A stretch of 64,000 bases of DNA from a virus (IMGVR_UViG_3300043642_000037:92127-156126); one strand, 5' to 3'; positions 1-64,000 are shown, numbered from the stretch's first letter. A program made the numbers and translations. Notes: generated from the letters alone by a model not told the origin.

Positions 1-227
1 AGCCCCTCGTTGGTCGTGTCGTACACGATGTCGGTGATGGGGTACGTGCAGAACTTCTGCAGCGCGGCGAATATCTGGCTGCAGTTGAAGTAGAGGTATT
101 CGCACAGCCTGAAGAGGTCCTTCAGCTTCCTCGGCGCGAACGCCGTGAGGAAGTCGAACAACGGCGACCCGTGGCTCGACACGTTGTGGAAGGAGAGATC
201 TGCGGCACCGGGATCGCTGTCCAGCAT
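1..227 (-). CDS. N-terminal fragment of a probable virion protein, possibly portal (runs off the window edge)
   Basis: Not in the ORF track. ATG at 227 (-) reads MLDSDPGAADLSFHNVSSHGSPLFDFLTAFAPRKLKDLFRLCEYLYFNCSQIFAALQKFCTYPITDIVYDTTNEG. It resembles, from memory, portal N-termini of large phages with GpA-type terminases. Portal identity is inference. Confidence 0.4.
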   Translation of the reverse strand, partial: MLDSDPGAADLSFHNVSSHGSPLFDFLTAFAPRKLKDLFRLCEYLYFNCSQIFAALQKFCTYPITDIVYDTTNEG

Positions 228-232
228 GGGGA

Positions 233-249
233 TGTTTATCCTATAAACT
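233..249. promoter_or_regulatory. Palindromic site TGTTTA-N5-TAAACT (copy 1)
   Basis: TGTTTA tccta TAAACT in the AT-rich gap between divergent genes. Confidence 0.6.
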
Positions 250-300
250 TTGTAGACATTGCCGCGCGCGTCGTGTAACGGTGCGCAGGAGGTTTTCCGC

Positions 301-2262
301 GTGAACCTTGAGATTCGAGTCGGCGCCGCGGGCAACGGGACGCCCGTGTTCATGGCGACCGGAAGCCACCCGGCGCTGGGTCGCCCGTTCGGGGCGGTCT
401 ACGACTCCGGTCGTCGGCTCTGGATGTACCCGGCGTTCTACCCGGCCTCGAAGAAGGTGCTGGCCGACCTGGACGTGATGTCCAAGGACTTCCACGTCAC
501 GTTCTCCGATGTCGCGCGGCGCCACGTTGGGGATCTCGAGCACGTCGAGGAGAGTGTAGCGAATCGAGCGCTCCCCGTGGGGTTCGAGTACGTGACGCGG
601 CCCTACGATCACCAGGTCCTGGGGCTGTGCCACGCGTGGTGGATGCTTCGTGCCGCGGTGTTCTTCGACCCGGGGCTGGGGAAGTCCAAGATCGCGGTCG
701 ACCTCATCCGGCTGATGCGGCACGTCGGCCGGCGCGGCACGGTCCTCGTCCTTGGCCCCCTGGTCACCGTGACCAACTGGGGTCGGGAGATCGACCGGCA
801 CTCCGGCGGCCAGCTCCGGTGGGTGATCCTTCACGGGTCCCCGGACGAGCGCGCGGACATCCTGTCCTCGATCGTGGAGTCGCCGCCGGACGTCGTGCTT
901 CTCACGTACGACGTGGCCCGCGTGATGTCCGTCGACCTCGTGCGACGGGTGCCGTACGAGGCGATCATATGCGACGAGTCCCATCTGGTGAAGTCGTGGG
1001 ACTCGGGTAGGACGGTCGCGACCTACGACATCGCGCAGAAGGCGTCCCGGCGGGTCCTGATGACGGGGTCCCCGACGCAGGGAGACCCGCGGGACACGTA
1101 CGGCCAGTACAAGATCCTCGGCGACTGCTTCATGCCGGAGGACTACGCGCGGTTCAAGCGCCAGTTCCTGGTGACGCCGAGCCCGCGGTCCCACGCGGTC
1201 ACCGGGTTCAAGAACCTGGACGTGCTGAACGGTCGGGTGACGTTCCTGTCGCTGCGCAAGACGAAGGAGGAGTGCCTCGATCTCCCGGAGCAGGTTGTCG
1301 TGGACGTCCCCTACTCGCTGTCCAGGACGCAGAAGGTGCTGCACAACCAGCTCGTCGAGCAGATGGAGGTCGATCCCGACGTCCTCGCGATCCTCATGTT
1401 CGGGCGACAGGCGACGCTCCCGCCGGCGTCCCGCATGCCGCATCGCGCGGCCATGCTGCTCAAGCTGCTGCAGATCGCGTCCGGGTTCCTCATCACCAAC
1501 CCGATCGACGACGCGTTCTGCGACCAGGCCGAGCCGGGCGGCTGCCGGTACCTCGAGGCCTGCGTGGAGGCCCGGGTTCGCCCGCACACGCCGCGCTGCC
1601 TGGTCGACTCGTCGCGACTTCCCGACGTGCTCACGACGTTCGACGAGAACCCCAAGCTCGACGCGACGGAGGAACTGCTCGAAACAATCCTGGTCAACCC
1701 GACCAACAAGGCGATCATCTGGTGCACGTTCGAGAACGAGCTGAATATCGTGTCCGCCATGCTCGACCGCCGAGGGTGGGGCCACGTCCGCGTCGACGGG
1801 TCCAACAGCCGGGAGGCCCAGGACCTCATCGATCAGTTCACCGTCGACAACGGGCTCCGCGTGTACCTGGCGCAGGTGTCGACCGGCGTCGGCGTGACGA
1901 TCAACGCGGCGTCATACATGATCTACTTCGCGCTCCCGTTCTCGCTGATCGTCTACGAGCAGTCCAAGGATCGAAACTACCGGATCGGGCAGACGCGGAA
2001 GGCCACGGTGTATAGGATGCAGGGCGAGGGGACGCCTGAGCCGGCGATCGCGCGCCTTCTCGACGTCAAGATCGACGTCGACGACGCGCTCACGCGGCGC
2101 ACCGACTGCCTGCGCTGCGAGCACAATCCCACGTGCATTCCGGCGGGCGTTCACCCGTTCGACGCCGGGTGCTCCGTGTACAAGAGAAACATTGACAGAC
2201 CGGTCACGCGAGCCCGCTCGTTCGAGGGGGCCGACGCGCCGGACGAGACGGAGGAACCTTGA
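301..2262 (+). CDS. SNF2/Rad54-family SF2 helicase
   Basis: Motifs FFDPGLGKS (I), DESH (II), MTGSP (III), STGVGVTINAAS (V), QSKDRNYRIGQ (VI). Start uncertain (259, 301 or 352). Confidence 0.9.
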   Translation: MNLEIRVGAAGNGTPVFMATGSHPALGRPFGAVYDSGRRLWMYPAFYPASKKVLADLDVMSKDFHVTFSDVARRHVGDLEHVEESVANRALPVGFEYVTRPYDHQVLGLCHAWWMLRAAVFFDPGLGKSKIAVDLIRLMRHVGRRGTVLVLGPLVTVTNWGREIDRHSGGQLRWVILHGSPDERADILSSIVESPPDVVLLTYDVARVMSVDLVRRVPYEAIICDESHLVKSWDSGRTVATYDIAQKASRRVLMTGSPTQGDPRDTYGQYKILGDCFMPEDYARFKRQFLVTPSPRSHAVTGFKNLDVLNGRVTFLSLRKTKEECLDLPEQVVVDVPYSLSRTQKVLHNQLVEQMEVDPDVLAILMFGRQATLPPASRMPHRAAMLLKLLQIASGFLITNPIDDAFCDQAEPGGCRYLEACVEARVRPHTPRCLVDSSRLPDVLTTFDENPKLDATEELLETILVNPTNKAIIWCTFENELNIVSAMLDRRGWGHVRVDGSNSREAQDLIDQFTVDNGLRVYLAQVSTGVGVTINAASYMIYFALPFSLIVYEQSKDRNYRIGQTRKATVYRMQGEGTPEPAIARLLDVKIDVDDALTRRTDCLRCEHNPTCIPAGVHPFDAGCSVYKRNIDRPVTRARSFEGADAPDETEEP

Positions 2263-2711
2263 AGAACAAGACCACCTACGAGATGAGCGACATCATGGGT
2301 CTCATCACCAGAGACCTCGAGGAGAAGGGTCTCGCGCCCGACTCCGCGTCGGTCGAGATCTGGGGCCGCGTGGACGGAGCCCGCATCAGCGTAAAGGAGA
2401 TCGAGATCGAGGCCAACGTGTCCTGGGTCGGGGTTCCCGAGCAGGGCGATGCCAGGGCCGCCGCGCCCCGGGCGCGCAACCGTCGCGAGCCGGACCTGGA
2501 GGCGGAGCCCGCCCCGCAGGACCTTCTCGATGAAGCGCCCCGACCCGGCGGCGGGCCCGCGCTCGAGATCGGAATCGACGAGGTCACGGCCGCCAGCACT
2601 CGCATCGCGCGGTCGGGCGGGCCAGGTCCGTTCTCGCCGGAGCGCGTGAAGCGCCGGCTGACGGAGGGCGAGTCGACCGAGTATCCGGGCACCACCCCGA
2701 GGGAGCGCTGA
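2259..2711 (+). CDS. hypothetical protein
   Basis: TTG start with GGAGG RBS; overlaps both neighbouring genes. Confidence 0.7.
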   Translation: MKNKTTYEMSDIMGLITRDLEEKGLAPDSASVEIWGRVDGARISVKEIEIEANVSWVGVPEQGDARAAAPRARNRREPDLEAEPAPQDLLDEAPRPGGGPALEIGIDEVTAASTRIARSGGPGPFSPERVKRRLTEGESTEYPGTTPRER

Positions 2712-3631
2712 TGGCGACCGGGATGGAGGACGTCGAGGATCTCATCGATCCGGCGATCAGCATGCCGTCCGAGGTCGAGCCGGAGATGTCCGACCTCCTG
2801 CCGCGCGGGTATCTGTCGGTGTCGCAGGCCGCGACGTTCATCAAGTGCCCGCGCCAGTGGGCGCTGCTGTACGTCGAGCAGAAGGCGCGACGGGCGTCCG
2901 CGCGGATGCTTCAGGGCGTGTTCGTTCACACGGCCGTGGAGATTGTCCTCAAGGAGATTCTGGCCACCGGAAAGCTCCCGCCGCTGGCGCTGGCGACGGA
3001 CACGTTCGCGGACACCTTCGAGGCCAACAAGAGCCTCATCGACGACTGGGAGGACTCGCAACCCGGCCTCGTCAAGGACGTTGGCATCGAGTGCGCGAAG
3101 ATCTTCCACCAGAACGCGGGACCGACCTCCACGCCGGTCTCGGTCGAGACCACGTTCCACGTGGTGATCAGGTCCGAGGACGGCAAGGTCCGGCTCCCGA
3201 TCCTGGGGCGCATCGACAGCACGCAGGTCCAGGCGCACACCGACGCCGAGTACCAGCAGATTCGAGAGGACCTCGCCGCGGGGAAGCCGTCACGCAAGCC
3301 GCTGAGGATCCACGACCTCAAGGTGTCCGCGGACAAGAAGAACGAGGCCGACATCGAGAACAGCCTCCAGTTCGCCACGTACGCGCACGTCGAGGGCATC
3401 CCCGACGTTCAAATCGACAACCTGGTCAAGGGACGCGCCAAGGTCCCGAGGCCTCGCTACGAGAAGGTCACCGGCGTCATCACGCCGCGACAGGCCAAGC
3501 ACGCGCTGCGAGTCCTCGAGGGCGCCGCCCGCTCCATCGCGCTAGGTCACTTTCCGTGCACCGATCCGGACAACTGGTGGTGCTCCTCGAAGTGGTGCCC
3601 CGTGTGGAAACATTGCAGGGGTGCCGACTGA
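2711..3631 (+). CDS. PD-(D/E)xK nuclease, Cas4/RecB-like with Fe-S cysteines
   Basis: SVSQ..KCPRQW, GRID, HDLKVS, QFATY, C-terminal CSSKWCPVWKHC. Confidence 0.85.
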   Translation: MATGMEDVEDLIDPAISMPSEVEPEMSDLLPRGYLSVSQAATFIKCPRQWALLYVEQKARRASARMLQGVFVHTAVEIVLKEILATGKLPPLALATDTFADTFEANKSLIDDWEDSQPGLVKDVGIECAKIFHQNAGPTSTPVSVETTFHVVIRSEDGKVRLPILGRIDSTQVQAHTDAEYQQIREDLAAGKPSRKPLRIHDLKVSADKKNEADIENSLQFATYAHVEGIPDVQIDNLVKGRAKVPRPRYEKVTGVITPRQAKHALRVLEGAARSIALGHFPCTDPDNWWCSSKWCPVWKHCRGAD

Positions 3632-3912
3632 TGGTGAGCCTGAATGACCAGGTGGAATTCCGTGTTTTTCTGGTTTGGAAACTCATGGACCATGGCCCTG
3701 TTCTCGTGGCCATCGACACAAGTCAGTCCCGTGCAGATCAACATGTCCTCCTTGTTCGGGATGAGGCTCGATGCCTCGAGAAACCAATCCCCGAAACGTT
3801 CGTCGAGGAATCGAAGCTGAACCATCTGTACGGGCAAACGGTTTCAGACATCTCGAGCTTCAAGTACGCTTCTGCACTTTCAAAACTCCGCAACAAGACC
3901 AAGGATTACTAG
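3631..3912 (+). CDS. hypothetical protein (MVSLNDQVEF...)
   Basis: ATG overlaps the upstream stop; C-terminal part of track ORF 2845..3912; more AT-rich than its neighbours. Confidence 0.6.
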   Translation: MVSLNDQVEFRVFLVWKLMDHGPVLVAIDTSQSRADQHVLLVRDEARCLEKPIPETFVEESKLNHLYGQTVSDISSFKYASALSKLRNKTKDY

Positions 3913-4404
3913 ATGAGCAACGCCAACAAGAGCATCCCCGCCACGCCCCCCGCCCCCGCAGCTGTTCCATCTCCGGTCGCTACGTCGCCGGCCGTCGCAT
4001 CCGTCAAGCCACCGATCGCGGTCGTCGCTGGTGACGTCAAGGTTTCCGCAGGAAACGAAACTCCGGTTTCGCTGTCGGCGGTCTCACCCGCGGTGGTTTC
4101 GTCGGATGAAAGCGATGATAAAGACAAGATCCAGTACTTCATCATCGTGGGAAAGATCGAAACATTCCCGGACGTCTCCACGGCGGAGAAGTTTCTCAAC
4201 TCGCCCGACGCGCCGGTGTGCACGGTGATCTACGGTAAAGTCTCGTTGGTCAACGAGTGGCATATCACCACGGGCAAGATCCACTCGTTCAAGACCCTCG
4301 TGAAGGCGCAGAAGTTTCTCAAGGAGTCCACGGCGCCCAAGGAGTTCGTTATGGTCCGTGGACGAATCACGGTGCCCGAGGTCCGGGTCTCGCTGCGCAG
4401 CTAA
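3913..4404 (+). CDS. hypothetical protein with Pro/Ala-rich N-terminus and a tandem ~36-aa repeat
   Basis: Two units of GKIxxFxxxxxAxKFLxxxxAP. Confidence 0.7.
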   Translation: MSNANKSIPATPPAPAAVPSPVATSPAVASVKPPIAVVAGDVKVSAGNETPVSLSAVSPAVVSSDESDDKDKIQYFIIVGKIETFPDVSTAEKFLNSPDAPVCTVIYGKVSLVNEWHITTGKIHSFKTLVKAQKFLKESTAPKEFVMVRGRITVPEVRVSLRS

Positions 4405-4422
4405 CCGGAGTAACCTGTAGCC

Positions 4423-4596
4423 ATGGAAAAGTACGGAGTCGATGTCACCGACACCGCCAAGGTGTCCGAGGATCTAACAGTTACCCGGCGCTGTGGGGCT
4501 TGCGGCTCCAGGCTCGAGTCGTCCTCGAACGTGCCCAAGTGCCCGCGCTGCGGCACCGAGCCGTTCGAATCGTCGACGACGATTCGGAAGCCGTGA
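4423..4596 (+). CDS. small zinc-ribbon protein (57 aa)
   Basis: Not in the track. MEKYGVDV...CGACGSRL...CPRCGTEPFE, with GGAG upstream. Confidence 0.7.
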   Translation: MEKYGVDVTDTAKVSEDLTVTRRCGACGSRLESSSNVPKCPRCGTEPFESSTTIRKP

Positions 4597-4841
4597 GCGG
4601 AAAGCAGCGCAAGGGGTCCAGCGGCACGAGCCAGCGGGTTACCGGTGAGGTGGTCGGACGCCTCAAGGCAATCCGCGCGCTGTACTTCGCGGTGATGAAC
4701 GATCCGACCTACTCCATGGCCGACCTGTCCGACGAGTTCTACAGCAAGGTCGGCGACGTGCTCAGCGGCATGTCGCTTGCCGACCTGACGTACTACAGGA
4801 TTTCCAAGACGCGCGTGCTGGAGCACGCGAAGGACGCCTGA
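4593..4841 (+). CDS. hypothetical protein
   Basis: GTGA overlap with the preceding gene; C-terminal part of track ORF 4257..4841. Confidence 0.6.
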   Translation: MSGKQRKGSSGTSQRVTGEVVGRLKAIRALYFAVMNDPTYSMADLSDEFYSKVGDVLSGMSLADLTYYRISKTRVLEHAKDA

Positions 4842-4999
4842 TGCGACGAATCACCGCCAGCTCCCGCGTCCGGGAGGCGGGCCTGTTCCTACTGCGCGTT
4901 GCCACGCTAGGCTCGGCGGTCCTGGTACTCAAGGACCCCAAGGCTCGCGTGGCTGCGATCAACCAGCTCGGTCAGATGGCACGCCAGCTGATCGGATGA
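4841..4999 (+). CDS. small hypothetical protein (52 aa)
   Basis: TGATG overlap; MRRITASSRVREAGLFLLRVATLGSAVLVLKDPK... Confidence 0.45.
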   Translation: MRRITASSRVREAGLFLLRVATLGSAVLVLKDPKARVAAINQLGQMARQLIG

Positions 5000-5012
5000 C
5001 CTAGAGGACCTC

Positions 5013-5960
5013 ATGAGCAACGCAACCGAGGAAGAGACGAAGGCGGCGAAGTTCAAGCCGCCGTTCGTGGCGTTCGCCGACATCGAAATCGGCGACAACA
5101 TCAGCGATCAGAAGACGGGACGGATGAAGCTCGACCTCGAGAACTCGGTGGACCTCGAGTTCGCGCTCAGCATCGATCGGGAGGGGTTGATCTCGCCCCT
5201 GGCCGTCCGGGAGGGTGGACCCGCGCGAACCACCGGCAAGCGCAAGGTCGTGCTCGACTGCGGGTACCGCAGGTACGGTGCGATCGGGCTGCTTCGCGAG
5301 AACAAGGTTCCGGGGCAGAAGACGAAGGCGTCGTCCTGGAACCAGATCCCGGTTCGCTACGTGAAGGGCGACGAGGAGGACCAGGACGTCCGGAACCTGG
5401 TGGAGAACCTCCAGCGCCTCAATCTCGACCCCTACCAGGAGGGCGCCGCGATCAAGGCGTACATGGAGAAGCACAAGACGACGCAGACCGAGGTCGCCCA
5501 CCGGCTCGGAAAGTCCGAGCCCTGGGTGTCCCAGCGCCTGTCCATGCTCCGCAACTCCAGCGACGAGGTGAAGCAGGCGTACGACGACGGCATCATCTCC
5601 GCCACGATGGTTCGGGAGATCACGGACCTGCCCAAGGACAAGCAGCCGGGCCTGGTCCAGTCCCTGCGCAAGCAGGCCGCCTCGGGCAAGTATCCGACTG
5701 TCGAGGACGTCAAGGAGGACATCGCCAAGATCCCGTCGCCGAAGAAGAAGACCGGGCGCAAGGCGAACACGTTCGACCAGGACAAGATCCTCCTTGCGAA
5801 GGAGACCTACGCGAACAAGAAGATCATGCCCCGCCCGCGCCTGGCCCTGTTGGAGGTGCTCGGCGCGCTCGTCACGCGCGAGCAGCGTAACGCGACCGAC
5901 AAGACCAAGTACCAGCTCCAGACCATCGAGTACGTGCTCGGCCTACGTGACACCCTGTGA
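5013..5960 (+). CDS. parB: ParB/Spo0J/KorB-family protein (ParB N-terminal CTPase domain + HTH)
   Basis: GLISPLAVR, GYRR arginine patch, ENLQRLNL, HTH TQTEVAHRLGKSEPWVSQRL. Confidence 0.9.
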   Translation: MSNATEEETKAAKFKPPFVAFADIEIGDNISDQKTGRMKLDLENSVDLEFALSIDREGLISPLAVREGGPARTTGKRKVVLDCGYRRYGAIGLLRENKVPGQKTKASSWNQIPVRYVKGDEEDQDVRNLVENLQRLNLDPYQEGAAIKAYMEKHKTTQTEVAHRLGKSEPWVSQRLSMLRNSSDEVKQAYDDGIISATMVREITDLPKDKQPGLVQSLRKQAASGKYPTVEDVKEDIAKIPSPKKKTGRKANTFDQDKILLAKETYANKKIMPRPRLALLEVLGALVTREQRNATDKTKYQLQTIEYVLGLRDTL

Positions 5961-6457
5961 AGCTCGCGGAGTACGTGATGTCCCTGCGCGAGGGCGCGGA
6001 CCCCCGACGGGACGCCTCGTCGGACCCCGTGGCGCGCGAGGTTGTCATCCAGCTTCGCGACCACGCGCCGCCCACGCTCCTGGGGCGGCTCGCGAAGCTG
6101 GATCGCATCGGACTGCTCAACGGCGATGTGCTGATGTCACTGATCGCGCAGGCGCCCATCGATCCGCTCAACCTGTTCGCCACGATCCAGCAGAGCAGCC
6201 CGGGCGAGTGGGCGTTCAGCGGGATCGACTTCGGGGTGGTGCGCGTGCTCGCGCGAAACGCCGCGGGGAACGTCGCCGCCGCGGTGCGCATCGACCTGAT
6301 GGACTCGAGCGTCAGCACGCTGGTCCTCAACCAGGCGGGGCAGCTCACGCCGTTCCGGCGCTACGAGCCCGAGGGGGCGAGGATCCTGGAGCAGGTCCAG
6401 GCGATGTGTGACGCGGCCATCGCCGCCGCCGCTAGGGAGTCTGCGCCGGCTCGCTGA
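5957..6457 (+). CDS. hypothetical protein
   Basis: GTGA overlap with parB; typical codon usage. Confidence 0.65.
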   Translation: MKLAEYVMSLREGADPRRDASSDPVAREVVIQLRDHAPPTLLGRLAKLDRIGLLNGDVLMSLIAQAPIDPLNLFATIQQSSPGEWAFSGIDFGVVRVLARNAAGNVAAAVRIDLMDSSVSTLVLNQAGQLTPFRRYEPEGARILEQVQAMCDAAIAAAARESAPAR

Positions 6458-7313
6458 CCAGCCCGAAGAGCGAAGAGTCGGCCTCGAGGTCGCGGCGAAG
6501 GACGTCGGACTCGAGACTGTGCCGGACGAGGCGGAGCGCGACGACCTTGATTTGGCGCACGCGCTCCGGGGTCATCGACATGATCTTCCCGATCTGCTCG
6601 AGGCTGCGAGGCTCGTCCCTGACGCCGAAGTGGAGGCGAATGATGGTCGCCTCCCGCATCGGTAGCCGGGACAACGCGGCCTCGAGCAGGTCGGAGAGCT
6701 GCTTCGCGTGGTAGTCGCTGGCAATCTCGATCCCGGAGCCAAGCTCCTCGTCGCACACGTCCTCGATGCGCACGACGGGGTAGGTGACGCACTCGACGGC
6801 GGATGCAGCCTCGGAGCGCAGGCCGTGCTGGGTGGCCGCTATCCGCTGGGCGTGCGCCTGCTTGCGCTGCTCCTTCTGCTTGTGTGTGGGGATGTGCACC
6901 GTCGAGCTGGACGCGTAGTCCTGGTCCATCATCTCCTTGTACACCCACGTCCCCGCGTAGGTGAGGAACCGGATGTACGGGGTTCTCTCGGGATTGAAGT
7001 GTCCCGGCTCGATCGCGCGCAGCAGGCCGAGATTGCCCGCGGCGATGTAGTCCTGCAGTGCGTTGCGATCGTTGGTCTTGCGGTGCGCCTGGCGGACCAC
7101 GAAGCGGAGATGGCTCTGGACCACGATGTCCCGGGCCCGCGTGTCCCTGTGCCGCTGCCACAGCCGGATGAAGACCCGCTCCTCCTCGGGGTCCGTCACC
7201 GCCCTGGTGCTTCCTATGCTCGCGTAGTACGAGCGACGGCTGTCTTCCTCATTCGCCAGGCGGCGGACCATGCGAGGACGATCGTGTGTCCTTGGACGGA
7301 AAGACTGGCGCAT
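6432..7313 (-). CDS. sigma-70 family RNA polymerase sigma factor (RpoD/RpoS-like)
   Basis: SHLRFVVRQA, DYIAAGNLGLLRAI, RFLTYAGTWV, region 4 LPMREATIIRLHFG..SLEQIGKIMSMTPERVRQIK. The start may be the ATG at 7271. Confidence 0.92.
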   Translation of the reverse strand: MRQSFRPRTHDRPRMVRRLANEEDSRRSYYASIGSTRAVTDPEEERVFIRLWQRHRDTRARDIVVQSHLRFVVRQAHRKTNDRNALQDYIAAGNLGLLRAIEPGHFNPERTPYIRFLTYAGTWVYKEMMDQDYASSSTVHIPTHKQKEQRKQAHAQRIAATQHGLRSEAASAVECVTYPVVRIEDVCDEELGSGIEIASDYHAKQLSDLLEAALSRLPMREATIIRLHFGVRDEPRSLEQIGKIMSMTPERVRQIKVVALRLVRHSLESDVLRRDLEADSSLFGLVSEPAQTP

Positions 7314-7541
7314 TCAGCTTCGACCACACTAGCGGAGCGAGGCCGCGTCTTCAAGAGGCCTTCCACGCGTGGAACCTCCACGCGCGCCTCACGGCCGGGA
7401 TCGACGCACCGGGGCGGACCCTCGAACGAAACCTAGCCCGCTTGCTTTTACGGCACCCGGGCGCCTAGACTGCGAGACCGAATCAGTCGAAACCATCGAT
7501 TGAGACGATCACAACAACGGAAGTAAGGGAATAAAGGAATC

Positions 7542-8642
7542 ATGAGCACGAAGAGCAAGAACGACAAGAACGGCGCGAAGACGGAGAACAAGACCGAGGC
7601 GAAGCAGGAGGTCGCGTCGATCCCGACGGAGACCTCGGAGACCGCGCTCGCGGCGCCCAAGCCGACCTCGGTAGCGCGGTCTCGCAAGCTCGCGCCTGCG
7701 CGGGGTCTCGCCCTGATGAACAGGGACCCGGTGGAGCTTGACGACGCCGTGGTTGCCGCGATGGACGAGCTAATCGCGCTGTCGACTGATCCCACGCTGC
7801 CGTCCCAGTACCAGAAGGTCGTCGCCGAGCTAGTGACGCAGGCGTCGACCGAGAAGCCGGGCATGGAGGAGGTCGTCCTCGGCTGGAAAATCCCGCTGAT
7901 CCAGATCAACCAGCCGACCACGACCTCGGCCTCCAAGCCGGACACCGCCAAGCTGGGGGACATCTTCACCAGCGAGGGCAAGGTCCTCGAAAAGCCGTTC
8001 GGATTCCTGGTGTTCTCGCTGTTCCAGGAGAACGTCAACTTCCCGCAGGGCGCCAAGATCCCGGCGTGCACGGCGCCGGATGCGCAGCTTGGCAACACCT
8101 ACGGCAAGTGCGTCGATTGCCCACACCTGCCGTACGGGATGCAGGGAGCCGGAGACCAGAAGGTCACGGACTGCCAGAACCAGATCACGGTCGTGATCGC
8201 AACCACGGACCTGTCTAAGATCTACATGATCAGGTTCGCGAAGACCTCCAGGAAAGCAGGATCCGCGCTGCAGTCGCTTGCTGGCGCCAGCGGTCGCATG
8301 TGGGACAACAGCTTCCTGCTATCGACGGAGAAGGGGACGGGCACCCAAGGCAACTACTTCATCTTCAAGGTGGAGCCGACAGGCAAGCACAACGACGAGC
8401 ACGCACGTCGCATCGCGCAGACGCTGTGCAACCTGTATCGCGCAGAACGCGACCGGGCGCTCGCGGATCACTATCGCGCGGCGGCCTCGGCCCCGGCCAC
8501 CGCGGCGGCTGCCGAGGCCTCGTTCGAGGGCAGCAAGCTGGACGCAGGTCTCGCAGGCGAGACGGAGTCGTACGACTTGGGGGAGGGGGCGACGCCGGCG
8601 GTGGGCGCAGGTACGGTTCGGACCGCAGCCAAGCCGATGTGA
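7542..8642 (+). CDS. hypothetical replication protein, possibly ssDNA-binding
   Basis: AAGGA RBS; Cys cluster CTAPD..CVDCPH..C; sits directly upstream of the nuclease and primase. The SSB role is inferred from position only. Confidence 0.4.
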   Translation: MSTKSKNDKNGAKTENKTEAKQEVASIPTETSETALAAPKPTSVARSRKLAPARGLALMNRDPVELDDAVVAAMDELIALSTDPTLPSQYQKVVAELVTQASTEKPGMEEVVLGWKIPLIQINQPTTTSASKPDTAKLGDIFTSEGKVLEKPFGFLVFSLFQENVNFPQGAKIPACTAPDAQLGNTYGKCVDCPHLPYGMQGAGDQKVTDCQNQITVVIATTDLSKIYMIRFAKTSRKAGSALQSLAGASGRMWDNSFLLSTEKGTGTQGNYFIFKVEPTGKHNDEHARRIAQTLCNLYRAERDRALADHYRAAASAPATAAAAEASFEGSKLDAGLAGETESYDLGEGATPAVGAGTVRTAAKPM

Positions 8643-8704
8643 CGCGTCGGCCGCGCCCTCGGCGGCCTTTGTCGACTCAGATCCCCTAGCAACGAGGTGC
8701 GGCC

Positions 8705-9532
8705 GTGGCCCAGGCATTGACCGTGACCCCGGCGGCGTTGAAGCACGCCGCGTGGTCGTTCTCGAAGATGGAAACAGGCGAGTCCTGCCCCGCGCAGTTC
8801 AAGCACAAGCACATCCTGCGGACGGCCGCGGGACCGTCGGCGCCGGAGACCGTGGTCGGCACCGCAGCCCACGGCGTCCTGGAGCATCGGGTCAAGGGCA
8901 CCAGCGCCTCCGACGCAAAGAAGATCGCGCTCGCGAACACGCCGCTGACCTCGGACGAGCAGGACATGCTGCGCACGCTCGAGGACCGCATGGACTCGTT
9001 CATGCGAAAGTTCGACGGGTTCTGCAAACGCGAGGGCGTGAAGCGCATCCTGGTAGAGGAGGCGTGGGGAATCACCTCGACGTTCCAGCAGGCGGACTTC
9101 TTCGCCAAGGACGTCTTCTTTCGCGGCAAGGTCGACCTTGGGGTGGTCACGCGCCACGACGACCTGGTCGTGATCGACCACAAGTCAGGCGTGGCGAAGG
9201 ACCTCAAACGGGACCTCAAGAAGCGCCAGCAGCTGTGGTCGTACTACGTGCTCGCGCTCCCCAACGTTCCCGGCGTGAACGGCGTTCGTGGGGCGATTCA
9301 CTTCCTGCAGGGCGACGAGGCCAAGGCGGTGCAGTGGATGGAGAACTACGACGACGCGACCCGCGTCCGCGAGGTGTACGCCCCCTGGCTGTTCTCGCGA
9401 ATCAACGAGATCGCCGAGACGCTAGTCGAGCCATTCGTCGCCAAGCCCAAGCTCCGGTGGCCCTGTGAGTGGTGCACGTACCGAGGCAGCTGCGGGCCGT
9501 TCCAGGAGACCTACGGTGGCCAAACGAGCTAA
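8705..9532 (+). CDS. PD-(D/E)xK nuclease, RecB/Cas4-like
   Basis: WSFSK..CPAQF, GTAAHGVLE, FRGKVDL, IDHKSG, QLWSY, CEWCTYRGSC. Confidence 0.88.
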   Translation: MAQALTVTPAALKHAAWSFSKMETGESCPAQFKHKHILRTAAGPSAPETVVGTAAHGVLEHRVKGTSASDAKKIALANTPLTSDEQDMLRTLEDRMDSFMRKFDGFCKREGVKRILVEEAWGITSTFQQADFFAKDVFFRGKVDLGVVTRHDDLVVIDHKSGVAKDLKRDLKKRQQLWSYYVLALPNVPGVNGVRGAIHFLQGDEAKAVQWMENYDDATRVREVYAPWLFSRINEIAETLVEPFVAKPKLRWPCEWCTYRGSCGPFQETYGGQTS

Positions 9533-12500
9533 GGGCGGAGGGGACAAGCGCGTCCTCTTCGCCAGGCTCGATCAGATTTGGAGCGAGGTGTCGGTCGCGG
9601 ACTGGCTGCTGATGGCGGCCGAGCTGCGCCCGGAGTCGATGTTCACCAGGCACGGCCCGCACGTGAAGGGGCGATGCCCGTTTCACGACGACCCCGGCCC
9701 GTCGTTCTGCATCACGCCGGTCAGCCACCGCGGGACCGGGATCGCGAAGTGCTTCGGCTGCAATCGGCTGTTCACGGACCCCGTGAAGCTGGTGGCGGCG
9801 CTGCGCCGCTGCAACCACGGCGACGCGATCCTGTTCCTGCGGAAGCGGTTCGGCCTGAAGTCCGTGATCCCCGAGGCGCTGTTCGAGCGCGTGCGCGATC
9901 ACGAGAGGCACCAGCAGCTCAAGGGCGACATCGCGGACTTCATGTCGTCGCAGCTGCTCGAGGCGATCCGCCTGTGGCCCTCGGAGGAGGCCCTGGGCAA
10001 GGCCCAGCTTTACTGGGCGAAGCCGACCGTGGACTACCTGATGTCACGACGCCTCGGCGAGACCGCGCCGGGTGAGCTTCGCCCCGCCGGCGAGACGACG
10101 CCCGTGGGACCGGACCCGTGGGGCGTCTGGCAGGCGATCTGCGGGAGCCAGCTGGTCGGCGTGCTTCCCCCGCTCGCGTCCGTGCAGGGCCACTTCGGCG
10201 TCGACAGCGAGACGTTCAAGTTCTACTCGAGCTACTTCGACAAGTTCCTGGCCGAGGGCAACAAGTTCGTGGGCTGGGTCGTGTTCATGATGCACGACGG
10301 GCCTCGGTCGGTGTGTCGGATGAAGATCCGATCTCCGAACGACCTCAAGGAGATGTTCTTCATCGACGACGCGTACGAGGCGGAGATGGGCGGGTTCCGG
10401 GGGTTCTTCGGGCTCAACTACTACAGGACCTACATGGGCCCGAAGTCCCCGGACGACTCGTACACGCGCACCGTCCACGCCCACGAGGGCGAGTTCGACG
10501 CGCTGTCCGCGATCGCGCAGCAGATTCGTCGCGGCACCGACGACTTCGTGGCGCTCGGCCTCGGCGGCGGCAGCGCCCAGCCTCTCGATCGCCTGGTCAA
10601 CTACGGCGTGTCCCGCGTTCGGGTCGTGCCGGACGACGACGCGGGCGGCGTCGACTTCACCAAGAACTGCCTCGAACGGACGCGGACCAAGCTGATCTCG
10701 TTCCAGGTGTTCGCGTGGCCGGACGAGTACAAGACGTGGACCGACCCGACCAACCCGTCGAAGCGCATCAAGGACGCGGACGAGGCGATCAAGACTCTCG
10801 GGTACCCGCGGTGGGCTCGCGTCGTCGACGACCCGGACTGCTACTCGTCGATGCACGAGTGGTGCTTCGACCGGGTGGTCGACGACGTTCGACGGACGGC
10901 GGTTAACGACGTGCGCCAGCAGAGCCGGATCGCCCAGGAGTGGGGCCAGCTGGTCACCGATCGCCAGGAGCTGGGCCGGTTCTGCAAGGACGTCGAGCGA
11001 ACCTACGATCTCGACGCCCGCATCCTGGAGCGCGACATCTGCGCGAAGGACGAGGACGAGGAGGCGTTCATCGAGCGCCTCGGCCGCGCGCTGCTGGAGC
11101 ACTTCTACCCGGTCGGCGTGCAGAACGCCGAGGGTCGCAAGCGGCTCCTGATCCTGTGGAACAAGTCGACGCGGGCCATGGACTCGGTGGTCCTCAACGA
11201 CGAGCGCGGCGTGGAGACCCTGCTGTCCCGCTACTTCGGCGCGCTGTACGAGTTCGTGCGCGAGCACGTCGGAGACCCGTCGTTCCTCTCCATGGAGGGC
11301 GAGGAGGCCGCCCTGCCCATCCCGATCAAGATCAAGCGGTACCGCGAGTACCTCACGCTGGCGCTGCTGAGGATGGCGAGGGGCTTGCCGTCGCTCGACG
11401 TCTCCGGCAGCAAGGGGCAGGGCATCCACCTCGCGCACGTCGATGGGCCGGCGCTGCGCTCGTACCTGGTGAACGGGCGCGACGTGTTCTGCCTGCAGCA
11501 CGCGTCCGACGGCGGGTTCTCCGCGTTCCTTCTCGACGGGCCGAGCCACGAGGGCGTGGTGTTCAATACGGACGGCGTGGTCGACTCGAACCGCGGCGGC
11601 GCGTGGCTTCCGGGGCTGACCCTGGAGCAGGTCACGGCCAAGGTCGACGTCGTGGACCTCTTCGTTCGGCTGCGCGACATGATCAACGACGGATGGTCGT
11701 GGCGACACCAGGGGCTCGACGCGACCTTCCTGGCCGCGTACGTGATGTGCCTGCCCGTGATGACGGCGTTCAAGCGGCAGACCTCGATCTTCGTCACAGC
11801 CGAGTCGACGTCCGGCAAGAGTCGGTTCGTGTCGGGCTTCATCGGCGGCAGCGGGTTCTCCAGCATCAACATCGTCGCCCACGCGCTCGCGATGAGCCAG
11901 TACACGCCGGCGTCGATCCGGCAGATGCGGAACGGAAGCTCGCTGTGCCTGTGCCTAGAGGAGTTCGAGGACTACGGCAACAACGAGCGCAAGGCGGTGC
12001 AGGTCCGCGGCGTGCTGGAGATGACACGCGACCTGATCTCGGAGAACGCGGCCAACATTTCGATCGGCACGACGTCCGGCGAGGCGAAGACCTACCACCT
12101 CCGGTTCCCGATGGTGGCCGCGGCGATTCGCCCGCTGCGGGACGCAGCCTCGCTGTCGCGATTCGTGACCTTCGAGCTTGTCCACGACTCGGCTCGCGTC
12201 GATCCGGCCGTGGTGCTCATGGAGAAGTACGGCGAGGTCGGGATTCGATCAACCAGGAGGGACCTGGCCGTCGGGCTGCTTCGCCACATGGCCGAGCTTC
12301 GGTCGGTGCAGACGAAGGTCGAGAGCGAGTTCGCCTCTGGCGCCCTGCTCCCGCCGCACGCCCAGGCCCGCTTCCGGGAGGCGCTGTACCCCGTGCTGAC
12401 CATGCTGCGCTTTCTGAGCGAGGAGGCTGTGAGAACAGGCAAGAAGGCAGACCTGATACCCGACCACAAGCGATTCGCGACCGAGTTCTCGAATTCGAGG

Positions 12501-13043
12501 CGAGACCAGCTGACTCGGCTCAAGGCGACCTCGGAGAACGAGCAAATCTTCGAGACGATCCTCGGGTCGGTGATCCATCTGCAGAGCGACCGGAGCAGCG
12601 AGAGGATCAGCAACGGCACCACGATCCGGATCATGCTGGCCAGCCTCAACGAGCTGGACGACATCAACAAGACCAAGCAGGGAGTCTACCTCGACATCAA
12701 GATGGAGTGGCTGATCGTCAACTGGGTCGAGGCCCAGCAGGGCGTGCTCTCCAACACCCGGTACAAGCAGGACAGCCCGACGTTCCTCAAGCAGGTCTCG
12801 GAGCGGTCGCCGCACCACGTGGCCCAAGACCAGGTTCGCGACAGCCGAACACTGGAGCGCCTGGTCGACGTGATGGGCCCGTGCCAGAAGCTGGATTTGA
12901 TCACGGCGTTCTCGATTCGTCACCTGCTGGACGCCGTCCGCAAGCGCAACGCGGACGCGTTCGCCCCGATGGCGGCCGGCGTCGCGCAACCCGACCTCGG
13001 CGCCGACGAGGCGCCGCAGCAGTCCGAAGACTTCATCGCATAG
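9516..13043 (+). CDS. DNA primase (CHC2 Zn finger + TOPRIM) fused to a C-terminal P-loop ATPase/helicase-like domain
   Basis: CPFHDD..SF..CFGC; EGEFDALS; DDDAGG; KDADE; Walker A-like AESTSGKS and Walker B-like LCLEEFE. GTG start at 9516 follows AGGAG. Confidence 0.85.
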   Translation: MAKRAKGGGDKRVLFARLDQIWSEVSVADWLLMAAELRPESMFTRHGPHVKGRCPFHDDPGPSFCITPVSHRGTGIAKCFGCNRLFTDPVKLVAALRRCNHGDAILFLRKRFGLKSVIPEALFERVRDHERHQQLKGDIADFMSSQLLEAIRLWPSEEALGKAQLYWAKPTVDYLMSRRLGETAPGELRPAGETTPVGPDPWGVWQAICGSQLVGVLPPLASVQGHFGVDSETFKFYSSYFDKFLAEGNKFVGWVVFMMHDGPRSVCRMKIRSPNDLKEMFFIDDAYEAEMGGFRGFFGLNYYRTYMGPKSPDDSYTRTVHAHEGEFDALSAIAQQIRRGTDDFVALGLGGGSAQPLDRLVNYGVSRVRVVPDDDAGGVDFTKNCLERTRTKLISFQVFAWPDEYKTWTDPTNPSKRIKDADEAIKTLGYPRWARVVDDPDCYSSMHEWCFDRVVDDVRRTAVNDVRQQSRIAQEWGQLVTDRQELGRFCKDVERTYDLDARILERDICAKDEDEEAFIERLGRALLEHFYPVGVQNAEGRKRLLILWNKSTRAMDSVVLNDERGVETLLSRYFGALYEFVREHVGDPSFLSMEGEEAALPIPIKIKRYREYLTLALLRMARGLPSLDVSGSKGQGIHLAHVDGPALRSYLVNGRDVFCLQHASDGGFSAFLLDGPSHEGVVFNTDGVVDSNRGGAWLPGLTLEQVTAKVDVVDLFVRLRDMINDGWSWRHQGLDATFLAAYVMCLPVMTAFKRQTSIFVTAESTSGKSRFVSGFIGGSGFSSINIVAHALAMSQYTPASIRQMRNGSSLCLCLEEFEDYGNNERKAVQVRGVLEMTRDLISENAANISIGTTSGEAKTYHLRFPMVAAAIRPLRDAASLSRFVTFELVHDSARVDPAVVLMEKYGEVGIRSTRRDLAVGLLRHMAELRSVQTKVESEFASGALLPPHAQARFREALYPVLTMLRFLSEEAVRTGKKADLIPDHKRFATEFSNSRRDQLTRLKATSENEQIFETILGSVIHLQSDRSSERISNGTTIRIMLASLNELDDINKTKQGVYLDIKMEWLIVNWVEAQQGVLSNTRYKQDSPTFLKQVSERSPHHVAQDQVRDSRTLERLVDVMGPCQKLDLITAFSIRHLLDAVRKRNADAFAPMAAGVAQPDLGADEAPQQSEDFIA

Positions 13044-13052
13044 GAGCCCAAG

Positions 13053-16000
13053 ATGGCCGCTTCCAAGAAGGTGAAGCTTCCCGTAGTCGCGGATCACGGT
13101 CCCGAGGACGTCGACCCCGAGAACCAGTCGCCGCGCAAGGGCATCGTGTGCCAGGGCTGCGATCTGGAGAACAAGAGTCGGGTGCCCGGGGCGGGCGCGC
13201 ACGGCGAGGTCGACGTGATGTTCGTGTCGGAGTCGCCGTCGTCGTGGTCCACGAACAACCACCAGGTGTTCTACGGGCGCGGCGGCCGGATCATCCGACA
13301 GGCGTGGAAGGAGCTGACCGAGCTGGACAACCGGACCGGCGGCAGCCTCGGGATGCGGCGACTCCGGAAGTGGGACACCTACGCGGTACAGTGCCAGGTC
13401 GAGGAGGGCAGGGACCAGACCGCGAAGATCAACAAGTCGACGCTCGACAGGTGCTCGCACTACCTGAGAGCGGCGATCGCGCACAAGAAGCCCAAGATCA
13501 TCGTGCCCCTTGGCGCAACCGCGATGAGGGCCCTGGGGTACAAGACCGAGAAGTTCGGCGAGGCCCGCGGCCGCGTGCTTCGCCACGAGATCGACGGCCA
13601 GGAGGTCCTGATCCTGCCGACGTTCGGCAGCAAGCAGCTGCTGGTCAAGACCGGCCTGTACCCGCTGTTCTACAACGACCTGATCAAGGCCGTGAAGATC
13701 GCTTCCGGGGTCGAGGCCGCGGCGGCGCAGATCACGCTCGAGGAGCTGTCGCGGGACTACGTGATGCCGAAGACGGTCGCCGAGGTGAAGGACCTCTGCG
13801 ATCACATCATCGAGTACGTCATTCCCGGCGCGCCCTCCGCGTCGAAGTGCGCGCTGGCGGTCGACACCGAGACCAACACGCTGAACCCGCACCGGATCGA
13901 CGCGAAGGTCCTGTGCGTGTCGTTCGCGTGGGACAGCGGGCGGGCCACCGCGATCCCGCTGTGGCATCCGATGGCCCCCTGGTCACCGGAGGAGCTGACG
14001 GAGGTCGTTGGCCACGTTCAGCGGGTTCTCGAGTGCCCCAAGCCGAAGGTGTTCCACAACGGCGGGTTCGACCTCCGCATGCTGGAGCTTCGCCACGGGC
14101 TCCGCGTGGCTAACGTCGCGTGGGACACGCTGCTCGGCGAGCACCTCCTGCGCGAGGACATGAGCGGCGCGTACTCGCTCAAGGTCCTCGGACGGAGCTA
14201 CTTCCCGCAGTTCGCGAACTACGCCGACAAGGTCGGCGAGCTGGCGGCGAAGCTAACCGTCGAGGAGGAGGGTGTCTCCAAGCTCCTCAAGGACATCCGG
14301 AAGCGCAAGATCAAGTCCCCGGGCTTCGACGAGGGGATGTCGATTGAGATGAGCAAGTCCGAGCTGGAGGCGTACCTCTACGGGGACAAGAAGCACCGAA
14401 AGAAGCAGGCGAACGACAACGGGTACTCACGCGTCCCGCTCGACATCCTGCTGCCGTACGCCGCGGTCGACACCGACCTGACGCGCAGGCTGCTGCGCAA
14501 CCAGACTGCCCGCGTCAACGAGGAGGGCTGCAGGGGCGCGCTGTCTCTGATGCGCACGCACTGCATCCCGGGGTCCCGGGTGCTGGGGAAGATGGAGTTC
14601 GACGGGTTCCCGGTCGATCGGAACTACCTCGACCACCTCGAGACCCAGCTCGGTCGAATCGTCGACGAGAAGATGTCCGAGCTGCAGCGCCTGTGGACAT
14701 CGACCACGCGGTTCTACCCGGACAAGAGGAGCGAAGAGTTCAACCCGAACTCGACGCAGCAGGTCGCGTGGCTACTGTTCACCGCCGGCGTCATGGACCC
14801 GGACAACCCGGTTCCCGACGTCAACGGGGCGCCCAGGCCCGCGACCCGGCAGGGTCCGTGGTGCGAGATCAACAAGAAGAGTCAGCAGTTCAAAGTCGAC
14901 AAGAAGACCCTGAAGGCGATCGCCGAGAAGACGAAGTGCCCGTTCGCCAAGACGCTGCTCGAGTACCGGGCCGCGCACAAGGCGCTCACGGGCTTCATCG
15001 TCGAGATCCGCGTGCTCTCCGAGTACGATGGCCGGCTGCACACGTCGTTCCTGCAGCATGGCACGTCGACGGGGCGGCTCGCGAGCCGCAACCTGAACAT
15101 GCAGAACCTCCCGGTCAAGTCGATCGCCGGGCTGAACATCAAGAAGCTGTTCATCCCCGACGACCCGGAGGAGGAGGTGATCTTCAACGTTGACTGGAAG
15201 GGCGCCGAGATCCGGGTATTTACGGCGTACGCCCGCGACGAGCAGCTCGAGAAGGCGATCAACGACGGTCTCGACGTCCACAGCTGGTTCACGCAGGAAA
15301 TCTTCGGCATCCCGTACGACGAGGTCGAGCGCGGCAAGGAGGACGTCCACAAGGAGGTCCGGACCACCGTGAAGCGTGTTGTGTTCGGCATCCTGTACGG
15401 TGCGATGGCGAAGAAAATCGCGGAGACGGCCGGCATCTCCGAGGAGCGAGCCCAGGAGGTCATCGACAAACTGTTCGCCCGGTTCCCCAGCCTCAAGGGG
15501 TACATGGACGAGGTCGTCGCGTCGATCCACAAGCACGGATTCGTCGAGACGTTCTTCGGCCGGCGCCGGCGCTTCCCACTCGTCAGGGTCAACCGTTTCT
15601 TCGCCGGGCAGGCCGAGCGCCGCGGCAAGAATATGAAGATCCAGTCGACCAGCTCCGACATCGTGATCGGCCAGCTGATCGAGATCGCGGAGCACATTCA
15701 CGAGCTGGGCGGGCGGCTCTGCATCACGGTGCACGACTCGATCGTCGGCACCATCAAGAAGAAGTACCTGCACCTCGCCGAGGCGTTCTTCCAAAAGTAC
15801 TGCGTGGACCGCGTCAGCGAGAAGTACCCCTGGCTGCCCGTCGCGTTCGCGTGCGACCTGACCGTGGGCCCGAGCTACGGAGAGGCCAAGTCGACTATCC
15901 AAGAGTACATCGCGAAGAACGCGCCGACCCCGGCCACGCCGGAGCAGGAGTTCTTCGCCGAGATCGACGAGGAGGCGCTCATCGAGCTGCGTGAAGACGA

Positions 16001-16061
16001 GGACGAGGCCAGGGAGCGGGAGCAAATCGAGGAGGCCCTCGGGGCCAAGGCTGCATCATGA
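13053..16061 (+). CDS. polA: Family A DNA polymerase with N-terminal UDG family-4-like domain and 3'-5' exonuclease
   Basis: UDG-like CQGC..VPGAG..FVSESPS..AVQC..RC..KPKIIVPLGATA; exo DTET/HNGGFD/YAAVD; pol TGRLASRNLNMQNLP, DWKGAEIR, RTTVKRVVFGILYG, VHDS. Confidence 0.95.
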   Translation: MAASKKVKLPVVADHGPEDVDPENQSPRKGIVCQGCDLENKSRVPGAGAHGEVDVMFVSESPSSWSTNNHQVFYGRGGRIIRQAWKELTELDNRTGGSLGMRRLRKWDTYAVQCQVEEGRDQTAKINKSTLDRCSHYLRAAIAHKKPKIIVPLGATAMRALGYKTEKFGEARGRVLRHEIDGQEVLILPTFGSKQLLVKTGLYPLFYNDLIKAVKIASGVEAAAAQITLEELSRDYVMPKTVAEVKDLCDHIIEYVIPGAPSASKCALAVDTETNTLNPHRIDAKVLCVSFAWDSGRATAIPLWHPMAPWSPEELTEVVGHVQRVLECPKPKVFHNGGFDLRMLELRHGLRVANVAWDTLLGEHLLREDMSGAYSLKVLGRSYFPQFANYADKVGELAAKLTVEEEGVSKLLKDIRKRKIKSPGFDEGMSIEMSKSELEAYLYGDKKHRKKQANDNGYSRVPLDILLPYAAVDTDLTRRLLRNQTARVNEEGCRGALSLMRTHCIPGSRVLGKMEFDGFPVDRNYLDHLETQLGRIVDEKMSELQRLWTSTTRFYPDKRSEEFNPNSTQQVAWLLFTAGVMDPDNPVPDVNGAPRPATRQGPWCEINKKSQQFKVDKKTLKAIAEKTKCPFAKTLLEYRAAHKALTGFIVEIRVLSEYDGRLHTSFLQHGTSTGRLASRNLNMQNLPVKSIAGLNIKKLFIPDDPEEEVIFNVDWKGAEIRVFTAYARDEQLEKAINDGLDVHSWFTQEIFGIPYDEVERGKEDVHKEVRTTVKRVVFGILYGAMAKKIAETAGISEERAQEVIDKLFARFPSLKGYMDEVVASIHKHGFVETFFGRRRRFPLVRVNRFFAGQAERRGKNMKIQSTSSDIVIGQLIEIAEHIHELGGRLCITVHDSIVGTIKKKYLHLAEAFFQKYCVDRVSEKYPWLPVAFACDLTVGPSYGEAKSTIQEYIAKNAPTPATPEQEFFAEIDEEALIELREDEDEAREREQIEEALGAKAAS

Positions 16062-16696
16062 CCGATCAACACGACGTTCACGCCCCCACACCGTGGCGGG
16101 CACAACGAGTCAAGAGGAACGCAATGAAGAAGCAAGCACAGAAGACGGTGAAGACCAAGGCCAAGCCTGCGGAGGTTGCGTGGCACGTGCGGGCGCAGGC
16201 CCTGCCCCTCGCGCTGTTCCACACCACGATAGGCCCGATCATCGGGCACGTGGAGAAGGCAGTCGAGCCGGGCGCTGGCTCGTTCAATATCCGGCTGTGG
16301 GCGCCGGCGGCAATTCGCATGGGCTACCAGCCCGAGCGGTCTGGGGCGTTCGTCGCCCGGTACTCGGTGACGTTCCAGCCCATCGCTCTGATCGAGACGT
16401 ATCTCGACCTCTCGGCCGAGACCCCGTTCGGTCGGTCTCCCGTCCCGCAAGCCCTCGTCCCGGCGTACGAGGACTATTTCGCGAAGGTCGCGGCCGGCGA
16501 GTACTCGTTGCGATCGACGGCTCACGTCGAGCAGGCCATGCCGCACCGAACACCTGTTGGCGGTGAAACTGATCAGCCCTCTGACGAAAACCGGGCGGAC
16601 GTGGCCGCGAGGGGATTGCCTTCGGAAGAATCACCACAAACCGAAGCAGACGCCGATAACTCGGACGTCGCTCCGGACGAAAGCCCGCTGTCGTAG
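16058..16696 (+). CDS. hypothetical protein
   Basis: ATGA overlap with polA; acidic C-terminal tail. Confidence 0.65.
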   Translation: MTDQHDVHAPTPWRAQRVKRNAMKKQAQKTVKTKAKPAEVAWHVRAQALPLALFHTTIGPIIGHVEKAVEPGAGSFNIRLWAPAAIRMGYQPERSGAFVARYSVTFQPIALIETYLDLSAETPFGRSPVPQALVPAYEDYFAKVAAGEYSLRSTAHVEQAMPHRTPVGGETDQPSDENRADVAARGLPSEESPQTEADADNSDVAPDESPLS

Positions 16697-16711
16697 TCGA
16701 ACCAGACCTGT

Positions 16712-16728
16712 TGCTTACAGTATAAGCG
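16712..16728. promoter_or_regulatory. Palindromic site TGCTTA-N5-TAAGCG (copy 2)
   Basis: TGCTTA cagta TAAGCG upstream of the exonuclease; the symmetric T>C / A>G pair keeps the dyad intact. Confidence 0.5.
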
Positions 16729-16746
16729 ATAGTCGAAGGAGCATCC

Positions 16747-17337
16747 ATGTCCATTCGACCATCGCTTCCCCACGTGAAGGACGCCAACATCCTGTTCCTG
16801 GACACCGAGACCGGAGGGTTCTCGGCGTCCAGGACGGACATCATCGAGATCGGCTGCGTGCTGACGGACCCCTCGGGCCGCGAGGTGATCGAGGAGTGGG
16901 AGACGCTCGTCGTCCCCACGCGACCCGTGGAGCCGGACGCCGCGCGGATCAACGGCTACAACGCCGAGAAGTGGGCCGCCGAGGGCGTGCCGTTGGCGAC
17001 TGCAATGGTCAAGGTGCTCGGAATGGCCCGCGGCGCGGTGATGTGCTGCCACAACGCGCCGTTCGACAAAGCGTTTGTTGAAGCAGCGCTAGCAATTTGC
17101 CGACAGCGATGGACGGGGCGATACCACACGCTCTGCACGGTCTCGATCGCGCAGCCGTTCCTGCGACGCGGCCTGGTCAACGACGTCAAGCTCGAGACCT
17201 TGGCGCGCTATTTCGGCGTCGAGCACAACGACGCGCACCGGGCGCTCCCGGACGCGAAGACCTGCCGCGCGGTGTACCTCGCGATGCAGGACATTCTCGA
17301 GCCTGCGATCGATGCGTACGCCGCGTCCCGTTCCTGA
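16747..17337 (+). CDS. DEDDh 3'-5' exonuclease (DnaQ/epsilon-like)
   Basis: LDTETGG, HNAPFD, HRALPDA. Confidence 0.92.
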   Translation: MSIRPSLPHVKDANILFLDTETGGFSASRTDIIEIGCVLTDPSGREVIEEWETLVVPTRPVEPDAARINGYNAEKWAAEGVPLATAMVKVLGMARGAVMCCHNAPFDKAFVEAALAICRQRWTGRYHTLCTVSIAQPFLRRGLVNDVKLETLARYFGVEHNDAHRALPDAKTCRAVYLAMQDILEPAIDAYAASRS

Positions 17338-17346
17338 AAGGAAAAC

Positions 17347-17535
17347 ATGAACCCGTTCTCGTGGTGGAGGATGCTGTATTGGCGGTTTCGCTGGTACGTG
17401 TTTCCTCGTCGAAGATACGACACGAAGTGCCAGTACTGCACCGTGACGACCGGCCGTACGATGCACGCGTGGGCGACCGAGGATATCTGCAACACGTGTG
17501 CAACGCGGCACATGTATTGTGAACAACCTCAGTAG
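17347..17535 (+). CDS. small Cys/Trp-rich hypothetical protein
   Basis: AAGGA RBS; CQYC and CNTC motifs. Confidence 0.5.
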   Translation: MNPFSWWRMLYWRFRWYVFPRRRYDTKCQYCTVTTGRTMHAWATEDICNTCATRHMYCEQPQ

Positions 17536-19151
17536 AAGACCAGGTCCTTGCACAGCAATCGCCACGCAAACCAGCCGAAAAGTTGTGCGTGAAGCGAATC
17601 ATCAGGGACATTGGGCGGGTGCTGCCAGACCTTGTGACCTGCGCGCGTCACGTTCTCGTACACACTGAGGATGTCGTCGATCGCCGGCTTCATCTGCGCC
17701 TTGTTCACGTAGATCGCCTGCTTGAGCATTAGGAAGCGGGCGAAGTTGTCGATCATCGTCGTGCGATCGACGTGGTAGGCCTGCTTGTCTGGCCGCCAGT
17801 CGAGGGGCTTGCTGAGGTGCATGTAGCGAATCTGCATGACTCGATGCTCGCCGAGCTTCTGCCGCAAGATCGAGTTTGCAAGGGCGCCCTCGCCCTCGTC
17901 GCCGGCGATCATCTGGACGCCCCATGCGTTGCACAGCTCGACGATTTCGTCGACCCAGCCCGTCGCGTGAGCGTTGGGGAAGACCTTATAGAACAACGTC
18001 CTGAGCCGACCGTCCTCCGTCTGACCCCAGATGTGGAGGACGGTTCTCGACTTGAACAGGCCTTCGCTACCCTTCACCTCGCCGCCGCCGCCCGACCAGT
18101 CGACGCCCGAGGCCACCCTGACGATTCCATCCTTGGATCGCGGCATCGGAAGGCGCGTCATGGTGCGCCGCTCGTCACACAGGCCCTCGAGGATCTCCTT
18201 GGTCAGGAGCTTCACGCCCGTCGAGGTGCTGACGGCGATGCACTCGTTGAGGAACTTGGTCTCGCCGTACGACTCCATCTTCCCGAGCATCTCGTCCCAG
18301 TGCTTGACCGCCTTGGCATGCATCGGGCTCGACGTTGGCCAGGCCGCCGGCACGTTACGCGGCATCATCGGCTGGCTGACGTGGAAGCCCTTGATCGTCT
18401 TTCCCGAGCAGAGGTCGATCCAGCGTCCGTCCCTCGGGTTGAGGTTCTTGCCGCACGCGAGGCAGATCGGGCCGTGCTTGCCGAGCGCCTTGACGCCGTC
18501 GATGTACGTGAACTTCGCGCAGCCCGTGCACCGCATGCACCACTCGGTCTGCGACGACCACTGCCACAGCAGCTCGATGGTGTTCTCGCTCGTCTTGGGC
18601 GTGCCCGCGTACATCGAGAACGGGCCGAACTTCGAGTTGCCCATCGACTCCTCGATGACGGGGATGACCTCGTCGTAGAGGATGTCCTGGACCTCGTCGA
18701 ACGCGGTGCGATCGGCCGAGATGCCGCGCGTCCGATCCGGATCGTCCCAGGCGTAGCTGAACGCCATCTCCGAGCCGTTTCGCAGCATCCGATGGAGGAC
18801 GTTGTCGACGGACTCCGGGCTCACGAACGTGCGCTTCAGGTCTGGGCTGTAGGACAGGATCTTGCCGATTCTCGAGTTCGAGAACTTGCAGGTCTGCTCC
18901 TTGCTGGGGCTGATGTAGTAGCACTTGAAGTGCGGGGTGCCGACGCACTCCGCGATCATGAAGCACGCGATGGCGGTGCTCTTCGCGGTCTGCCTTGCCA
19001 TCTTGAGCAGGAGCTTCGCGTAGTCGCCGTCATATATCGCCAGGTGCGTCGGGTAGTCCTCGAGGCTGAACGGGCTGCCCTCGACGTGGAACAGCGCCTG
19101 CGCGATGTCCGACCTATACCCGCTGATAACTTCCCCGGCGACCGCGGTCAC
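17529..19151 (-). CDS. terL: Terminase large subunit, GpA family
   Basis: ARQTAKST Walker A, FDEVQD Walker B, GTP coupling motif, CTGC/CLAC Zn finger, GFHVSQ, nuclease GVDW. Confidence 0.88.
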   Translation of the reverse strand: MTAVAGEVISGYRSDIAQALFHVEGSPFSLEDYPTHLAIYDGDYAKLLLKMARQTAKSTAIACFMIAECVGTPHFKCYYISPSKEQTCKFSNSRIGKILSYSPDLKRTFVSPESVDNVLHRMLRNGSEMAFSYAWDDPDRTRGISADRTAFDEVQDILYDEVIPVIEESMGNSKFGPFSMYAGTPKTSENTIELLWQWSSQTEWCMRCTGCAKFTYIDGVKALGKHGPICLACGKNLNPRDGRWIDLCSGKTIKGFHVSQPMMPRNVPAAWPTSSPMHAKAVKHWDEMLGKMESYGETKFLNECIAVSTSTGVKLLTKEILEGLCDERRTMTRLPMPRSKDGIVRVASGVDWSGGGGEVKGSEGLFKSRTVLHIWGQTEDGRLRTLFYKVFPNAHATGWVDEIVELCNAWGVQMIAGDEGEGALANSILRQKLGEHRVMQIRYMHLSKPLDWRPDKQAYHVDRTTMIDNFARFLMLKQAIYVNKAQMKPAIDDILSVYENVTRAGHKVWQHPPNVPDDSLHAQLFGWFAWRLLCKDLVFY

Positions 19152-19201
19152 GCGTCACCGCCGATCGTAGAACCGAAACAACGCACAACAGGAGAGTCTA
19201 C

Positions 19202-20470
19202 ATGTCCAAGCCCCAGAGCAGTTACCACATCGAGGAAACCGCGGCCACCCAACTCGGAATCGACACCGTCACGCCTCGTGTGCTCGAGAGGATGATCGGC
19301 GTGATCGGCGATCAGAATCTGGTCCTCACCGTGATGGGCCAGTCCGGCATCGGCAAGACCGCCATCCCCAAGCAGATCGCCCAGCTGCGCGACGTCCCGT
19401 ACGCGCAGATCCACATGCCGACGGCGTCGCCCGAGAGCTTCCAGCTGCCGACCCTGCCGAAGGACGGGTCCCCGTTCTTCGATCAGAAAATCCCCAGGAC
19501 GTTCCAGGAGCTGCTCGCCTACGTCGAGGAGGAGTCGAAGAAGCACCCGGGCGGCAGGATCCCGGCTAGCCGCAAGGCAGTGCTGGTCATCGAGGAGCTG
19601 AACCGCGCCCCCGACAAGAGCACCACGCGCTCGGCTTTCGTGCTCATCGGGGACCGGATGATCGGCGACGCTCGGATTCCCGACGGCATCCAGATCATCG
19701 CGACGATGAATCCCTCGGGACAGGGGTTCAGCGTCAACGAGTACGAGAAGGACCCGGCGATGCGGCGGCGCACCATGATGGTCTACCTCGCGGCCGACTA
19801 CGCCGACTTCATGGCGTACGCCGAGCGCGTCGAGTTCCACGACGAGGTCATCGGGTACCTGCGGGCCCACGTCAGCCACTTCTACGACGAGACCGCGGCC
19901 CGCGCCGGGAAGGTGTTCGCCTGCCCGGCCACGTGGGAGTCGGTGTCCCGCGTGTGCTTCGCGTTGACGGCAGCCAAGGAGTCCCTCACCGGCGCGGTGG
20001 CGCGGGCGGCGTACGCCGGCATCATCGGCACGGCGACCACGCAGACGTTCTGCGAGTACGTCAAGGACCGGACGACCACGGTGGCGCCCGACGACGTCCT
20101 GTACCGCTACGGGCAGGTGAGGGCCCGGGTGCAGAAGCTCATCAAGGACGAGCGGCTGGACCGGATCACGGATCTCGTCGCGGGCCTGGTGGTTCGCGTG
20201 GTGAACCTGCCCGAGGACCGACGGGTGCCCAGTGAGTTCATCGACAGCCTGGCGCTGTTCCTCGGCGACATCCCGGTGGACATCGTGATGTTGTTCATGA
20301 ACGCCGGCGTCGACAACGCCGAGCGCAGCGGCGGCTCCGCGGAGACCTGGTGGCGCCAGGGCATCAACCTCGCCCTCGTCAGCAACCCGAACTACGCCAA
20401 GATGATTCGGGCGTATAAGCTGGCGAGCACCAAGGCCGACAAGGAGGCCAGGGAGACGGGCGTCAAGTAA
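19202..20470 (+). CDS. MoxR-like AAA+ ATPase
   Basis: GQSGIGKT, VIEELNRA, ATMNP, DPAMRRR, CPATWE. Confidence 0.85.
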   Translation: MSKPQSSYHIEETAATQLGIDTVTPRVLERMIGVIGDQNLVLTVMGQSGIGKTAIPKQIAQLRDVPYAQIHMPTASPESFQLPTLPKDGSPFFDQKIPRTFQELLAYVEEESKKHPGGRIPASRKAVLVIEELNRAPDKSTTRSAFVLIGDRMIGDARIPDGIQIIATMNPSGQGFSVNEYEKDPAMRRRTMMVYLAADYADFMAYAERVEFHDEVIGYLRAHVSHFYDETAARAGKVFACPATWESVSRVCFALTAAKESLTGAVARAAYAGIIGTATTQTFCEYVKDRTTTVAPDDVLYRYGQVRARVQKLIKDERLDRITDLVAGLVVRVVNLPEDRRVPSEFIDSLALFLGDIPVDIVMLFMNAGVDNAERSGGSAETWWRQGINLALVSNPNYAKMIRAYKLASTKADKEARETGVK

Positions 20471-21113
20471 GCCGGGCAAGCTCGGCCTCCGCCGCGGCCC
20501 TGCGCGACCGCACGTGAAGCTCGACGGCGGCCAGGCGCGCGATCTGGACGTCGACCGGGTTCTCCTGGAGCGGCAGGTCCGCGAGTCGGCCCTTGTCGAT
20601 CCCGGACCAGCGCTGCCGGACGTCGTCGAGCAGGCCGGACCTCGACCGTCTGGCGTCCAGCGCGTCCTGCGCGAACGACAGCTGCTCCGGCGCGAGCACG
20701 AACCCAGCGCGATCGAGGACGACGGCGACGTACGCGATCGGCTCGTGCTCGGGTCGCAGCGCCTCGAGGTCGTGGCGACGGCGAAGCCACGCGGCCTCGA
20801 CCACGGCCCACGCCAGCGCGGCTGGCGGCGCCTCCTCGAGAATCTCGACGTGCACCGATCGACCGTCGAAGGCGACCGCGGTGTTGGCCAGCACCACGGC
20901 GTCCCAGTAGAAGGCGGGAACCAGGCGCAGCGAGATCGCGGCCATCAGCCGGTCCCGGGTCTCCGATGGGACAACCACGCCCTGGTGCTCCAGCTCGACC
21001 CACACGGTCTCGGGCTCCCACGCGATGTGATCGCCGAGCACGATCTCTGCCGCCCGGCACAAGGCGACCGCGGAGGTGGTTCTGCCCGCGAGCAGGTCCT
21101 TGGCAGGCGTCAT
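20463..21113 (-). CDS. hypothetical protein, probably morphogenesis-associated
   Basis: WEPETVWVEL motif; ATGA-coupled to 21110..22111; upstream of terL on the same strand. Confidence 0.65.
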   Translation of the reverse strand: MTPAKDLLAGRTTSAVALCRAAEIVLGDHIAWEPETVWVELEHQGVVVPSETRDRLMAAISLRLVPAFYWDAVVLANTAVAFDGRSVHVEILEEAPPAALAWAVVEAAWLRRRHDLEALRPEHEPIAYVAVVLDRAGFVLAPEQLSFAQDALDARRSRSGLLDDVRQRWSGIDKGRLADLPLQENPVDVQIARLAAVELHVRSRRAAAEAELARLT

Positions 21114-22111
21114 GCTCCCATGCAGGACACAAGAACGCGCTGCATGTCAACGGGAAGCGTGCCGAGCACGGCGGCCAGCTTCTCGACATCAATCTGACCG
21201 CTGCGGTCGGTGGCCTCTCGAGCGATGTCCGGTCCCAGCGCGTCCTCGTAGAAGCTGGTGGGGTAGGCCGCCATGCGCTCCATCGAGATGAACCGCCCGG
21301 CGAGCGTCACGCCCGGCCCGGCGACCTTCGTCGTGTTGAACACCGAGGCGTGCGGGTCGGGCAGCCGGCGACCCCACAGGCGATCAAGGCCGGCAAGCTG
21401 ATCCAGCTCCTCGATCGCCGAGGCCAACCGGGCCTGGACCCCGCGGTCGCGAAGCTCGTTGGGCAGCCGGCGAACCTCCGCGGCGAGCTTGTCGTAGCCC
21501 CCGCGGAAGGCGTCGGAGGTCGCCTGGCTGCGCGCCTCCAGCCAGTCGGCGAGAACCGGCGTCGACGTCGCCACCAGGCCGGCCATCTTTCGGACCTCGT
21601 CGCTGACACGCACGCCGAAGAACGCGGCCTTCTCGACGAGCCGAGCGCCCGCGAGCACCCGGTGTCCCGGGGACAGTCGGTCACCCTCCTGCACCAGGCG
21701 ATCGGCCGCCGTCTTGACGTGGCCGGCCTCGGTCACGCGGAGGCGCTTGATGTCGGGCAGGAGGTAGTCGGAGGCGTCGTCCGCGCGCGCGGCGGCGGCC
21801 ACCTTGGCGCGGGCGAAGGTTCCCTCGTCGACGCCGTAGACCTCGAGGGCCTCCTTGATGGTCGCGTCGACGTGCGCGGGCACGCGGCTGACGACGCCCA
21901 CGCGGTACGCCTGCGAGAGTGTGGCGTGCTCTCGCGAGTGCACGGGGAAGGCCCGCTTCTCCGGCCACGCAAAGGCGTCGTCTGGCAGGGTGTCAAGCTC
22001 GGAGACGTCGACGTCGAAGCGCATCACGGCCGCGGCCAGCTTCGGTCGCTCGGCAGCTATCTTCGCGAGTGTCCCCAGGACCGGATCGTGAAATTGGTCG
22101 ATCACCATCAC
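21110..22111 (-). CDS. hypothetical protein, probably virion/head-associated
   Basis: Internal duplicated motif DDAFAWPEKRAFPVHSREH / SDYLLPDIKRLRVTEAGH. Confidence 0.65.
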   Translation of the reverse strand: MMVIDQFHDPVLGTLAKIAAERPKLAAAVMRFDVDVSELDTLPDDAFAWPEKRAFPVHSREHATLSQAYRVGVVSRVPAHVDATIKEALEVYGVDEGTFARAKVAAAARADDASDYLLPDIKRLRVTEAGHVKTAADRLVQEGDRLSPGHRVLAGARLVEKAAFFGVRVSDEVRKMAGLVATSTPVLADWLEARSQATSDAFRGGYDKLAAEVRRLPNELRDRGVQARLASAIEELDQLAGLDRLWGRRLPDPHASVFNTTKVAGPGVTLAGRFISMERMAAYPTSFYEDALGPDIAREATDRSGQIDVEKLAAVLGTLPVDMQRVLVSCMGA

Positions 22112-22134
22112 CCATAAGTATAGGACAGGACACC

Positions 22135-23529
22135 ATGAAATTGAACGTATCAGAGTTCGTCGTTCACCTGCTGAAGAAGCGGGGGTTCTACGGGCGCCTT
22201 GCCGGCTCGCTGAGCCGCGTGTCTCGCCCGGGCCTCGGCGCGCTCGCGGTCGGGGTCCGCGGCGGGCGGCTCTCGCTGTTCTACGACCCCGAGTACGTCG
22301 AGGCGATCGACATGGCCGCCGCGATGTACATGATCGAGCACGAGCTGTTGCACCTGGCGCTGGACCACGTGCCCCGGTACATCGAGCTGCTGTCCCGGTA
22401 CACGGACGACGATCGGGACAAGGCCGACTTCGTCATGGGGATCGCGGCCGACCTGGCCGTGAACTCGCTCCTGCGGAACAACCCCAACCGAGGAGCCGCG
22501 ATCGCGTTCCAGAGGAAGTGGATCCTCGACCATCTCGAGCCCGGGCAGGTCATGGACGGCAAGGAGGGCCTCCACATGCCCGAGCACTTCGGCATGCCCA
22601 ACGACCTGTCCTTCGAGGACTACGTCGAGCGGCTGATGAAGATGGTCGACATCGTCAAGATTCCGCTCACCGATCACAGCCTGTGGGACGGCGATCCGAC
22701 GGAGAGCGAGGACGGGGACGATAAGGGCCCGGGCAAGGACGGGGACGAGACGGGCAAGGGTCGGTTATCCGAGTCGAGGGTGGGCCTGGCTCACCATCTT
22801 CGCGACCAGATCAAGCCGCTGCTCCGCCAGGCGCTCGCGGCGGACGGGGGCAAGAATCGCGGCCTGCTGCCGGGGTCGGTCGAGGAGTTCCTGATCAGCT
22901 ACCTGGCCGAGCCCGTTGTGCCGTGGTGGGAGGTGTTCGCGTCGCGCGCCAAGGCCACGAAGCTCGCCAAGGCTCGCAGGTCGGTGTCGGTGCCCAACCG
23001 AGCCCTTCTGGCGCTTTCGGAGCAGGACGACGCGATCATCGCGTCCCCGGGGCGCACGAAGGACCGGAGCTGGAAGGTCGTGTTCGCGCGGGACACCTCG
23101 GGATCGGTGCCGTCGGAGGAGGCCCGGATCGCGATCAACGAGCTGCACCACATGCTGAGGGTGGACGAGGCCATGGAGATTCGCTCGATCGACTTCGACG
23201 CGGCCGTGCATCGAGACCTCCTGCTGAGGCCAGGCGACAAGATTCCGACCAACATCATGGGGCGAGGCGGCACGGACTTCGACGCGCCGTTCGAGCACCT
23301 GCTGCAGTACTACGGCAACGAGTCCACCGAGCCCGACATCATCATCGTTCACACCGACGGGTACGCCCCGCCGGTGTCCGAGGAGAATCGACCCCCATCC
23401 CACATCCCCGTCATCTGGCTGGTGACCCCACAGCACGCGTCGAACTTCGACGGCCTGGGGGAGACCATCGTGTGCGATCCCGCGCACCGAAGCCTTCATC
23501 CCGAGCCCGAGATCTTCAGCGACAACTGA
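22135..23529 (+). CDS. Putative metallopeptidase + vWA domain protein (DUF2201-type), MoxR partner
   Basis: HELLH (HExxH), ADLAVN, MIDAS DTSGS, GRGGTDF, TDG. ATG at 22135 follows AGGA. Confidence 0.88.
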   Translation: MKLNVSEFVVHLLKKRGFYGRLAGSLSRVSRPGLGALAVGVRGGRLSLFYDPEYVEAIDMAAAMYMIEHELLHLALDHVPRYIELLSRYTDDDRDKADFVMGIAADLAVNSLLRNNPNRGAAIAFQRKWILDHLEPGQVMDGKEGLHMPEHFGMPNDLSFEDYVERLMKMVDIVKIPLTDHSLWDGDPTESEDGDDKGPGKDGDETGKGRLSESRVGLAHHLRDQIKPLLRQALAADGGKNRGLLPGSVEEFLISYLAEPVVPWWEVFASRAKATKLAKARRSVSVPNRALLALSEQDDAIIASPGRTKDRSWKVVFARDTSGSVPSEEARIAINELHHMLRVDEAMEIRSIDFDAAVHRDLLLRPGDKIPTNIMGRGGTDFDAPFEHLLQYYGNESTEPDIIIVHTDGYAPPVSEENRPPSHIPVIWLVTPQHASNFDGLGETIVCDPAHRSLHPEPEIFSDN

Positions 23530-23548
23530 CGTTACGAGGAGACCGTCG

Positions 23549-23719
23549 ATGATTGGACCTGACTCTGATTCCCGCGACGTATCAATCGCGTTTCTGATGT
23601 GGGAGCTAGTGAAGGCTCAGCGTGAGATCCGTGAGTTGAGGACCGACGTCAAGGACTACAAATCGGACAACGCCAGGATCGCCGCGCAGTGGGATCGGCT
23701 CCGCAAACAACACCCCTGA
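23549..23719 (+). CDS. small coiled-coil hypothetical protein (56 aa)
   Basis: Not in the track. GAGGAG RBS; MIGPDSDSRDVSIAFLMWELVKAQREIRELR... Confidence 0.55.
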   Translation: MIGPDSDSRDVSIAFLMWELVKAQREIRELRTDVKDYKSDNARIAAQWDRLRKQHP

Positions 23720-23747
23720 CAAGCCAACACTAAACCCAGGAAACTTC

Positions 23748-24941
23748 ATGTACCACCACGACAAGCGCGCGTACGGCGTCGCCCTCAAGGACGCCGAGGC
23801 GCATCTCCAGCAGCAGATCGCTCTCAAGTCGGCGTCCGCTGTAAACGTCATCACTCGAGTTCGCGACACGGTGCTCGTTGACCGAGTCGTCCCGACCAAG
23901 AAGGTCCAGTTCTCGTTCCGCACCGACGTGGTCAAGGCGAAGACGAAGACCGAGACCGACGGCGACCGCAAGGTTCACCGCGTGATCATGGGCACGAAGG
24001 GTCGCGGCGAGAGCGCGTTCTCCGCGCCGCTGCACAAGCACGCTCTCGAGCAGGCCGCGTCCCGCGTGGACATCCCCGTCACGTTCGTCAACCGGTTCCT
24101 CGGCGAGGAGTACGGCGGCGAGTTGATCACGGACGCCCTCAACACCGTGTACAAACACCGGGGCGAGGAGAAGTTCTTGGTTCGGTCCAGCGACGAGGAG
24201 ATCCGCGGCGTCCTGTCGGACACGTACCGGCGCATGGACAGCGGCCCCATCCTCGACGCGTTCGCCAGGACGTGCAACGACATCGGCGCAGTGCCCATCG
24301 AGGGCATTGGCGGCGAGCTTCGCTTCAGCGTCAAGGCGCTGATCCCCAAGACCTACGTGATCGGCAAGCAGCAGGGCAACGAGGAGATCTTCGCCTTCGG
24401 CGTGTCCCTCAGCAACAGCGACTTCGGCTGCGGCGCGCTGTCGTTGCAGTTCTTCCTGTGGCGGATCTGGTGCAGCAACACCGCGACGCGGGAGGACAGC
24501 CTGCGCAAGGTTCACCTCGGAAAGAGGCTTGCGGAGAACATCGAGTACGCCCAGGAGACGTACGCCGCGGACACCAACGCGATGGCGCTGATGGTGCGCG
24601 ACCACGTCCGCGGGATCCTGTCGCCCCCGAAGATCGACGAGGCGGTCGCGACGCTCGAGGTCGCGATGGAGACCTCGGTCGACCCGAAGAAGTTCTTCGA
24701 CAAGGATGGAGAGCTTGCGAAGCTCAAGCTGACCCGCGCGGAGATCGACGCGACTCGCGAGACCTTCAACAACGGCGACGTCACGGTCCTGCCGCGCGGA
24801 ACGAGCGTCGCCCGCATGTCGCAGGCCGTGGCGTGGATGGCCCAGTCAGCAACGCCCGAGCGGCGGCTGGAGCTGGAGCGCGTGGCCGGGGCCATCATGG
24901 AGCCCAAGACGACCAAGCCCGAGCCGGCGGCCGCGGCATGA
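23748..24941 (+). CDS. DUF932-like protein
   Basis: RGVLSDTYRRMD, SNSDFGCGAL, RIWCSN, RKVHLG. Confidence 0.7.
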   Translation: MYHHDKRAYGVALKDAEAHLQQQIALKSASAVNVITRVRDTVLVDRVVPTKKVQFSFRTDVVKAKTKTETDGDRKVHRVIMGTKGRGESAFSAPLHKHALEQAASRVDIPVTFVNRFLGEEYGGELITDALNTVYKHRGEEKFLVRSSDEEIRGVLSDTYRRMDSGPILDAFARTCNDIGAVPIEGIGGELRFSVKALIPKTYVIGKQQGNEEIFAFGVSLSNSDFGCGALSLQFFLWRIWCSNTATREDSLRKVHLGKRLAENIEYAQETYAADTNAMALMVRDHVRGILSPPKIDEAVATLEVAMETSVDPKKFFDKDGELAKLKLTRAEIDATRETFNNGDVTVLPRGTSVARMSQAVAWMAQSATPERRLELERVAGAIMEPKTTKPEPAAAA

Positions 24942-25024
24942 CCATAACAATCTGGGCCGCGATTGCTTTTGGTTGTTCAGTCGTACTCGTCTTAATAACC
25001 AAAGCTTATCGCCTGAAGGATTAG
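24938..25024 (+). CDS. 28-aa single-TM peptide
   Basis: ATGA overlap; MTITIWAAIAFGCSVVLVLITKAYRLKD. Confidence 0.4.
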   Translation: MTITIWAAIAFGCSVVLVLITKAYRLKD

Positions 25025-25029
25025 GTACC

Positions 25030-25266
25030 GTGCACCCCAAACATCGCACCGTAACAATCGAGGGCGATGGCCGGCTCGTCGTCGTCGATCCACTGCGCGT
25101 CGATCTTATCCGCGAGGGCCTGACGGCGCTGGGATGGTTCATCCTGAATCGATCTCCGCTCGCGTTCCTTCGACCCCGAGAGCGCACGCTGTTCTGCAGC
25201 GTGCCGCTGACGAGGCACCTGCCCGATGCGCTTCTACTAACCGAGGTCCTGGGACAGCTGCCGTAA
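25030..25266 (+). CDS. hypothetical protein
   Basis: GTG start after AAGGA; part of track ORF 24973..25266. Confidence 0.5.
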   Translation: MHPKHRTVTIEGDGRLVVVDPLRVDLIREGLTALGWFILNRSPLAFLRPRERTLFCSVPLTRHLPDALLLTEVLGQLP

Positions 25267-25362
25267 ACGGTGGTACGTATGAAGCCTGAGGTCACCACAG
25301 CCTAGTCGTCTATGCTAGGTTAACCTTGCCACGGGGGAGCGTCTTTCGCGGGGCTTCTTCGG

Positions 25363-25398
25363 AGGCAGAACGGTCTGACAACCGTTCGGCCTTTTTTT
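25363..25398 (+). terminator. Intrinsic terminator
   Basis: AGGC-A-GAACGGT ctgaca ACCGTTC-G-GCCT followed by a T-tract, between convergent genes. Confidence 0.7.
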
Positions 25399-25402
25399 GG
25401 CC

Positions 25403-26392
25403 TCAAGGCTCGGTGTCGTCGACGAACGGGATCGAGTGCTTGTCGAAGTCCGGACACACGGCGAGCACGGCCGACAGCGCCGCGGTCTCGATCGCGATCG
25501 CGGTCGTCAGCGCCTGCGATTTCGAGATCTGGTCGATCGTGGTCGTGGTGATCGCGGCGGACGCGGTGACCGCCTCGCCCTGCCGAGCGCTCTGGTAGGT
25601 GGTGACCAGGGCGAGCAGCGTGCCGGCGTCCGCGCCGAACGCGACGGCACTCGCGCCCTGCGACGCGGCGAGCGTCAGCGCGGCCTGGAACGCCGCGATT
25701 CCGGTGCCCGAGGGGTTCGCGCCGGCGAACGTCGTTCCCGCCGCCTGCAGCGTCGAAAGGAATCCCGTGACCTGCGACATCTCGGTCTGGTTGATGACCG
25801 CGCCCGACGCGATCGGCGCGATCCCGGTGACGAGGCCCTGCTTGTACGTCGAGTCCGCCTGCGCCGCGGCGAGCGCGGTGTCCGCGGCGGTCTTCGCGAG
25901 CTGCTTCTGATAGCGATCCTGCTTGGCCACCTTGTACGCGTTGATCAGCGTCGTTCGCGGCGAGGTGTCGGCCGTCGGAAACGTGTAGACCGCGGGCGTC
26001 GGGCTGGGCGCGTTGAACCGCGTGCGAAACGCCTGCCAGTCAACGACCAGCTTGTTGACGCGGTCGCGAAACGCCTGCGCCGCGTCCAGCCCCGTCTCCA
26101 GCGTGTCGTACGAGGCGATCCATGAGGATGACAGAAACTGAATGCCATCGGGGCCCGGTGCCGCGATGCCCACGTCCCTTCCGATGGGCACGCGGGTCAG
26201 GTCGGCCAGGGTGGCCACGCGCGCCAGGGTGTCCTGCTTGGGGTCCAAGACGTCGACGACGTTCACCAGGAACACGCTGAGGTGGGGAAGCTCGGCCGGG
26301 ATCGCGGCCGCCTTCATCTCGTTCTCGATTACGAACGCCTGGTCCCCGCCGGCGATCAGCTCGACGTGCCGCGTCTGGTCGAACGTCGCCAT
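25403..26392 (-). CDS. hypothetical protein, Ala/Thr-rich helical C-terminus (probable virion protein)
   Basis: Codon usage; coupled to the upstream gene. Confidence 0.65.
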   Translation of the reverse strand: MATFDQTRHVELIAGGDQAFVIENEMKAAAIPAELPHLSVFLVNVVDVLDPKQDTLARVATLADLTRVPIGRDVGIAAPGPDGIQFLSSSWIASYDTLETGLDAAQAFRDRVNKLVVDWQAFRTRFNAPSPTPAVYTFPTADTSPRTTLINAYKVAKQDRYQKQLAKTAADTALAAAQADSTYKQGLVTGIAPIASGAVINQTEMSQVTGFLSTLQAAGTTFAGANPSGTGIAAFQAALTLAASQGASAVAFGADAGTLLALVTTYQSARQGEAVTASAAITTTTIDQISKSQALTTAIAIETAALSAVLAVCPDFDKHSIPFVDDTEP

Positions 26393-26775
26393 CAGCCGAC
26401 CTCGATGTCGACGGTCTTGTCGATCACCGCGGCGGCGCCCCGCTGCGACACCTCTCGCGCCAGCCCGCGCAGGCGCGCCTCGGTCATCGCAAGATCATCT
26501 TGCATCAGACCCAAGGTCGGCCACTTTCGAGTAAGGCTGTCCTGCCGATAGAAGGGCAGGCGCTCCACGACCGCCAGTTCCAGCGACGTCGGAACGGTGG
26601 CCAGGTCCGCGGGCGTGGCGTAATGGTCGAACCCCTTGGTGTCGGTTCGGTAGACGAACACCTCACGTTCGATGCCGCGAGCGGCCTCGACGACGTTGGT
26701 GGCCTGGTACGACGCCCCGTTGTCGTTCTGCGTCACCGAGGTCGTCTGATGAAGCGTTAGGGACACGGCCGACAT
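26392..26775 (-). CDS. hypothetical protein, likely paralogue of the N-terminal domain of 25403..26392
   Basis: ATG at 26775 follows GGAGG; shared ATxADLxxVP motif. Confidence 0.65.
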   Translation of the reverse strand: MSAVSLTLHQTTSVTQNDNGASYQATNVVEAARGIEREVFVYRTDTKGFDHYATPADLATVPTSLELAVVERLPFYRQDSLTRKWPTLGLMQDDLAMTEARLRGLAREVSQRGAAAVIDKTVDIEVG

Positions 26776-26855
26776 GGTCCTCCAATCAAACAAAACGTTC
26801 GATTCAATTGCGTCGATCTCCGAGCGATAGTAGCGTGGGAATCCGTCACGGCGCC

Positions 26856-27422
26856 ATGCCATCGTACCTCGGGATCGACGCCTCGCTGGAAGGAACCGGG
26901 CTCTGCCTGGTGTCCGCCGTCGGGCTCGTCCTGCGGTCCGAGACGGTGCTCCCTTGCGGACTTCGGGACATGGCGCGCCTCGCCATGATCAAAGCGGCCA
27001 CGACCACGTTCGTGGATGGTCTGGATGTCGCCTACACCGCGATCGAAGGCTACGCCTTTGGTGCGGTCAACCAGGCGTTCTCCTTGGGCGAGGTCGGCGG
27101 AGTGCTCCGCCTGCTGGTGCACGAGCTGGGCATCCCCCGCGTCGACGTGCCGCCGGTCAACCTGAAGAAGTGGGCCACGGGACGCGTCGAGGCCGACAAG
27201 GGCGAGATGATCGCCGCGGCGATCGCCGACGGCGCGTGTCCCGGCGACCACAACCAGGCAGACGCCTACTTCCTGGCTCAGATCGCACTCGCGCTGTCCG
27301 ACGACAGCCCCGAGACCCGGCCTCGACAGAGGTCCAAGCTCGAGGTTCTCCGCAGCATCACAAGCCCGCCACGGAAGAAGACGAGGGCTCGTCCTCGTCG
27401 CCTCGTGAAAAACCCCGTCTGA
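26856..27422 (+). CDS. ruvC: RuvC-like Holliday junction resolvase
   Basis: YLGIDASLEGTG, IEGYAF, LKKWATG..ADKGEM, HNQADA. Confidence 0.88.
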   Translation: MPSYLGIDASLEGTGLCLVSAVGLVLRSETVLPCGLRDMARLAMIKAATTTFVDGLDVAYTAIEGYAFGAVNQAFSLGEVGGVLRLLVHELGIPRVDVPPVNLKKWATGRVEADKGEMIAAAIADGACPGDHNQADAYFLAQIALALSDDSPETRPRQRSKLEVLRSITSPPRKKTRARPRRLVKNPV

Positions 27423-27436
27423 AGGAGACCGAGCCG

Positions 27437-30400
27437 ATGGAAGAACTCGCCCTGTTCACCTCACCACCCACGGTGCGAAAGCGCGATGGCGTAACGACGC
27501 AAGCGTTCGACGTCTCTAAAATAATGGTTGCGATACGAAAGGCGTGGGTCGAGGTCGAAGGGGGCGAGCCGAAGCCAGCGGTGCTGCGCGGCGTGGCATT
27601 CAAGGTCGCGCGAGTGCTGGGCGACGAGGAGGTCGAGGTCGAGCGCATCCAGGACGCAGTCGAGACCGCCCTGATGTCGACGGGATGCTTCGCGGTCGCC
27701 AAGGCGTACATCCTGTACCGGCAGAAGCGCGCCGAGGCTCGCCGGGCTCGGCGGGCTCTGGACCCGAGCGCGATCGCCAACTACATCCACGCAAGCAAGT
27801 ACGCCCGGTATCAGCCGTCCCTGCTTCGTCGCGAGGTCTACGAGGAGACCGTGGCCCGAGTCGAGGCGATGCACCTGCGGAGGTACGGGGGCATCCCGGG
27901 CATGCGCGAGGAGATCGCGTGGGCGTTCGGCCTGGTCCGCGACAAGCGCGTCCTGCCGTCGATGCGCTCGATGCAATTCGGCGGCGCGGCGATCGAAACC
28001 ACCCACAACAGGATGTACAACTGCTCGTTCACGCTCGTCGACAGGACGCGGGCGTTCGCCGAGGCGATGTTCCTGCTGCTGTCTGGCTGCGGTGTGGGCT
28101 ACTCAGTCCAGTTTGAGCACGTTGGCAAACTTCCTCGGATCGGCTACGTCGACGAGAAGCGCGTCGTGCACCACGTCGTCGCGGACACGATCGAGGGGTG
28201 GGCCGACGCCATGGACGCACTGGTCGCGAGCTACGTCGAGGGCACGCACGTCGAGTTCTCGTACCATCTTATCCGACCTGCGGGGTCTCCGCTGAAGACG
28301 TCGGGTGGTCGCGCGCCCGGGCACATCAAGCTCAAGGCCGCGCTCGAATCGATCCGTCACGTGCTTCACGGAGCGCAGGGCCGGAAGCTCCGCCCGATCG
28401 AGTGCCATCGCATCCTGTGCCACGCGGCCGGCGCGGTGCTGTCCGGCGGGATTCGACGATGCTTGCCTGCAGGCACCCTCGTGCACCTGTCGCGAGGTCT
28501 TGTTCCAATCGAGAATGTACGTGTCGGTGATGTTGCTCGCACAGGAACTGGCTGGTCCCGTGTAACTGACACGATCACGCAAGGCAAGCAGCCGCTCGTA
28601 CGTATCACGACACAGATGGGACTCTTTGAGTGCACGGCCAACCATCGGGTAGCCGTGCTGGTCTCAACCGGTGCGTACGCGTGGAAAACAGCAGGCACAC
28701 TGGAGCAAGGAGATAGACTTGTATTCGTCGAGCATGTCGTGGAAGGTTCAACCACGGAACTACCACTATGGCACTACGAGCGCTTGGAAAGCGACCATAC
28801 GAGCGTGAACATTCAAGTTCCCAACCTGGACAACGATGTTGCATGGTTATTGGGCTACCTACATGGCAATGGCTATGTACACGTGAATCGAACGTCCAAA
28901 GACGGTGGATCCAACGTTGTTTCGTTCTCGATGAACGACTCTGACGCGGAAACCGCAGCCCGCGTGCATCGGCTGAGATCAACGCTGGCTCGGTTCGGTG
29001 TCAGTGTGCGCGATGCTAAATTAGAGGGCGAGAATACACGAAGAGTATCAGCAGCAAGCAAACAGCTCGCGCTCTATTTCGAATACTTCAAACGACCTAG
29101 TCAGCATCTGCAGGTTCCCACCTGCATTCTGGAAGGTAAACCAGCTCTGCGGGCAGCTTATCTTGCAGGGTTATTTGACGCAGATGGCGCCGCAGGTAAT
29201 CGTCCGATTCTACTCGTCGCGTCCGTGTATCCTCGCTTCTTGGCGCAAGTCCAAGCAGTCTACGCCAGCCTCGGAATCGTGACACGTCTCAAGCTAAATC
29301 GCCCAGAAGACGGACAATGGCAAGCTTTGTGGCATTTGGTGCTCGTCGGAGAGCTGCCCCGCTCCGTATTCGACGCCCGGGTCGCACCTCATGCATTGAA
29401 GCGAGCTACTGAACGCGTAGGCTCTCAGTTCGACTACGGTTACCCGCGCGCATTCATATTGTCTGAGAATGTCAACTACGATAAGCGCTGGAGCCCGACA
29501 AGCCAGCAAATGACTGCAGGCACATTCGAGCGGTGCGGCGGTGACCGACGCGGACTCCTGCCTGTCGCTGTCATCGGAGTCGAGGTTAACGTCCGTGAGG
29601 ACGAAACCTTCGACCTCTCAATCGAAGACAACCATGAATTCGTAGTCAATGGTCTTCTCGTCCACAACAGCGCCATGATCTCGCTATTCTCTTCCGACGA
29701 CGGTGAGATGATGGTGTGCAAGACCGGCGACTGGTGGAAGGAGAATCGCGAACCGTACTTCGCCTACGCCAACAACTCGGTTGCGCTGCTGCGCCACGAG
29801 ACGAAGGAGGCGCAGTTCAAGCGCGTGTTCGAGATGATCCGCGAGTTCGGCGAGCCGGGCTTCGTGTTCCTCGAGCAGAGCCACTACGGGACAAACCCGT
29901 GCGCCGAGATTGGCCTCGACCCGGTGCTCGAAATCGACGTGTCTCTCCTGGACAAACGTCTGGCAAAGGACGACGCGTTCGATGGTCGAGAAACGATGCA
30001 GTACGTCGCGGACAAGGGACGCGGAACCAAGGTCACAGGCTGGGCATTCTGCAACCTCTGCGAGATCAACGCTGCGAAGCTAACCTCGTTCGAAGACTTC
30101 GTCGAGGCTGCCCGTGCGGCAACACTTATCGGCACGCTGCAGGCGGGCTACACCAGCTTCCCGTACCTGGGTTTTGCCAGTGAGCTGATCGCGAGGCGAG
30201 ACGCGCTGCTCGGCATCGGCATGACGGGCATGCTCGACGCGCCTCACATCTCGTGCAACCCCGAGTACCAGCGCGCGATCGCCGGGCGGATCAAGGAGTG
30301 GAACGCCGACTACGCGGCCCAGATCGGCATCAACCCGGCGGCGCGCACGACGTGCGTCAAGCCCAGCGGCACGACGTCTCTCGAGCTGGGGAGCGTCGGC

Positions 30401-30964
30401 AGCGGCCATCACGCGCATCACGCCCGACGCTACGTCCGCCGCGTGACCGCCGACGAGTACGAGACGGTGTTCCAGGCCTTCAAGGCCGCGAACCCGCACA
30501 TGTGCGTGCGCAAGCCCGACGGCAAGTACGTGATCGAGTTCCCGGTCCAGGCGCCCGACGGCGCGATCATCAAGAAGGACATCGGCGCGATCGAGTTCCT
30601 CGAGATGGTGCGCTCGACGCAGCAGAACTGGGTGCTTCCCGGGACCGACGACTCCGGCAGATCCCCGGGCCTAAACCACAACGTCAGCAACACGGTCAAC
30701 GTCGCGCCTCACGAGTGGGACCAGGTCGCCGACTACCTGTGGACCCACCGCGACAGCTTCACGGGCGTCTCGCTGCTCCCCGAGGACCCGGTCCTGCCGT
30801 TCATGCCGTTTGAGGACGCGACCACAGGGGACTCGGAGCGCCGATGGAATGAGCTGGTCGCGAAGTACCAACCGCTGGATTACGCTTCGATCGTCGAGAC
30901 CGAGGACGGGACGGACCTCGCGGGCGAAGTTGCATGTCAGGGCGGTTCTTGCTCGATTGTGTGA
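27437..30964 (+). CDS. nrdJ: Class II (adenosylcobalamin) ribonucleotide reductase, monomeric type, with ATP cone and an intein
   Basis: ATP cone VRKRDG..FDVSKI..AKAYILYR; PSMR, YNCSF, GCGVGYS, TNPCAEI, CNLCEIN, TCVKPSGT, C-terminal CQGGSC. ATG at 27437 follows AAGGAG. Confidence 0.92.
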   Translation: MEELALFTSPPTVRKRDGVTTQAFDVSKIMVAIRKAWVEVEGGEPKPAVLRGVAFKVARVLGDEEVEVERIQDAVETALMSTGCFAVAKAYILYRQKRAEARRARRALDPSAIANYIHASKYARYQPSLLRREVYEETVARVEAMHLRRYGGIPGMREEIAWAFGLVRDKRVLPSMRSMQFGGAAIETTHNRMYNCSFTLVDRTRAFAEAMFLLLSGCGVGYSVQFEHVGKLPRIGYVDEKRVVHHVVADTIEGWADAMDALVASYVEGTHVEFSYHLIRPAGSPLKTSGGRAPGHIKLKAALESIRHVLHGAQGRKLRPIECHRILCHAAGAVLSGGIRRCLPAGTLVHLSRGLVPIENVRVGDVARTGTGWSRVTDTITQGKQPLVRITTQMGLFECTANHRVAVLVSTGAYAWKTAGTLEQGDRLVFVEHVVEGSTTELPLWHYERLESDHTSVNIQVPNLDNDVAWLLGYLHGNGYVHVNRTSKDGGSNVVSFSMNDSDAETAARVHRLRSTLARFGVSVRDAKLEGENTRRVSAASKQLALYFEYFKRPSQHLQVPTCILEGKPALRAAYLAGLFDADGAAGNRPILLVASVYPRFLAQVQAVYASLGIVTRLKLNRPEDGQWQALWHLVLVGELPRSVFDARVAPHALKRATERVGSQFDYGYPRAFILSENVNYDKRWSPTSQQMTAGTFERCGGDRRGLLPVAVIGVEVNVREDETFDLSIEDNHEFVVNGLLVHNSAMISLFSSDDGEMMVCKTGDWWKENREPYFAYANNSVALLRHETKEAQFKRVFEMIREFGEPGFVFLEQSHYGTNPCAEIGLDPVLEIDVSLLDKRLAKDDAFDGRETMQYVADKGRGTKVTGWAFCNLCEINAAKLTSFEDFVEAARAATLIGTLQAGYTSFPYLGFASELIARRDALLGIGMTGMLDAPHISCNPEYQRAIAGRIKEWNADYAAQIGINPAARTTCVKPSGTTSLELGSVGSGHHAHHARRYVRRVTADEYETVFQAFKAANPHMCVRKPDGKYVIEFPVQAPDGAIIKKDIGAIEFLEMVRSTQQNWVLPGTDDSGRSPGLNHNVSNTVNVAPHEWDQVADYLWTHRDSFTGVSLLPEDPVLPFMPFEDATTGDSERRWNELVAKYQPLDYASIVETEDGTDLAGEVACQGGSCSIV
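28460..29668 (+). mobile_element. Intein with LAGLIDADG homing endonuclease (403 aa) in nrdJ
   Basis: GGIRR|CLPAGTLV ... TANHRV ... LLGYLHGNG ... LAGLFDADG ... FVVNGLLVHN|SAMIS; visibly more AT-rich than the exteins. Confidence 0.95.
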
Positions 30965-30976
30965 TAAACATTGAGC

Positions 30977-31186
30977 ATGCAAACATGCAGCAACTGTAAC
31001 GATTCGTTCGATGACTCCAAAGACGGTCTCGTCGTCACTGGCAAAGGCAAGCACGTGGCCGCCATCTGCGGCGCGTGCTGCGCCGACGTTCGCGTGGGAA
31101 AGATCGTGGTCCGCCGTCCGGACCACGGAGGCTATGTCTACGATCAGTGGTTACCCACCGAAGTGATGGGTGGAGCGGCGGGCTAA
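30977..31186 (+). CDS. small zinc-binding hypothetical protein
   Basis: CSNC and CGAC motifs. Confidence 0.55.
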   Translation: MQTCSNCNDSFDDSKDGLVVTGKGKHVAAICGACCADVRVGKIVVRRPDHGGYVYDQWLPTEVMGGAAG

Positions 31187-33594
31187 CCTATGCCTTCAGC
31201 AACGTAAAACACTGCACGGTGAATTTTGGTTGGCGTGCCGCTATTGAATACGTTGCTGTGTACGTATGCAATATATCTATAATCCACAATCGAAGCTGAA
31301 TCGAATAATCCTGGGCTGGTTATGTTTACAGTGTCTCTAGTGGTAGTGTGCCATTTAGTACCGTCGCACCATATCGGTGATCCGTAAGCTTTACGGGGAA
31401 TACCACCACCCGGTGTTAGAGGCGTAATTCCACCGCCTACTTCGAGAGTTTCTAGTCCCACGCGCTTGAAAGATGGCGAGGCGCCATTTGTTATCAAATT
31501 AACAGGGGGAAATATAGAGTCTCCAAAACCTGAAGATTCAAACATTGTTTCGATAAAACCTAGGGCACTATTTCCCTGCTCGCTTACCAAGCCTACGCCA
31601 ATTAGACGACCTCGGTTAGTTGGGCATGGAATAATTACTCGATCTTGTTGAGACGTTAATGCACTGATGTTTCGAATATTTCGCTTAAACCCTGGATTGC
31701 CACCTGCAATAACATCTCCCGCCTTACCAGACAATGTCCACGCATCGTCATTGTACATCATGTTTACAGGGTACACTGTGTATACTTTGACACCGAGCGG
31801 CATTCGTTGATCGTGAACTACTGCAGTCGTATCCAGATACAAATCACCATTAAAGGGGCCAGTCCCTGTATAGTTCTTTCCGGATACTACGTAACAGATC
31901 GGCACAAATCCGGTATCAGGAGCGGGGTACGCCGGTATAGCTCCCGGCGTGCCTGTTTTTACGTTTACAGTTGCACTAACCACGCTTGACGGTGAGACAC
32001 CCGTCCATTGAAGTCGGATTTGAATCAGATCCGCTCTTGGATTGACGCCATTGCCGTTAGCAATAGTGAATTGGTCAGTACCAGGAAGCGTAAACGAAAT
32101 AAACGTGGCCTGTGGACTGCTCGGCACACGCTGGAAAACAGTGCCGGATGATATCCGAACAATATTATTCGAAGATCCCTGTATTGGAATACCTGCACTT
32201 ATCGTAGCTGCGTAACACCATTCAGTGCCTGTTCCATCGGAACCTGCAGTTACGTTTCGCATCTCAGGGTTCGCGGCGGCCCCTAAGTCACCGGGCACGA
32301 GTTGAGCGGCGAGTCCATCAAGAAGGCGTACTGCGTTCTGGTTCTTCGTGTCGTTGATGAGCGTGATCAAGCTACCGATCTGAGCAAATAACGTGCCTGC
32401 AGGAACATCAGACGTAGGGCCTGCAGCAGCCCCCGCGATCTTCGCCGTTCCCGATCCGGATCCGAGGTCCGTTATGATCTTGTCGAGCTGAGTCTCGACA
32501 GACGCAGCGGGGTTAGTGGTTCCATCGGCCCAGTTGGGCCCACCGCTGTACGTGATACCCTGCGCCGACCCGCTCAAGGGGAAGTTGACTGCGCCCGCAG
32601 GGACTTCAATGCCCGTACCGAACACTAATTTGCTCAAGAGCACTTTGCAGACGGGTAACGCGTTGACCAAAAACTCTGGATGAACCCGGCTGTTGAACAG
32701 TGACCCCGCAGGCACAGAGGTGTTGCTGTTTTCGACAAGAGACTGTCGCCGCCCTCCTGTGGAGGCGAGGTCAGTCATCATGTCATAGCGAATGCATAGC
32801 GTATCACCCTCAGCCAGGGCCTGTGTCGGATTGCTGGCGAAGAAGCCCGACATCGTAGCTGGAACGATCTGGTGACCTTCCGCGTCATAGTTGCCTGTAA
32901 CTAGTTGCCGAGCCTGCGGAACGAGAAGGAAGTCGCCCGACGATGCTCCGCCTTCGAGCGCCGCGGTCACAAGTTGTGTGTTGTCCGGGGCAGGAGGAAT
33001 TAGCCCGTTGAGCGCAGTGATCACAGCACCTAGTGTGGTGGTTCCCGTAGCCACGATCTTAATCGTTCTTCGGAGCCCAATCTCGACGTCGAGCGCGCAC
33101 GAGAACGAAGCACCAGACACCACGGTTACGTTGATTTGATCGCCAGCAGCATAACTCCGGCGTCGGCTTGTCACCGAAATAGCGTTCGCACTGTCGCTGG
33201 ACCGCTTGAGATGTAAGACACCGAAGAAAGATGCGATAGGCAAAGCCCCAAGGCCTCCCTGTAGAGTGCCCGGCGTGAGTATGGGTACCAGCCAGAGCGT
33301 GTTGGTGAGCACGGGAATTCCGCTTGCAGAAGTTGTAGTACTGCCCGGCCACGTGATCCCACCAAGGCAGAACGCGACGAAGTTGCGGTCCGAGTCGCGG
33401 AGATACAGCGAGTCCGTCATGACGTCGCGGATGGCCTCGGTGCGCTGGCGCAGGCTCTCACTCGGGCGCGCGAGGACCGTCCCGCTCACGCCCTCGCCGT
33501 CAGCCATCGGCTGGATGCTCGCAGCGTTGTTCTCGCCAGTGTCGTTGTTGGTGTTGCCCGTGAAGTCGACGAACTGCTTTACGTTTCCTGACAT
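31183..33594 (-). CDS. Tail fibre / receptor-binding-like virion protein
   Basis: Last gene of the baseplate block; Gly/Thr/Ser/Asn-rich; AT-rich distal part. Confidence 0.65.
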   Translation of the reverse strand: MSGNVKQFVDFTGNTNNDTGENNAASIQPMADGEGVSGTVLARPSESLRQRTEAIRDVMTDSLYLRDSDRNFVAFCLGGITWPGSTTTSASGIPVLTNTLWLVPILTPGTLQGGLGALPIASFFGVLHLKRSSDSANAISVTSRRRSYAAGDQINVTVVSGASFSCALDVEIGLRRTIKIVATGTTTLGAVITALNGLIPPAPDNTQLVTAALEGGASSGDFLLVPQARQLVTGNYDAEGHQIVPATMSGFFASNPTQALAEGDTLCIRYDMMTDLASTGGRRQSLVENSNTSVPAGSLFNSRVHPEFLVNALPVCKVLLSKLVFGTGIEVPAGAVNFPLSGSAQGITYSGGPNWADGTTNPAASVETQLDKIITDLGSGSGTAKIAGAAAGPTSDVPAGTLFAQIGSLITLINDTKNQNAVRLLDGLAAQLVPGDLGAAANPEMRNVTAGSDGTGTEWCYAATISAGIPIQGSSNNIVRISSGTVFQRVPSSPQATFISFTLPGTDQFTIANGNGVNPRADLIQIRLQWTGVSPSSVVSATVNVKTGTPGAIPAYPAPDTGFVPICYVVSGKNYTGTGPFNGDLYLDTTAVVHDQRMPLGVKVYTVYPVNMMYNDDAWTLSGKAGDVIAGGNPGFKRNIRNISALTSQQDRVIIPCPTNRGRLIGVGLVSEQGNSALGFIETMFESSGFGDSIFPPVNLITNGASPSFKRVGLETLEVGGGITPLTPGGGIPRKAYGSPIWCDGTKWHTTTRDTVNITSPGLFDSASIVDYRYIAYVHSNVFNSGTPTKIHRAVFYVAEGIG

Positions 33595-33606
33595 GGCCAG
33601 CTCCGT

Positions 33607-34188
33607 TCAGGGAATCGCGGTGAACGCGATCGTCCAGGAGTAATCGATCACGATCGAGATCGTCTTTAGGACGTCGGGATGGACCTGCCGCGCGAGCATG
33701 CGCGTCGCGCCCGGGGTCGTTCCTGGCGTGTCGCTGGTCGACGGGGCCGCGCCCGCCGTGAACAAGGCGGCCTCGCGCAGCGTCGACCCGTTGGCGTCAC
33801 CGGAGTCCAGCGTCGTGACGAACTGGATCTCGCCGGGCGCGCCGGTCACCTTGCCGACGTCGCCGAGCACCTTGCCGATCACGAAGGCGCCGAGGTTGGT
33901 GTCGGAGCGCTGGGCGGCCGTGTTGGAGCTGCCCATCCGCATCGAGTACACGAGGTTCCGCGCCGGCGTGGGATCGGTCGTCCGCTGCGCGATCAGCTCG
34001 ACCAGCAGGTCCGCGGCGAGGAACGTGATCTTGTTCCGGACCTCGTAGGCGCGGCGAACCTCCCGCGTGCGGGCGTCCCGGATCGTGAGCCCGACGCGTC
34101 CCCACATGGGCACGCCGTCGAGACCCTCCTGCTTCGTTCGTTGAGTGCGCAAGGTTCGCTCCAGCATGGGGTCAATGGGGACTGACAA
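33607..34188 (-). CDS. Baseplate/tail-fibre attachment (collar-like) protein
   Basis: NKIT..MGSSNTAAQRSDTNL..ANGSTLREAALF..ARQVHPDVLKT pattern seen in myovirus fibre N-terminal/collar domains. Confidence 0.6.
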   Translation of the reverse strand: MSVPIDPMLERTLRTQRTKQEGLDGVPMWGRVGLTIRDARTREVRRAYEVRNKITFLAADLLVELIAQRTTDPTPARNLVYSMRMGSSNTAAQRSDTNLGAFVIGKVLGDVGKVTGAPGEIQFVTTLDSGDANGSTLREAALFTAGAAPSTSDTPGTTPGATRMLARQVHPDVLKTISIVIDYSWTIAFTAIP

Positions 34189-36547
34189 TCAAGGCGCGCT
34201 CGACCATACCGAGGTCGCGCGGGGCCGTGGGTGGGTTGGCGGTCCCGTCCCAACCGGCCGCGGCCGGGTCGAACGCGGCCGTGGTCAGGGCGGGATCGAC
34301 GCCGCTGATCAGCAGGGGCATGTCGCCGATTCCCTTCGGCCCGTCGGCGAGGTTTCCGATGTTGAGCTGCCTGTACGTGACGTTGACCGTATTCGAGGCC
34401 CACGCGGTCAGGCGCATGACCGTCCTGCTTCCGTAGCTCACGAAGTAGTCCAGGTTCTCCACGAGCGCTCGGCCGGATGCCGACCCGGCCAGGTGCACGA
34501 TGACCAGGCGGCCGTGGCGCGGCGCGACAGGCGCCCCGGTCAACGCGACCGGCACCCCCACCGAAGGGAACGAGGTGGTGACGACAGAGAACTCGTACTT
34601 GAAATAGTCCCCGACGCTCCAGATTCCGGCGCCAATCACCGGGATGGCGTCCGCGTACACGACCTTGTCGGGTCCGAACACGCGGGAGCCGAGAAGGCGG
34701 TTGAACGAGATCGTCGACTCCAGGGCCTGGATCTCGTCGCGGAAGAATGTCTCCGGCGTCGTGAAGGGGAACGTGTGCGACGGTCTCGCTGTGAGCACCA
34801 GTTCGTTGAGGTCCTTCAGGCTCTGGGGAAGCGCGTCACCGACGGCGGCGGCCAGCTCGATGGCGTTAAACTTGATCGAAAACGTGTGGTACTTCAGGTA
34901 CTGGTCCATCAGGACGAACGCCAGACGGTGACGCAGCACGGGCTGCCCCGGGGGAGGGATGAACCCGGTCTCGTCCGCGCCGATCACCAGGCCCGGATCG
35001 CCTATGACCGGACCGTCGGAGGCCCCGATCAGGTGCTCGACGTAGAAGGGGCTCGCGGTGCGGCGCGATATCGTCGGCCGCGCGCCGTCCACGGCCCCGA
35101 ACATCTGCTCCGGGATGACCGCGCCGTGCCACCAGTCGGGAGACTGGACCCAGTCCACGACGGACACGACGGTGGTCAGCGGCGAGAACGACTCGAGCAC
35201 GAGCCCGGACACCAGGTCCGATCGGAACGGGGTTCCCTTGGGAAACGTGTAGGTCGCGACCAGCCCGGCGGGCGGCCGGGACGTCAGCACTCGATCGAAC
35301 TTCGGATCCGACGTGTCCACGGACAGGAACGTCTCCTCGTCGTCGCGAACCACCGGATAGCCGAGCACCACGTTGAGGGCGCTCTCGATCCGCTCCAGCA
35401 CCGGACCCAGCACGTACAACTGGAAGATGCCGGCCAGGAAGGCCCGGTAGGCCTCCGTGCTGGGCAGCGAGCGCCCGATGAGCGAGCCGAAGTTGTTGGC
35501 CAGCGTCCTCCGGTCCACGCGGGCGTCCGGGGCCCACAGCGCGATCTGCAGGACGCGCGCGGTCGACGCGACCCCGATCGCGCCGTTGGTCGCCAGACGC
35601 GGGGAGGGCCCGCTCGCGGGGCGAACCTCCGCCCGCCAGAAGTAGTCCGCCGAGAACGTCCCGGCGCCGCTGATCATCCCGATCCACGACGTGACCGCGA
35701 CGATCAAGCCCTGCTCGTAGTTGATGACGTAGTCGACGCCCTCGACCACGTCCGAGCCGTCGGGCGCCTTGGCGAACACGCGCACGGAGCCGACGTCGAC
35801 GCGAGTGTGCGCGAGCGTGGCCGCGGAGGACGACAGCGTGAACGCCTCGGCGATCACGCGCGGCGCCTGCGGGACGCGGAGCACCGCGTAGTTGATCGAC
35901 GTCAGCGACCCGCCGGTCGGCAGGGGGGCGTCGGGCGCCACGTAGAGACCCTCCAGGCGCGTCAGGATGATCGAGTAGTCCGCCCTGCGCCGCTGTGTCC
36001 CGTCGGATCCGACGTCGAGGATTCGGACGACGTCCCCCTTCCGAACGCCCGTCGTTCGCCAGTCGGCGACGCCCGGGTCGAAGAACCGCCCGCCGACCGC
36101 GACGTCGAGGGCCCGCCGCGCGAATCCGACGAGCGGCGAGCCGTCCCCCGCGGGGTCCGTCGGGTCGACGTGAAAGCGGACCACGCGATCCACGACCTCG
36201 AGATCGAGGTTCGGCTCGAGGGACGCGGTGGGCTCCACGACCCGGTTATCCAGCGACGCGAAGCTGACCACCGGATCCGGCAGGTCGAACGTCCACCGGT
36301 TGTCGAGCGAGGAGAACGACACCTCGTCCTCGCGGATCGCGATCAGCTGGTAGTACTCGCGGTCGAGTACGATCGCGTCCTTGAGCGACACGCTGAGGAC
36401 GCTCGACAGCAGGTCCAGGTACGCCTGACCGAGCTGGATGATCGTGCCCCTGTACAGGGCGTCGAGCTGGTCGGCGTCGGCGAAGAAGCGAGTCCAGAAA
36501 TCACTTAGCCCACGGAGCAACGAATAGGGGTAATCAACGATTGGCAC
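34172..36547 (-). CDS. Baseplate wedge-associated protein
   Basis: Follows baseplate J; EGVDY/ENLDY repeats; ARPSHT motif. Confidence 0.6.
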   Translation of the reverse strand: MPIVDYPYSLLRGLSDFWTRFFADADQLDALYRGTIIQLGQAYLDLLSSVLSVSLKDAIVLDREYYQLIAIREDEVSFSSLDNRWTFDLPDPVVSFASLDNRVVEPTASLEPNLDLEVVDRVVRFHVDPTDPAGDGSPLVGFARRALDVAVGGRFFDPGVADWRTTGVRKGDVVRILDVGSDGTQRRRADYSIILTRLEGLYVAPDAPLPTGGSLTSINYAVLRVPQAPRVIAEAFTLSSSAATLAHTRVDVGSVRVFAKAPDGSDVVEGVDYVINYEQGLIVAVTSWIGMISGAGTFSADYFWRAEVRPASGPSPRLATNGAIGVASTARVLQIALWAPDARVDRRTLANNFGSLIGRSLPSTEAYRAFLAGIFQLYVLGPVLERIESALNVVLGYPVVRDDEETFLSVDTSDPKFDRVLTSRPPAGLVATYTFPKGTPFRSDLVSGLVLESFSPLTTVVSVVDWVQSPDWWHGAVIPEQMFGAVDGARPTISRRTASPFYVEHLIGASDGPVIGDPGLVIGADETGFIPPPGQPVLRHRLAFVLMDQYLKYHTFSIKFNAIELAAAVGDALPQSLKDLNELVLTARPSHTFPFTTPETFFRDEIQALESTISFNRLLGSRVFGPDKVVYADAIPVIGAGIWSVGDYFKYEFSVVTTSFPSVGVPVALTGAPVAPRHGRLVIVHLAGSASGRALVENLDYFVSYGSRTVMRLTAWASNTVNVTYRQLNIGNLADGPKGIGDMPLLISGVDPALTTAAFDPAAAGWDGTANPPTAPRDLGMVERALIVSPH

Positions 36548-36549
36548 GG

Positions 36550-38526
36550 CTACAGGGCCTCGACCGTGACGCCGGCGGAGTTGGCGATGTAGCGCAGCGT
36601 CTGGTTGGTGACGCCGAGCGTGTCCAGATCGAGCGAGGGTCCCGAGACCTGCCGCTCGGGGACGACCCTGACGACGTCGGTGGTCTGATAGCTCATCACA
36701 TCGCCGGTCGGTGCACGAAGATCGAACTCAATCGTAATGGGCTCGATAGGGCCCACGTCGGGATACGTGTTGCGCACGAGCTGCGTCACCGCCGACACGT
36801 CGATCGGGGTGGCCGTGGCGTCGAACCCGTTGACAAAGTCGACGATGGACTGGGCGACGTTGTCGTTGTTCAGGGTCGCGAGGGCCGTGGTCTTCAGCGT
36901 GTAGCGAACGTGCATGCGGACGACCACGGGATGGTGCCCGCGGGGGAGCTGGAACGCGGCGGTCACGCGCTCCCTCCGTCCCCGCACGAACGAGTCGATC
37001 GCCGAGAACGACGCCAGGGTCCGGTAGCGAACCCGCAGGAGCAGGCCGTCGAATCGATCGGGTCGGTCGTCGGTGCCGACCACGACGTCCATCCACTGCA
37101 GGGCGCTCTGCGCGTACGCGGGCCCGTGCACGATGGTCTGAAACTGGAGCCCGGCGTCCGGCGTCGCGACGTCGGATGGCGCGGCGTTGACCTGGTTCGG
37201 GAAGTGAACGAACCCGTCCAGGGTGCTCTTGAACGCCGCCTCGCCGACCGGCGGGTTGGTGATCGCCACGTCGAGCACGTCCATCACGGGTCCGCCCGGA
37301 AGGACGATCCGACCCGGCTGGTTTATCCTACGGGACGTCACCCCGGTGACGAGCGGGGCGCCTCCCACGTCGGAGCGGACGTCGTTGTAGGACGGTCCCA
37401 CGCGCCCGATGACGTACGACACGGTCGTCGGAGGGTTGGCCTCGTCGGTCGCCACGGGGAACGGCGAGCGCTCGCTGACGACCAGCGTAATGGGGTCGTA
37501 GACCTCGATGACGAGGAACTCGCTCGGCGTCGACGGAAGCCCCGCCGTGACGCGGACGATGTCGCCGGGGGTCACCGCGGGCGGGTCGGTGAAGTCCGCC
37601 GAGGCGTCGCGGAACATGCAGGCCACGCCGTCGGGGCGCTCGAACAGGTCTCCGACGGTGCCCACGAACTCGGTCTCCGTCAGCGCGGTGCGCAGGTACA
37701 CGTCGGTCATTCCCCCGACGTGCAGCCGGAGGTGCGGCGCGATCCCCGGGATGAGGTCACGCTGCATCTCGGGGTCCCCAAACCCGACCACGATCAGGCT
37801 GTCGATCCCGTCGAAGTTGTCGTTCAGGGTGGCGTCGATGGACCGGTCGTTGATGAGGTTTCTGACCGACACCGCGGTAGGCGCGCGCTCCAGGATTTCG
37901 TCGACGGTCTCCTGGCCAGCGCCGCCCGAGAACTTCGCCGTGCCCTCGATCCGCGTGACATAGGGGCTGAACCGATCGAAGTCCGAGAACAGCGACGGGT
38001 CGACGTTGTATGCCGCGCCCGTCTGCGTGGCGACCAGCGGGATGCGGAACTCGTAGTCGAGCACGGCGTTGTCCGCGTCGATGATGGGCACCAGCTGAGC
38101 CGCGGGCACGAACAGCACGTCGACGCTGTCGACCACGAAGACCAGGCCCTGGCTGTAGGTGAACCGGGTCGTGGTGGGGATGAAGATGTCGACCTGGCGC
38201 AAGGCGTGCCCGACGACGAAGCCGCGCGACCTCCGTCCAGCCTTGGGCGTGACGAAGAAGTTGGACAGAATCGCGGTCACGGCGTCGGTCAGCGCGTCGG
38301 GATCGGACCCAACCGCACCCTTGACGGTCACCAGCGATCGGAGCTGCAACCCGAGGGAAGCGTCCTTTCGCATGAAGGCCACGACCGCGGCCAGGGCCTT
38401 GACCGTGAGGTCCCGGAGCGCGGTTCCCTGCGTGAAGTCGCCCTCCGGCACCTGATCGGTCAGGAACTGCTCGAGGAAGTTGGCCGCGAGCGTGACGTCG
38501 GCAGATCCGACTACGACCTGGGTCAT
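36550..38526 (-). CDS. Baseplate J-like wedge protein
   Basis: GTALRDL, SNFFVTPKAG, GAAYNV, FSGGAGQETVDEILER, VGFGDPEMQRD. Confidence 0.8.
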   Translation of the reverse strand: MTQVVVGSADVTLAANFLEQFLTDQVPEGDFTQGTALRDLTVKALAAVVAFMRKDASLGLQLRSLVTVKGAVGSDPDALTDAVTAILSNFFVTPKAGRRSRGFVVGHALRQVDIFIPTTTRFTYSQGLVFVVDSVDVLFVPAAQLVPIIDADNAVLDYEFRIPLVATQTGAAYNVDPSLFSDFDRFSPYVTRIEGTAKFSGGAGQETVDEILERAPTAVSVRNLINDRSIDATLNDNFDGIDSLIVVGFGDPEMQRDLIPGIAPHLRLHVGGMTDVYLRTALTETEFVGTVGDLFERPDGVACMFRDASADFTDPPAVTPGDIVRVTAGLPSTPSEFLVIEVYDPITLVVSERSPFPVATDEANPPTTVSYVIGRVGPSYNDVRSDVGGAPLVTGVTSRRINQPGRIVLPGGPVMDVLDVAITNPPVGEAAFKSTLDGFVHFPNQVNAAPSDVATPDAGLQFQTIVHGPAYAQSALQWMDVVVGTDDRPDRFDGLLLRVRYRTLASFSAIDSFVRGRRERVTAAFQLPRGHHPVVVRMHVRYTLKTTALATLNNDNVAQSIVDFVNGFDATATPIDVSAVTQLVRNTYPDVGPIEPITIEFDLRAPTGDVMSYQTTDVVRVVPERQVSGPSLDLDTLGVTNQTLRYIANSAGVTVEAL

Positions 38527-38978
38527 GGGGACACCACCGAGAGCGAGGGTAGGACGAGGGACATTGTCTCGTTTGCCGTGTTCCGGATCAAGATCTGCGC
38601 GGCGAACCCGGGGGCCTCCTCGATGAGGATGAACTGGGTCACCTCGGCCGTGGCCAGCCGTTCGTCGTCCGGGACGCTGCCGCGCCCCGCCTGGAACGCA
38701 CGGATGGCGTCGGTCGTCGTGGTCACGGAGGCCTGGAGGACCTCCTGCGCGTCCGTGAGCGCGACGTTGGATCCGATCAGGCCGGGCAGCACGGTGCCGA
38801 AGGCGAGATCGACCGAGTCGGTGCCGATCGGGGTCAGGAGGAATCGCGCGTACATGTTCACCAGTTTGTTGATGCCTCGGACGCCGAGGGACCTTCGCTG
38901 GCCGAACGAATAGAACGCCATGCCGTCGTAGGCCGCGGCCGGGACGATCTGGACGTTGACGTCGAATCTATTCGCCAC
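38523..38978 (-). CDS. gp25/GPW-like baseplate protein
   Basis: KLVN..FLLTPIGTD....FGT; directly upstream of baseplate J. Confidence 0.7.
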   Translation of the reverse strand: MANRFDVNVQIVPAAAYDGMAFYSFGQRRSLGVRGINKLVNMYARFLLTPIGTDSVDLAFGTVLPGLIGSNVALTDAQEVLQASVTTTTDAIRAFQAGRGSVPDDERLATAEVTQFILIEEAPGFAAQILIRNTANETMSLVLPSLSVVSP

Positions 38979-39102
38979 GAGGCCTCAACGACCTTTGGTA
39001 GCGGTGTTCTTCAATCACGAATCCAACACCAGCGATCGCGAACAAGACAAGGCCTACGACGAGAACCCAGAACGAAAAATCGATCGTTTCTTGGGTGGTC
39101 AT
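38968..39102 (-). CDS. 44-aa single-TM protein
   Basis: Not in the track. MTTQETIDFSFWVLVVGLVLFAIAGVGFVIEEHRYQRSLRPRGE; ATGA overlap with the M23 gene. Confidence 0.55.
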   Translation of the reverse strand: MTTQETIDFSFWVLVVGLVLFAIAGVGFVIEEHRYQRSLRPRGE

Positions 39103-40196
39103 AGAGGTTGGCCATCGCTCCACGTCCCGGTGTCGAAGTTGAACGTCATCGGCGAGGTCACCACGGCCCCGCCGCCCTGGAAGGCGGCCACGGCGGCATA
39201 CAGCCCTCCTTGGTACGCTCCCAGGCGAGTCTCCATCAGGTCATCATGACGCGCCTGGTTGCGCTTGATGTCGGCCACGCCCTGATTCTGCGTCGCGGTA
39301 GCTCGATCCGACGCCTGCGTCTGGGCCGTCGCGGCGCCGGTCGCGACCTGTGATCCCGCGGGAGCCAGTCCTATCGTCGGCGTGGGCGGGGCGATCTGCC
39401 CGGGCGTCGCCGCGACGGTCGAGTCCGAGTGTCCCGGCCAGTAGTTGGGCACGAGCGCGGTCGGCCTGACCAGCGCCGAGGTGCCCGCCGCGACCAGCGC
39501 GACCTGGAAGTGAAGGTGGGGCCCGATGCCCTGCACCCCGGTGCTCCCGATCGTCCCGACCTGCTGGCCCTCGCTGACGCGCTGGCCCTCGCGCACCGTG
39601 ACGCTCGACAGGTGGTAGTACTCGGTGCGGTAGCCCTCGAAGTCGCCATTGTGCTTGACGTGCACAGCGATTCCTCCGAACCCGACCTGGTCGATCAAGG
39701 CGACCACGTTGCCCACCTTGTCGAGCACGTTGTTCCTCGCGTCCGCGCGAGCGCCGTCGACCCCGACGGCGCCCCTCCGGGACTGGTACCCGGCGAACGA
39801 CACGATGCCGTCGCCGCACGAGAGCACCGCCTCGCCGGCGGGCGCCATGAAGTCGAGGCCCTGGTGCCGGGAGTTCGTGCTGATGTGAGGATCGTACGAG
39901 AACGACCGGGGATCGCCCCAGCCGCCGGACAGCCTGCGCTCCCGTCCCGGCCCCTGCGCGAACTTGCCCGTCTTCGCGAGCGGGGAGCCCAGCAGCCGGC
40001 GAAGGGGAACAGGCGCCGTGTCGAAGAAACGTCGGCCGGTCGTCGGGTCGTACTCGAGCGCGGGAACCGCCTGGTTGAGATCGGTCCCCTTCTTGGCCGC
40101 CAGGGTGGCGGCGGCGCGCTGCAGGCGGAGCGCGACGTCGTCCTGCGGGCGTTCTGCGGGGGCGACGGCGCTGCGGTCGGTCGGGGCCGCGGTCAT
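39099..40196 (-). CDS. M23 family peptidoglycan peptidase
   Basis: HQGLDF (HxxxD), YYHL, GSTG...GPHLHF (HxH). Start re-placed to the ATG at 40196. Confidence 0.88.
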   Translation of the reverse strand: MTAAPTDRSAVAPAERPQDDVALRLQRAAATLAAKKGTDLNQAVPALEYDPTTGRRFFDTAPVPLRRLLGSPLAKTGKFAQGPGRERRLSGGWGDPRSFSYDPHISTNSRHQGLDFMAPAGEAVLSCGDGIVSFAGYQSRRGAVGVDGARADARNNVLDKVGNVVALIDQVGFGGIAVHVKHNGDFEGYRTEYYHLSSVTVREGQRVSEGQQVGTIGSTGVQGIGPHLHFQVALVAAGTSALVRPTALVPNYWPGHSDSTVAATPGQIAPPTPTIGLAPAGSQVATGAATAQTQASDRATATQNQGVADIKRNQARHDDLMETRLGAYQGGLYAAVAAFQGGGAVVTSPMTFNFDTGTWSDGQPL

Positions 40197-40408
40197 CGAC
40201 GCGCTCCGATCCAGCGGTAGGACGACCACCAGCCGGTCAGCGGAACGACCCAGCGGAGCAGCGAGAACGACACGACGTCGTCCGCGGCGATCTCGCGATC
40301 CCACCAACGCCTGCGCTGGTCCGGCCGGCGGACGTGCGTGAACGACACCTGGAGGCGCACGCAGAACCACTGCAGCACGACGAAGTTGAGCAGGCCCAGC
40401 AGACTCAT
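40193..40408 (-). CDS. small Trp-rich hypothetical protein
   Basis: ATGA overlaps on both sides. Confidence 0.55.
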   Translation of the reverse strand: MSLLGLLNFVVLQWFCVRLQVSFTHVRRPDQRRRWWDREIAADDVVSFSLLRWVVPLTGWWSSYRWIGARR

Positions 40409-41160
40409 CGCTTCCCTTTCTGCACGTCCGAGACGTGCGCGATCAGCTTCGCTTTCTGATACGAGTAGATACCTTGCGTCAGACCGAGCTTTTTTTGGAT
40501 TTCGTTGTTTGAGAGTACCTCAGACCCCGCGTACCCCGTCAAATGCTCGAAGATCGCCTTCTGGACCGGCGGCAGACCGTGGTGGACGAAGTCCAGCGTG
40601 TGGTCCTGTCGCTCGTCCTCGTGCAACCCGGAGGCGCCGGAGTCGTCGTGACCGCCGGACTCCAGCAGCTCCCGCCGGCCGATCGATCGGCGGAACTCCT
40701 CGACGCGCGGAATGGACCATCCCAGCTCGTCGGCCATCTCGTCGGTGGTCGGCGACCGTCCAAGCTCGTCCCCCAGGCGCGCGCTCGCCTTGTGGTAGGC
40801 GTGAAACCACAGCATTTTGTTCTCGGGCAGCCGGGCCACGTTCTGGTTGGCGTACGCGAGCCTGCTCATCCGCTGCAGCTGGTTGACGACGTGCGTGCCG
40901 AGCGCGGCGCCCTTGCCGGGGTCGTAGCCGTGGAACGCCTGCATCGCCAGGCGCTTGCCCTCGGTCTCGAGTAGCGGGCGGGCCATCGTCTGGTCCCACT
41001 TCGACGCCTCGCGCGAGATCAACGGCGAGATCTGGGCGAGCAGCGCTGAGGCCGCGGCGTCGGACGGATTCCTCCTCCACGCGCGCCACAACACGAGGTC
41101 GCGCTCCGCCTTCGTCTCCTCTGCGGCCTTCGCGAGCCTTGCGATCTTGTCTAGCGTCAT
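40405..41160 (-). CDS. sigma-70 family sigma factor (FliA/SigF-like), probable late sigma
   Basis: True start ATG at 41160 (MTLDKIARL); AFHGYDPGKGAALGTHV, VARLP, LGRSPTTDEMADELGWS, LPPVQKAIFE. Confidence 0.82.
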   Translation of the reverse strand: MTLDKIARLAKAAEETKAERDLVLWRAWRRNPSDAAASALLAQISPLISREASKWDQTMARPLLETEGKRLAMQAFHGYDPGKGAALGTHVVNQLQRMSRLAYANQNVARLPENKMLWFHAYHKASARLGDELGRSPTTDEMADELGWSIPRVEEFRRSIGRRELLESGGHDDSGASGLHEDERQDHTLDFVHHGLPPVQKAIFEHLTGYAGSEVLSNNEIQKKLGLTQGIYSYQKAKLIAHVSDVQKGKR

Positions 41161-44100
41161 GTGCGTGGCGCCTTTACCGAGCGAACGTTGGAGCGGTAGG
41201 CCAGGAGCGCCTGGTCCCAGTCCGCGCGAGCCTGGGGGAAGCTCGCGTTGGACAGGCCCGGGACGGTGGCGACCAGGGACGGCGCTTGCGCCGGCTGGCC
41301 GGTGACCGCGTTCCTCGCGCCGAGCTGCGCCGCGGCCTGGGGATCCGTCGGTGTCTGCGCGGGGCTCAGGCCGTCGGCGCCGCCGGGCGCGCGAAGGCTG
41401 GCCTGCTCCTCGCCGGTCGGGGCGGTCATCCGACGGATCCTCGAGTAGTAGGTCGCGCCGAGGCTGCCCGCGGCGCCGGCCGCCGAGACCAGCCCCTCGC
41501 CCGCGGCGTCGTGAAACACCACGTACTCGTCGAGGGTGCAGATCGGCCGCCACGCGTACCTCATCGCGTCGTCGTACCCGCTGAACAGGGGCGCGGCGGA
41601 CGCCAGCGGGACCAGCTCGCGGTTGCCCACCAGGTTGTGCGTGACCTGCGCGGTGCGCGTGACGTCCTGCGTGGACTGAATCACGGACAGCGCCTTCTGG
41701 ATCTTGGCGTCGATGGCGGACAGATCGGCGCGCAGCTGCGAGACCTGCGTCGTGGCGTCGGAGATCGACCTGCTCAGCGCGGCGAGCTGCGTCGCCGCGG
41801 TGTTGGAGGCGGTGACGTTCAGGGTCGCGGCCTGCGCGGACGCCGAGGACAGGCCGGCGCTGACGCTTGCCAGCTGCGCGGTCTTGTCCGCCCGGTCGCC
41901 GGTCAGCTGCGCGAGCTGGACCTGCGCGGTCGCGAGGTCGTCCTGATCGGCCTCCTCCGGGCCGTCCACGAATATCGAGACGGGTGACCCGCCGGCGACG
42001 TCGGGCGCGTACCCGATGACCTTGCGGAAGTCGAACGACGCGTCCTTGTTGAACAGCGGCTGTCCGCCGTAGAACAGCCGCTGGTAGTAGGTCTCCGCCT
42101 GCGTGAACGACTGGATGACCTTCCGCACGTCGCGGATGGGCTCGGCCGGCGCCGCGCCCGCCGACGCCTCGCCGTCGGCGAACTGCCGGGCCATAAGGTC
42201 GAACATCTCCTGCAGCTGGCGCCCGTACAGGAATGATATCGTCGTCGACTTCCTCGCGGACGTCGCGCTGAGGTCGATGACGTCCTGCACGGTCGTCACG
42301 TAGCACGCGATGTCGACGCGGGACGACCGGTGGTCGAAGATGACGGCCGGGAAGCCGGCGACGACGTACGGGTTCCACGCAATCTGCGCCGACCCGGATC
42401 GCTTCGCGTAGCGCTCGCGAAAGAACTCGTACTTGGCGTAGAGCTGGTAGACCGTCTCCGCGCTCTCCAGCGAGGCGGTCACGGACTCGCTGACCTGGGG
42501 CGCCTGGGCCGTCGCGGGCGGGACCGCCGGCGCGGAGGCCACGTCCGTGGACGTCCTCGGCGCGGTCGTCGACGCGGGCGCCCGCGTCGGGCGAGGATCG
42601 CTCTTGGTGATCATCGCGCCCGAGGCGCCCGCGACCACGCCGCCGACCGCCGTGGCCCCGTTGACGACGTTGGCCACGCCGGCCGACAGGGTCGGCGCCG
42701 CCGCCTTGTACATCTCCTCCCACGAGATCGGCGCTCGGCCGAGCACCGCTCGCGCCGCCTGGACCGTCTGCTTCGCGAAGCCGACGCCGTTGTGACCGAG
42801 CTTGGTGAGGCGCCACATGTCCGCCTCGGGCCAGGACAGGCCCTGCTCGATCGCGATGCGGTTCGCGAACCGCCGGTAGAACTGCACCAGCTTGACGCCG
42901 GACTGCAGAGAGAAGTCCTCGTCCGTCGACAGGCGCGCGTTCGTGTCGTCCGGGCCCGTGCCGGTCGCGTCGAGCCCGAGCCCGATCATTCCCGCCTCGG
43001 ATCCCTGGAGCGTCGTGGTCGTGCCGCCGGAGACGTGAGGGCCCATGATCTGGAAGAAGCCGCGCTCGTTGAGTCGCGTCACAGTGCGGATGCTCCCGTC
43101 GGACTCTTGGGATATCCAGGCCAGCAGGAAGTCGGCGGGGATCCCCGCGACGACCCCCAGCCGGGTGATCTTGGGGCGGAGGTTCTCTACCGCGCGACCG
43201 AACACGCGGGTGCCGTCGGGCCCCTGCGTGCCTACGCGGCCCGCGGTGACCATCGTGCCTGCGGGCACCGAGACGGCGGCCGGCGCCGGGACCTGCGACG
43301 TCCGCGCGGGCGCGGGCGGCGTCTCCACCGCGCCGTCCGCGGTTCGTCCCGTCGGCGGCGTGCTCATCAGCTCGCTCTGCTTGAGGAAGAACAGCCACGG
43401 CGGGACGTCCCTGCGGTCGAGGACCGGGCCCTTGAAGAACTCCTCGGGCCACAGCAGCAGGTTCTTGCCGTTGAGCTTGCCGCCCCCGCGCGCCCGCGCG
43501 TGCATGGCCGCGTCGGCCTCCGGCGGGTAGGCGATCGTTAGCGCGTTGTGCACGGTCTCCCTGTATCCGCCGCGCGGGATGCGGAGCAGGTTGAGCAGCG
43601 TCTCGTCGTTGAAGTAGAGCCGGGTCGGCTGGGTCGCGTAGTTCTCGTCGTACGAGAGCGCCACCAGCTGCGACGGGAAGATCACGTTGCAGCTCGGCGC
43701 GATGCCGAACAGGGTCTGCGGCTTGGGGAAGTAGCTCGGTATCCGGCGCGGCGTGGTCTTCCGGCTCTCGCCGGCGAGGGCGGCGACGAACGCGCCACTC
43801 GGGACGCGAGCCGGGTCGAACGCGAGCACGTGATCGGAGAAGTTGGTCTGCTGGATCAGGCCGCTGGACAGGGACGTCGCGACCAGCGGCATCGACGGGA
43901 CCATCGCGATCTCGAACAGCATGGTCTGGAAGACCAGCTGGAGCATGTCCCATATGGACCCGGAGTTCTGCACGTTCGGGATCAGGTTCCTGGCGATGGT
44001 GTCGACGGCGGAGACGTTCTGCAGGGCCCGAAGGACCGGGAACACGTTCGGGTTGTCGACTATCTCATCGAAGAACGGCGAGGCGACGAATCGGTTGTGG

Positions 44101-44735
44101 AAGTTGGTGAGCCGCGACCACCTGGAGAAGAAGTTCGCAGCCGGGATCGTCTGCTGCTCGCGGGGAACCTGGGCCCCGATCATGTTTCGGATCACGTTGT
44201 ACAGGAAGTCGAACGGGCGAACGATCGACGAGGCGTCCTGCGCCAGCCCCTCTCCCGGGATCAGGCCCTGCTTGAACAGCGAGAACGGGAACACGATCTG
44301 GCTGGTCGGGACGCCGACGCCGGTCGCGTCGGCGCCGGGAAGCGTGCTGTGCCCGAGGAGATCGTCGAACGTCGTCAGGAACTGGACGAACAGCTGCGTG
44401 AAGATCGCGATCTGCGCCACCGCGGTGAGGGTGATGACGCGACCCGAGAATAGGCTCTGGTACCCCCACCCGGTGATCTCGCCGTCGAACCACAGGCGGA
44501 ACTGGGGTACGACGCTCGGATCGACGGAGGTGTCGTCGAGGTAGAACACCTCGAGCTGCACGCGATCCTCGGCGCCGAGCCGCGTGAGCACGGGGTCGGG
44601 CACCATCGAGACCTGGACCTCGGGGACCTGCCACACGCCGTACCTCCGCGCGACGCGGACGACGGGCACCTCGATCCCGTTGATGTACACGATCGCGGCG
44701 GCGCCGTGCGGAAGGCTCGACGAGAACTCGCTCAT
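41157..44735 (-). CDS. Baseplate hub-like protein with lytic transglycosylase (SLT) domain and coiled coil
   Basis: LWFDGEITGW hub-like N-terminus; ISQESDG, GFFQI, HNG lysozyme-like motifs; heptad-rich segment near the C-terminus. Confidence 0.7.
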   Translation of the reverse strand: MSEFSSSLPHGAAAIVYINGIEVPVVRVARRYGVWQVPEVQVSMVPDPVLTRLGAEDRVQLEVFYLDDTSVDPSVVPQFRLWFDGEITGWGYQSLFSGRVITLTAVAQIAIFTQLFVQFLTTFDDLLGHSTLPGADATGVGVPTSQIVFPFSLFKQGLIPGEGLAQDASSIVRPFDFLYNVIRNMIGAQVPREQQTIPAANFFSRWSRLTNFHNRFVASPFFDEIVDNPNVFPVLRALQNVSAVDTIARNLIPNVQNSGSIWDMLQLVFQTMLFEIAMVPSMPLVATSLSSGLIQQTNFSDHVLAFDPARVPSGAFVAALAGESRKTTPRRIPSYFPKPQTLFGIAPSCNVIFPSQLVALSYDENYATQPTRLYFNDETLLNLLRIPRGGYRETVHNALTIAYPPEADAAMHARARGGGKLNGKNLLLWPEEFFKGPVLDRRDVPPWLFFLKQSELMSTPPTGRTADGAVETPPAPARTSQVPAPAAVSVPAGTMVTAGRVGTQGPDGTRVFGRAVENLRPKITRLGVVAGIPADFLLAWISQESDGSIRTVTRLNERGFFQIMGPHVSGGTTTTLQGSEAGMIGLGLDATGTGPDDTNARLSTDEDFSLQSGVKLVQFYRRFANRIAIEQGLSWPEADMWRLTKLGHNGVGFAKQTVQAARAVLGRAPISWEEMYKAAAPTLSAGVANVVNGATAVGGVVAGASGAMITKSDPRPTRAPASTTAPRTSTDVASAPAVPPATAQAPQVSESVTASLESAETVYQLYAKYEFFRERYAKRSGSAQIAWNPYVVAGFPAVIFDHRSSRVDIACYVTTVQDVIDLSATSARKSTTISFLYGRQLQEMFDLMARQFADGEASAGAAPAEPIRDVRKVIQSFTQAETYYQRLFYGGQPLFNKDASFDFRKVIGYAPDVAGGSPVSIFVDGPEEADQDDLATAQVQLAQLTGDRADKTAQLASVSAGLSSASAQAATLNVTASNTAATQLAALSRSISDATTQVSQLRADLSAIDAKIQKALSVIQSTQDVTRTAQVTHNLVGNRELVPLASAAPLFSGYDDAMRYAWRPICTLDEYVVFHDAAGEGLVSAAGAAGSLGATYYSRIRRMTAPTGEEQASLRAPGGADGLSPAQTPTDPQAAAQLGARNAVTGQPAQAPSLVATVPGLSNASFPQARADWDQALLAYRSNVRSVKAPRT

Positions 44736-45142
44736 GACAGCGCCGCCGCGAGCGAGAGCGCCGCCGCCGTGGCGCACACGCGGTACCGGGGATAGTCGCC
44801 CGCAAGGTGCCGGCGAAGGAGCCCGACGTAGGGCTCGGGCGCGCCCAGACCCGTCAGGTCGTCCAGCGCCGGCTCGATGAGGAACCTGTTGGCCCGGAGG
44901 TCCTTGTCGACGTCGAGAAACCTGCGACGGGACGTCACCACGGTCCCGGGCACGCTCGGGGAGGGCGCGATCACCTTCGTCAGGATCACGCCGATCTCCG
45001 TCTCGATCGCCATCTGCGCCGCGACCAGGACCCCGTCAGCAGGGCTCCGGCTGTCCACCACGGAAAACAGGAAGCGAGTCCGCAGCTGCTCGATGCCGTA
45101 CGGGCCGAGCGCGCGCGCGAGGGCCACCTCGAGCGGGATCAC
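44732..45142 (-). CDS. hypothetical protein in tail module
   Basis: Overlapping start/stop with both neighbours. Confidence 0.6.
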   Translation of the reverse strand: MIPLEVALARALGPYGIEQLRTRFLFSVVDSRSPADGVLVAAQMAIETEIGVILTKVIAPSPSVPGTVVTSRRRFLDVDKDLRANRFLIEPALDDLTGLGAPEPYVGLLRRHLAGDYPRYRVCATAAALSLAAALS

Positions 45143-46098
45143 AGCGCACCCGCGAACGCGGCCGGGGGACCGACCGGCGTGCCGTCTATCGCGCCCCGCA
45201 CGTTGCTGGTCTGCGAGCCGGCGACGGAGTCCGCCGCGCGGGACATGAGCTGCGCGGGCGCGGTCCGCGTCCGATCGACGACCCCGGGCTCCTCCTGGCC
45301 CGCCGTGCTCACCGCGGCGAGATCAGGCGGCAGCACCATCGAGGACCTGACGCGCACGTCCGACGGCCGGCCCACCGGCCCGAGGTTGGTGACCGCGCTG
45401 TCGGCCGCGAGGGCGACGTAGTCGGCGGCCGAGGTCCGCTGGAACAGCGGGCTCTGCACGATCACGTAGCTCTTGACCAGGAAGCTGAACGCGAACGGCA
45501 CCGCCATCTCGTTGTCCGCGTTCAGCGTCTGCTGCTTGGCGGTGATTGCGCCCTCGACGATCACCGAGTCGTAGCGGAGCCGGGCGAGCGCGCCGCGCCG
45601 CGCCAGCTGGGTCCCGCGCAGGATCTGCGAGTACGCGATCGCGAACCCGACGCGCTGGTCGTCCTGCAGCGAGTTGAGCAGGTATCCCGAGTACTGGAAT
45701 GTCGGCGGGGCCTCGCCGAAGAAGAACGCCACGTAGTCGTCGCCGACGGTCTTCTCGACCTGGACGACCTCCTGACGCGGCTCGATCGCCTGCGTCAGGA
45801 TGAAGTCGACGTACCCCGAGGAGCCGTGGTTGTTGTTGCCCAGGAGGACCTGGGCCAGCGCCTTGGCCTCCTGCGGAAGGCTGGCCAGGTACGCCGTCTG
45901 CGTCGTGGGATCTGCGTCGGCGAGGCTGATGAACATCCTCGCCATGGTGTCGCGGAACTCGGCGTCCCGCGCGCCCTTGTTGCGCGCGTACTTGGGCGTG
46001 GACAGCGGGTTGTCCGCGAAGATGCCCTGCTGCCGTCGGATCGCCGGATCCGCGGCCGCGTTGTTCTGGCTGACGAAGCTCCCGTACGGTCCCGCCAT
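45139..46098 (-). CDS. Tail/baseplate protein downstream of the tape measure
   Basis: QVEKTVGDDYVAFFFGEAP..YSGYLLN; start at 46098 is coupled to the tape measure stop. Confidence 0.6.
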   Translation of the reverse strand: MAGPYGSFVSQNNAAADPAIRRQQGIFADNPLSTPKYARNKGARDAEFRDTMARMFISLADADPTTQTAYLASLPQEAKALAQVLLGNNNHGSSGYVDFILTQAIEPRQEVVQVEKTVGDDYVAFFFGEAPPTFQYSGYLLNSLQDDQRVGFAIAYSQILRGTQLARRGALARLRYDSVIVEGAITAKQQTLNADNEMAVPFAFSFLVKSYVIVQSPLFQRTSAADYVALAADSAVTNLGPVGRPSDVRVRSSMVLPPDLAAVSTAGQEEPGVVDRTRTAPAQLMSRAADSVAGSQTSNVRGAIDGTPVGPPAAFAGAL

Positions 46099-49000
46099 CA
46101 GCGACCTCCCGCGCCCGGAATCATCGACTGGAACCACGGGCTGCTCTTGGACAGGTTGTCGGCCTGGCCGGCGCCCTTGAGGTCCTTGACCGCGTCCGCG
46201 AAGGTCTTGACCGAGTCCGCGAACAGCTTGCCGCTCTCCGCCTGGAGCCCCGCGGTGTCGTCGCCCGGCGACGTCGCCGCGATCATCTCGTCGACCTTGG
46301 CGACCTGCTTGTCGATGGCCGACACGCGGCTGCCCGCGCGATGCTCGCGCTGCGACGGCGCGGACCTGTCGAGCAGGGACTCGTACGCCTTCTTGTCCCC
46401 GCCCGCCGCGGCGCGGAGAAGCTTCGCCGTCTCCGGATCGTCCTCCTCGAGGCGGTCGAGATCGGCGCTGCTCAGCGCGCGGATGGCCTCGAGGGGGTCG
46501 GCCATGCCGGAGACGTCCTTGTTCGAGCTGATGGAGCCGAGACGGTCCATCAGGGCGTCCGTCGCGGCGCCCCGCTTCTTCATGCCGATCGCGCCGTACA
46601 CGCTGGCGACCCGGTTGGTGACGTTTCCCGCCTGCCCCGCCGCGGCCACGTGGGTGAGGGCGGTCTTGAGTTCCCCGGAGGCGCCCTTGAGGATGGTGTC
46701 CTGGGCGGTCGACGTCAGCTCGTCCATCTTCTTGTCGCCGAGCTGGGCCCGCAGGGCCGTCAGCGCCTGGTCCCCCTTCTTCCGCTGCGAAGGGTCCCCC
46801 GAGGCCTGCGCGGCCAGCGCCGCCGCGACGGCGACCTCCTCCTGCGAGTGGTGAACCACCGTCGAGCCAAGCTCGGCCAGCGCCTTGTCGGACACGGTGT
46901 AGTGGTCGCCCCGGAACCCGTGCTCGTTGAAGCTCGCGTATTGGTCGTTGAGGCCCGCGGAGGACAGCCGGTTCCGCACGGCGTCCCGCAGGCCCTCCCG
47001 GGTCCGGGTCATGTTGACCGCGCCGAGCTTGGTGCCGATCTCGACCGACTTGCCGAGCACCTCCTTCTGCTTCGCGGTGCCGGACGACATCACGGCCTTG
47101 ACCATGTCGGCGGCGATGCCCGGGTTCGCGTCGAACATCTTCGCGGCCTCCTGGGCGTTCATTCCGCGGTCCGCGGCGCCCTTGATGAACGCGTTCTTGA
47201 GATCGCTCTGCGAGAGCGCGGCGCCCGTTTCGGGACCCGCGACGCTCGCAGCCAGGCCGTCAATGCGCGTGACGAGGGCGCTGGTCGCGGACTGCAGCAT
47301 CGCGCCGGCGCTGACGCCGCCGGACCGCGAGCCCATTCGCGCGATGAGCGCCTTGCGCTTGCCCAGGTCGAAGCTGTCGGAGGCCATGACCGCGGAGCCA
47401 GCCGCCGCCACGTCCTGCACGCGCGCGAACGCGTCGTCGACGTTGCCGAACGACTTGAACGGGTGGATGTCGAACGGGGTCGCGAACATGCCGCGGGACT
47501 CGCTGGCCAGCGTCGCGATGCGATTCGCCCCGCTGGTCCCCGTGAGGCCGAGGGCCCCGCCCATCCGATTCATCTGGCGCGACCAGGAGGCGCCCAGCGG
47601 GCCCTGGTCGCGACCGAGCGGATCGTCGCCGAGACCCGCCGCGTAGGCCGCGTTGAACCCTCGCCCGCCGGCCGCGTGCATCATCCGCCGGTCCGCGTCG
47701 TCTCCGACGATCGCCACGCCGGACAGCCGCGTGATGTGCTCGCCGTAGCCCGCGGACTCCTCGTCCTCGCGGACCCTGCGGAAGCGATCGGTGAGGCGCT
47801 GGAACGGGGAGGCCATCGAGTCGGACGCGCTCAGCATGCCCATCCGACTCAGGCGATCGACGCGGCTCCCGAAGTCCTGGGTCGCGAACTGCCCGAACCG
47901 GCTCCGCTGCTCGTCGATCGAGGTTCGCCGCTGCGCCCTGAGCTGCTGCTTCTGTCCCTCCCAGTACCGGCGATCGGTGAACTGCAGCTCGAGGGACCGC
48001 GCGGTCTGCTCGGCCTGCTCCTCGCTCATGCCGGCGCCGACGGCGGTCGACTGCACGCTGGCGAACAGGGCCGAGCCGAGGTTCATCCCGGGAACCTGCC
48101 GCTGCAGGCCCTGCGCCTGGCGCACCACGTTCATGCCCATCTCGAGGGGGGAGAGCTTCTGCGCGACCTGGTCCTTGAACTCCTGGCGACGCGTGCGCCA
48201 CTCGAATATGCCCTCCGCGCCCATGCTGTGGATGCGCTCCGCGGCCTCGCGCGCGACCTCGCCGACCGACATGCCCTGCGCCCTGCGGTAGGCGTCCATG
48301 TCGACCTCGAGGCCCTTGCCTCCCTTGCGGAGAGATGCGGCCAGGTACACGTCGCTCTGCATCGAGGAGATCTGGGCGAGCGCGTTGATCTGGCCGAGCC
48401 CCGATCGACCGCCGGCCCGCGCGAGCTGGAGGTCGTTGAGCGACCCGGACGACGCGGCGATGTTCGCGAGCGCGCCGCCCGACATGCCCGCGGCGTAGCC
48501 GGTGGAGCCGGCGAGCCCGACCTGCTGGGCCATCATCGCGCCGGGCAGGCCGAACGAGTCGTGCATCGCGGCCTGGGACACGCCGGCCATGCGGGCGAAC
48601 GCGGCTCGGTTGGCGACCGCCGCCGACTGGGCGCCCAGGCCCTGGAAGCCGAGGTCGCGCATCTGGCCCAGGGACGCCAGCGCCGACTTCACATCGGGAT
48701 CGCCGGTGACCTGCATCAGCAGCTTCACGCTCTTGCTGACGTCCTTCACGCGGCGAACGATCTCCTCAGGGGACTGGGCGCCGGTCAGCAGGCCGTGCTG
48801 CGCGGCCCCTCCCATGATCCGCATCGCGTCCTGGGTGTTGAACCCGGTCCGCTCGAAGTCCAGATCGTGCGCCATGTGCCGGACGCCGCGGGCGGTCCGC
48901 AGCGCGGCGTCGGTGCTCATGCCCTGGCCCGTCGGACCCAGGCTGGACCCGGTAACCATGAACGGGGCGGTCGTGTTCTGGATCATCCGGGCCCGCGCCG

Positions 49001-49706
49001 CGTCCTGCACCGTCGTGCCCACCATGACGTTGCTCGCCGCGTGCCCGAGCTTCCCTCCCAGCCACGAGCCCGCGACCGTCCCGAGGGGACCGAGCAGCGA
49101 CCCGAGCGCGCCCCCGGCCACCGATCCGGCCATGCCGAGCCCGAACTCCGTCATGCCCGCCAGCGTCCCCATCGCCTGCGACTCGTGGCCCTGCATGACC
49201 TGGAGCGATCGCATCCCCGGGGTCGAGAAGTGTGGGGACGACAGGGCCGGCGCCAGCGGGTTGAATATCGACGGCAGGCGAGCCGATCCGCCGAACGGCA
49301 TCCCACCGGGCGACGGCGGGGGACGGAACATGCCGTAGGCGGGAGAAGTCATCGTCGCCGGGCTCGGCAGGCCGTAGCCCCCGCCACCGAGGGCGTTGGC
49401 GACGAACGGGTTGAACTGCCCGAGTCCGCCGCTCGAGGGCGTCGGCGCGGACGGCGGAGGCTGGTACCGGGTCTGCTGCGCCGCCTGCAGCGTCTGCTGC
49501 GTCATCTCGTTGTGACGCTGCATGGCCGCAATCGCGATCTCGGACGGGTGCGGCGGCGGGGGCGGCATCGGCGCCGCGCTCATGGGCTGGCCCACGCCGA
49601 GCGTCGGCGTGCCCCGCGCCACGGGAAGCAGCCCCAGCGCCGACTGCATGCTGTTGAACCCCGCCAGCATCTGGCGGAGGGTCTCGTTACTGGTCCCGTC
49701 GGCCAC
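46098..49706 (-). CDS. Tape measure protein
   Basis: 1202 aa, Ala/Gly/Met-rich and helical, GSLLGPLGTVAG motif; lies after a frameshifting chaperone pair. Confidence 0.75.
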   Translation of the reverse strand: MADGTSNETLRQMLAGFNSMQSALGLLPVARGTPTLGVGQPMSAAPMPPPPPHPSEIAIAAMQRHNEMTQQTLQAAQQTRYQPPPSAPTPSSGGLGQFNPFVANALGGGGYGLPSPATMTSPAYGMFRPPPSPGGMPFGGSARLPSIFNPLAPALSSPHFSTPGMRSLQVMQGHESQAMGTLAGMTEFGLGMAGSVAGGALGSLLGPLGTVAGSWLGGKLGHAASNVMVGTTVQDAARARMIQNTTAPFMVTGSSLGPTGQGMSTDAALRTARGVRHMAHDLDFERTGFNTQDAMRIMGGAAQHGLLTGAQSPEEIVRRVKDVSKSVKLLMQVTGDPDVKSALASLGQMRDLGFQGLGAQSAAVANRAAFARMAGVSQAAMHDSFGLPGAMMAQQVGLAGSTGYAAGMSGGALANIAASSGSLNDLQLARAGGRSGLGQINALAQISSMQSDVYLAASLRKGGKGLEVDMDAYRRAQGMSVGEVAREAAERIHSMGAEGIFEWRTRRQEFKDQVAQKLSPLEMGMNVVRQAQGLQRQVPGMNLGSALFASVQSTAVGAGMSEEQAEQTARSLELQFTDRRYWEGQKQQLRAQRRTSIDEQRSRFGQFATQDFGSRVDRLSRMGMLSASDSMASPFQRLTDRFRRVREDEESAGYGEHITRLSGVAIVGDDADRRMMHAAGGRGFNAAYAAGLGDDPLGRDQGPLGASWSRQMNRMGGALGLTGTSGANRIATLASESRGMFATPFDIHPFKSFGNVDDAFARVQDVAAAGSAVMASDSFDLGKRKALIARMGSRSGGVSAGAMLQSATSALVTRIDGLAASVAGPETGAALSQSDLKNAFIKGAADRGMNAQEAAKMFDANPGIAADMVKAVMSSGTAKQKEVLGKSVEIGTKLGAVNMTRTREGLRDAVRNRLSSAGLNDQYASFNEHGFRGDHYTVSDKALAELGSTVVHHSQEEVAVAAALAAQASGDPSQRKKGDQALTALRAQLGDKKMDELTSTAQDTILKGASGELKTALTHVAAAGQAGNVTNRVASVYGAIGMKKRGAATDALMDRLGSISSNKDVSGMADPLEAIRALSSADLDRLEEDDPETAKLLRAAAGGDKKAYESLLDRSAPSQREHRAGSRVSAIDKQVAKVDEMIAATSPGDDTAGLQAESGKLFADSVKTFADAVKDLKGAGQADNLSKSSPWFQSMIPGAGGR

Positions 49707-50141
49707 GTTCAGATCTTAGGCTATGCTGCATCGACTTGGAATTGCTATCAAATTCTCTATCCTTCGCGCGGTCGAAGTCCTGACCGAGAATTTCCATGCG
49801 ATCGAGGCGCCTGAGCGTCGTCTCGTCCTCCACGCGCCGGCGCTTGATCCGCGCCTGAGCGTCCCGCAAGCGCTGGGCCTTCCGCGCGAGGGCGATCGGG
49901 TCGTAGGACTCCTGGAACACCTCCGACGCGTACTCGGACACGACGTCTCCGAGTAGTTTGTCCGCATCCATGCCCACAACGCGCGCGGCGATAGCCGCGA
50001 TCGCGCGCACCTGCGCCACGCGCTCGGAGCGCTCCCGGAACACCATCTCGCGCATGACGCGATCCTCGATCGAGCCGATCGGGGGAAGCGCCTGCCCGCG
50101 TGCGAAGGCGACCGCCCGCGCGTTGGCCCCCGGGTGACCTA
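49687..50141 (-). CDS. Tail assembly chaperone, -1 frameshift extension (gpGT-like part)
   Basis: The -1 frame from the slippery site reads LGHPGANARAVAFARGQALPPIGSIEDRV-MREMVFRE..., continuous with track ORF 49687..50055. Confidence 0.75.
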
Positions 50142-50765
50142 GAAATTTTCGACGACGCCCTCCGCCGTCACGACCCGGACCTTCTCGTCGAACTTGAGGA
50201 ACGCGCGCAGGAGCAGCGCGTAGGCCGGCTCGGCCATCACCGCGTCGACGAAGGCAAAGCGGGTCTCGAACGCCTTCTCAACGTCCTCGGGCTTGGCCCC
50301 CGCGCCCGGGTGCTCGAACTTGATCTTGCCGAACGCCTCGAGCGACGCAGCGAGCAGCAGCTTGTTCATCAGGTCGTAGTAGTGAGCGTCGAACGAGGGT
50401 CGCGCGATCTCGACGCGCTCCATCGCGCGGGTGCGGTCCCGGGACGTCCTCGTCCGCAGCCTCGCCGTCGTCGACCTCGTGATCTGGACCGCCTCGGACC
50501 AGAACCCCCTCTCCATGACCGCATCGACGATCCGAGCGGCCTCCTCGCGCGTCACGCCTGCCTCGCGGAGCGTGTCCTCGTAGGTGCGCATCGGCGCAAG
50601 CTCGGCCTCCACCGCGGAGGCCTCGACGCCGAGCGCGACCTCGTCCGGGCTGGTCGGGATCTTCGTCGGCGGAGGTGGGACAGCCTGCTGTGCGGGCCTC
50701 TGGGGCGCGGCCGGCGGCTTCGGGGTCACGGGCTTGGAGAAGTCGCCAATATTCAGGTCATCCAT
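50139..50765 (-). CDS. Tail assembly chaperone (gpG-like)
   Basis: GGGAG RBS; ends GAA AAT TTC TAG; upstream of the tape measure. Confidence 0.75.
   Translation of the reverse strand: MDDLNIGDFSKPVTPKPPAAPQRPAQQAVPPPPTKIPTSPDEVALGVEASAVEAELAPMRTYEDTLREAGVTREEAARIVDAVMERGFWSEAVQITRSTTARLRTRTSRDRTRAMERVEIARPSFDAHYYDLMNKLLLAASLEAFGKIKFEHPGAGAKPEDVEKAFETRFAFVDAVMAEPAYALLLRAFLKFDEKVRVVTAEGVVENF
50142..50148 (-). other. -1 ribosomal frameshift slippery heptamer A AAU UUC
   Basis: X XXY YYZ in the correct phase immediately before the stop; the -1 frame is open. Confidence 0.8.
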
Positions 50766-50829
50766 CGTGAATCCTCGCTCCCCTTTGGTAGAAGCATCGG
50801 TGAGCCGAACCCTATCACGACGCCCAGCT

Positions 50830-50846
50830 TGTTTACCGAATAAACA
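50830..50846. promoter_or_regulatory. Palindromic site TGTTTA-N5-TAAACA (copy 3, perfect arms)
   Basis: TGTTTA ccgaa TAAACA between the divergent chaperone and DinG genes. Confidence 0.65.
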
Positions 50847-50867
50847 TGATCTAGAAAGGAGCCAGCG

Positions 50868-52931
50868 ATGCGCGACGCCATAGCCCTGCTGTCGGATCCG
50901 TCGCAGGGACTCGTGCGGGAGATCCGCCCTCCTCAGATCACGATGGCCGAGAACGTTGGCCGCGTCCTCGCGACCGGAGGGACCTACTTCGTCGAGGCGG
51001 GGGTGGCGACCGGAAAGACCTTCGCATACATGCTGCCCGCGCTACTCGAGCCGCGCCGTCGGATCGTCATCGCCACGGCGAAGAAGCAGCTGCAGGATCA
51101 GATCGTCACCAAGGACATCCCGGCGCTCGCCCGGGCGCTCGGCCAGGACCTCCAGGCGGTGCTTATCGACGCTGAGGGCCGCCCACAGATCGTGTCGACT
51201 TCGCGCAAGGGCAACGGCAACTACGCGTGCCGCGTGCTCGCGCAGGAGCGCAACCCTGGCCCGGTCTACATGCGATTCCTGGCCGACAGCCGGCACGGGG
51301 ACCGGGCCGACTACGACGGCGCCGCGCCGCAGTGGTGGCCGGAGGCCTCCGCGGAGGACTGCGTCGGACGCAGGTGCCCCCAGGCGGGGGACTGCGGCTA
51401 CATGCGGATGAAGAAGGAGATGGCCCAGTCGAAGATCGTGGTGATCAACCACCACGTGCTCGGCGTGGAGATGCGCTTCGGCCAGGGTCGGCTCGTCGGC
51501 GGGCCCTACGACGTCCTGATCGTCGACGAAGCGCACAAACTCGCCGACGGCGTGCGCGGAGCCTTCACCACGCGAATGTCCCGCAAGGTGGTCGAGCAGA
51601 TCAGCGAGCAGCTGAACGGGACGTTCAGCACGTTCCCAAGGAACGCCGCGCTCGTCCGCGTGTGGGGCGAGCTATTCGACCGGGTGCCGAACGCGCACTG
51701 GCGCGAGCCCCACCTGCGCGAGGTCCCCGTGTTCGGCGACGACGAGGAGGCGACCAGCGCGGCCTTCGTCGCGCTGGACGAGGCCTGGACGGAGGTCAAC
51801 GGCACCCTCGAGCGGTTCGGTCTCGGCGAGGACCAGGACGAGGCCGAGATCGACGACTACAGCCCCGACCTGCAGAAGGACTTGTCGGTGATGATCCGCT
51901 CGCGGCGGAAGCTCGACGACCTGACGCGCGGGCTCCAGCTCGCGCAGGGTCGCGTGCCGCGCAGGAAGGCCGAGGAGGACGAGGAGTACGAGCAGCGCCG
52001 GGCGAGGATTCTGGGCTCCACGGCGATCTACGGCAGCAACGAGGAGCGCTTCGGCTTCCAGCTGTACTGCTCCCCGGTGCGGCTCGACGGCATCATGGGC
52101 TCGTTCTTCGGCGGCGTGAAGACCAAGGTCCTGACCAGCGCGACCCTGGCGATCAACGGGTCGTTCGCGCACCTCGAGCAGATGACCGGAATCAAGCCGG
52201 ACATCGTCGACGTGCTCGCCAGCCCGTTCGACTACGACTCGCAGGGCTTCGTGTACGTCCCCAAGGACGCCGCGCAGGTCCCCAGGGGACCCCGCAACGC
52301 CACCGACGAGGAGAACCGACCCTACCTCGACGCGCTCAAGCTCCGCGTGGACCGCGCCGTCCGCCTGATCGAGTTGTCGAACGGCGGCGCGTTCGTGCTG
52401 ACCACGGCCAACGAGGAGCTGGACGCGTTCGCGCGTGCGCTGAAGGCCCGCTTCCCGGGCCGGACGTTCGCGCAGGGGCACAGGAACAACGAGTGGGACG
52501 GGGACCCGCCGGCGGCGCTGGACAAGTTCCGCGGCGTGGAGAACTCGATTCTCATCGGCAGCAAGTCGTTCTGGGAGGGCGTCGACGTCGTCGGCGGCGC
52601 GCTTCGCCTGGTCATCATCGCGAAGCTGCCCTTCCCCCAGGTCAACGACCCGATCGTCAAGGCGCGGGAGAAGCTGTCGACGAACCCGTTCGCCGAGGTG
52701 CAGATGGCGGACATGCTGATCGATCTCCGGCAGGGCAGCGGCCGGCTGATTCGATCGAGGGACGACAGGGGCTGCCTGGCGATCCTCGACAACAGGATCT
52801 GGACCAAGCGGTACGGCGGCACGGTGCTTCAGGCGCTCCCCTGGTCGCGAGGGCTCGTGACCACCGACGTCGTCATGTGCGAGCGGTACCTCCCCCTCTT
52901 CGCGAAGCACTTCGCACGCAAGGCGGTCTGA
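50868..52931 (+). CDS. dinG: DinG/YoaA-family Fe-S DNA helicase
   Basis: EAGVATGKT, NYAC..DCVGRRCPQAGDC, DEAH, TSATL, SFWEGVDV, QGSGRLIRS. Confidence 0.92.
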   Translation: MRDAIALLSDPSQGLVREIRPPQITMAENVGRVLATGGTYFVEAGVATGKTFAYMLPALLEPRRRIVIATAKKQLQDQIVTKDIPALARALGQDLQAVLIDAEGRPQIVSTSRKGNGNYACRVLAQERNPGPVYMRFLADSRHGDRADYDGAAPQWWPEASAEDCVGRRCPQAGDCGYMRMKKEMAQSKIVVINHHVLGVEMRFGQGRLVGGPYDVLIVDEAHKLADGVRGAFTTRMSRKVVEQISEQLNGTFSTFPRNAALVRVWGELFDRVPNAHWREPHLREVPVFGDDEEATSAAFVALDEAWTEVNGTLERFGLGEDQDEAEIDDYSPDLQKDLSVMIRSRRKLDDLTRGLQLAQGRVPRRKAEEDEEYEQRRARILGSTAIYGSNEERFGFQLYCSPVRLDGIMGSFFGGVKTKVLTSATLAINGSFAHLEQMTGIKPDIVDVLASPFDYDSQGFVYVPKDAAQVPRGPRNATDEENRPYLDALKLRVDRAVRLIELSNGGAFVLTTANEELDAFARALKARFPGRTFAQGHRNNEWDGDPPAALDKFRGVENSILIGSKSFWEGVDVVGGALRLVIIAKLPFPQVNDPIVKAREKLSTNPFAEVQMADMLIDLRQGSGRLIRSRDDRGCLAILDNRIWTKRYGGTVLQALPWSRGLVTTDVVMCERYLPLFAKHFARKAV

Positions 52932-52932
52932 C

Positions 52933-53181
52933 ATGAGCGCGAACCCGTACGAGACTTTCATCAAGCAGCTGAAGGCTGTACGGGTCGCGCGCGGGCTCAC
53001 CCAGCAGCAGCTCGCCGACAGGGTCAGGCTGTCGCGCCCGCAGTACGCGGCGATCGAGCACGGCAGGTCCACCGCGAGCTTCAGGCACGTGCACAACCTG
53101 GCCATCGCCCTCGACGTTCACTGGATAATCGGACACCCCGGATGCCCGCGCGCGGATCGCGTGGTTCGAGAAGGCGCGTGA
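52933..53181 (+). CDS. XRE-family HTH regulator
   Basis: LKAVRVARGLTQQQLADRVRLSRPQYAAIEHG. Confidence 0.88.
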   Translation: MSANPYETFIKQLKAVRVARGLTQQQLADRVRLSRPQYAAIEHGRSTASFRHVHNLAIALDVHWIIGHPGCPRADRVVREGA

Positions 53182-53372
53182 CGACGCGCAAGCAGGGCCG
53201 CCCTCGCGGGCTTCGCGTGCGCACCTGCTCGTGCGGCCGCCGCGTGGCCGCCAAGCGCGGCCAGAAGACGGCGACATGCGCGTGCGGGAAGACCGTCAAG
53301 CTCACGAGCAAGCAGAGCCCGCCGCGGAAGACGTTCAACGGATACCTGGAGAACCGACATGACCGACGCTAG
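53178..53372 (+). CDS. small basic Cys-containing protein
   Basis: GTGA overlap; CSCG and CACG motifs. Confidence 0.5.
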   Translation: MTTRKQGRPRGLRVRTCSCGRRVAAKRGQKTATCACGKTVKLTSKQSPPRKTFNGYLENRHDRR

Positions 53373-54045
53373 GTACGTAATCGGCGTGGACGAGGTCGGG
53401 TGCGGCGCGATCGCGGGGCCCCTCGTGGTCGCCGCGGTCGCGTTCCGCGCGGACGCGCCTCGCGTGACCGCGGAGTGGCGGGGCGTGCGCGGCGTCAAGA
53501 CGCTGGCCGCCGACGACTCGAAGAAGATCAAGGTGCCCGAGCAGCGCGGAGCGCTCGACCTCGCGATCCGGACCGCCGCGGTGGCGCACGCGGTCATCGA
53601 GCGCTCCGCGGCGGAGATCGACGCCAGGCTCCTGCGGGAGGTGTTTCCCGAGGCCCTGCGGCTCGCCATCCAGCGCTGCGTGGAGCAGCTGATGATGACG
53701 GTCAACCCGGGGAAGTTCCACATCCCGAAGGACGACCTGCTCGTGCTGATCGACGGCGACCTCGTGCGACCGGACGTTCCCTGCCCCGTTCGCATGGTTC
53801 CGGGAGGCGACGCGCTCGACTGGCGCATCGGCGCGGCGTCGATCGTGGCCAAGGCGTGTCACGACCGGCACGTCGCCCGGATCGCCGGCGAGCACCCCGA
53901 GTGGGCGTTCGACAAGCACCGCGGGTACCCCACGCCGAAGCACCTGGACCAGCTGCACCGCGACGGCCTGCTCGACCAGGTTCACCGTCGGACCTTCGGC
54001 CCCGTTCGGGCGTCTCGGGGACCCATTCCCGGCATGGAGGAGTAG
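53359..54045 (+). CDS. rnhB: Ribonuclease HII
   Basis: GVDEVGCGAIAGP, DSKK, IDGD, IGAASIVAK, HRGYPTPKH, HRRTF. Confidence 0.92.
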   Translation: MTDARYVIGVDEVGCGAIAGPLVVAAVAFRADAPRVTAEWRGVRGVKTLAADDSKKIKVPEQRGALDLAIRTAAVAHAVIERSAAEIDARLLREVFPEALRLAIQRCVEQLMMTVNPGKFHIPKDDLLVLIDGDLVRPDVPCPVRMVPGGDALDWRIGAASIVAKACHDRHVARIAGEHPEWAFDKHRGYPTPKHLDQLHRDGLLDQVHRRTFGPVRASRGPIPGMEE

Positions 54046-54046
54046 C

Positions 54047-54268
54047 GTGGCCCTCGACATCCTCAAGCAGCGCGTGCCCGCCACGACCTGCGCGCGGTGC
54101 AGGAAGCAGCTCTCCCCCGGAGATCGCGTCCAGATGGCGATGATCGTCCAGGGCATCGGACGCAACCCGAGCACCAAGAGCATCGACGCCATGATCAGCG
54201 AGGAGTTCGAGTTGGCCCACATCGACTGCATGGACACCTCGCTGTCCGGGAAGCTGATCAGGGCGTGA
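54047..54268 (+). CDS. small Zn-binding hypothetical protein
   Basis: GGAGGAG RBS; CARC and HIDC motifs. Confidence 0.6.
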   Translation: MALDILKQRVPATTCARCRKQLSPGDRVQMAMIVQGIGRNPSTKSIDAMISEEFELAHIDCMDTSLSGKLIRA

Positions 54269-54735
54269 AGGACCCCTGGCGCATCGTAGACCCTCTTCGC
54301 TCCGACCCGATCGAGCCGGCGAATGGCCGAATCGACCTGGCGGACAAGGACATGGACGCGGACCTCCGACCGTCTCGCGCGTGCATGCTGCGGTTCCGCT
54401 CGTGCTCGCTCGAGATCGTCGGGACCGACGTACACAAGCCCGAGGACGCGCTCGCCCGCCTTGCTCGCTGCGTCGCGGCGCTCAAGAAGGCGACGGCGTC
54501 GCTTCCCCGCGCGCAGCGCCTGCTCGGCGCGGTGTACACCCAAGACGACGCGCCGCCCAGGGACGTCCCGGCGGCCACGCTGTCCTGCGGCCGATACGCC
54601 GTGGCGTTCTCCGGCATGACCCTGGACCAGGGGACGTTGGTGCTGGCCCGGGCCCTCATGGCCGCTGGACGCGACACCAAGCTCGCCCCGATACTGCAGG
54701 CCAACGGAGTCACACCCATGCTGAGGACCACATGA
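54265..54735 (+). CDS. hypothetical protein
   Basis: GTGA overlap; C-terminal part of track ORF 54097..54735. Confidence 0.55.
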   Translation: MKDPWRIVDPLRSDPIEPANGRIDLADKDMDADLRPSRACMLRFRSCSLEIVGTDVHKPEDALARLARCVAALKKATASLPRAQRLLGAVYTQDDAPPRDVPAATLSCGRYAVAFSGMTLDQGTLVLARALMAAGRDTKLAPILQANGVTPMLRTT

Positions 54736-54971
54736 GCGACAAGCCCTGCGCGTCGTGCGCGCACTACGATCCCATCGTCATCGGCGGAAACCGAAAGGAG
54801 GGACGACACGGCTGGTGCGCCGTCCAGTCGGTCTACCCCGCCGTCGAGCATCCGGGGCAGACGTTTCCCGACGGCGTCCGACGGGCCGGGCCCGGCGAGC
54901 TTGCCAAGCCGCACATCGTGACCGGCGCCGGCGTCGTCAAGCTGTGCACCCTGAGGAGGGACAAGCCGTGA
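54732..54971 (+). CDS. small Cys-rich hypothetical protein
   Basis: ATGA overlap; CASCAHY..GWC..C. Confidence 0.6.
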   Translation: MSDKPCASCAHYDPIVIGGNRKEGRHGWCAVQSVYPAVEHPGQTFPDGVRRAGPGELAKPHIVTGAGVVKLCTLRRDKP

Positions 54972-55291
54972 GCAAGTTCGACGCGATTCCACCCGAGTAC
55001 ACCAAGTACAGCGACGGTCAGGCGGCTACGCCCGAGCAGATCGCCCGTGGTCAAGCCATGGCCACCAAGGTATTCAACAGCGTGGATCACCTAGACAACG
55101 CCGACGAGTTCACCCGCGCCCTGCTGGAGCACGTGGGTCTCGACGGCGCGACGCGCGGCCTGTCCACGGAGCAGCAGGTGTTCGCCGTCGCCGTCGCGAC
55201 CATCCACATGCGCCGGACGTTCCCGGCGGGCACGGATCGGTTCGACGAGATCTGCCGCGAGGCCCTGGCCCACTACGACAGCGACAAGTAA
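54968..55291 (+). CDS. hypothetical protein
   Basis: GTGA overlap with GGAGG RBS. Confidence 0.6.
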   Translation: MSKFDAIPPEYTKYSDGQAATPEQIARGQAMATKVFNSVDHLDNADEFTRALLEHVGLDGATRGLSTEQQVFAVAVATIHMRRTFPAGTDRFDEICREALAHYDSDK

Positions 55292-55506
55292 TGTCGTCTG
55301 ACGCCTGGAAGGGCCGAATGGCCAAGGCACTCGCGGACGGAGGCTGCGCATCCCAAGCCGCGTGGGTGGAGCAGCACCCCGGTCGGCATTGCTGGTTCAA
55401 GTTCCGCGACGACGACTTCAACTCGTGCGCCTGCTGCGGAACCGTTCAGCGACGAGACGACAAGAACAAGCCCTGCAAAGGCGTCGTGACGATCGTCTTG
55501 AGGTAG
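55291..55506 (+). CDS. small Cys-rich hypothetical protein
   Basis: HCW..CACCG..KPCKG. Confidence 0.55.
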   Translation: MSSDAWKGRMAKALADGGCASQAAWVEQHPGRHCWFKFRDDDFNSCACCGTVQRRDDKNKPCKGVVTIVLR

Positions 55507-56280
55507 TCAGGCCGCGCGCGGGGGAGCCAGCGCGGCCTTCACCGCGTGCAGCAGGTCGTCGAGCGAGCCGTCGTTCGTGATCACCTCGTCGAAGTCACCG
55601 TCCGGGATCCCGTCGATCTCGACCTCGGAGACGTGTCCAGCGATGCCGGCCGTGGCGTCGTCGGTCTCCGGCCTGCGGAGCCGCCACGCGATGCCGCCGG
55701 CCGCGCGGACCGCGTCCAGCTCGGAGCGGAACCGGCCGTCGGTGACCACGACGACGCGCGGGACTGAATCGCCCGTCTTGCGAATCGCGTTCGCGTCGAG
55801 GGCCGCAATCGCGGTCTTCATCGTGTGCCGAGCCCACGCCAGGGGATCCACGCGTCGAACGCCCTCCGTGCCGACGTGCTGGAGGATCATCCGGGGCGTC
55901 CAGAACCCGACGAACGAGTCGGGAGACCCCACCGCGCCGCATGCCTTGCACTCGGCCTGCCGCGGGCCCTTGTGGTTCACCACCGGCTGGTCGTAGAACG
56001 ACGCGAACGCGAGCATCGTCGGCGCGGCGACCACGTTGATGCTCCTGCACATCGGGCAGGTCGGGCAGGGCAGCGAGGTCGGCTTGGCCTTGCCCTCGTC
56101 GGTGTTGAGGTCCTGGCTCGTGAGCCCGAACAGCTCCATGCACACCTGCTTGAGCTTGTCGGCGAACGCGATCTGCGTCGTGCCCTTGCACGACGCGGCG
56201 ACCATGTCCCCGACGGTGTTCTTGCCTGACTTCGACTTCCCGAAGATGCCGATGATGTTCCGTTTCGTCGTCGTGCTCAT
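55507..56280 (-). CDS. Deoxynucleoside monophosphate kinase (T4 gp1-like) with Zn-ribbon insertion
   Basis: GIFGKSKSGKNT, FADKLK, TPRMILQHVGTE, TDGRFRSE, HVSE; true start at 56280. Confidence 0.85.
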   Translation of the reverse strand: MSTTTKRNIIGIFGKSKSGKNTVGDMVAASCKGTTQIAFADKLKQVCMELFGLTSQDLNTDEGKAKPTSLPCPTCPMCRSINVVAAPTMLAFASFYDQPVVNHKGPRQAECKACGAVGSPDSFVGFWTPRMILQHVGTEGVRRVDPLAWARHTMKTAIAALDANAIRKTGDSVPRVVVVTDGRFRSELDAVRAAGGIAWRLRRPETDDATAGIAGHVSEVEIDGIPDGDFDEVITNDGSLDDLLHAVKAALAPPRAA

Positions 56281-56290
56281 TGGGCCTCTT

Positions 56291-56701
56291 TCACTCGAGA
56301 TACATGATGCGGGAGGGGTGGAACGGTTGCTGGGGGCCGCGCAGCATGAAGTCTCCGTCGAACAGGTCGACAAACTGGCGGACCAAGGAGACGTGCTCGT
56401 CATCGATGCCGGGGACGGGGGTATCGCCGCGCCACGTGGCCAGGAACCATCGATAGACGTCGGGGCACGCGTCGAACACGACGACACGGACCTGCGGATT
56501 CGCGAGCAGGTCTCGCACCACGCCGCGAACGGCGATCGGGGAACCGAGCGCGTAGAGCGCGGCGACTCGCTCCTTCCACTTCTCGACCTTGGGGCCGAGC
56601 TGATCAGCAAGCTCTCGTGAAAGGTCGAGACCCACGACGGCTATCGCCTGGGTCGAGGGGTTGAGCGCGCGAAAGGCCAGTCCACTGACGGGCTTCCACA
56701 T
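56291..56701 (-). CDS. Stand-alone MtrA-like domain protein
   Basis: AALYALGSPIAVRGVVRDLLANPQVRVVVF resembles, from memory, the GIxxxxRNLLxNPxxRxLV motif of MtrA and of the N-terminal domain of long thymidylate-synthase homologues. Confidence 0.5.
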   Translation of the reverse strand: MWKPVSGLAFRALNPSTQAIAVVGLDLSRELADQLGPKVEKWKERVAALYALGSPIAVRGVVRDLLANPQVRVVVFDACPDVYRWFLATWRGDTPVPGIDDEHVSLVRQFVDLFDGDFMLRGPQQPFHPSRIMYLE

Positions 56702-56886
56702 CAGGCGGCCTTGACAGCCTGCTCGAGACCATCCGCGAGGACCCGGGCGCGCTCGGCCGCCCGCTGTGCCTTTCCGCCACGGGGGAACCGCGTCAGCTCG
56801 TCTGCCATGCGACGAGCCTTCGCGGCGTTGAGCCGCGTGCGCCGCGTGATCTGAGCGATCGCGGCCACTCTCTTGTCGACATTCAT
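56701..56886 (-). CDS. small basic hypothetical protein
   Basis: Coupled to the downstream gene; start uncertain (56886 or 56898). Confidence 0.5.
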   Translation of the reverse strand: MNVDKRVAAIAQITRRTRLNAAKARRMADELTRFPRGGKAQRAAERARVLADGLEQAVKAA

Positions 56887-56920
56887 CGGTCGTGCCATCG
56901 GGTGCCCTCCGTCCTGGAGG

Positions 56921-56937
56921 TGTTTACCCAGCAAACA
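56921..56937. promoter_or_regulatory. Palindromic site TGTTTA-N5-CAAACA (copy 4)
   Basis: TGTTTA cccag CAAACA between divergent genes. Confidence 0.55.
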
Positions 56938-56980
56938 ACAGTCCGAAGCTTGAGTCAATCAAGCAAACCAGGAGATTCAA

Positions 56981-58414
56981 ATGTCGAAGATTCAGCTGAC
57001 GATCGACACCGGGTACTGCGAATCATGGGGCGTGTGGGAGGGGATCCGCGAGCTTGTCTCCAACGCCAAGGACGCTGAGGAGCTGAACCCGCGCAGCGTG
57101 ATGGAGATCAAGCACTCGAAGGAAAAGTCACAGCTCGTCATTAGGACGCGCGAGACGACGGTGGACCCGGCCACCCTGCTCGTGCTCGGCAAGAGCAGCA
57201 AGCGAGGACGGGGCGTTCGCGGTCGCTTCGGTGAAGGCTTCGCCATCGGGTGCATGGCGCTCACCCGGGCGGGGCACCCGGTGGCGTTCCGCAACGCGGA
57301 CACGAGCTGGAAGTGCACGTTCGACCGGGTCGAGGACGGCCCGCTGTCCGGGCAGGAGCTGTTGACGTTCTACTCGCGCGCTATCACGCCGACCCCGGAC
57401 TTCGTCGTCACCATCGACAACGTCACCAAGGAGGTGTGGGACGCGCTGCGCCCGCTGTTCCTGTTCCTGACGCCGCCGCCCGCGGACGAGGTCGTCGCGG
57501 TGGACCAGGGGTCCCTGATCCTGTCGGAGGGCCATCGCGGCATGGTCTACACCCGCGGGGTGTTCGTCCGACGGTTCGAGAAGCTCGACTGCGGGTACGA
57601 CCTGCGCGACATCCAACTCGACCGTGATCGCCAGATGATCGACGAGTGGGCGCTCGGGGACGCGCTGTCCAGCCTGTGGGCAACCGTGCTCAGCGGGCGC
57701 AAGGACGTCCAGCACGCCGGGGAGGCGCTGGCGCGCCGCGCGTACGACCTCGCGAAGAGCAACGCGGACGAGTCCCGCCACTTCCGCTGGCGCACCGACG
57801 AGCGCCTGGTGAGCCACATGAAGGCGCAGTTCGTGGCCGAGCACGGCGACGACGCGGTGCCCGTGTCGACCATGGCCGAGGCGGACGAGATCACCAGCCT
57901 CGGCGCCAAGCCCACGATGGTCAACGCGACGCTGCGGGAGCTGCTGGCGAAGACGGGATTGTCGCCCGAGCACGCCAAGGCCTCGCTGGAAGGCCAGGTC
58001 CAGGCTCGCCTCCTGCCCTCGCAGCTCACCGACGGCGAGCGCGTGGCGCTCCGAACGGTGTCCGCGCTGGCCAGGGACTACGTGGTGGTCGACTTCCGCG
58101 GTCAGGCCGCCTGCAAGATGGTCGACGAGGACTCGATCCTGGCGGTCGATCGACGCGTGCTGACCCTGCCGACGACCGACGTTCTTCGCAAGGTCGCCGC
58201 GGCCCTGGCGAAGTCGCGAGGCACGGACGCCGCCGGGGTGCTCGCGAGCGCGATGGCCGTCCTGATCAAGGGCGGCGACCCGGAGGCGTGCGACGAGTGC
58301 GGTGCCACCATCCCCGACGCGGAGCCGAGCATGGTCAACGCTCACCACGCCGACAGCTGCTCGCTGTATCCTCACGCGGATGCCGCGAAGACGGAGGCCG
58401 ACCAGGGAGCCTGA
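56981..58414 (+). CDS. GHKL (Hsp90/MutL-type) ATPase domain protein
   Basis: IRELVSNAKDA (N box), LGKSSK...GRFGEGF (G2 box). Confidence 0.8.
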   Translation: MSKIQLTIDTGYCESWGVWEGIRELVSNAKDAEELNPRSVMEIKHSKEKSQLVIRTRETTVDPATLLVLGKSSKRGRGVRGRFGEGFAIGCMALTRAGHPVAFRNADTSWKCTFDRVEDGPLSGQELLTFYSRAITPTPDFVVTIDNVTKEVWDALRPLFLFLTPPPADEVVAVDQGSLILSEGHRGMVYTRGVFVRRFEKLDCGYDLRDIQLDRDRQMIDEWALGDALSSLWATVLSGRKDVQHAGEALARRAYDLAKSNADESRHFRWRTDERLVSHMKAQFVAEHGDDAVPVSTMAEADEITSLGAKPTMVNATLRELLAKTGLSPEHAKASLEGQVQARLLPSQLTDGERVALRTVSALARDYVVVDFRGQAACKMVDEDSILAVDRRVLTLPTTDVLRKVAAALAKSRGTDAAGVLASAMAVLIKGGDPEACDECGATIPDAEPSMVNAHHADSCSLYPHADAAKTEADQGA

Positions 58415-58748
58415 GTGCCTCCGATGCGGCAACGTCGAGGACCTCGAGGCGGTGGGCGCGTCCGCGTACTGCCTGCCGTGTCGCACGTGCCCTCACGGGC
58501 GGATCTGGATCGAGACGTGGACGCCGGCGTGCGCGGCGTGCGTGCTCGCAGTTCACACCGTGAAGACCCAGACAGGTCTTCGGGTCAGGGACCTCGAGGC
58601 CTACCTGGCCGACGTCGCTCGGTACCGAATCGACACCATGGCCCACGCGTTCGACGAGTGGGAGCGGATCGGGGAACGGACGACCTACGGCGACGGCCTG
58701 GATGTCGAGGTCGACTGGCCGTTCCATTTCACGCTGACGGGACACTAA
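58380..58748 (+). CDS. Cys-rich hypothetical protein
   Basis: CLRC, CLPCRTCPHG, CAAC; start uncertain. Confidence 0.5.
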   Translation: MPRRRRPTREPECLRCGNVEDLEAVGASAYCLPCRTCPHGRIWIETWTPACAACVLAVHTVKTQTGLRVRDLEAYLADVARYRIDTMAHAFDEWERIGERTTYGDGLDVEVDWPFHFTLTGH

Positions 58749-59590
58749 CTCATCCGATCGCCAAAATGCTCTGTGTCGAACTCCTTGCGGTATTGTGACC
58801 AGCCAAAAAAGTTGCCGCTTCGCGCAGGCTCTGAAAGCGCCATCGCAACGTGCTCGAACGGAGACCAGTGACCAGGTTCGCCGGTCGCCGGCCCCGAGCA
58901 CAGCCTGTCGTGCAGCTCGACGTCCTTGTCCGAATCGCGAACGCCCGCGTGTGTCAGGTACGACACGCGGGCGCAGCGCCCGGTCGAGACCTTCTTGGCT
59001 CGGGTGATCGCCTGGTCGGTATCAAGCGGACCTTCACGAACCTCGTCGAATAGTGGCAGATGCCACTGGCCGAACGACATTGGCGTAGGCTGATGTTCGT
59101 TGTACTGCTGCCACATGGCCTTCGCAATCCACGCGATCTCCGGCTGGGCCATGCGGTGGTTGCGCAGGTGAAACCAGTTGCTGTACTCGGTCGCGGAGAC
59201 GAGGACCGTGATGAACATCCACGGCTCGATGAGCCGGTTCGCGAGCTGCTTGTGGAGCCCGACCTTGCCGAGCTGCTCGACGGCCGCGAGCATCTGGTCC
59301 CGCGCGACCAGCCAGAGGCGCTCGGCCTCGGCCCGCGAGGCGCCGTCCAGCTCCTCGTTCGCCTGCATGCCGGACTGGTTCCTGCCCCACCACTGGGGCA
59401 GCGCGGGGTCCTCCCGGACCCGGGCCATCAGCCTCTCGGTGGGGATCGCGCGGCTGGACGCGCTGTTTCGGCTGAACATCCGGTGCGTCATCAGCTCGGC
59501 GTGGACGAACCGCGGGTAGGTAAGTTCCCAGGTGGTCAGCCGCTTGCCGCACGGGGCGAGCGAATCCTTCAAGACGCGTGTCGAATACAT
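58745..59590 (-). CDS. thyX: Flavin-dependent thymidylate synthase (phage long form)
   Basis: ELMTHRMFSRNSASSRA, HKQLANRLIEP, LRNHRMAQPEI, RCARVSY, HWSPFEH; ATG at 59590 follows GGAGG. Confidence 0.9.
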   Translation of the reverse strand: MYSTRVLKDSLAPCGKRLTTWELTYPRFVHAELMTHRMFSRNSASSRAIPTERLMARVREDPALPQWWGRNQSGMQANEELDGASRAEAERLWLVARDQMLAAVEQLGKVGLHKQLANRLIEPWMFITVLVSATEYSNWFHLRNHRMAQPEIAWIAKAMWQQYNEHQPTPMSFGQWHLPLFDEVREGPLDTDQAITRAKKVSTGRCARVSYLTHAGVRDSDKDVELHDRLCSGPATGEPGHWSPFEHVAMALSEPARSGNFFGWSQYRKEFDTEHFGDRMS

Positions 59591-59601
59591 AAATCCTCCG
59601 C

Positions 59602-59618
59602 TGTTTATCTTATAATCA
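59602..59618. promoter_or_regulatory. Palindromic site TGTTTA-N5-TAATCA (copy 5), overlapping TATAAT
   Basis: TGTTTA tctta TAATCA in the 45-bp gap between thyX and the divergent gene. Confidence 0.55.
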
Positions 59619-59635
59619 ACCGACCAGGAGACGCT

Positions 59636-60184
59636 ATGCCCACCGAGCAACTGAAGCAAGCCCTCCGCGAGACCAACGTCGCGGGGGTGGAGAAGGACTT
59701 CGCGGAGGTCCTGGCGCGCATGTTCGACCTGCCCGTCCAGGCGGTCGCGCGCCTCGTCTACGCGATCGAGACCGTCAAGCACCCGGTAACGTGGCACCTC
59801 GGGCACGCCAGGACGGTAGAGCTGATCCCGGACCCGGAGCTGCGCGACGCCATCCGCGCGAGGGCCAACGCCGGGGCCGCGCGGGTCTACCTGCGCAAGC
59901 TCCAGCTCGAGGGTCGGCAGGTGTCCGTGCCGACGCTGGCGATGATCCCGCCCGCCGCGCCCGGGCGGATCTGCGAGGGGTGCCCGCACAGCATGTCCTG
60001 CATCGCGGAGAGCCTGAGCAGCCCGGAGCAGTGCGTCGACATCCTGTCGGGCCCCGCCAAGGGCTGGGTCGACAAGAAGCAGCCGGTCACGCTGATCCGC
60101 GTAACGCCGTCGGGACGCGTGACCGTCCGAGCGCGGCAGCCCCTCGGGGACCACGACGTGCCCGCGGACATCGTGGAGTACTGA
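59636..60184 (+). CDS. hypothetical protein with CxxCPxxMSC motif
   Basis: AGGAG RBS; MPTEQLKQAL... Confidence 0.65.
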   Translation: MPTEQLKQALRETNVAGVEKDFAEVLARMFDLPVQAVARLVYAIETVKHPVTWHLGHARTVELIPDPELRDAIRARANAGAARVYLRKLQLEGRQVSVPTLAMIPPAAPGRICEGCPHSMSCIAESLSSPEQCVDILSGPAKGWVDKKQPVTLIRVTPSGRVTVRARQPLGDHDVPADIVEY

Positions 60185-60185
60185 G

Positions 60186-60605
60186 GTGATTCCGTTCCTC
60201 CAGGTCTCCGACACGCCCGACGCGGACATCGTCCCCGTGGACTGCGCGACGTGCCCGATCAACATGTCGTGCCTCACGGGCAGGTCGGGCACGGGGTGGC
60301 GATTCGACTGCTGTGGCTCGGCCGTCATGAGCCTCGGCGTCGACACGGTCATGGTGGACTGTCAAATCAACGAGTTCAGAGACGATCGGAGGTCTACCGG
60401 ATTTGGCCTCTGTCCGCTGTGCTCCGGCTCGATCATGGAGGCCGTCGAGCTGGCCAGGCTGACCGCGACGGTGACGAAGTACTACCTACCGACCGTCCAC
60501 GCGAAGATTCCGCTCGCCAGCCGCCTGATCACCCTCCGCGAGCGCCACCAGGCGGCGAAGGACAGACGAGCGCTTGCCCGGAGCATCGAAAACGAGGAAG
60601 GCTAG
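60186..60605 (+). CDS. Cys-rich hypothetical protein with CxxCPxxMSC motif
   Basis: CATCPINMSC, CC, CPLC. Confidence 0.65.
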   Translation: MIPFLQVSDTPDADIVPVDCATCPINMSCLTGRSGTGWRFDCCGSAVMSLGVDTVMVDCQINEFRDDRRSTGFGLCPLCSGSIMEAVELARLTATVTKYYLPTVHAKIPLASRLITLRERHQAAKDRRALARSIENEEG

Positions 60606-60609
60606 CAGG

Positions 60610-60843
60610 ATGCCCACATACCTCAGCGCGTACGAGGACCACCAGACCGCGATCATAGAGCGCGGAGGAAGCGAGGCCGCGATCGAGGCCGCGGTCACCG
60701 AGTACAACAGGCCCACCCCGGCGAAGCTGTCCGAGTGGGTCAAGCAGGCCGCGCTCGCGTGCGCGTACTGCGGCAAGCCCGCCGTCGTCGACGACGCGAC
60801 GAGGCCGACCGACGAGGTCACGTGCGCGGAGCATCGGACGTGA
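60610..60843 (+). CDS. small Zn-finger hypothetical protein
   Basis: CAYCGKPA..CAEH. Confidence 0.55.
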   Translation: MPTYLSAYEDHQTAIIERGGSEAAIEAAVTEYNRPTPAKLSEWVKQAALACAYCGKPAVVDDATRPTDEVTCAEHRT

Positions 60844-61604
60844 GCGTCGAGATCCGCCTTCGGATAGAGGCACGCGACGCGATCCTGGCGAGGAAGACGA
60901 CGATCGGAGCCGTCAAGGTCCCCGTGGCGGACGAGGACCTCGAGGGCGTTCCCGACGACACTCTCGACCAGATCGCTCAGGTCGTGGCGGCGGACGAGAC
61001 GCTCGAGGGTCCGGGCGTGGTCGACGCGACGTTCGCGTCGGTGCTCCGCGGCCTCGAGGCGAGAGCCGCGCGAAGGGCCGCGGGGCTGGCCGCCGAGGAG
61101 GCAGCCCGCGTCGAGGCCGAGGCCGCGGCGGCGCGGGTCGTCCAGGACGAGATCGTCCGCCGCAGGAAGGAGGAGCAGGCCAGGGCTCGTCACGCGGAGG
61201 CCATCACGAAATGGATCGAGAACAACTGCGACGAGGGGATGGTGGAGCGGCGTCGCGAGGGGTTTCTCAAGGACGACGAGATCATCGAGGAGGCAATGGA
61301 TCAAATCTTCAATATTCCCGAGGAGGAATACACGACGATCAAGGCGTACCAGGCGTGCGACTGCGACAAGGGCTGCACCGGGAGCGTTCAGATGTCCGTG
61401 CATCACGTGGATCACCTCGACAGCAGCCAGTTCGCGGTCCTCGCGCAGATCAGGGAGGCAGCGCCCGAGGATGCCGAGGTCATTCCGCAGATGCGAAAGG
61501 CCGCCTGCCCCGAGTGCGCCTGCGTCCCCCTCGTGCGCATGACCGCGCTCGTCCGCCTGCCGTGGAACGGGTGGATGTTGCAGAAAGCGTACGCGCTTGG
61601 CTGA
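60840..61604 (+). CDS. hypothetical protein with coiled coil and Cys motifs
   Basis: GTGA overlap; CDCDKGC, CPEC. Confidence 0.65.
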   Translation: MSVEIRLRIEARDAILARKTTIGAVKVPVADEDLEGVPDDTLDQIAQVVAADETLEGPGVVDATFASVLRGLEARAARRAAGLAAEEAARVEAEAAAARVVQDEIVRRRKEEQARARHAEAITKWIENNCDEGMVERRREGFLKDDEIIEEAMDQIFNIPEEEYTTIKAYQACDCDKGCTGSVQMSVHHVDHLDSSQFAVLAQIREAAPEDAEVIPQMRKAACPECACVPLVRMTALVRLPWNGWMLQKAYALG

Positions 61605-62094
61605 CCAACGAGGCGAGTGGTTCACCGTCGTCGGCGCGTACGCGGACACCAAGGAGGCGTACGTGACCCAGGTGAGCGCGATCGACGGCGTGGCGGCGAA
61701 GTCGGCCGCGTATCGCGAGGCTGACGGCGTGGTCATCGGGCTGTCGGTGTTCCCCGGCCGAATCGACGCCATCAAGGAGGACACGAGAGTCACCCCGCTG
61801 CGAGGACCTCAGCACGCGGTCACCGTCTCGCAGATCACGGTCATGGAGCGACGGATCTCCGTGCCGTCCAGGTGCCCATCCTGCCGGACGGACCTGAGGC
61901 AGCCGCAGGCGCTGCTCTGCGCGGACCTGCTGCTGAGCTTCTGGAACGGGCACCTGACCAAGGACAACGACGAGGTCAGGGGCGAGAGGGACCAGCAGCA
62001 CCTGCCGAGCAACCTGCGCATCGCCGGCGCGGCTCGCGTGCAGTGCGCCGCGTGCCAGCACGTCGTGCACGCGCACCAGGAAGCCGATGTCTGA
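61597..62094 (+). CDS. Zn-ribbon hypothetical protein
   Basis: CPSC and CAAC motifs. Confidence 0.6.
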   Translation: MADQRGEWFTVVGAYADTKEAYVTQVSAIDGVAAKSAAYREADGVVIGLSVFPGRIDAIKEDTRVTPLRGPQHAVTVSQITVMERRISVPSRCPSCRTDLRQPQALLCADLLLSFWNGHLTKDNDEVRGERDQQHLPSNLRIAGAARVQCAACQHVVHAHQEADV

Positions 62095-62605
62095 TCGGTA
62101 CGCCGGACGAATCTACGTGGGCGGCGCGCTCCCTTCGCGCAAGCTCGCGGCGCTCGCCAAGGCCATACAGACGGAGGACTACGACATCGAGATGAACTGG
62201 AGCCTGGGCGACGATCGACGGGTCAGCGTGGCGCTGCTGCGCGCCTGGCTCAAGCGTCGTGATCACCCGAGGCCGCTGCACCTGTACGCCAGCGAGCTGA
62301 TTGACGGATCTTTCCCCGCACTGGAAAGCTGGCTGTGCGCCAATGGAATGTCGTACCTGCGCCACTCCCACTCGTACTGCGACATCGAGGCCGAGATCGT
62401 GGGATTCGTCGACGGCCGACGTCTCCGGTACGACGCCAACAACGCCGGCGACGTCATGGTCCACATCGATCACGTGCAGCGGGCCTACGACGCGCTTCGC
62501 CAGGGCCGCGTGTTCGACGCGATGGACGCCCTGTCCGCGATCGTTCCCGTCGTCGACGAGGTCCCGCCGTTCACGGTGGAGTACACTGGAGGGCGCCTGC
62601 GATGA
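62087..62605 (+). CDS. hypothetical protein
   Basis: AGGA RBS; overlapping operon context. Confidence 0.65.
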   Translation: MSDRYAGRIYVGGALPSRKLAALAKAIQTEDYDIEMNWSLGDDRRVSVALLRAWLKRRDHPRPLHLYASELIDGSFPALESWLCANGMSYLRHSHSYCDIEAEIVGFVDGRRLRYDANNAGDVMVHIDHVQRAYDALRQGRVFDAMDALSAIVPVVDEVPPFTVEYTGGRLR

Positions 62606-62865
62606 TCGCCGCGGCGTGGGTCGCGGTGGCGCTGGCCCCGGACAGGTGGGGCGTCGCGGTCGTGCAGGACGGCGTGGCCGGCTACGCGATCGACACGTCG
62701 AGGCTCGCCGACACGTGGACCACAGCGCGAAGGTCAGCCCTGTCGGCCAACGAGGCCGCGGGCGTCTCGCCCGAGGAGGCGTGGCGCGTGCTGGAAAGCT
62801 CGATGGCCGCGTCTCGCGCGGCCGGCTCGCGCTGGGGCCCGCGTGGAAACAAAGGCAACCAATGA
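62602..62865 (+). CDS. hypothetical protein
   Basis: ATGA overlap with GGAGG RBS. Confidence 0.55.
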   Translation: MIAAAWVAVALAPDRWGVAVVQDGVAGYAIDTSRLADTWTTARRSALSANEAAGVSPEEAWRVLESSMAASRAAGSRWGPRGNKGNQ

Positions 62866-63032
62866 ATACCTACTGCGAAACATGCACAGTACTCATCAAG
62901 CAACCTTACGTGTACTGCTTGGATTGTGAACCCAAAAATCAGCCAATCCCACCACTGAGGGGTCGATTCCCGCGCTGCGAAGGTCCGCGGCGGGATTGTA
63001 ACGGGATTCTTCACACAGGAAAACGCAGGTGA
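62862..63032 (+). CDS. small Cys-rich protein
   Basis: ATGA overlap; CETC, CLDC; AT-rich. Confidence 0.5.
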   Translation: MNTYCETCTVLIKQPYVYCLDCEPKNQPIPPLRGRFPRCEGPRRDCNGILHTGKRR

Positions 63033-63802
63033 GTCGCCTATCGGTCATCCGCGATCGAACACCTCGACTCGGTCCCGACGACGCGTTCGAGGTGTCCCTC
63101 TCCACCAACTCCAAGACCGGCTGCTCGATCAACGTCGCCATCGCGCGGACGTGCAGGCCGACCAAGGGCTGCGCCGAGTACTGCTATGGCCTCCTCGGCC
63201 GCCTAACGTACGACGCGGCCCTCGCGTCGCAGGCGCGCAACGCGGCGTTCTTCGCGTCCGCCGACAAGTCCGTGCTTCGGCACGAGGCGCGCCGCATCGC
63301 CAGGTCCGTCTTGAAAAGACAGGACTTCGTGCGGATGTTCGGCGTCGGGGATCTCCAGCCGGGATCGGTGTTCTTCACGACGTGCCTCGTAGTCGAGTTT
63401 CCGGAGCTGGCCGTGTGGGTGGCGACTCGGAAGCTCGAGCTGGCAGGTTCGCTACCAAACCTACCGAATCTGCACGTCATGCTCAGCCTGGACTCCACGA
63501 CGACGCGGGCGAACACCGAGGCCACGCGGCAGCTCGTCCTAAGAAACAAGCCGCAGTTCTACGCAGCGTGGGCGCGCAGGCGCCCGGAGGACAAGGTCCC
63601 GCGCTGGGTGTCCGTCGTGTTCGAGGAGCACAAGATGTCCAGGCGGGCGCAGTGGGACCCCGAGCCGCGCGCCTGCCCCGCCACCGCCCGCGACGGCGCC
63701 GAGCACGAGAGCGCGTGCGAGAAGTGCCGGTTCTGCTTCTCCGCGGAGAAGCGCGCCGCCGGGCCTCCACTGATTCAACTCCAAAAGAAGAAGGTCAAAT
63801 AG
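63029..63802 (+). CDS. GP88-like (radical-SAM-related) Fe-S protein
   Basis: NSKT..TCRPTKGCAEYCY, VRMFGVGD, WVATRK, NLHVMLSLD, CPA..CEKCRFCF. Confidence 0.7.
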   Translation: MSRLSVIRDRTPRLGPDDAFEVSLSTNSKTGCSINVAIARTCRPTKGCAEYCYGLLGRLTYDAALASQARNAAFFASADKSVLRHEARRIARSVLKRQDFVRMFGVGDLQPGSVFFTTCLVVEFPELAVWVATRKLELAGSLPNLPNLHVMLSLDSTTTRANTEATRQLVLRNKPQFYAAWARRRPEDKVPRWVSVVFEEHKMSRRAQWDPEPRACPATARDGAEHESACEKCRFCFSAEKRAAGPPLIQLQKKKVK

Positions 63803-63804
63803 CG

Positions 63805-64000
63805 ATGACGTTCAAGCAAGGATGGCAGGCCGCGCAAGATGACCAAGACGACGAGCTGCCTCGCGACAGAGTCGAAGCCTTGGTCGAACTTGTCGTGATC
63901 ACGCCGTTCACGATCCTGCGCAGGATCGCGAATGTCGTTCTCGGACCGGGACGCGTACGCCGTATTGATCGCTGGATCGAGTGTCAAGGAGGCAGTGATA
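63805..64000 (+). CDS. hypothetical protein (truncated by window end)
   Basis: ATG just after the previous stop; open to the end of the window. Confidence 0.4.
   Translation, partial: MTFKQGWQAAQDDQDDELPRDRVEALVELVVITPFTILRRIANVVLGPGRVRRIDRWIECQGGSD

Follow-up and report, generated by a model that had tools for sequence, protein, structure and literature searches.

A 17-bp dyad recurs in the short intergenic gaps of a viral genome and its relatives, where it is enriched over chance, conserved at orthologous gene starts, free in orientation and accompanied by a gene for a small XRE/Cro-type protein. The analysis covered a stretch of 64,000 nucleotides (the window) and the 156-kb record to which it belongs (G000), together with related genomes; the family carrying the motif consists of little-known large soil phages. 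The core of the motif is GTTTAY-N3-RTAAAC, which an outer T/A extends to 17 bp, and its half-sites are spaced by 11 bp, i.e. one helical turn. We propose that the dyad is an operator for a dimeric sequence-specific protein, the likeliest candidate being the XRE protein acting in repression, and we give this reading about an even chance of being correct.

Copies of the dyad in the window and in related phages

The first-pass annotation described five copies, starting at positions 233, 16712, 50830, 56921 and 59602. All five coordinates are correct, and each copy has the variable 5-bp spacer that had been reported and lies in a brief gap beside start codons. Pfam matches bear out the divergent gene pairs at four of the copies. 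The copy TGTTTATCCTATAAACT (233..249, 28.3 bits) occupies the gap that separates the portal homologue from the divergently oriented SNF2 gene, with its GATAAACA half 5 nt from the portal ATG and orthologous sites in relatives G001–G004. The perfect palindrome TGTTTACCGAATAAACA (50830..50846, 25.0/23.1 bits) lies in the gap between a 208-aa gene and DinG, and heads the DinG-XRE operon. TGTTTACCCAGCAAACA (56921..56937, 20.2 bits) separates the dNMP-kinase operon (DNMK match) from a 477-aa gene and also has orthologous sites in G001–G004. TGTTTATCTTATAATCA (59602..59618, 21.9 bits) is placed between thyX (58745–59590, minus strand; Thy1 match) and a 182-aa gene (59636–60184), and is also found in G010, a relative with 93% identity.

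The remaining copy, TGCTTACAGTATAAGCG (16712..16728, plus strand), is marginal and scores under the 12-bit threshold of our position matrix. It lies 5' of the DnaQ-type exonuclease gene and consists of a single half-site fused to a -10-like GTATAAGC box, an element that is kept 5' of this gene in relatives. The relatives carry GGTATAAGCT ~20 nt 5' of the gene and a separate dyad 51–57 nt upstream, while G001 has the same fused form as the window. The symmetric change in this copy had been taken as compensatory; since the copy is a -10-like box plus one half-site, the change is no evidence for pairing.

Two further copies in the window were absent from the earlier list. One is the strong and conserved copy that reads CGATTGTGTGATAAACA on the plus strand (30954..30970, minus strand, 23.4 bits); it overlaps the stop codon of an RNR-like gene and lies 6 nt 5' of the ATG that opens a 69-aa Cys-rich gene (30977–31186), and its orthologs precede this Cys-rich gene by 6–7 nt in G002–G004 and by 30 nt in G001. 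The other is a weak second copy in the portal homologue–SNF2 gap, GGTTTTCCGCGTGAACC (291..307, 15.7 bits), which is not kept as such in relatives and is of doubtful status.

Several lines of evidence exclude a chance origin of these copies. The window contains five matches at ≤2 mismatches, compared to 0.07 in shuffles. A matrix trained on the relatives alone and applied at 12 bits gave 22 strand-hits in the 18.5 kb of intergenic DNA of G000 (58% GC), whereas first-order Markov shuffles of the same intergenic segments gave 0.64 ± 0.84 hits with a maximum of 4, so that the sites show the enrichment over an AT-matched intergenic background that the first-pass annotation had set as a check. The coding DNA of G000 (137.6 kb) has 4 matrix hits and the record as a whole has 17. 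Among the relatives, a reversed-pattern control matched 0–3 times per genome, against 21–30 times for the motif pattern. In a de novo dyad search the motif was the top signal in both clades (leading dyads GTTT-N7-AAAC and TTTA-N5-TAAA), and an unbiased profile around all GTTTAY occurrences revealed the second half for intergenic copies only.

The copies recur at orthologous gene starts throughout the soil-phage family. Four related soil phages (157–188 kb) carry 22–34 copies each, often at the starts of the genes for Dam, DNA polymerase, the DnaQ exonuclease and DinG and of the dNMP kinase operon, as well as in a sigma-factor gap and at the portal/SNF2 and terminase junctions. In this soil clade the GTTTAY half is nearly invariant, with GTTTA conserved in 92–100% of sites, and the other half is degenerate. 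Members of a more distant clade carry exact palindromes of the form TTTAC-N3-GTAAA, 21 in each genome (42 in two genomes) against ~0.06 per genome expected. The motif was not found in Arash or in Vibrio phage D69. Overall, the conserved set of sites at gene starts behaves like a regulon, in line with the earlier suggestion of phage-wide control.

The genomic distribution of the sites also bears on the possibility that another phage or host protein binds them, or that they act at the DNA level in organisation, replication, packaging or nuclease/modification systems. This is quite unlikely in our view, although 25 of the 42 distant-clade copies (60%) lie within called genes, some of them in matching positions of orthologous genes. 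A Cro-like repressor would not usually have such a proportion, which is more like the class III sites of ParB, Noc and KorB. The regulon, moreover, mixes replication, nucleotide-metabolism and morphogenesis genes, and several conserved small proteins that have no recognisable fold could be the binder instead of XRE. However, 109 of the 128 matrix sites over five genomes of the soil clade are intergenic and 107 of these 109 flank a gene start. Over five genomes, sites occupy 26 of 75 divergent junctions (35%), 6.7% of tandem gaps and only 2.8% of convergent gaps, and a different binder or a DNA-level role would leave the consistent DinG-XRE link unexplained.

Symmetry, orientation and the relation to promoters

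A hairpin, either an N4-type promoter hairpin or an RNA stem-loop, was considered and rejected, as compensatory changes were not found. No covariation was detected outside the core. The two halves are mostly non-complementary in the soil clade, and the distant clade has no excess of pairing past its invariant core (15 pairs at the next position, 13.3 expected). This lack of complementarity beyond the core indicates a signal carried by the sequence and not by a structure.

The phage encodes a multisubunit RNA polymerase and two sigma factors, and the motif might instead define a promoter class of this polymerase with one of them, an alternative that we regard as unlikely though far from negligible. 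The first factor (6432..7271, minus strand) is a sigma-70 family protein with regions 2 and 4, RpoS/RpoD-like, and in relatives a dyad lies in the divergent gap of its homologue. The second (40405..41160, minus strand; Sigma70_r3) is diverged, belongs to the virion module and shares 33% identity with its homologue Arash gp10, which is present in Arash virions according to the proteome (PMC10585845). As promoters, the invariant (G)ATAAAC half of the sites would serve as a -10-like element for leaderless or short-leader mRNAs and the GTT of the other half as an upstream element, and perfect palindromes at divergent junctions would fire both ways.

Part of the evidence is consistent with such promoters. 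Many genes with the strong half 4–9 nt upstream lack a Shine-Dalgarno (SD) sequence and in this resemble the genes that follow boxes of the CCTATAATT class, which are clearly -10-like; 31 of 33 such genes have no SD. In the soil clade, (G)ATAAAC stands 4–6 nt 5' of many SD-less ATGs, in the same geometry as the CCTATAATT -10 box. Upstream of the Dam ATG in G000, a T-run terminator is just 28 nt away, and this interval is taken up by the motif. In tandem cases the strong half is beside the start at 53 sites and the weak half at 22, and the enrichment at divergent junctions would likewise be expected of promoters.

Other features fit poorly with a promoter. Orientation is loose: even among the most asymmetric sites the strong half faces the start in only 20 cases against 7 for the weak half, and the strong half flips between orthologous sites at DNA polymerase and at XRE. 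The distance from site to ATG ranges from -1 to >50 nt, with sites abutting the ATG, lying 4–9 nt before SD-less starts or 50–60 nt upstream; a cluster at 4–6 nt would fit leaderless starts. The position relative to -10-like boxes is also variable, and some sites, including orthologs, occupy the -35 region of another -10 box (CCTATCATT or TAGGGT). Some sites have an SD within their spacer, which requires a transcription start 5' of that SD, and the 5-bp gap between the halves is unlike -35/-10 geometry. The homologous distant-clade motif takes the form of an exact palindrome, is largely intragenic and stands apart from the promoter-like boxes GGTATAAG and CCTATACT. The bidirectional promoter that had been put forward as an alternative is weakened, and the strong half of the soil-clade sites may itself be a -10 element. 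Taken together, the varied orientation and position and the lack of covariation point to binding by a dimeric protein more than to a promoter or a hairpin.

If the motif is an operator, it would mark ~15–30 transcription-unit starts per genome, where an XRE dimer would bind over or beside -10-like boxes and short or absent leaders. Because the sites overlap or adjoin these elements, a bound dimer would block the phage RNA polymerase. Such blocking could provide timed shut-off or tuning not only of DNA-metabolism genes but also of one sigma-factor gene and some morphogenesis junctions, and the DinG-XRE operon would be autoregulated through its own dyad. A combination of both functions can be suggested tentatively, with a rather low probability: the 17-mer may be a self-contained promoter-operator module of a phage with its own RNA polymerase. 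In that case a phage sigma holoenzyme would recognise the invariant half as the -10 element of a leaderless promoter class, and the dyad partner of this half would let one small regulator silence the whole class; alternatively, perfect palindromes would let a single 17-bp site fire in both directions. If true, this would amount to a compact transcription code for an almost undescribed phage lineage.

Candidate binding proteins

The most likely binder, judged from sequence, is the XRE/Cro-type HTH protein encoded directly after DinG. This protein of 82 aa (52933..53181, plus strand) matches HTH_3 (7e-12) and a PHROG of transcriptional repressors, and among proteins of solved structure it is closest to two controller proteins of restriction-modification systems, C.BclI (E 2e-5) and C.AhdI (E 4.5e-4). 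The DinG-type helicase (50868..52931, plus strand), identified by Helicase_C_2 and DEAD matches and by synteny, is the first gene of the operon. The XRE gene is present in all ten motif-bearing genomes searched, including the window's own, and was not detected in Arash or D69; these two are so diverged that tblastn misses even their DinG, and the co-occurrence of XRE and motif therefore has low statistical power, amounting to roughly one evolutionary contrast. XRE directly follows DinG in the motif-bearing genomes and likewise in each of 22 further loci with DNA 3' of DinG. The protein ranges from 68 to 82 aa across genomes, and the two clades, with only ~40% identity between them, share an invariant recognition helix, LSRxQYxxIExGxS.

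In the genomes and loci examined, XRE always lies 3' of a dyad, although a promoter role for the dyad would predict this arrangement just as well. XRE has its own dyad if a gap separates it from DinG and shares the DinG dyad where the genes abut. Of 17 further soil-clade loci with DNA 5' of DinG, 16 carry a site there, and in all tested soil-clade loci but one a dyad stands either immediately 5' of XRE or no more than ~55 nt from the start of DinG-XRE, on its upstream side; the exception, L118, has a DinG without an upstream site and ends before XRE. Three distant-clade loci have an exact palindrome ~220–380 nt upstream of DinG. XRE, which the first-pass annotation had named first among its alternatives, is the best-fitting candidate.

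The preferred candidate of that annotation was a ParB/Noc-like protein (5013..5960, plus strand) with Pfam matches to HTH_ParB (5e-11) and KorB (3.6e-7) and NCBIfam matches to Noc/ParB, for which the dyads would be operators or parS-like sites acting by spreading or repression. The KorB operator shares the TTTA-N5-TAAA geometry of the dyad, and parS has TGTT/AACA arms. ParB-like genes were found in G001, G002, G003, G006, G008 and G009 (not in Arash or D69), and in G008 and G009, where intragenic copies are many, a dyad lies 37–44 nt 3' of the parB stop codon. Nevertheless, ParB is an improbable binder. G004, which is complete (direct terminal repeats, CheckV 100%), carries 30 sites, yet six-frame searches with Pfam and with a family profile (hmmsearch) detected no ParB-like frame in it. 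The parB gene of G000 has no counterpart at that position in G001–G004, and the ParB-like genes of relatives occupy non-orthologous loci and are highly divergent, the G000 protein showing no blastp similarity to that of G001 and 31% identity to that of G008. Across six ParB-like proteins, almost no position of the HTH recognition helix is conserved, in contrast to the GTTTA half-site. In G000 there is no dyad within 4 kb of parB, while a perfect parS-like palindrome, TTCCACGCGTGGAA (7361..7374), the single exact copy in the window, lies 1.4 kb from the end of the gene and is predicted to be a more likely ParB target than the 17-bp dyad.

Comparison with known regulatory systems

The motif shares features with several classes of dispersed sites. 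KorB operators (OB) of RK2 and the parS and NBS sites of ParB and Noc are 13–17 bp palindromes with TTTA...TAAA arms scattered at promoters, comparable to the dyad also in the intragenic copies of the distant clade and in the ParB-family gene of most genomes. They differ in sequence: parS (TGTTNCACGTGNAACA) and OB (TTTAGCSGCTAAA) agree with the dyad in outer arms and geometry and in nothing else, and the ParB-like genes show the absence from G004, non-orthologous loci and unrelated helices described above. The T4 middle promoter has the MotA box TGCTTtA, which the half-site TG(C/T)TTA(C/T) resembles, and the T4 late promoter has TATAAATA. Like these and leaderless -10-only promoters, the motif is a short phage-specific sequence just 5' of many genes, and the ATAA core of its strong half is -10-like and lies at a distance fitting the leaderless type. 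In contrast to them, it is a dyad with a 5-bp spacer instead of about 12 and has no fixed orientation or distance, and these genomes already have a distinct -10-type CCTATAATT / CCTATACTT class.

Phage phiC31 has 17-bp conserved inverted repeats (CIRs) bound by its c repressor, and Cluster A mycobacteriophages have stoperators, dispersed repressor operators that are asymmetric and strictly oriented. Both occur in tens of copies, nearly all of them at gene starts within short intergenic gaps, and are bound by one small phage HTH regulator, as proposed for the motif here, which shares the 17-bp dyad form with the CIRs and differs from the stoperators in its symmetry and mixed orientation. Its sequence is unrelated to either. 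phiC31 and the Cluster A phages are temperate and have immunity repressors, whereas no lysogeny module was seen here and the phage brings a multisubunit RNA polymerase of its own along with two sigma factors.

The operators of Cro/CI in lambdoid phages and the C-boxes of C.AhdI and C.BclI are likewise pseudo-palindromes, of 14–18 bp, bound by a dimer of a small XRE-type HTH protein, and the soil-clade sites resemble lambda operators in having one near-consensus half and one weaker half. No tandem OL/OR pair with fixed spacing was seen, and the identity between C proteins and XRE is low and limited to the HTH. In the Cro/CI and C-protein systems the regulator controls its own operon, as we propose for DinG-XRE, but those systems have 2–6 operators at one locus, whereas the phages studied here have 15–30 genome-wide.

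The dyad in the record and its relatives

The dispersed dyad, a 17-bp element of the form TGTTTA-N5-TAAACA, is real, enriched over AT-matched background and conserved among related genomes. The record (G000) comprises 156,126 bp with a GC content of 66%, of which the window represents the last 64 kb (genome coordinates are obtained by adding 92,126 to window coordinates). The five copies listed in the first-pass annotation (233, 16712, 50830, 56921 and 59602) are all present at these positions, with the second consisting in fact of one half-site fused to a GTATAAGC box rather than a full dyad. Besides this copy, ten matches with up to two mismatches occur in the whole record. The solid copies within the window lie at 233, 30954, 50830, 56921 and 59602, of which that at 30954 was absent from the earlier list, and the copy at 291 is weak.

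Four soil-clade relatives (G001–G004; 157–188 kb, 45–80% protein identity) were fetched whole. With up to one mismatch, TGTTTAYNNNNNNANCA gave 21–30 matches per relative, compared with 0–3 for the same pattern read backward. Profiling of every GTTTAY hexamer revealed a second half, at fixed spacing, for the intergenic copies only, with the profile a-[T/G]-GTTTAY-c-nn-R-Y-A-A-A-C-a. A refined 21-nt matrix identified 128 sites in the five genomes, including 17 in G000, against 0–7 for a column-reversed control. When the matrix was trained without G000, it produced 22 strand-hits in the 18.5 kb of G000 intergenic DNA, compared with 0.64 ± 0.84 hits in Markov shuffles of the same segments and 4 hits in 137.6 kb of G000 coding DNA. 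The shuffles, the coding-DNA control and the matrix built without G000 rule out chance or an artefact of AT-rich intergenic DNA, and the enrichment and conservation that the first-pass annotation had left to be checked are both borne out.

Sampling covered two clades and two very distant outgroups, Salmonella phage Arash and Vibrio phage D69, which carry zero copies of either pattern. A metagenome scan returned soil-clade relatives only and no new deep lineage, an INPHARED megablast gave no match, and the motif strings were absent from the literature searched. Arash, a distant relative, is the closest cultured one of this almost undescribed lineage, and its virions contain a bacterial-type RNA polymerase together with the sigma factor gp10 (PMC10585845). 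The present lineage likewise encodes a bacterial-type RNA polymerase and two sigma factors, and how a phage lineage with its own polymerase programmes transcription is the context in which the dyad is of interest.

The genes of the window, named by Pfam and NCBIfam searches, include those for an SNF2 helicase (259–2262), a ParB/Noc-like protein (5013–5960), an RpoS/RpoD-like sigma factor (6432–7271, minus strand), a primase, a family A DNA polymerase with a UDG domain, a DnaQ-type exonuclease, the large terminase, a DinG helicase (50868–52931), an XRE helix-turn-helix protein of 82 aa directly after DinG (52933–53181), RNase HII, a dNMP kinase and ThyX (58745–59590, minus strand). The second sigma factor, encoded in the virion module (40405–41160, minus strand), is diverged and 33% identical to Arash gp10; its FliA/WhiG match, which bears on a sigma-28-like reading of GCGATAAAC, was only marginal (E 0.003). 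An ATP-cone gene resembling ribonucleotide reductase (27437–30964) is split by an intein with a LAGLIDADG homing endonuclease and lies within a low-GC island (57–60% GC, about 27.4–33.6 kb) that also bears an 803-aa open reading frame with no Pfam match (31183–33594, minus strand). At the end of the record (63092–64000), the sequence stops just after a GP88-family gene. The orthologue of this gene in G001 and G003 is followed ~0.7 kb further on by a ParB-like gene, indicating that the 156-kb record is truncated, with a completeness of 84% estimated by CheckV.

Site anatomy, placement and neighbouring elements

The two halves of the soil-clade sites differ in conservation. The strong half is near-invariant (G 98%, T 92%, T 98%, T 100%, A 93%, then Y), whereas the weak half is degenerate and often reads CCAACA, CAAGCA, CAATCA or TAAACA; near-symmetry is seen in just 16 of the 109 intergenic sites. 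Almost all of these sites (107 of 109) flank a gene start, which lies only on the strong-half side in 53 cases, only on the weak-half side in 22 and on both sides in 32; the ~70:30 bias towards the strong half holds among the most asymmetric sites (20:7). The strong half flips between orthologous positions: at the DNA polymerase gene its side in G001 and G003 is opposite to that in G002 and G004, and at the XRE gene G002 stands apart from the rest. The preference for divergent junctions proposed in the first-pass annotation is evident, as 35% of divergent junctions contain a site compared with 6.7% of tandem and 2.8% of convergent gaps. Within gaps, no preference for nearness to the downstream start over the upstream stop was observed (37 versus 36).

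Three distance classes were apparent relative to the start codon. In the −1/0 class, where start codons within a few nucleotides of the dyad are uncertain given that gene calls came from our own simple codon-usage caller rather than a validated tool, the spacer often contains GAGG or AGGA. Sites clustered 4–9 nt from the start codon are associated with genes lacking a Shine-Dalgarno sequence, an association blurred by purine-rich spacers within the motif, and those at 10–60 nt with genes possessing one. At G004 65397, G002 81997, G003 80542 and G001 83753, the start codon falls inside a high-scoring dyad, GGTTTATGACGCAAGCA, in which an ATG at motif positions 6–8 opens a conserved M-T/S-Q-A..QKP frame that was missed by the gene caller.

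Hexamer enrichment upstream of genes uncovered a second class of element, CCTATAATT in the relatives and CCTATACTT or CCTATCATT in G000 (window 22119–22127 on the minus strand and 19116–19123 on the plus strand; genome 44123, 49674, 60533 and 85807). These boxes stand 6–8 nt ahead of the start codon (ATG or GTG) of genes, mostly structural, that have no Shine-Dalgarno sequence. A −10 box of a leaderless mRNA would be placed in this way, and the class is probably a −10-only promoter of leaderless late mRNAs. The dyad can stand close to other boxes: in one orthologous set it precedes a CCTATCATT box by 3 nt, and before the Dam gene of three relatives it precedes a TAGGGT box by 8 nt, with 6 nt between that box and the GTG start.

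The distant clade (G008 and G009, with a DinG 32% identical) keeps CCTATACT and has an abundant GGTATAAG box (L065–L073 in G008 and L074–L083 in G009), which is followed by leaders of 23–40 nt and often stands just past T-run terminators (TTTTTGG). The soil clade retains this box ahead of the DnaQ exonuclease gene (window 16719–16727). In both clades a conserved CCTTGTACCAA element is located a few nucleotides before the ATG of the 208-aa gene divergent from DinG (about 2890–2930 in contigs L006, L007 and L009; about 98710 in G009), and it has diverged in G000 (window about 50780–50800).

Nature of the dyad and its candidate binder

De novo dyad searches of intergenic DNA returned GTTT-N7-AAAC and TTTA-N5-TAAA as top patterns in the soil clade, and TTAC-N3-GTAA and TTTA-N5-TAAA in G008 and G009. 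Exact TTTAC-N3-GTAAA occurs in 21 copies in each of the latter two genomes, against about 0.06 expected from base composition. No excess complementarity was found outside the 5+5 core in this clade (15 pairs at the next position versus 13.3 expected). A hairpin or cruciform is ruled out, since the halves are non-complementary in the relatives and covariation does not extend past the core. Among the distant-clade copies, 17 are intergenic and 25 fall within called genes, where some occupy equivalent positions in orthologues. They are distinct from the GGTATAAG and CCTATACT boxes, being situated upstream of them, in leaders or abutting start codons, and both clades share a copy in the gap that precedes DinG. 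All three distant-clade contigs (G008 38646, G009 96117 and L063 4002) have an exact dyad within the coding sequence of RNase HII, where it encodes V-V-Y-x-V-N and may be a conserved intragenic site or reflect a coding coincidence. An exact, sequence-specific palindrome with variable placement, but without structural covariation or fixed orientation, is better explained by a site at which a symmetric protein dimer binds than by a promoter or a hairpin.

The first-pass annotation proposed the ParB/KorB-like protein as the binder, an attractive yet unsupported reading that is corrected here. The geometry of the dyad is similar to that of the KorB operator, intragenic copies are numerous in the distant clade, and a dyad lies just past the parB stop codon in G008 and G009. 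However, tblastn with the G000 ParB found no counterpart in G001–G004, and Pfam and family-profile searches detected diverged ParB-like genes at other loci in G001, G002, G003, G006, G008 and G009. G004, a complete genome with terminal repeats, carries 30 sites, yet a six-frame profile search revealed no ParB-like frame in it. The G000 protein exhibits no blastp similarity to that of G001 and is 31% identical to that of G008, and the recognition helices of these proteins differ at nearly every position although the half-site is invariant. Moreover, G000 has its own perfect 14-bp palindrome with parS-like arms, TTCCACGCGTGGAA, at 7361–7374, which occurs in exact form only once in the window. 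It lies 1.4 kb downstream of parB, in the divergent gap between the sigma factor and 366-aa genes; the same gap in the relatives holds a dyad in its place. We therefore consider it improbable that ParB reads the dyad.

An HTH_3 protein of 68–82 aa follows DinG in every motif-bearing genome and in all 22 further loci with downstream DNA. Its helix-turn-helix, TQAQVA..I.LSRxQYxxIExGxS, is invariant between clades of about 40% overall identity. A dyad is always located upstream of XRE: where XRE abuts DinG, the dyad upstream of DinG serves the operon, and where a gap of at least 40 nt separates them, a further dyad lies in that gap. Among proteins of solved structure, XRE is closest to the restriction-modification controller proteins C.BclI and C.AhdI, PHROGs places it among transcriptional repressors, and no other recognisable sequence-specific helix-turn-helix was found among the conserved small proteins tested. 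XRE is not detectable in Arash or D69, a weak contrast given that DinG too is undetectable at that distance; phyletic profiling against these two phages had too little power to single out the binder, as many proteins, including DinG, escape detection. From these sequence features, we infer that XRE is the most likely candidate binder of the dyads.

Proposed control of DNA metabolism

In the proposed mechanism, XRE dimers would bind dyads that overlap −10-like boxes, leaderless starts or early transcribed DNA; because of this overlap, binding should hinder the phage polymerase, a sign of regulation that we infer. The conserved targets are Dam, a 78-aa gene, the portal/SNF2 junction, the sigma/366-aa gap, DNA polymerase, the DnaQ exonuclease, the terminase/MoxR junction, a 69-aa Cys-rich gene, the 208-aa/DinG junction, XRE itself and the dNMP-kinase/477-aa junction. 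This set suggests timed control of DNA metabolism together with autoregulation. The strong half may double as a −10 element, combining the dyad with a promoter role: its (G)ATAAA has the ATAA core in common with TATAAT and stands at a distance suited to leaderless starts; such a role would explain why one half is better conserved and faces the gene in 70% of cases.

Three cis-elements are put forward, the dyad, the leaderless CCTATAATT/CCTATACTT class and the GGTATAAG class, along with a candidate regulator-site pair of XRE and the dyad whose core regulon would comprise DNA-replication and nucleotide-metabolism genes. The dyad is of interest chiefly as a way into the transcription programme of a lineage with its own RNA polymerase. 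One small repressor acting through many scattered operators is a kind of system familiar from other phages. The nearest known counterparts are the dispersed repressor operators of other phages, namely the phiC31 CIRs and the Cluster A stoperators, and the classical Cro/CI and C-protein operators, whereas the KorB operator OB resembles the dyad in geometry only.
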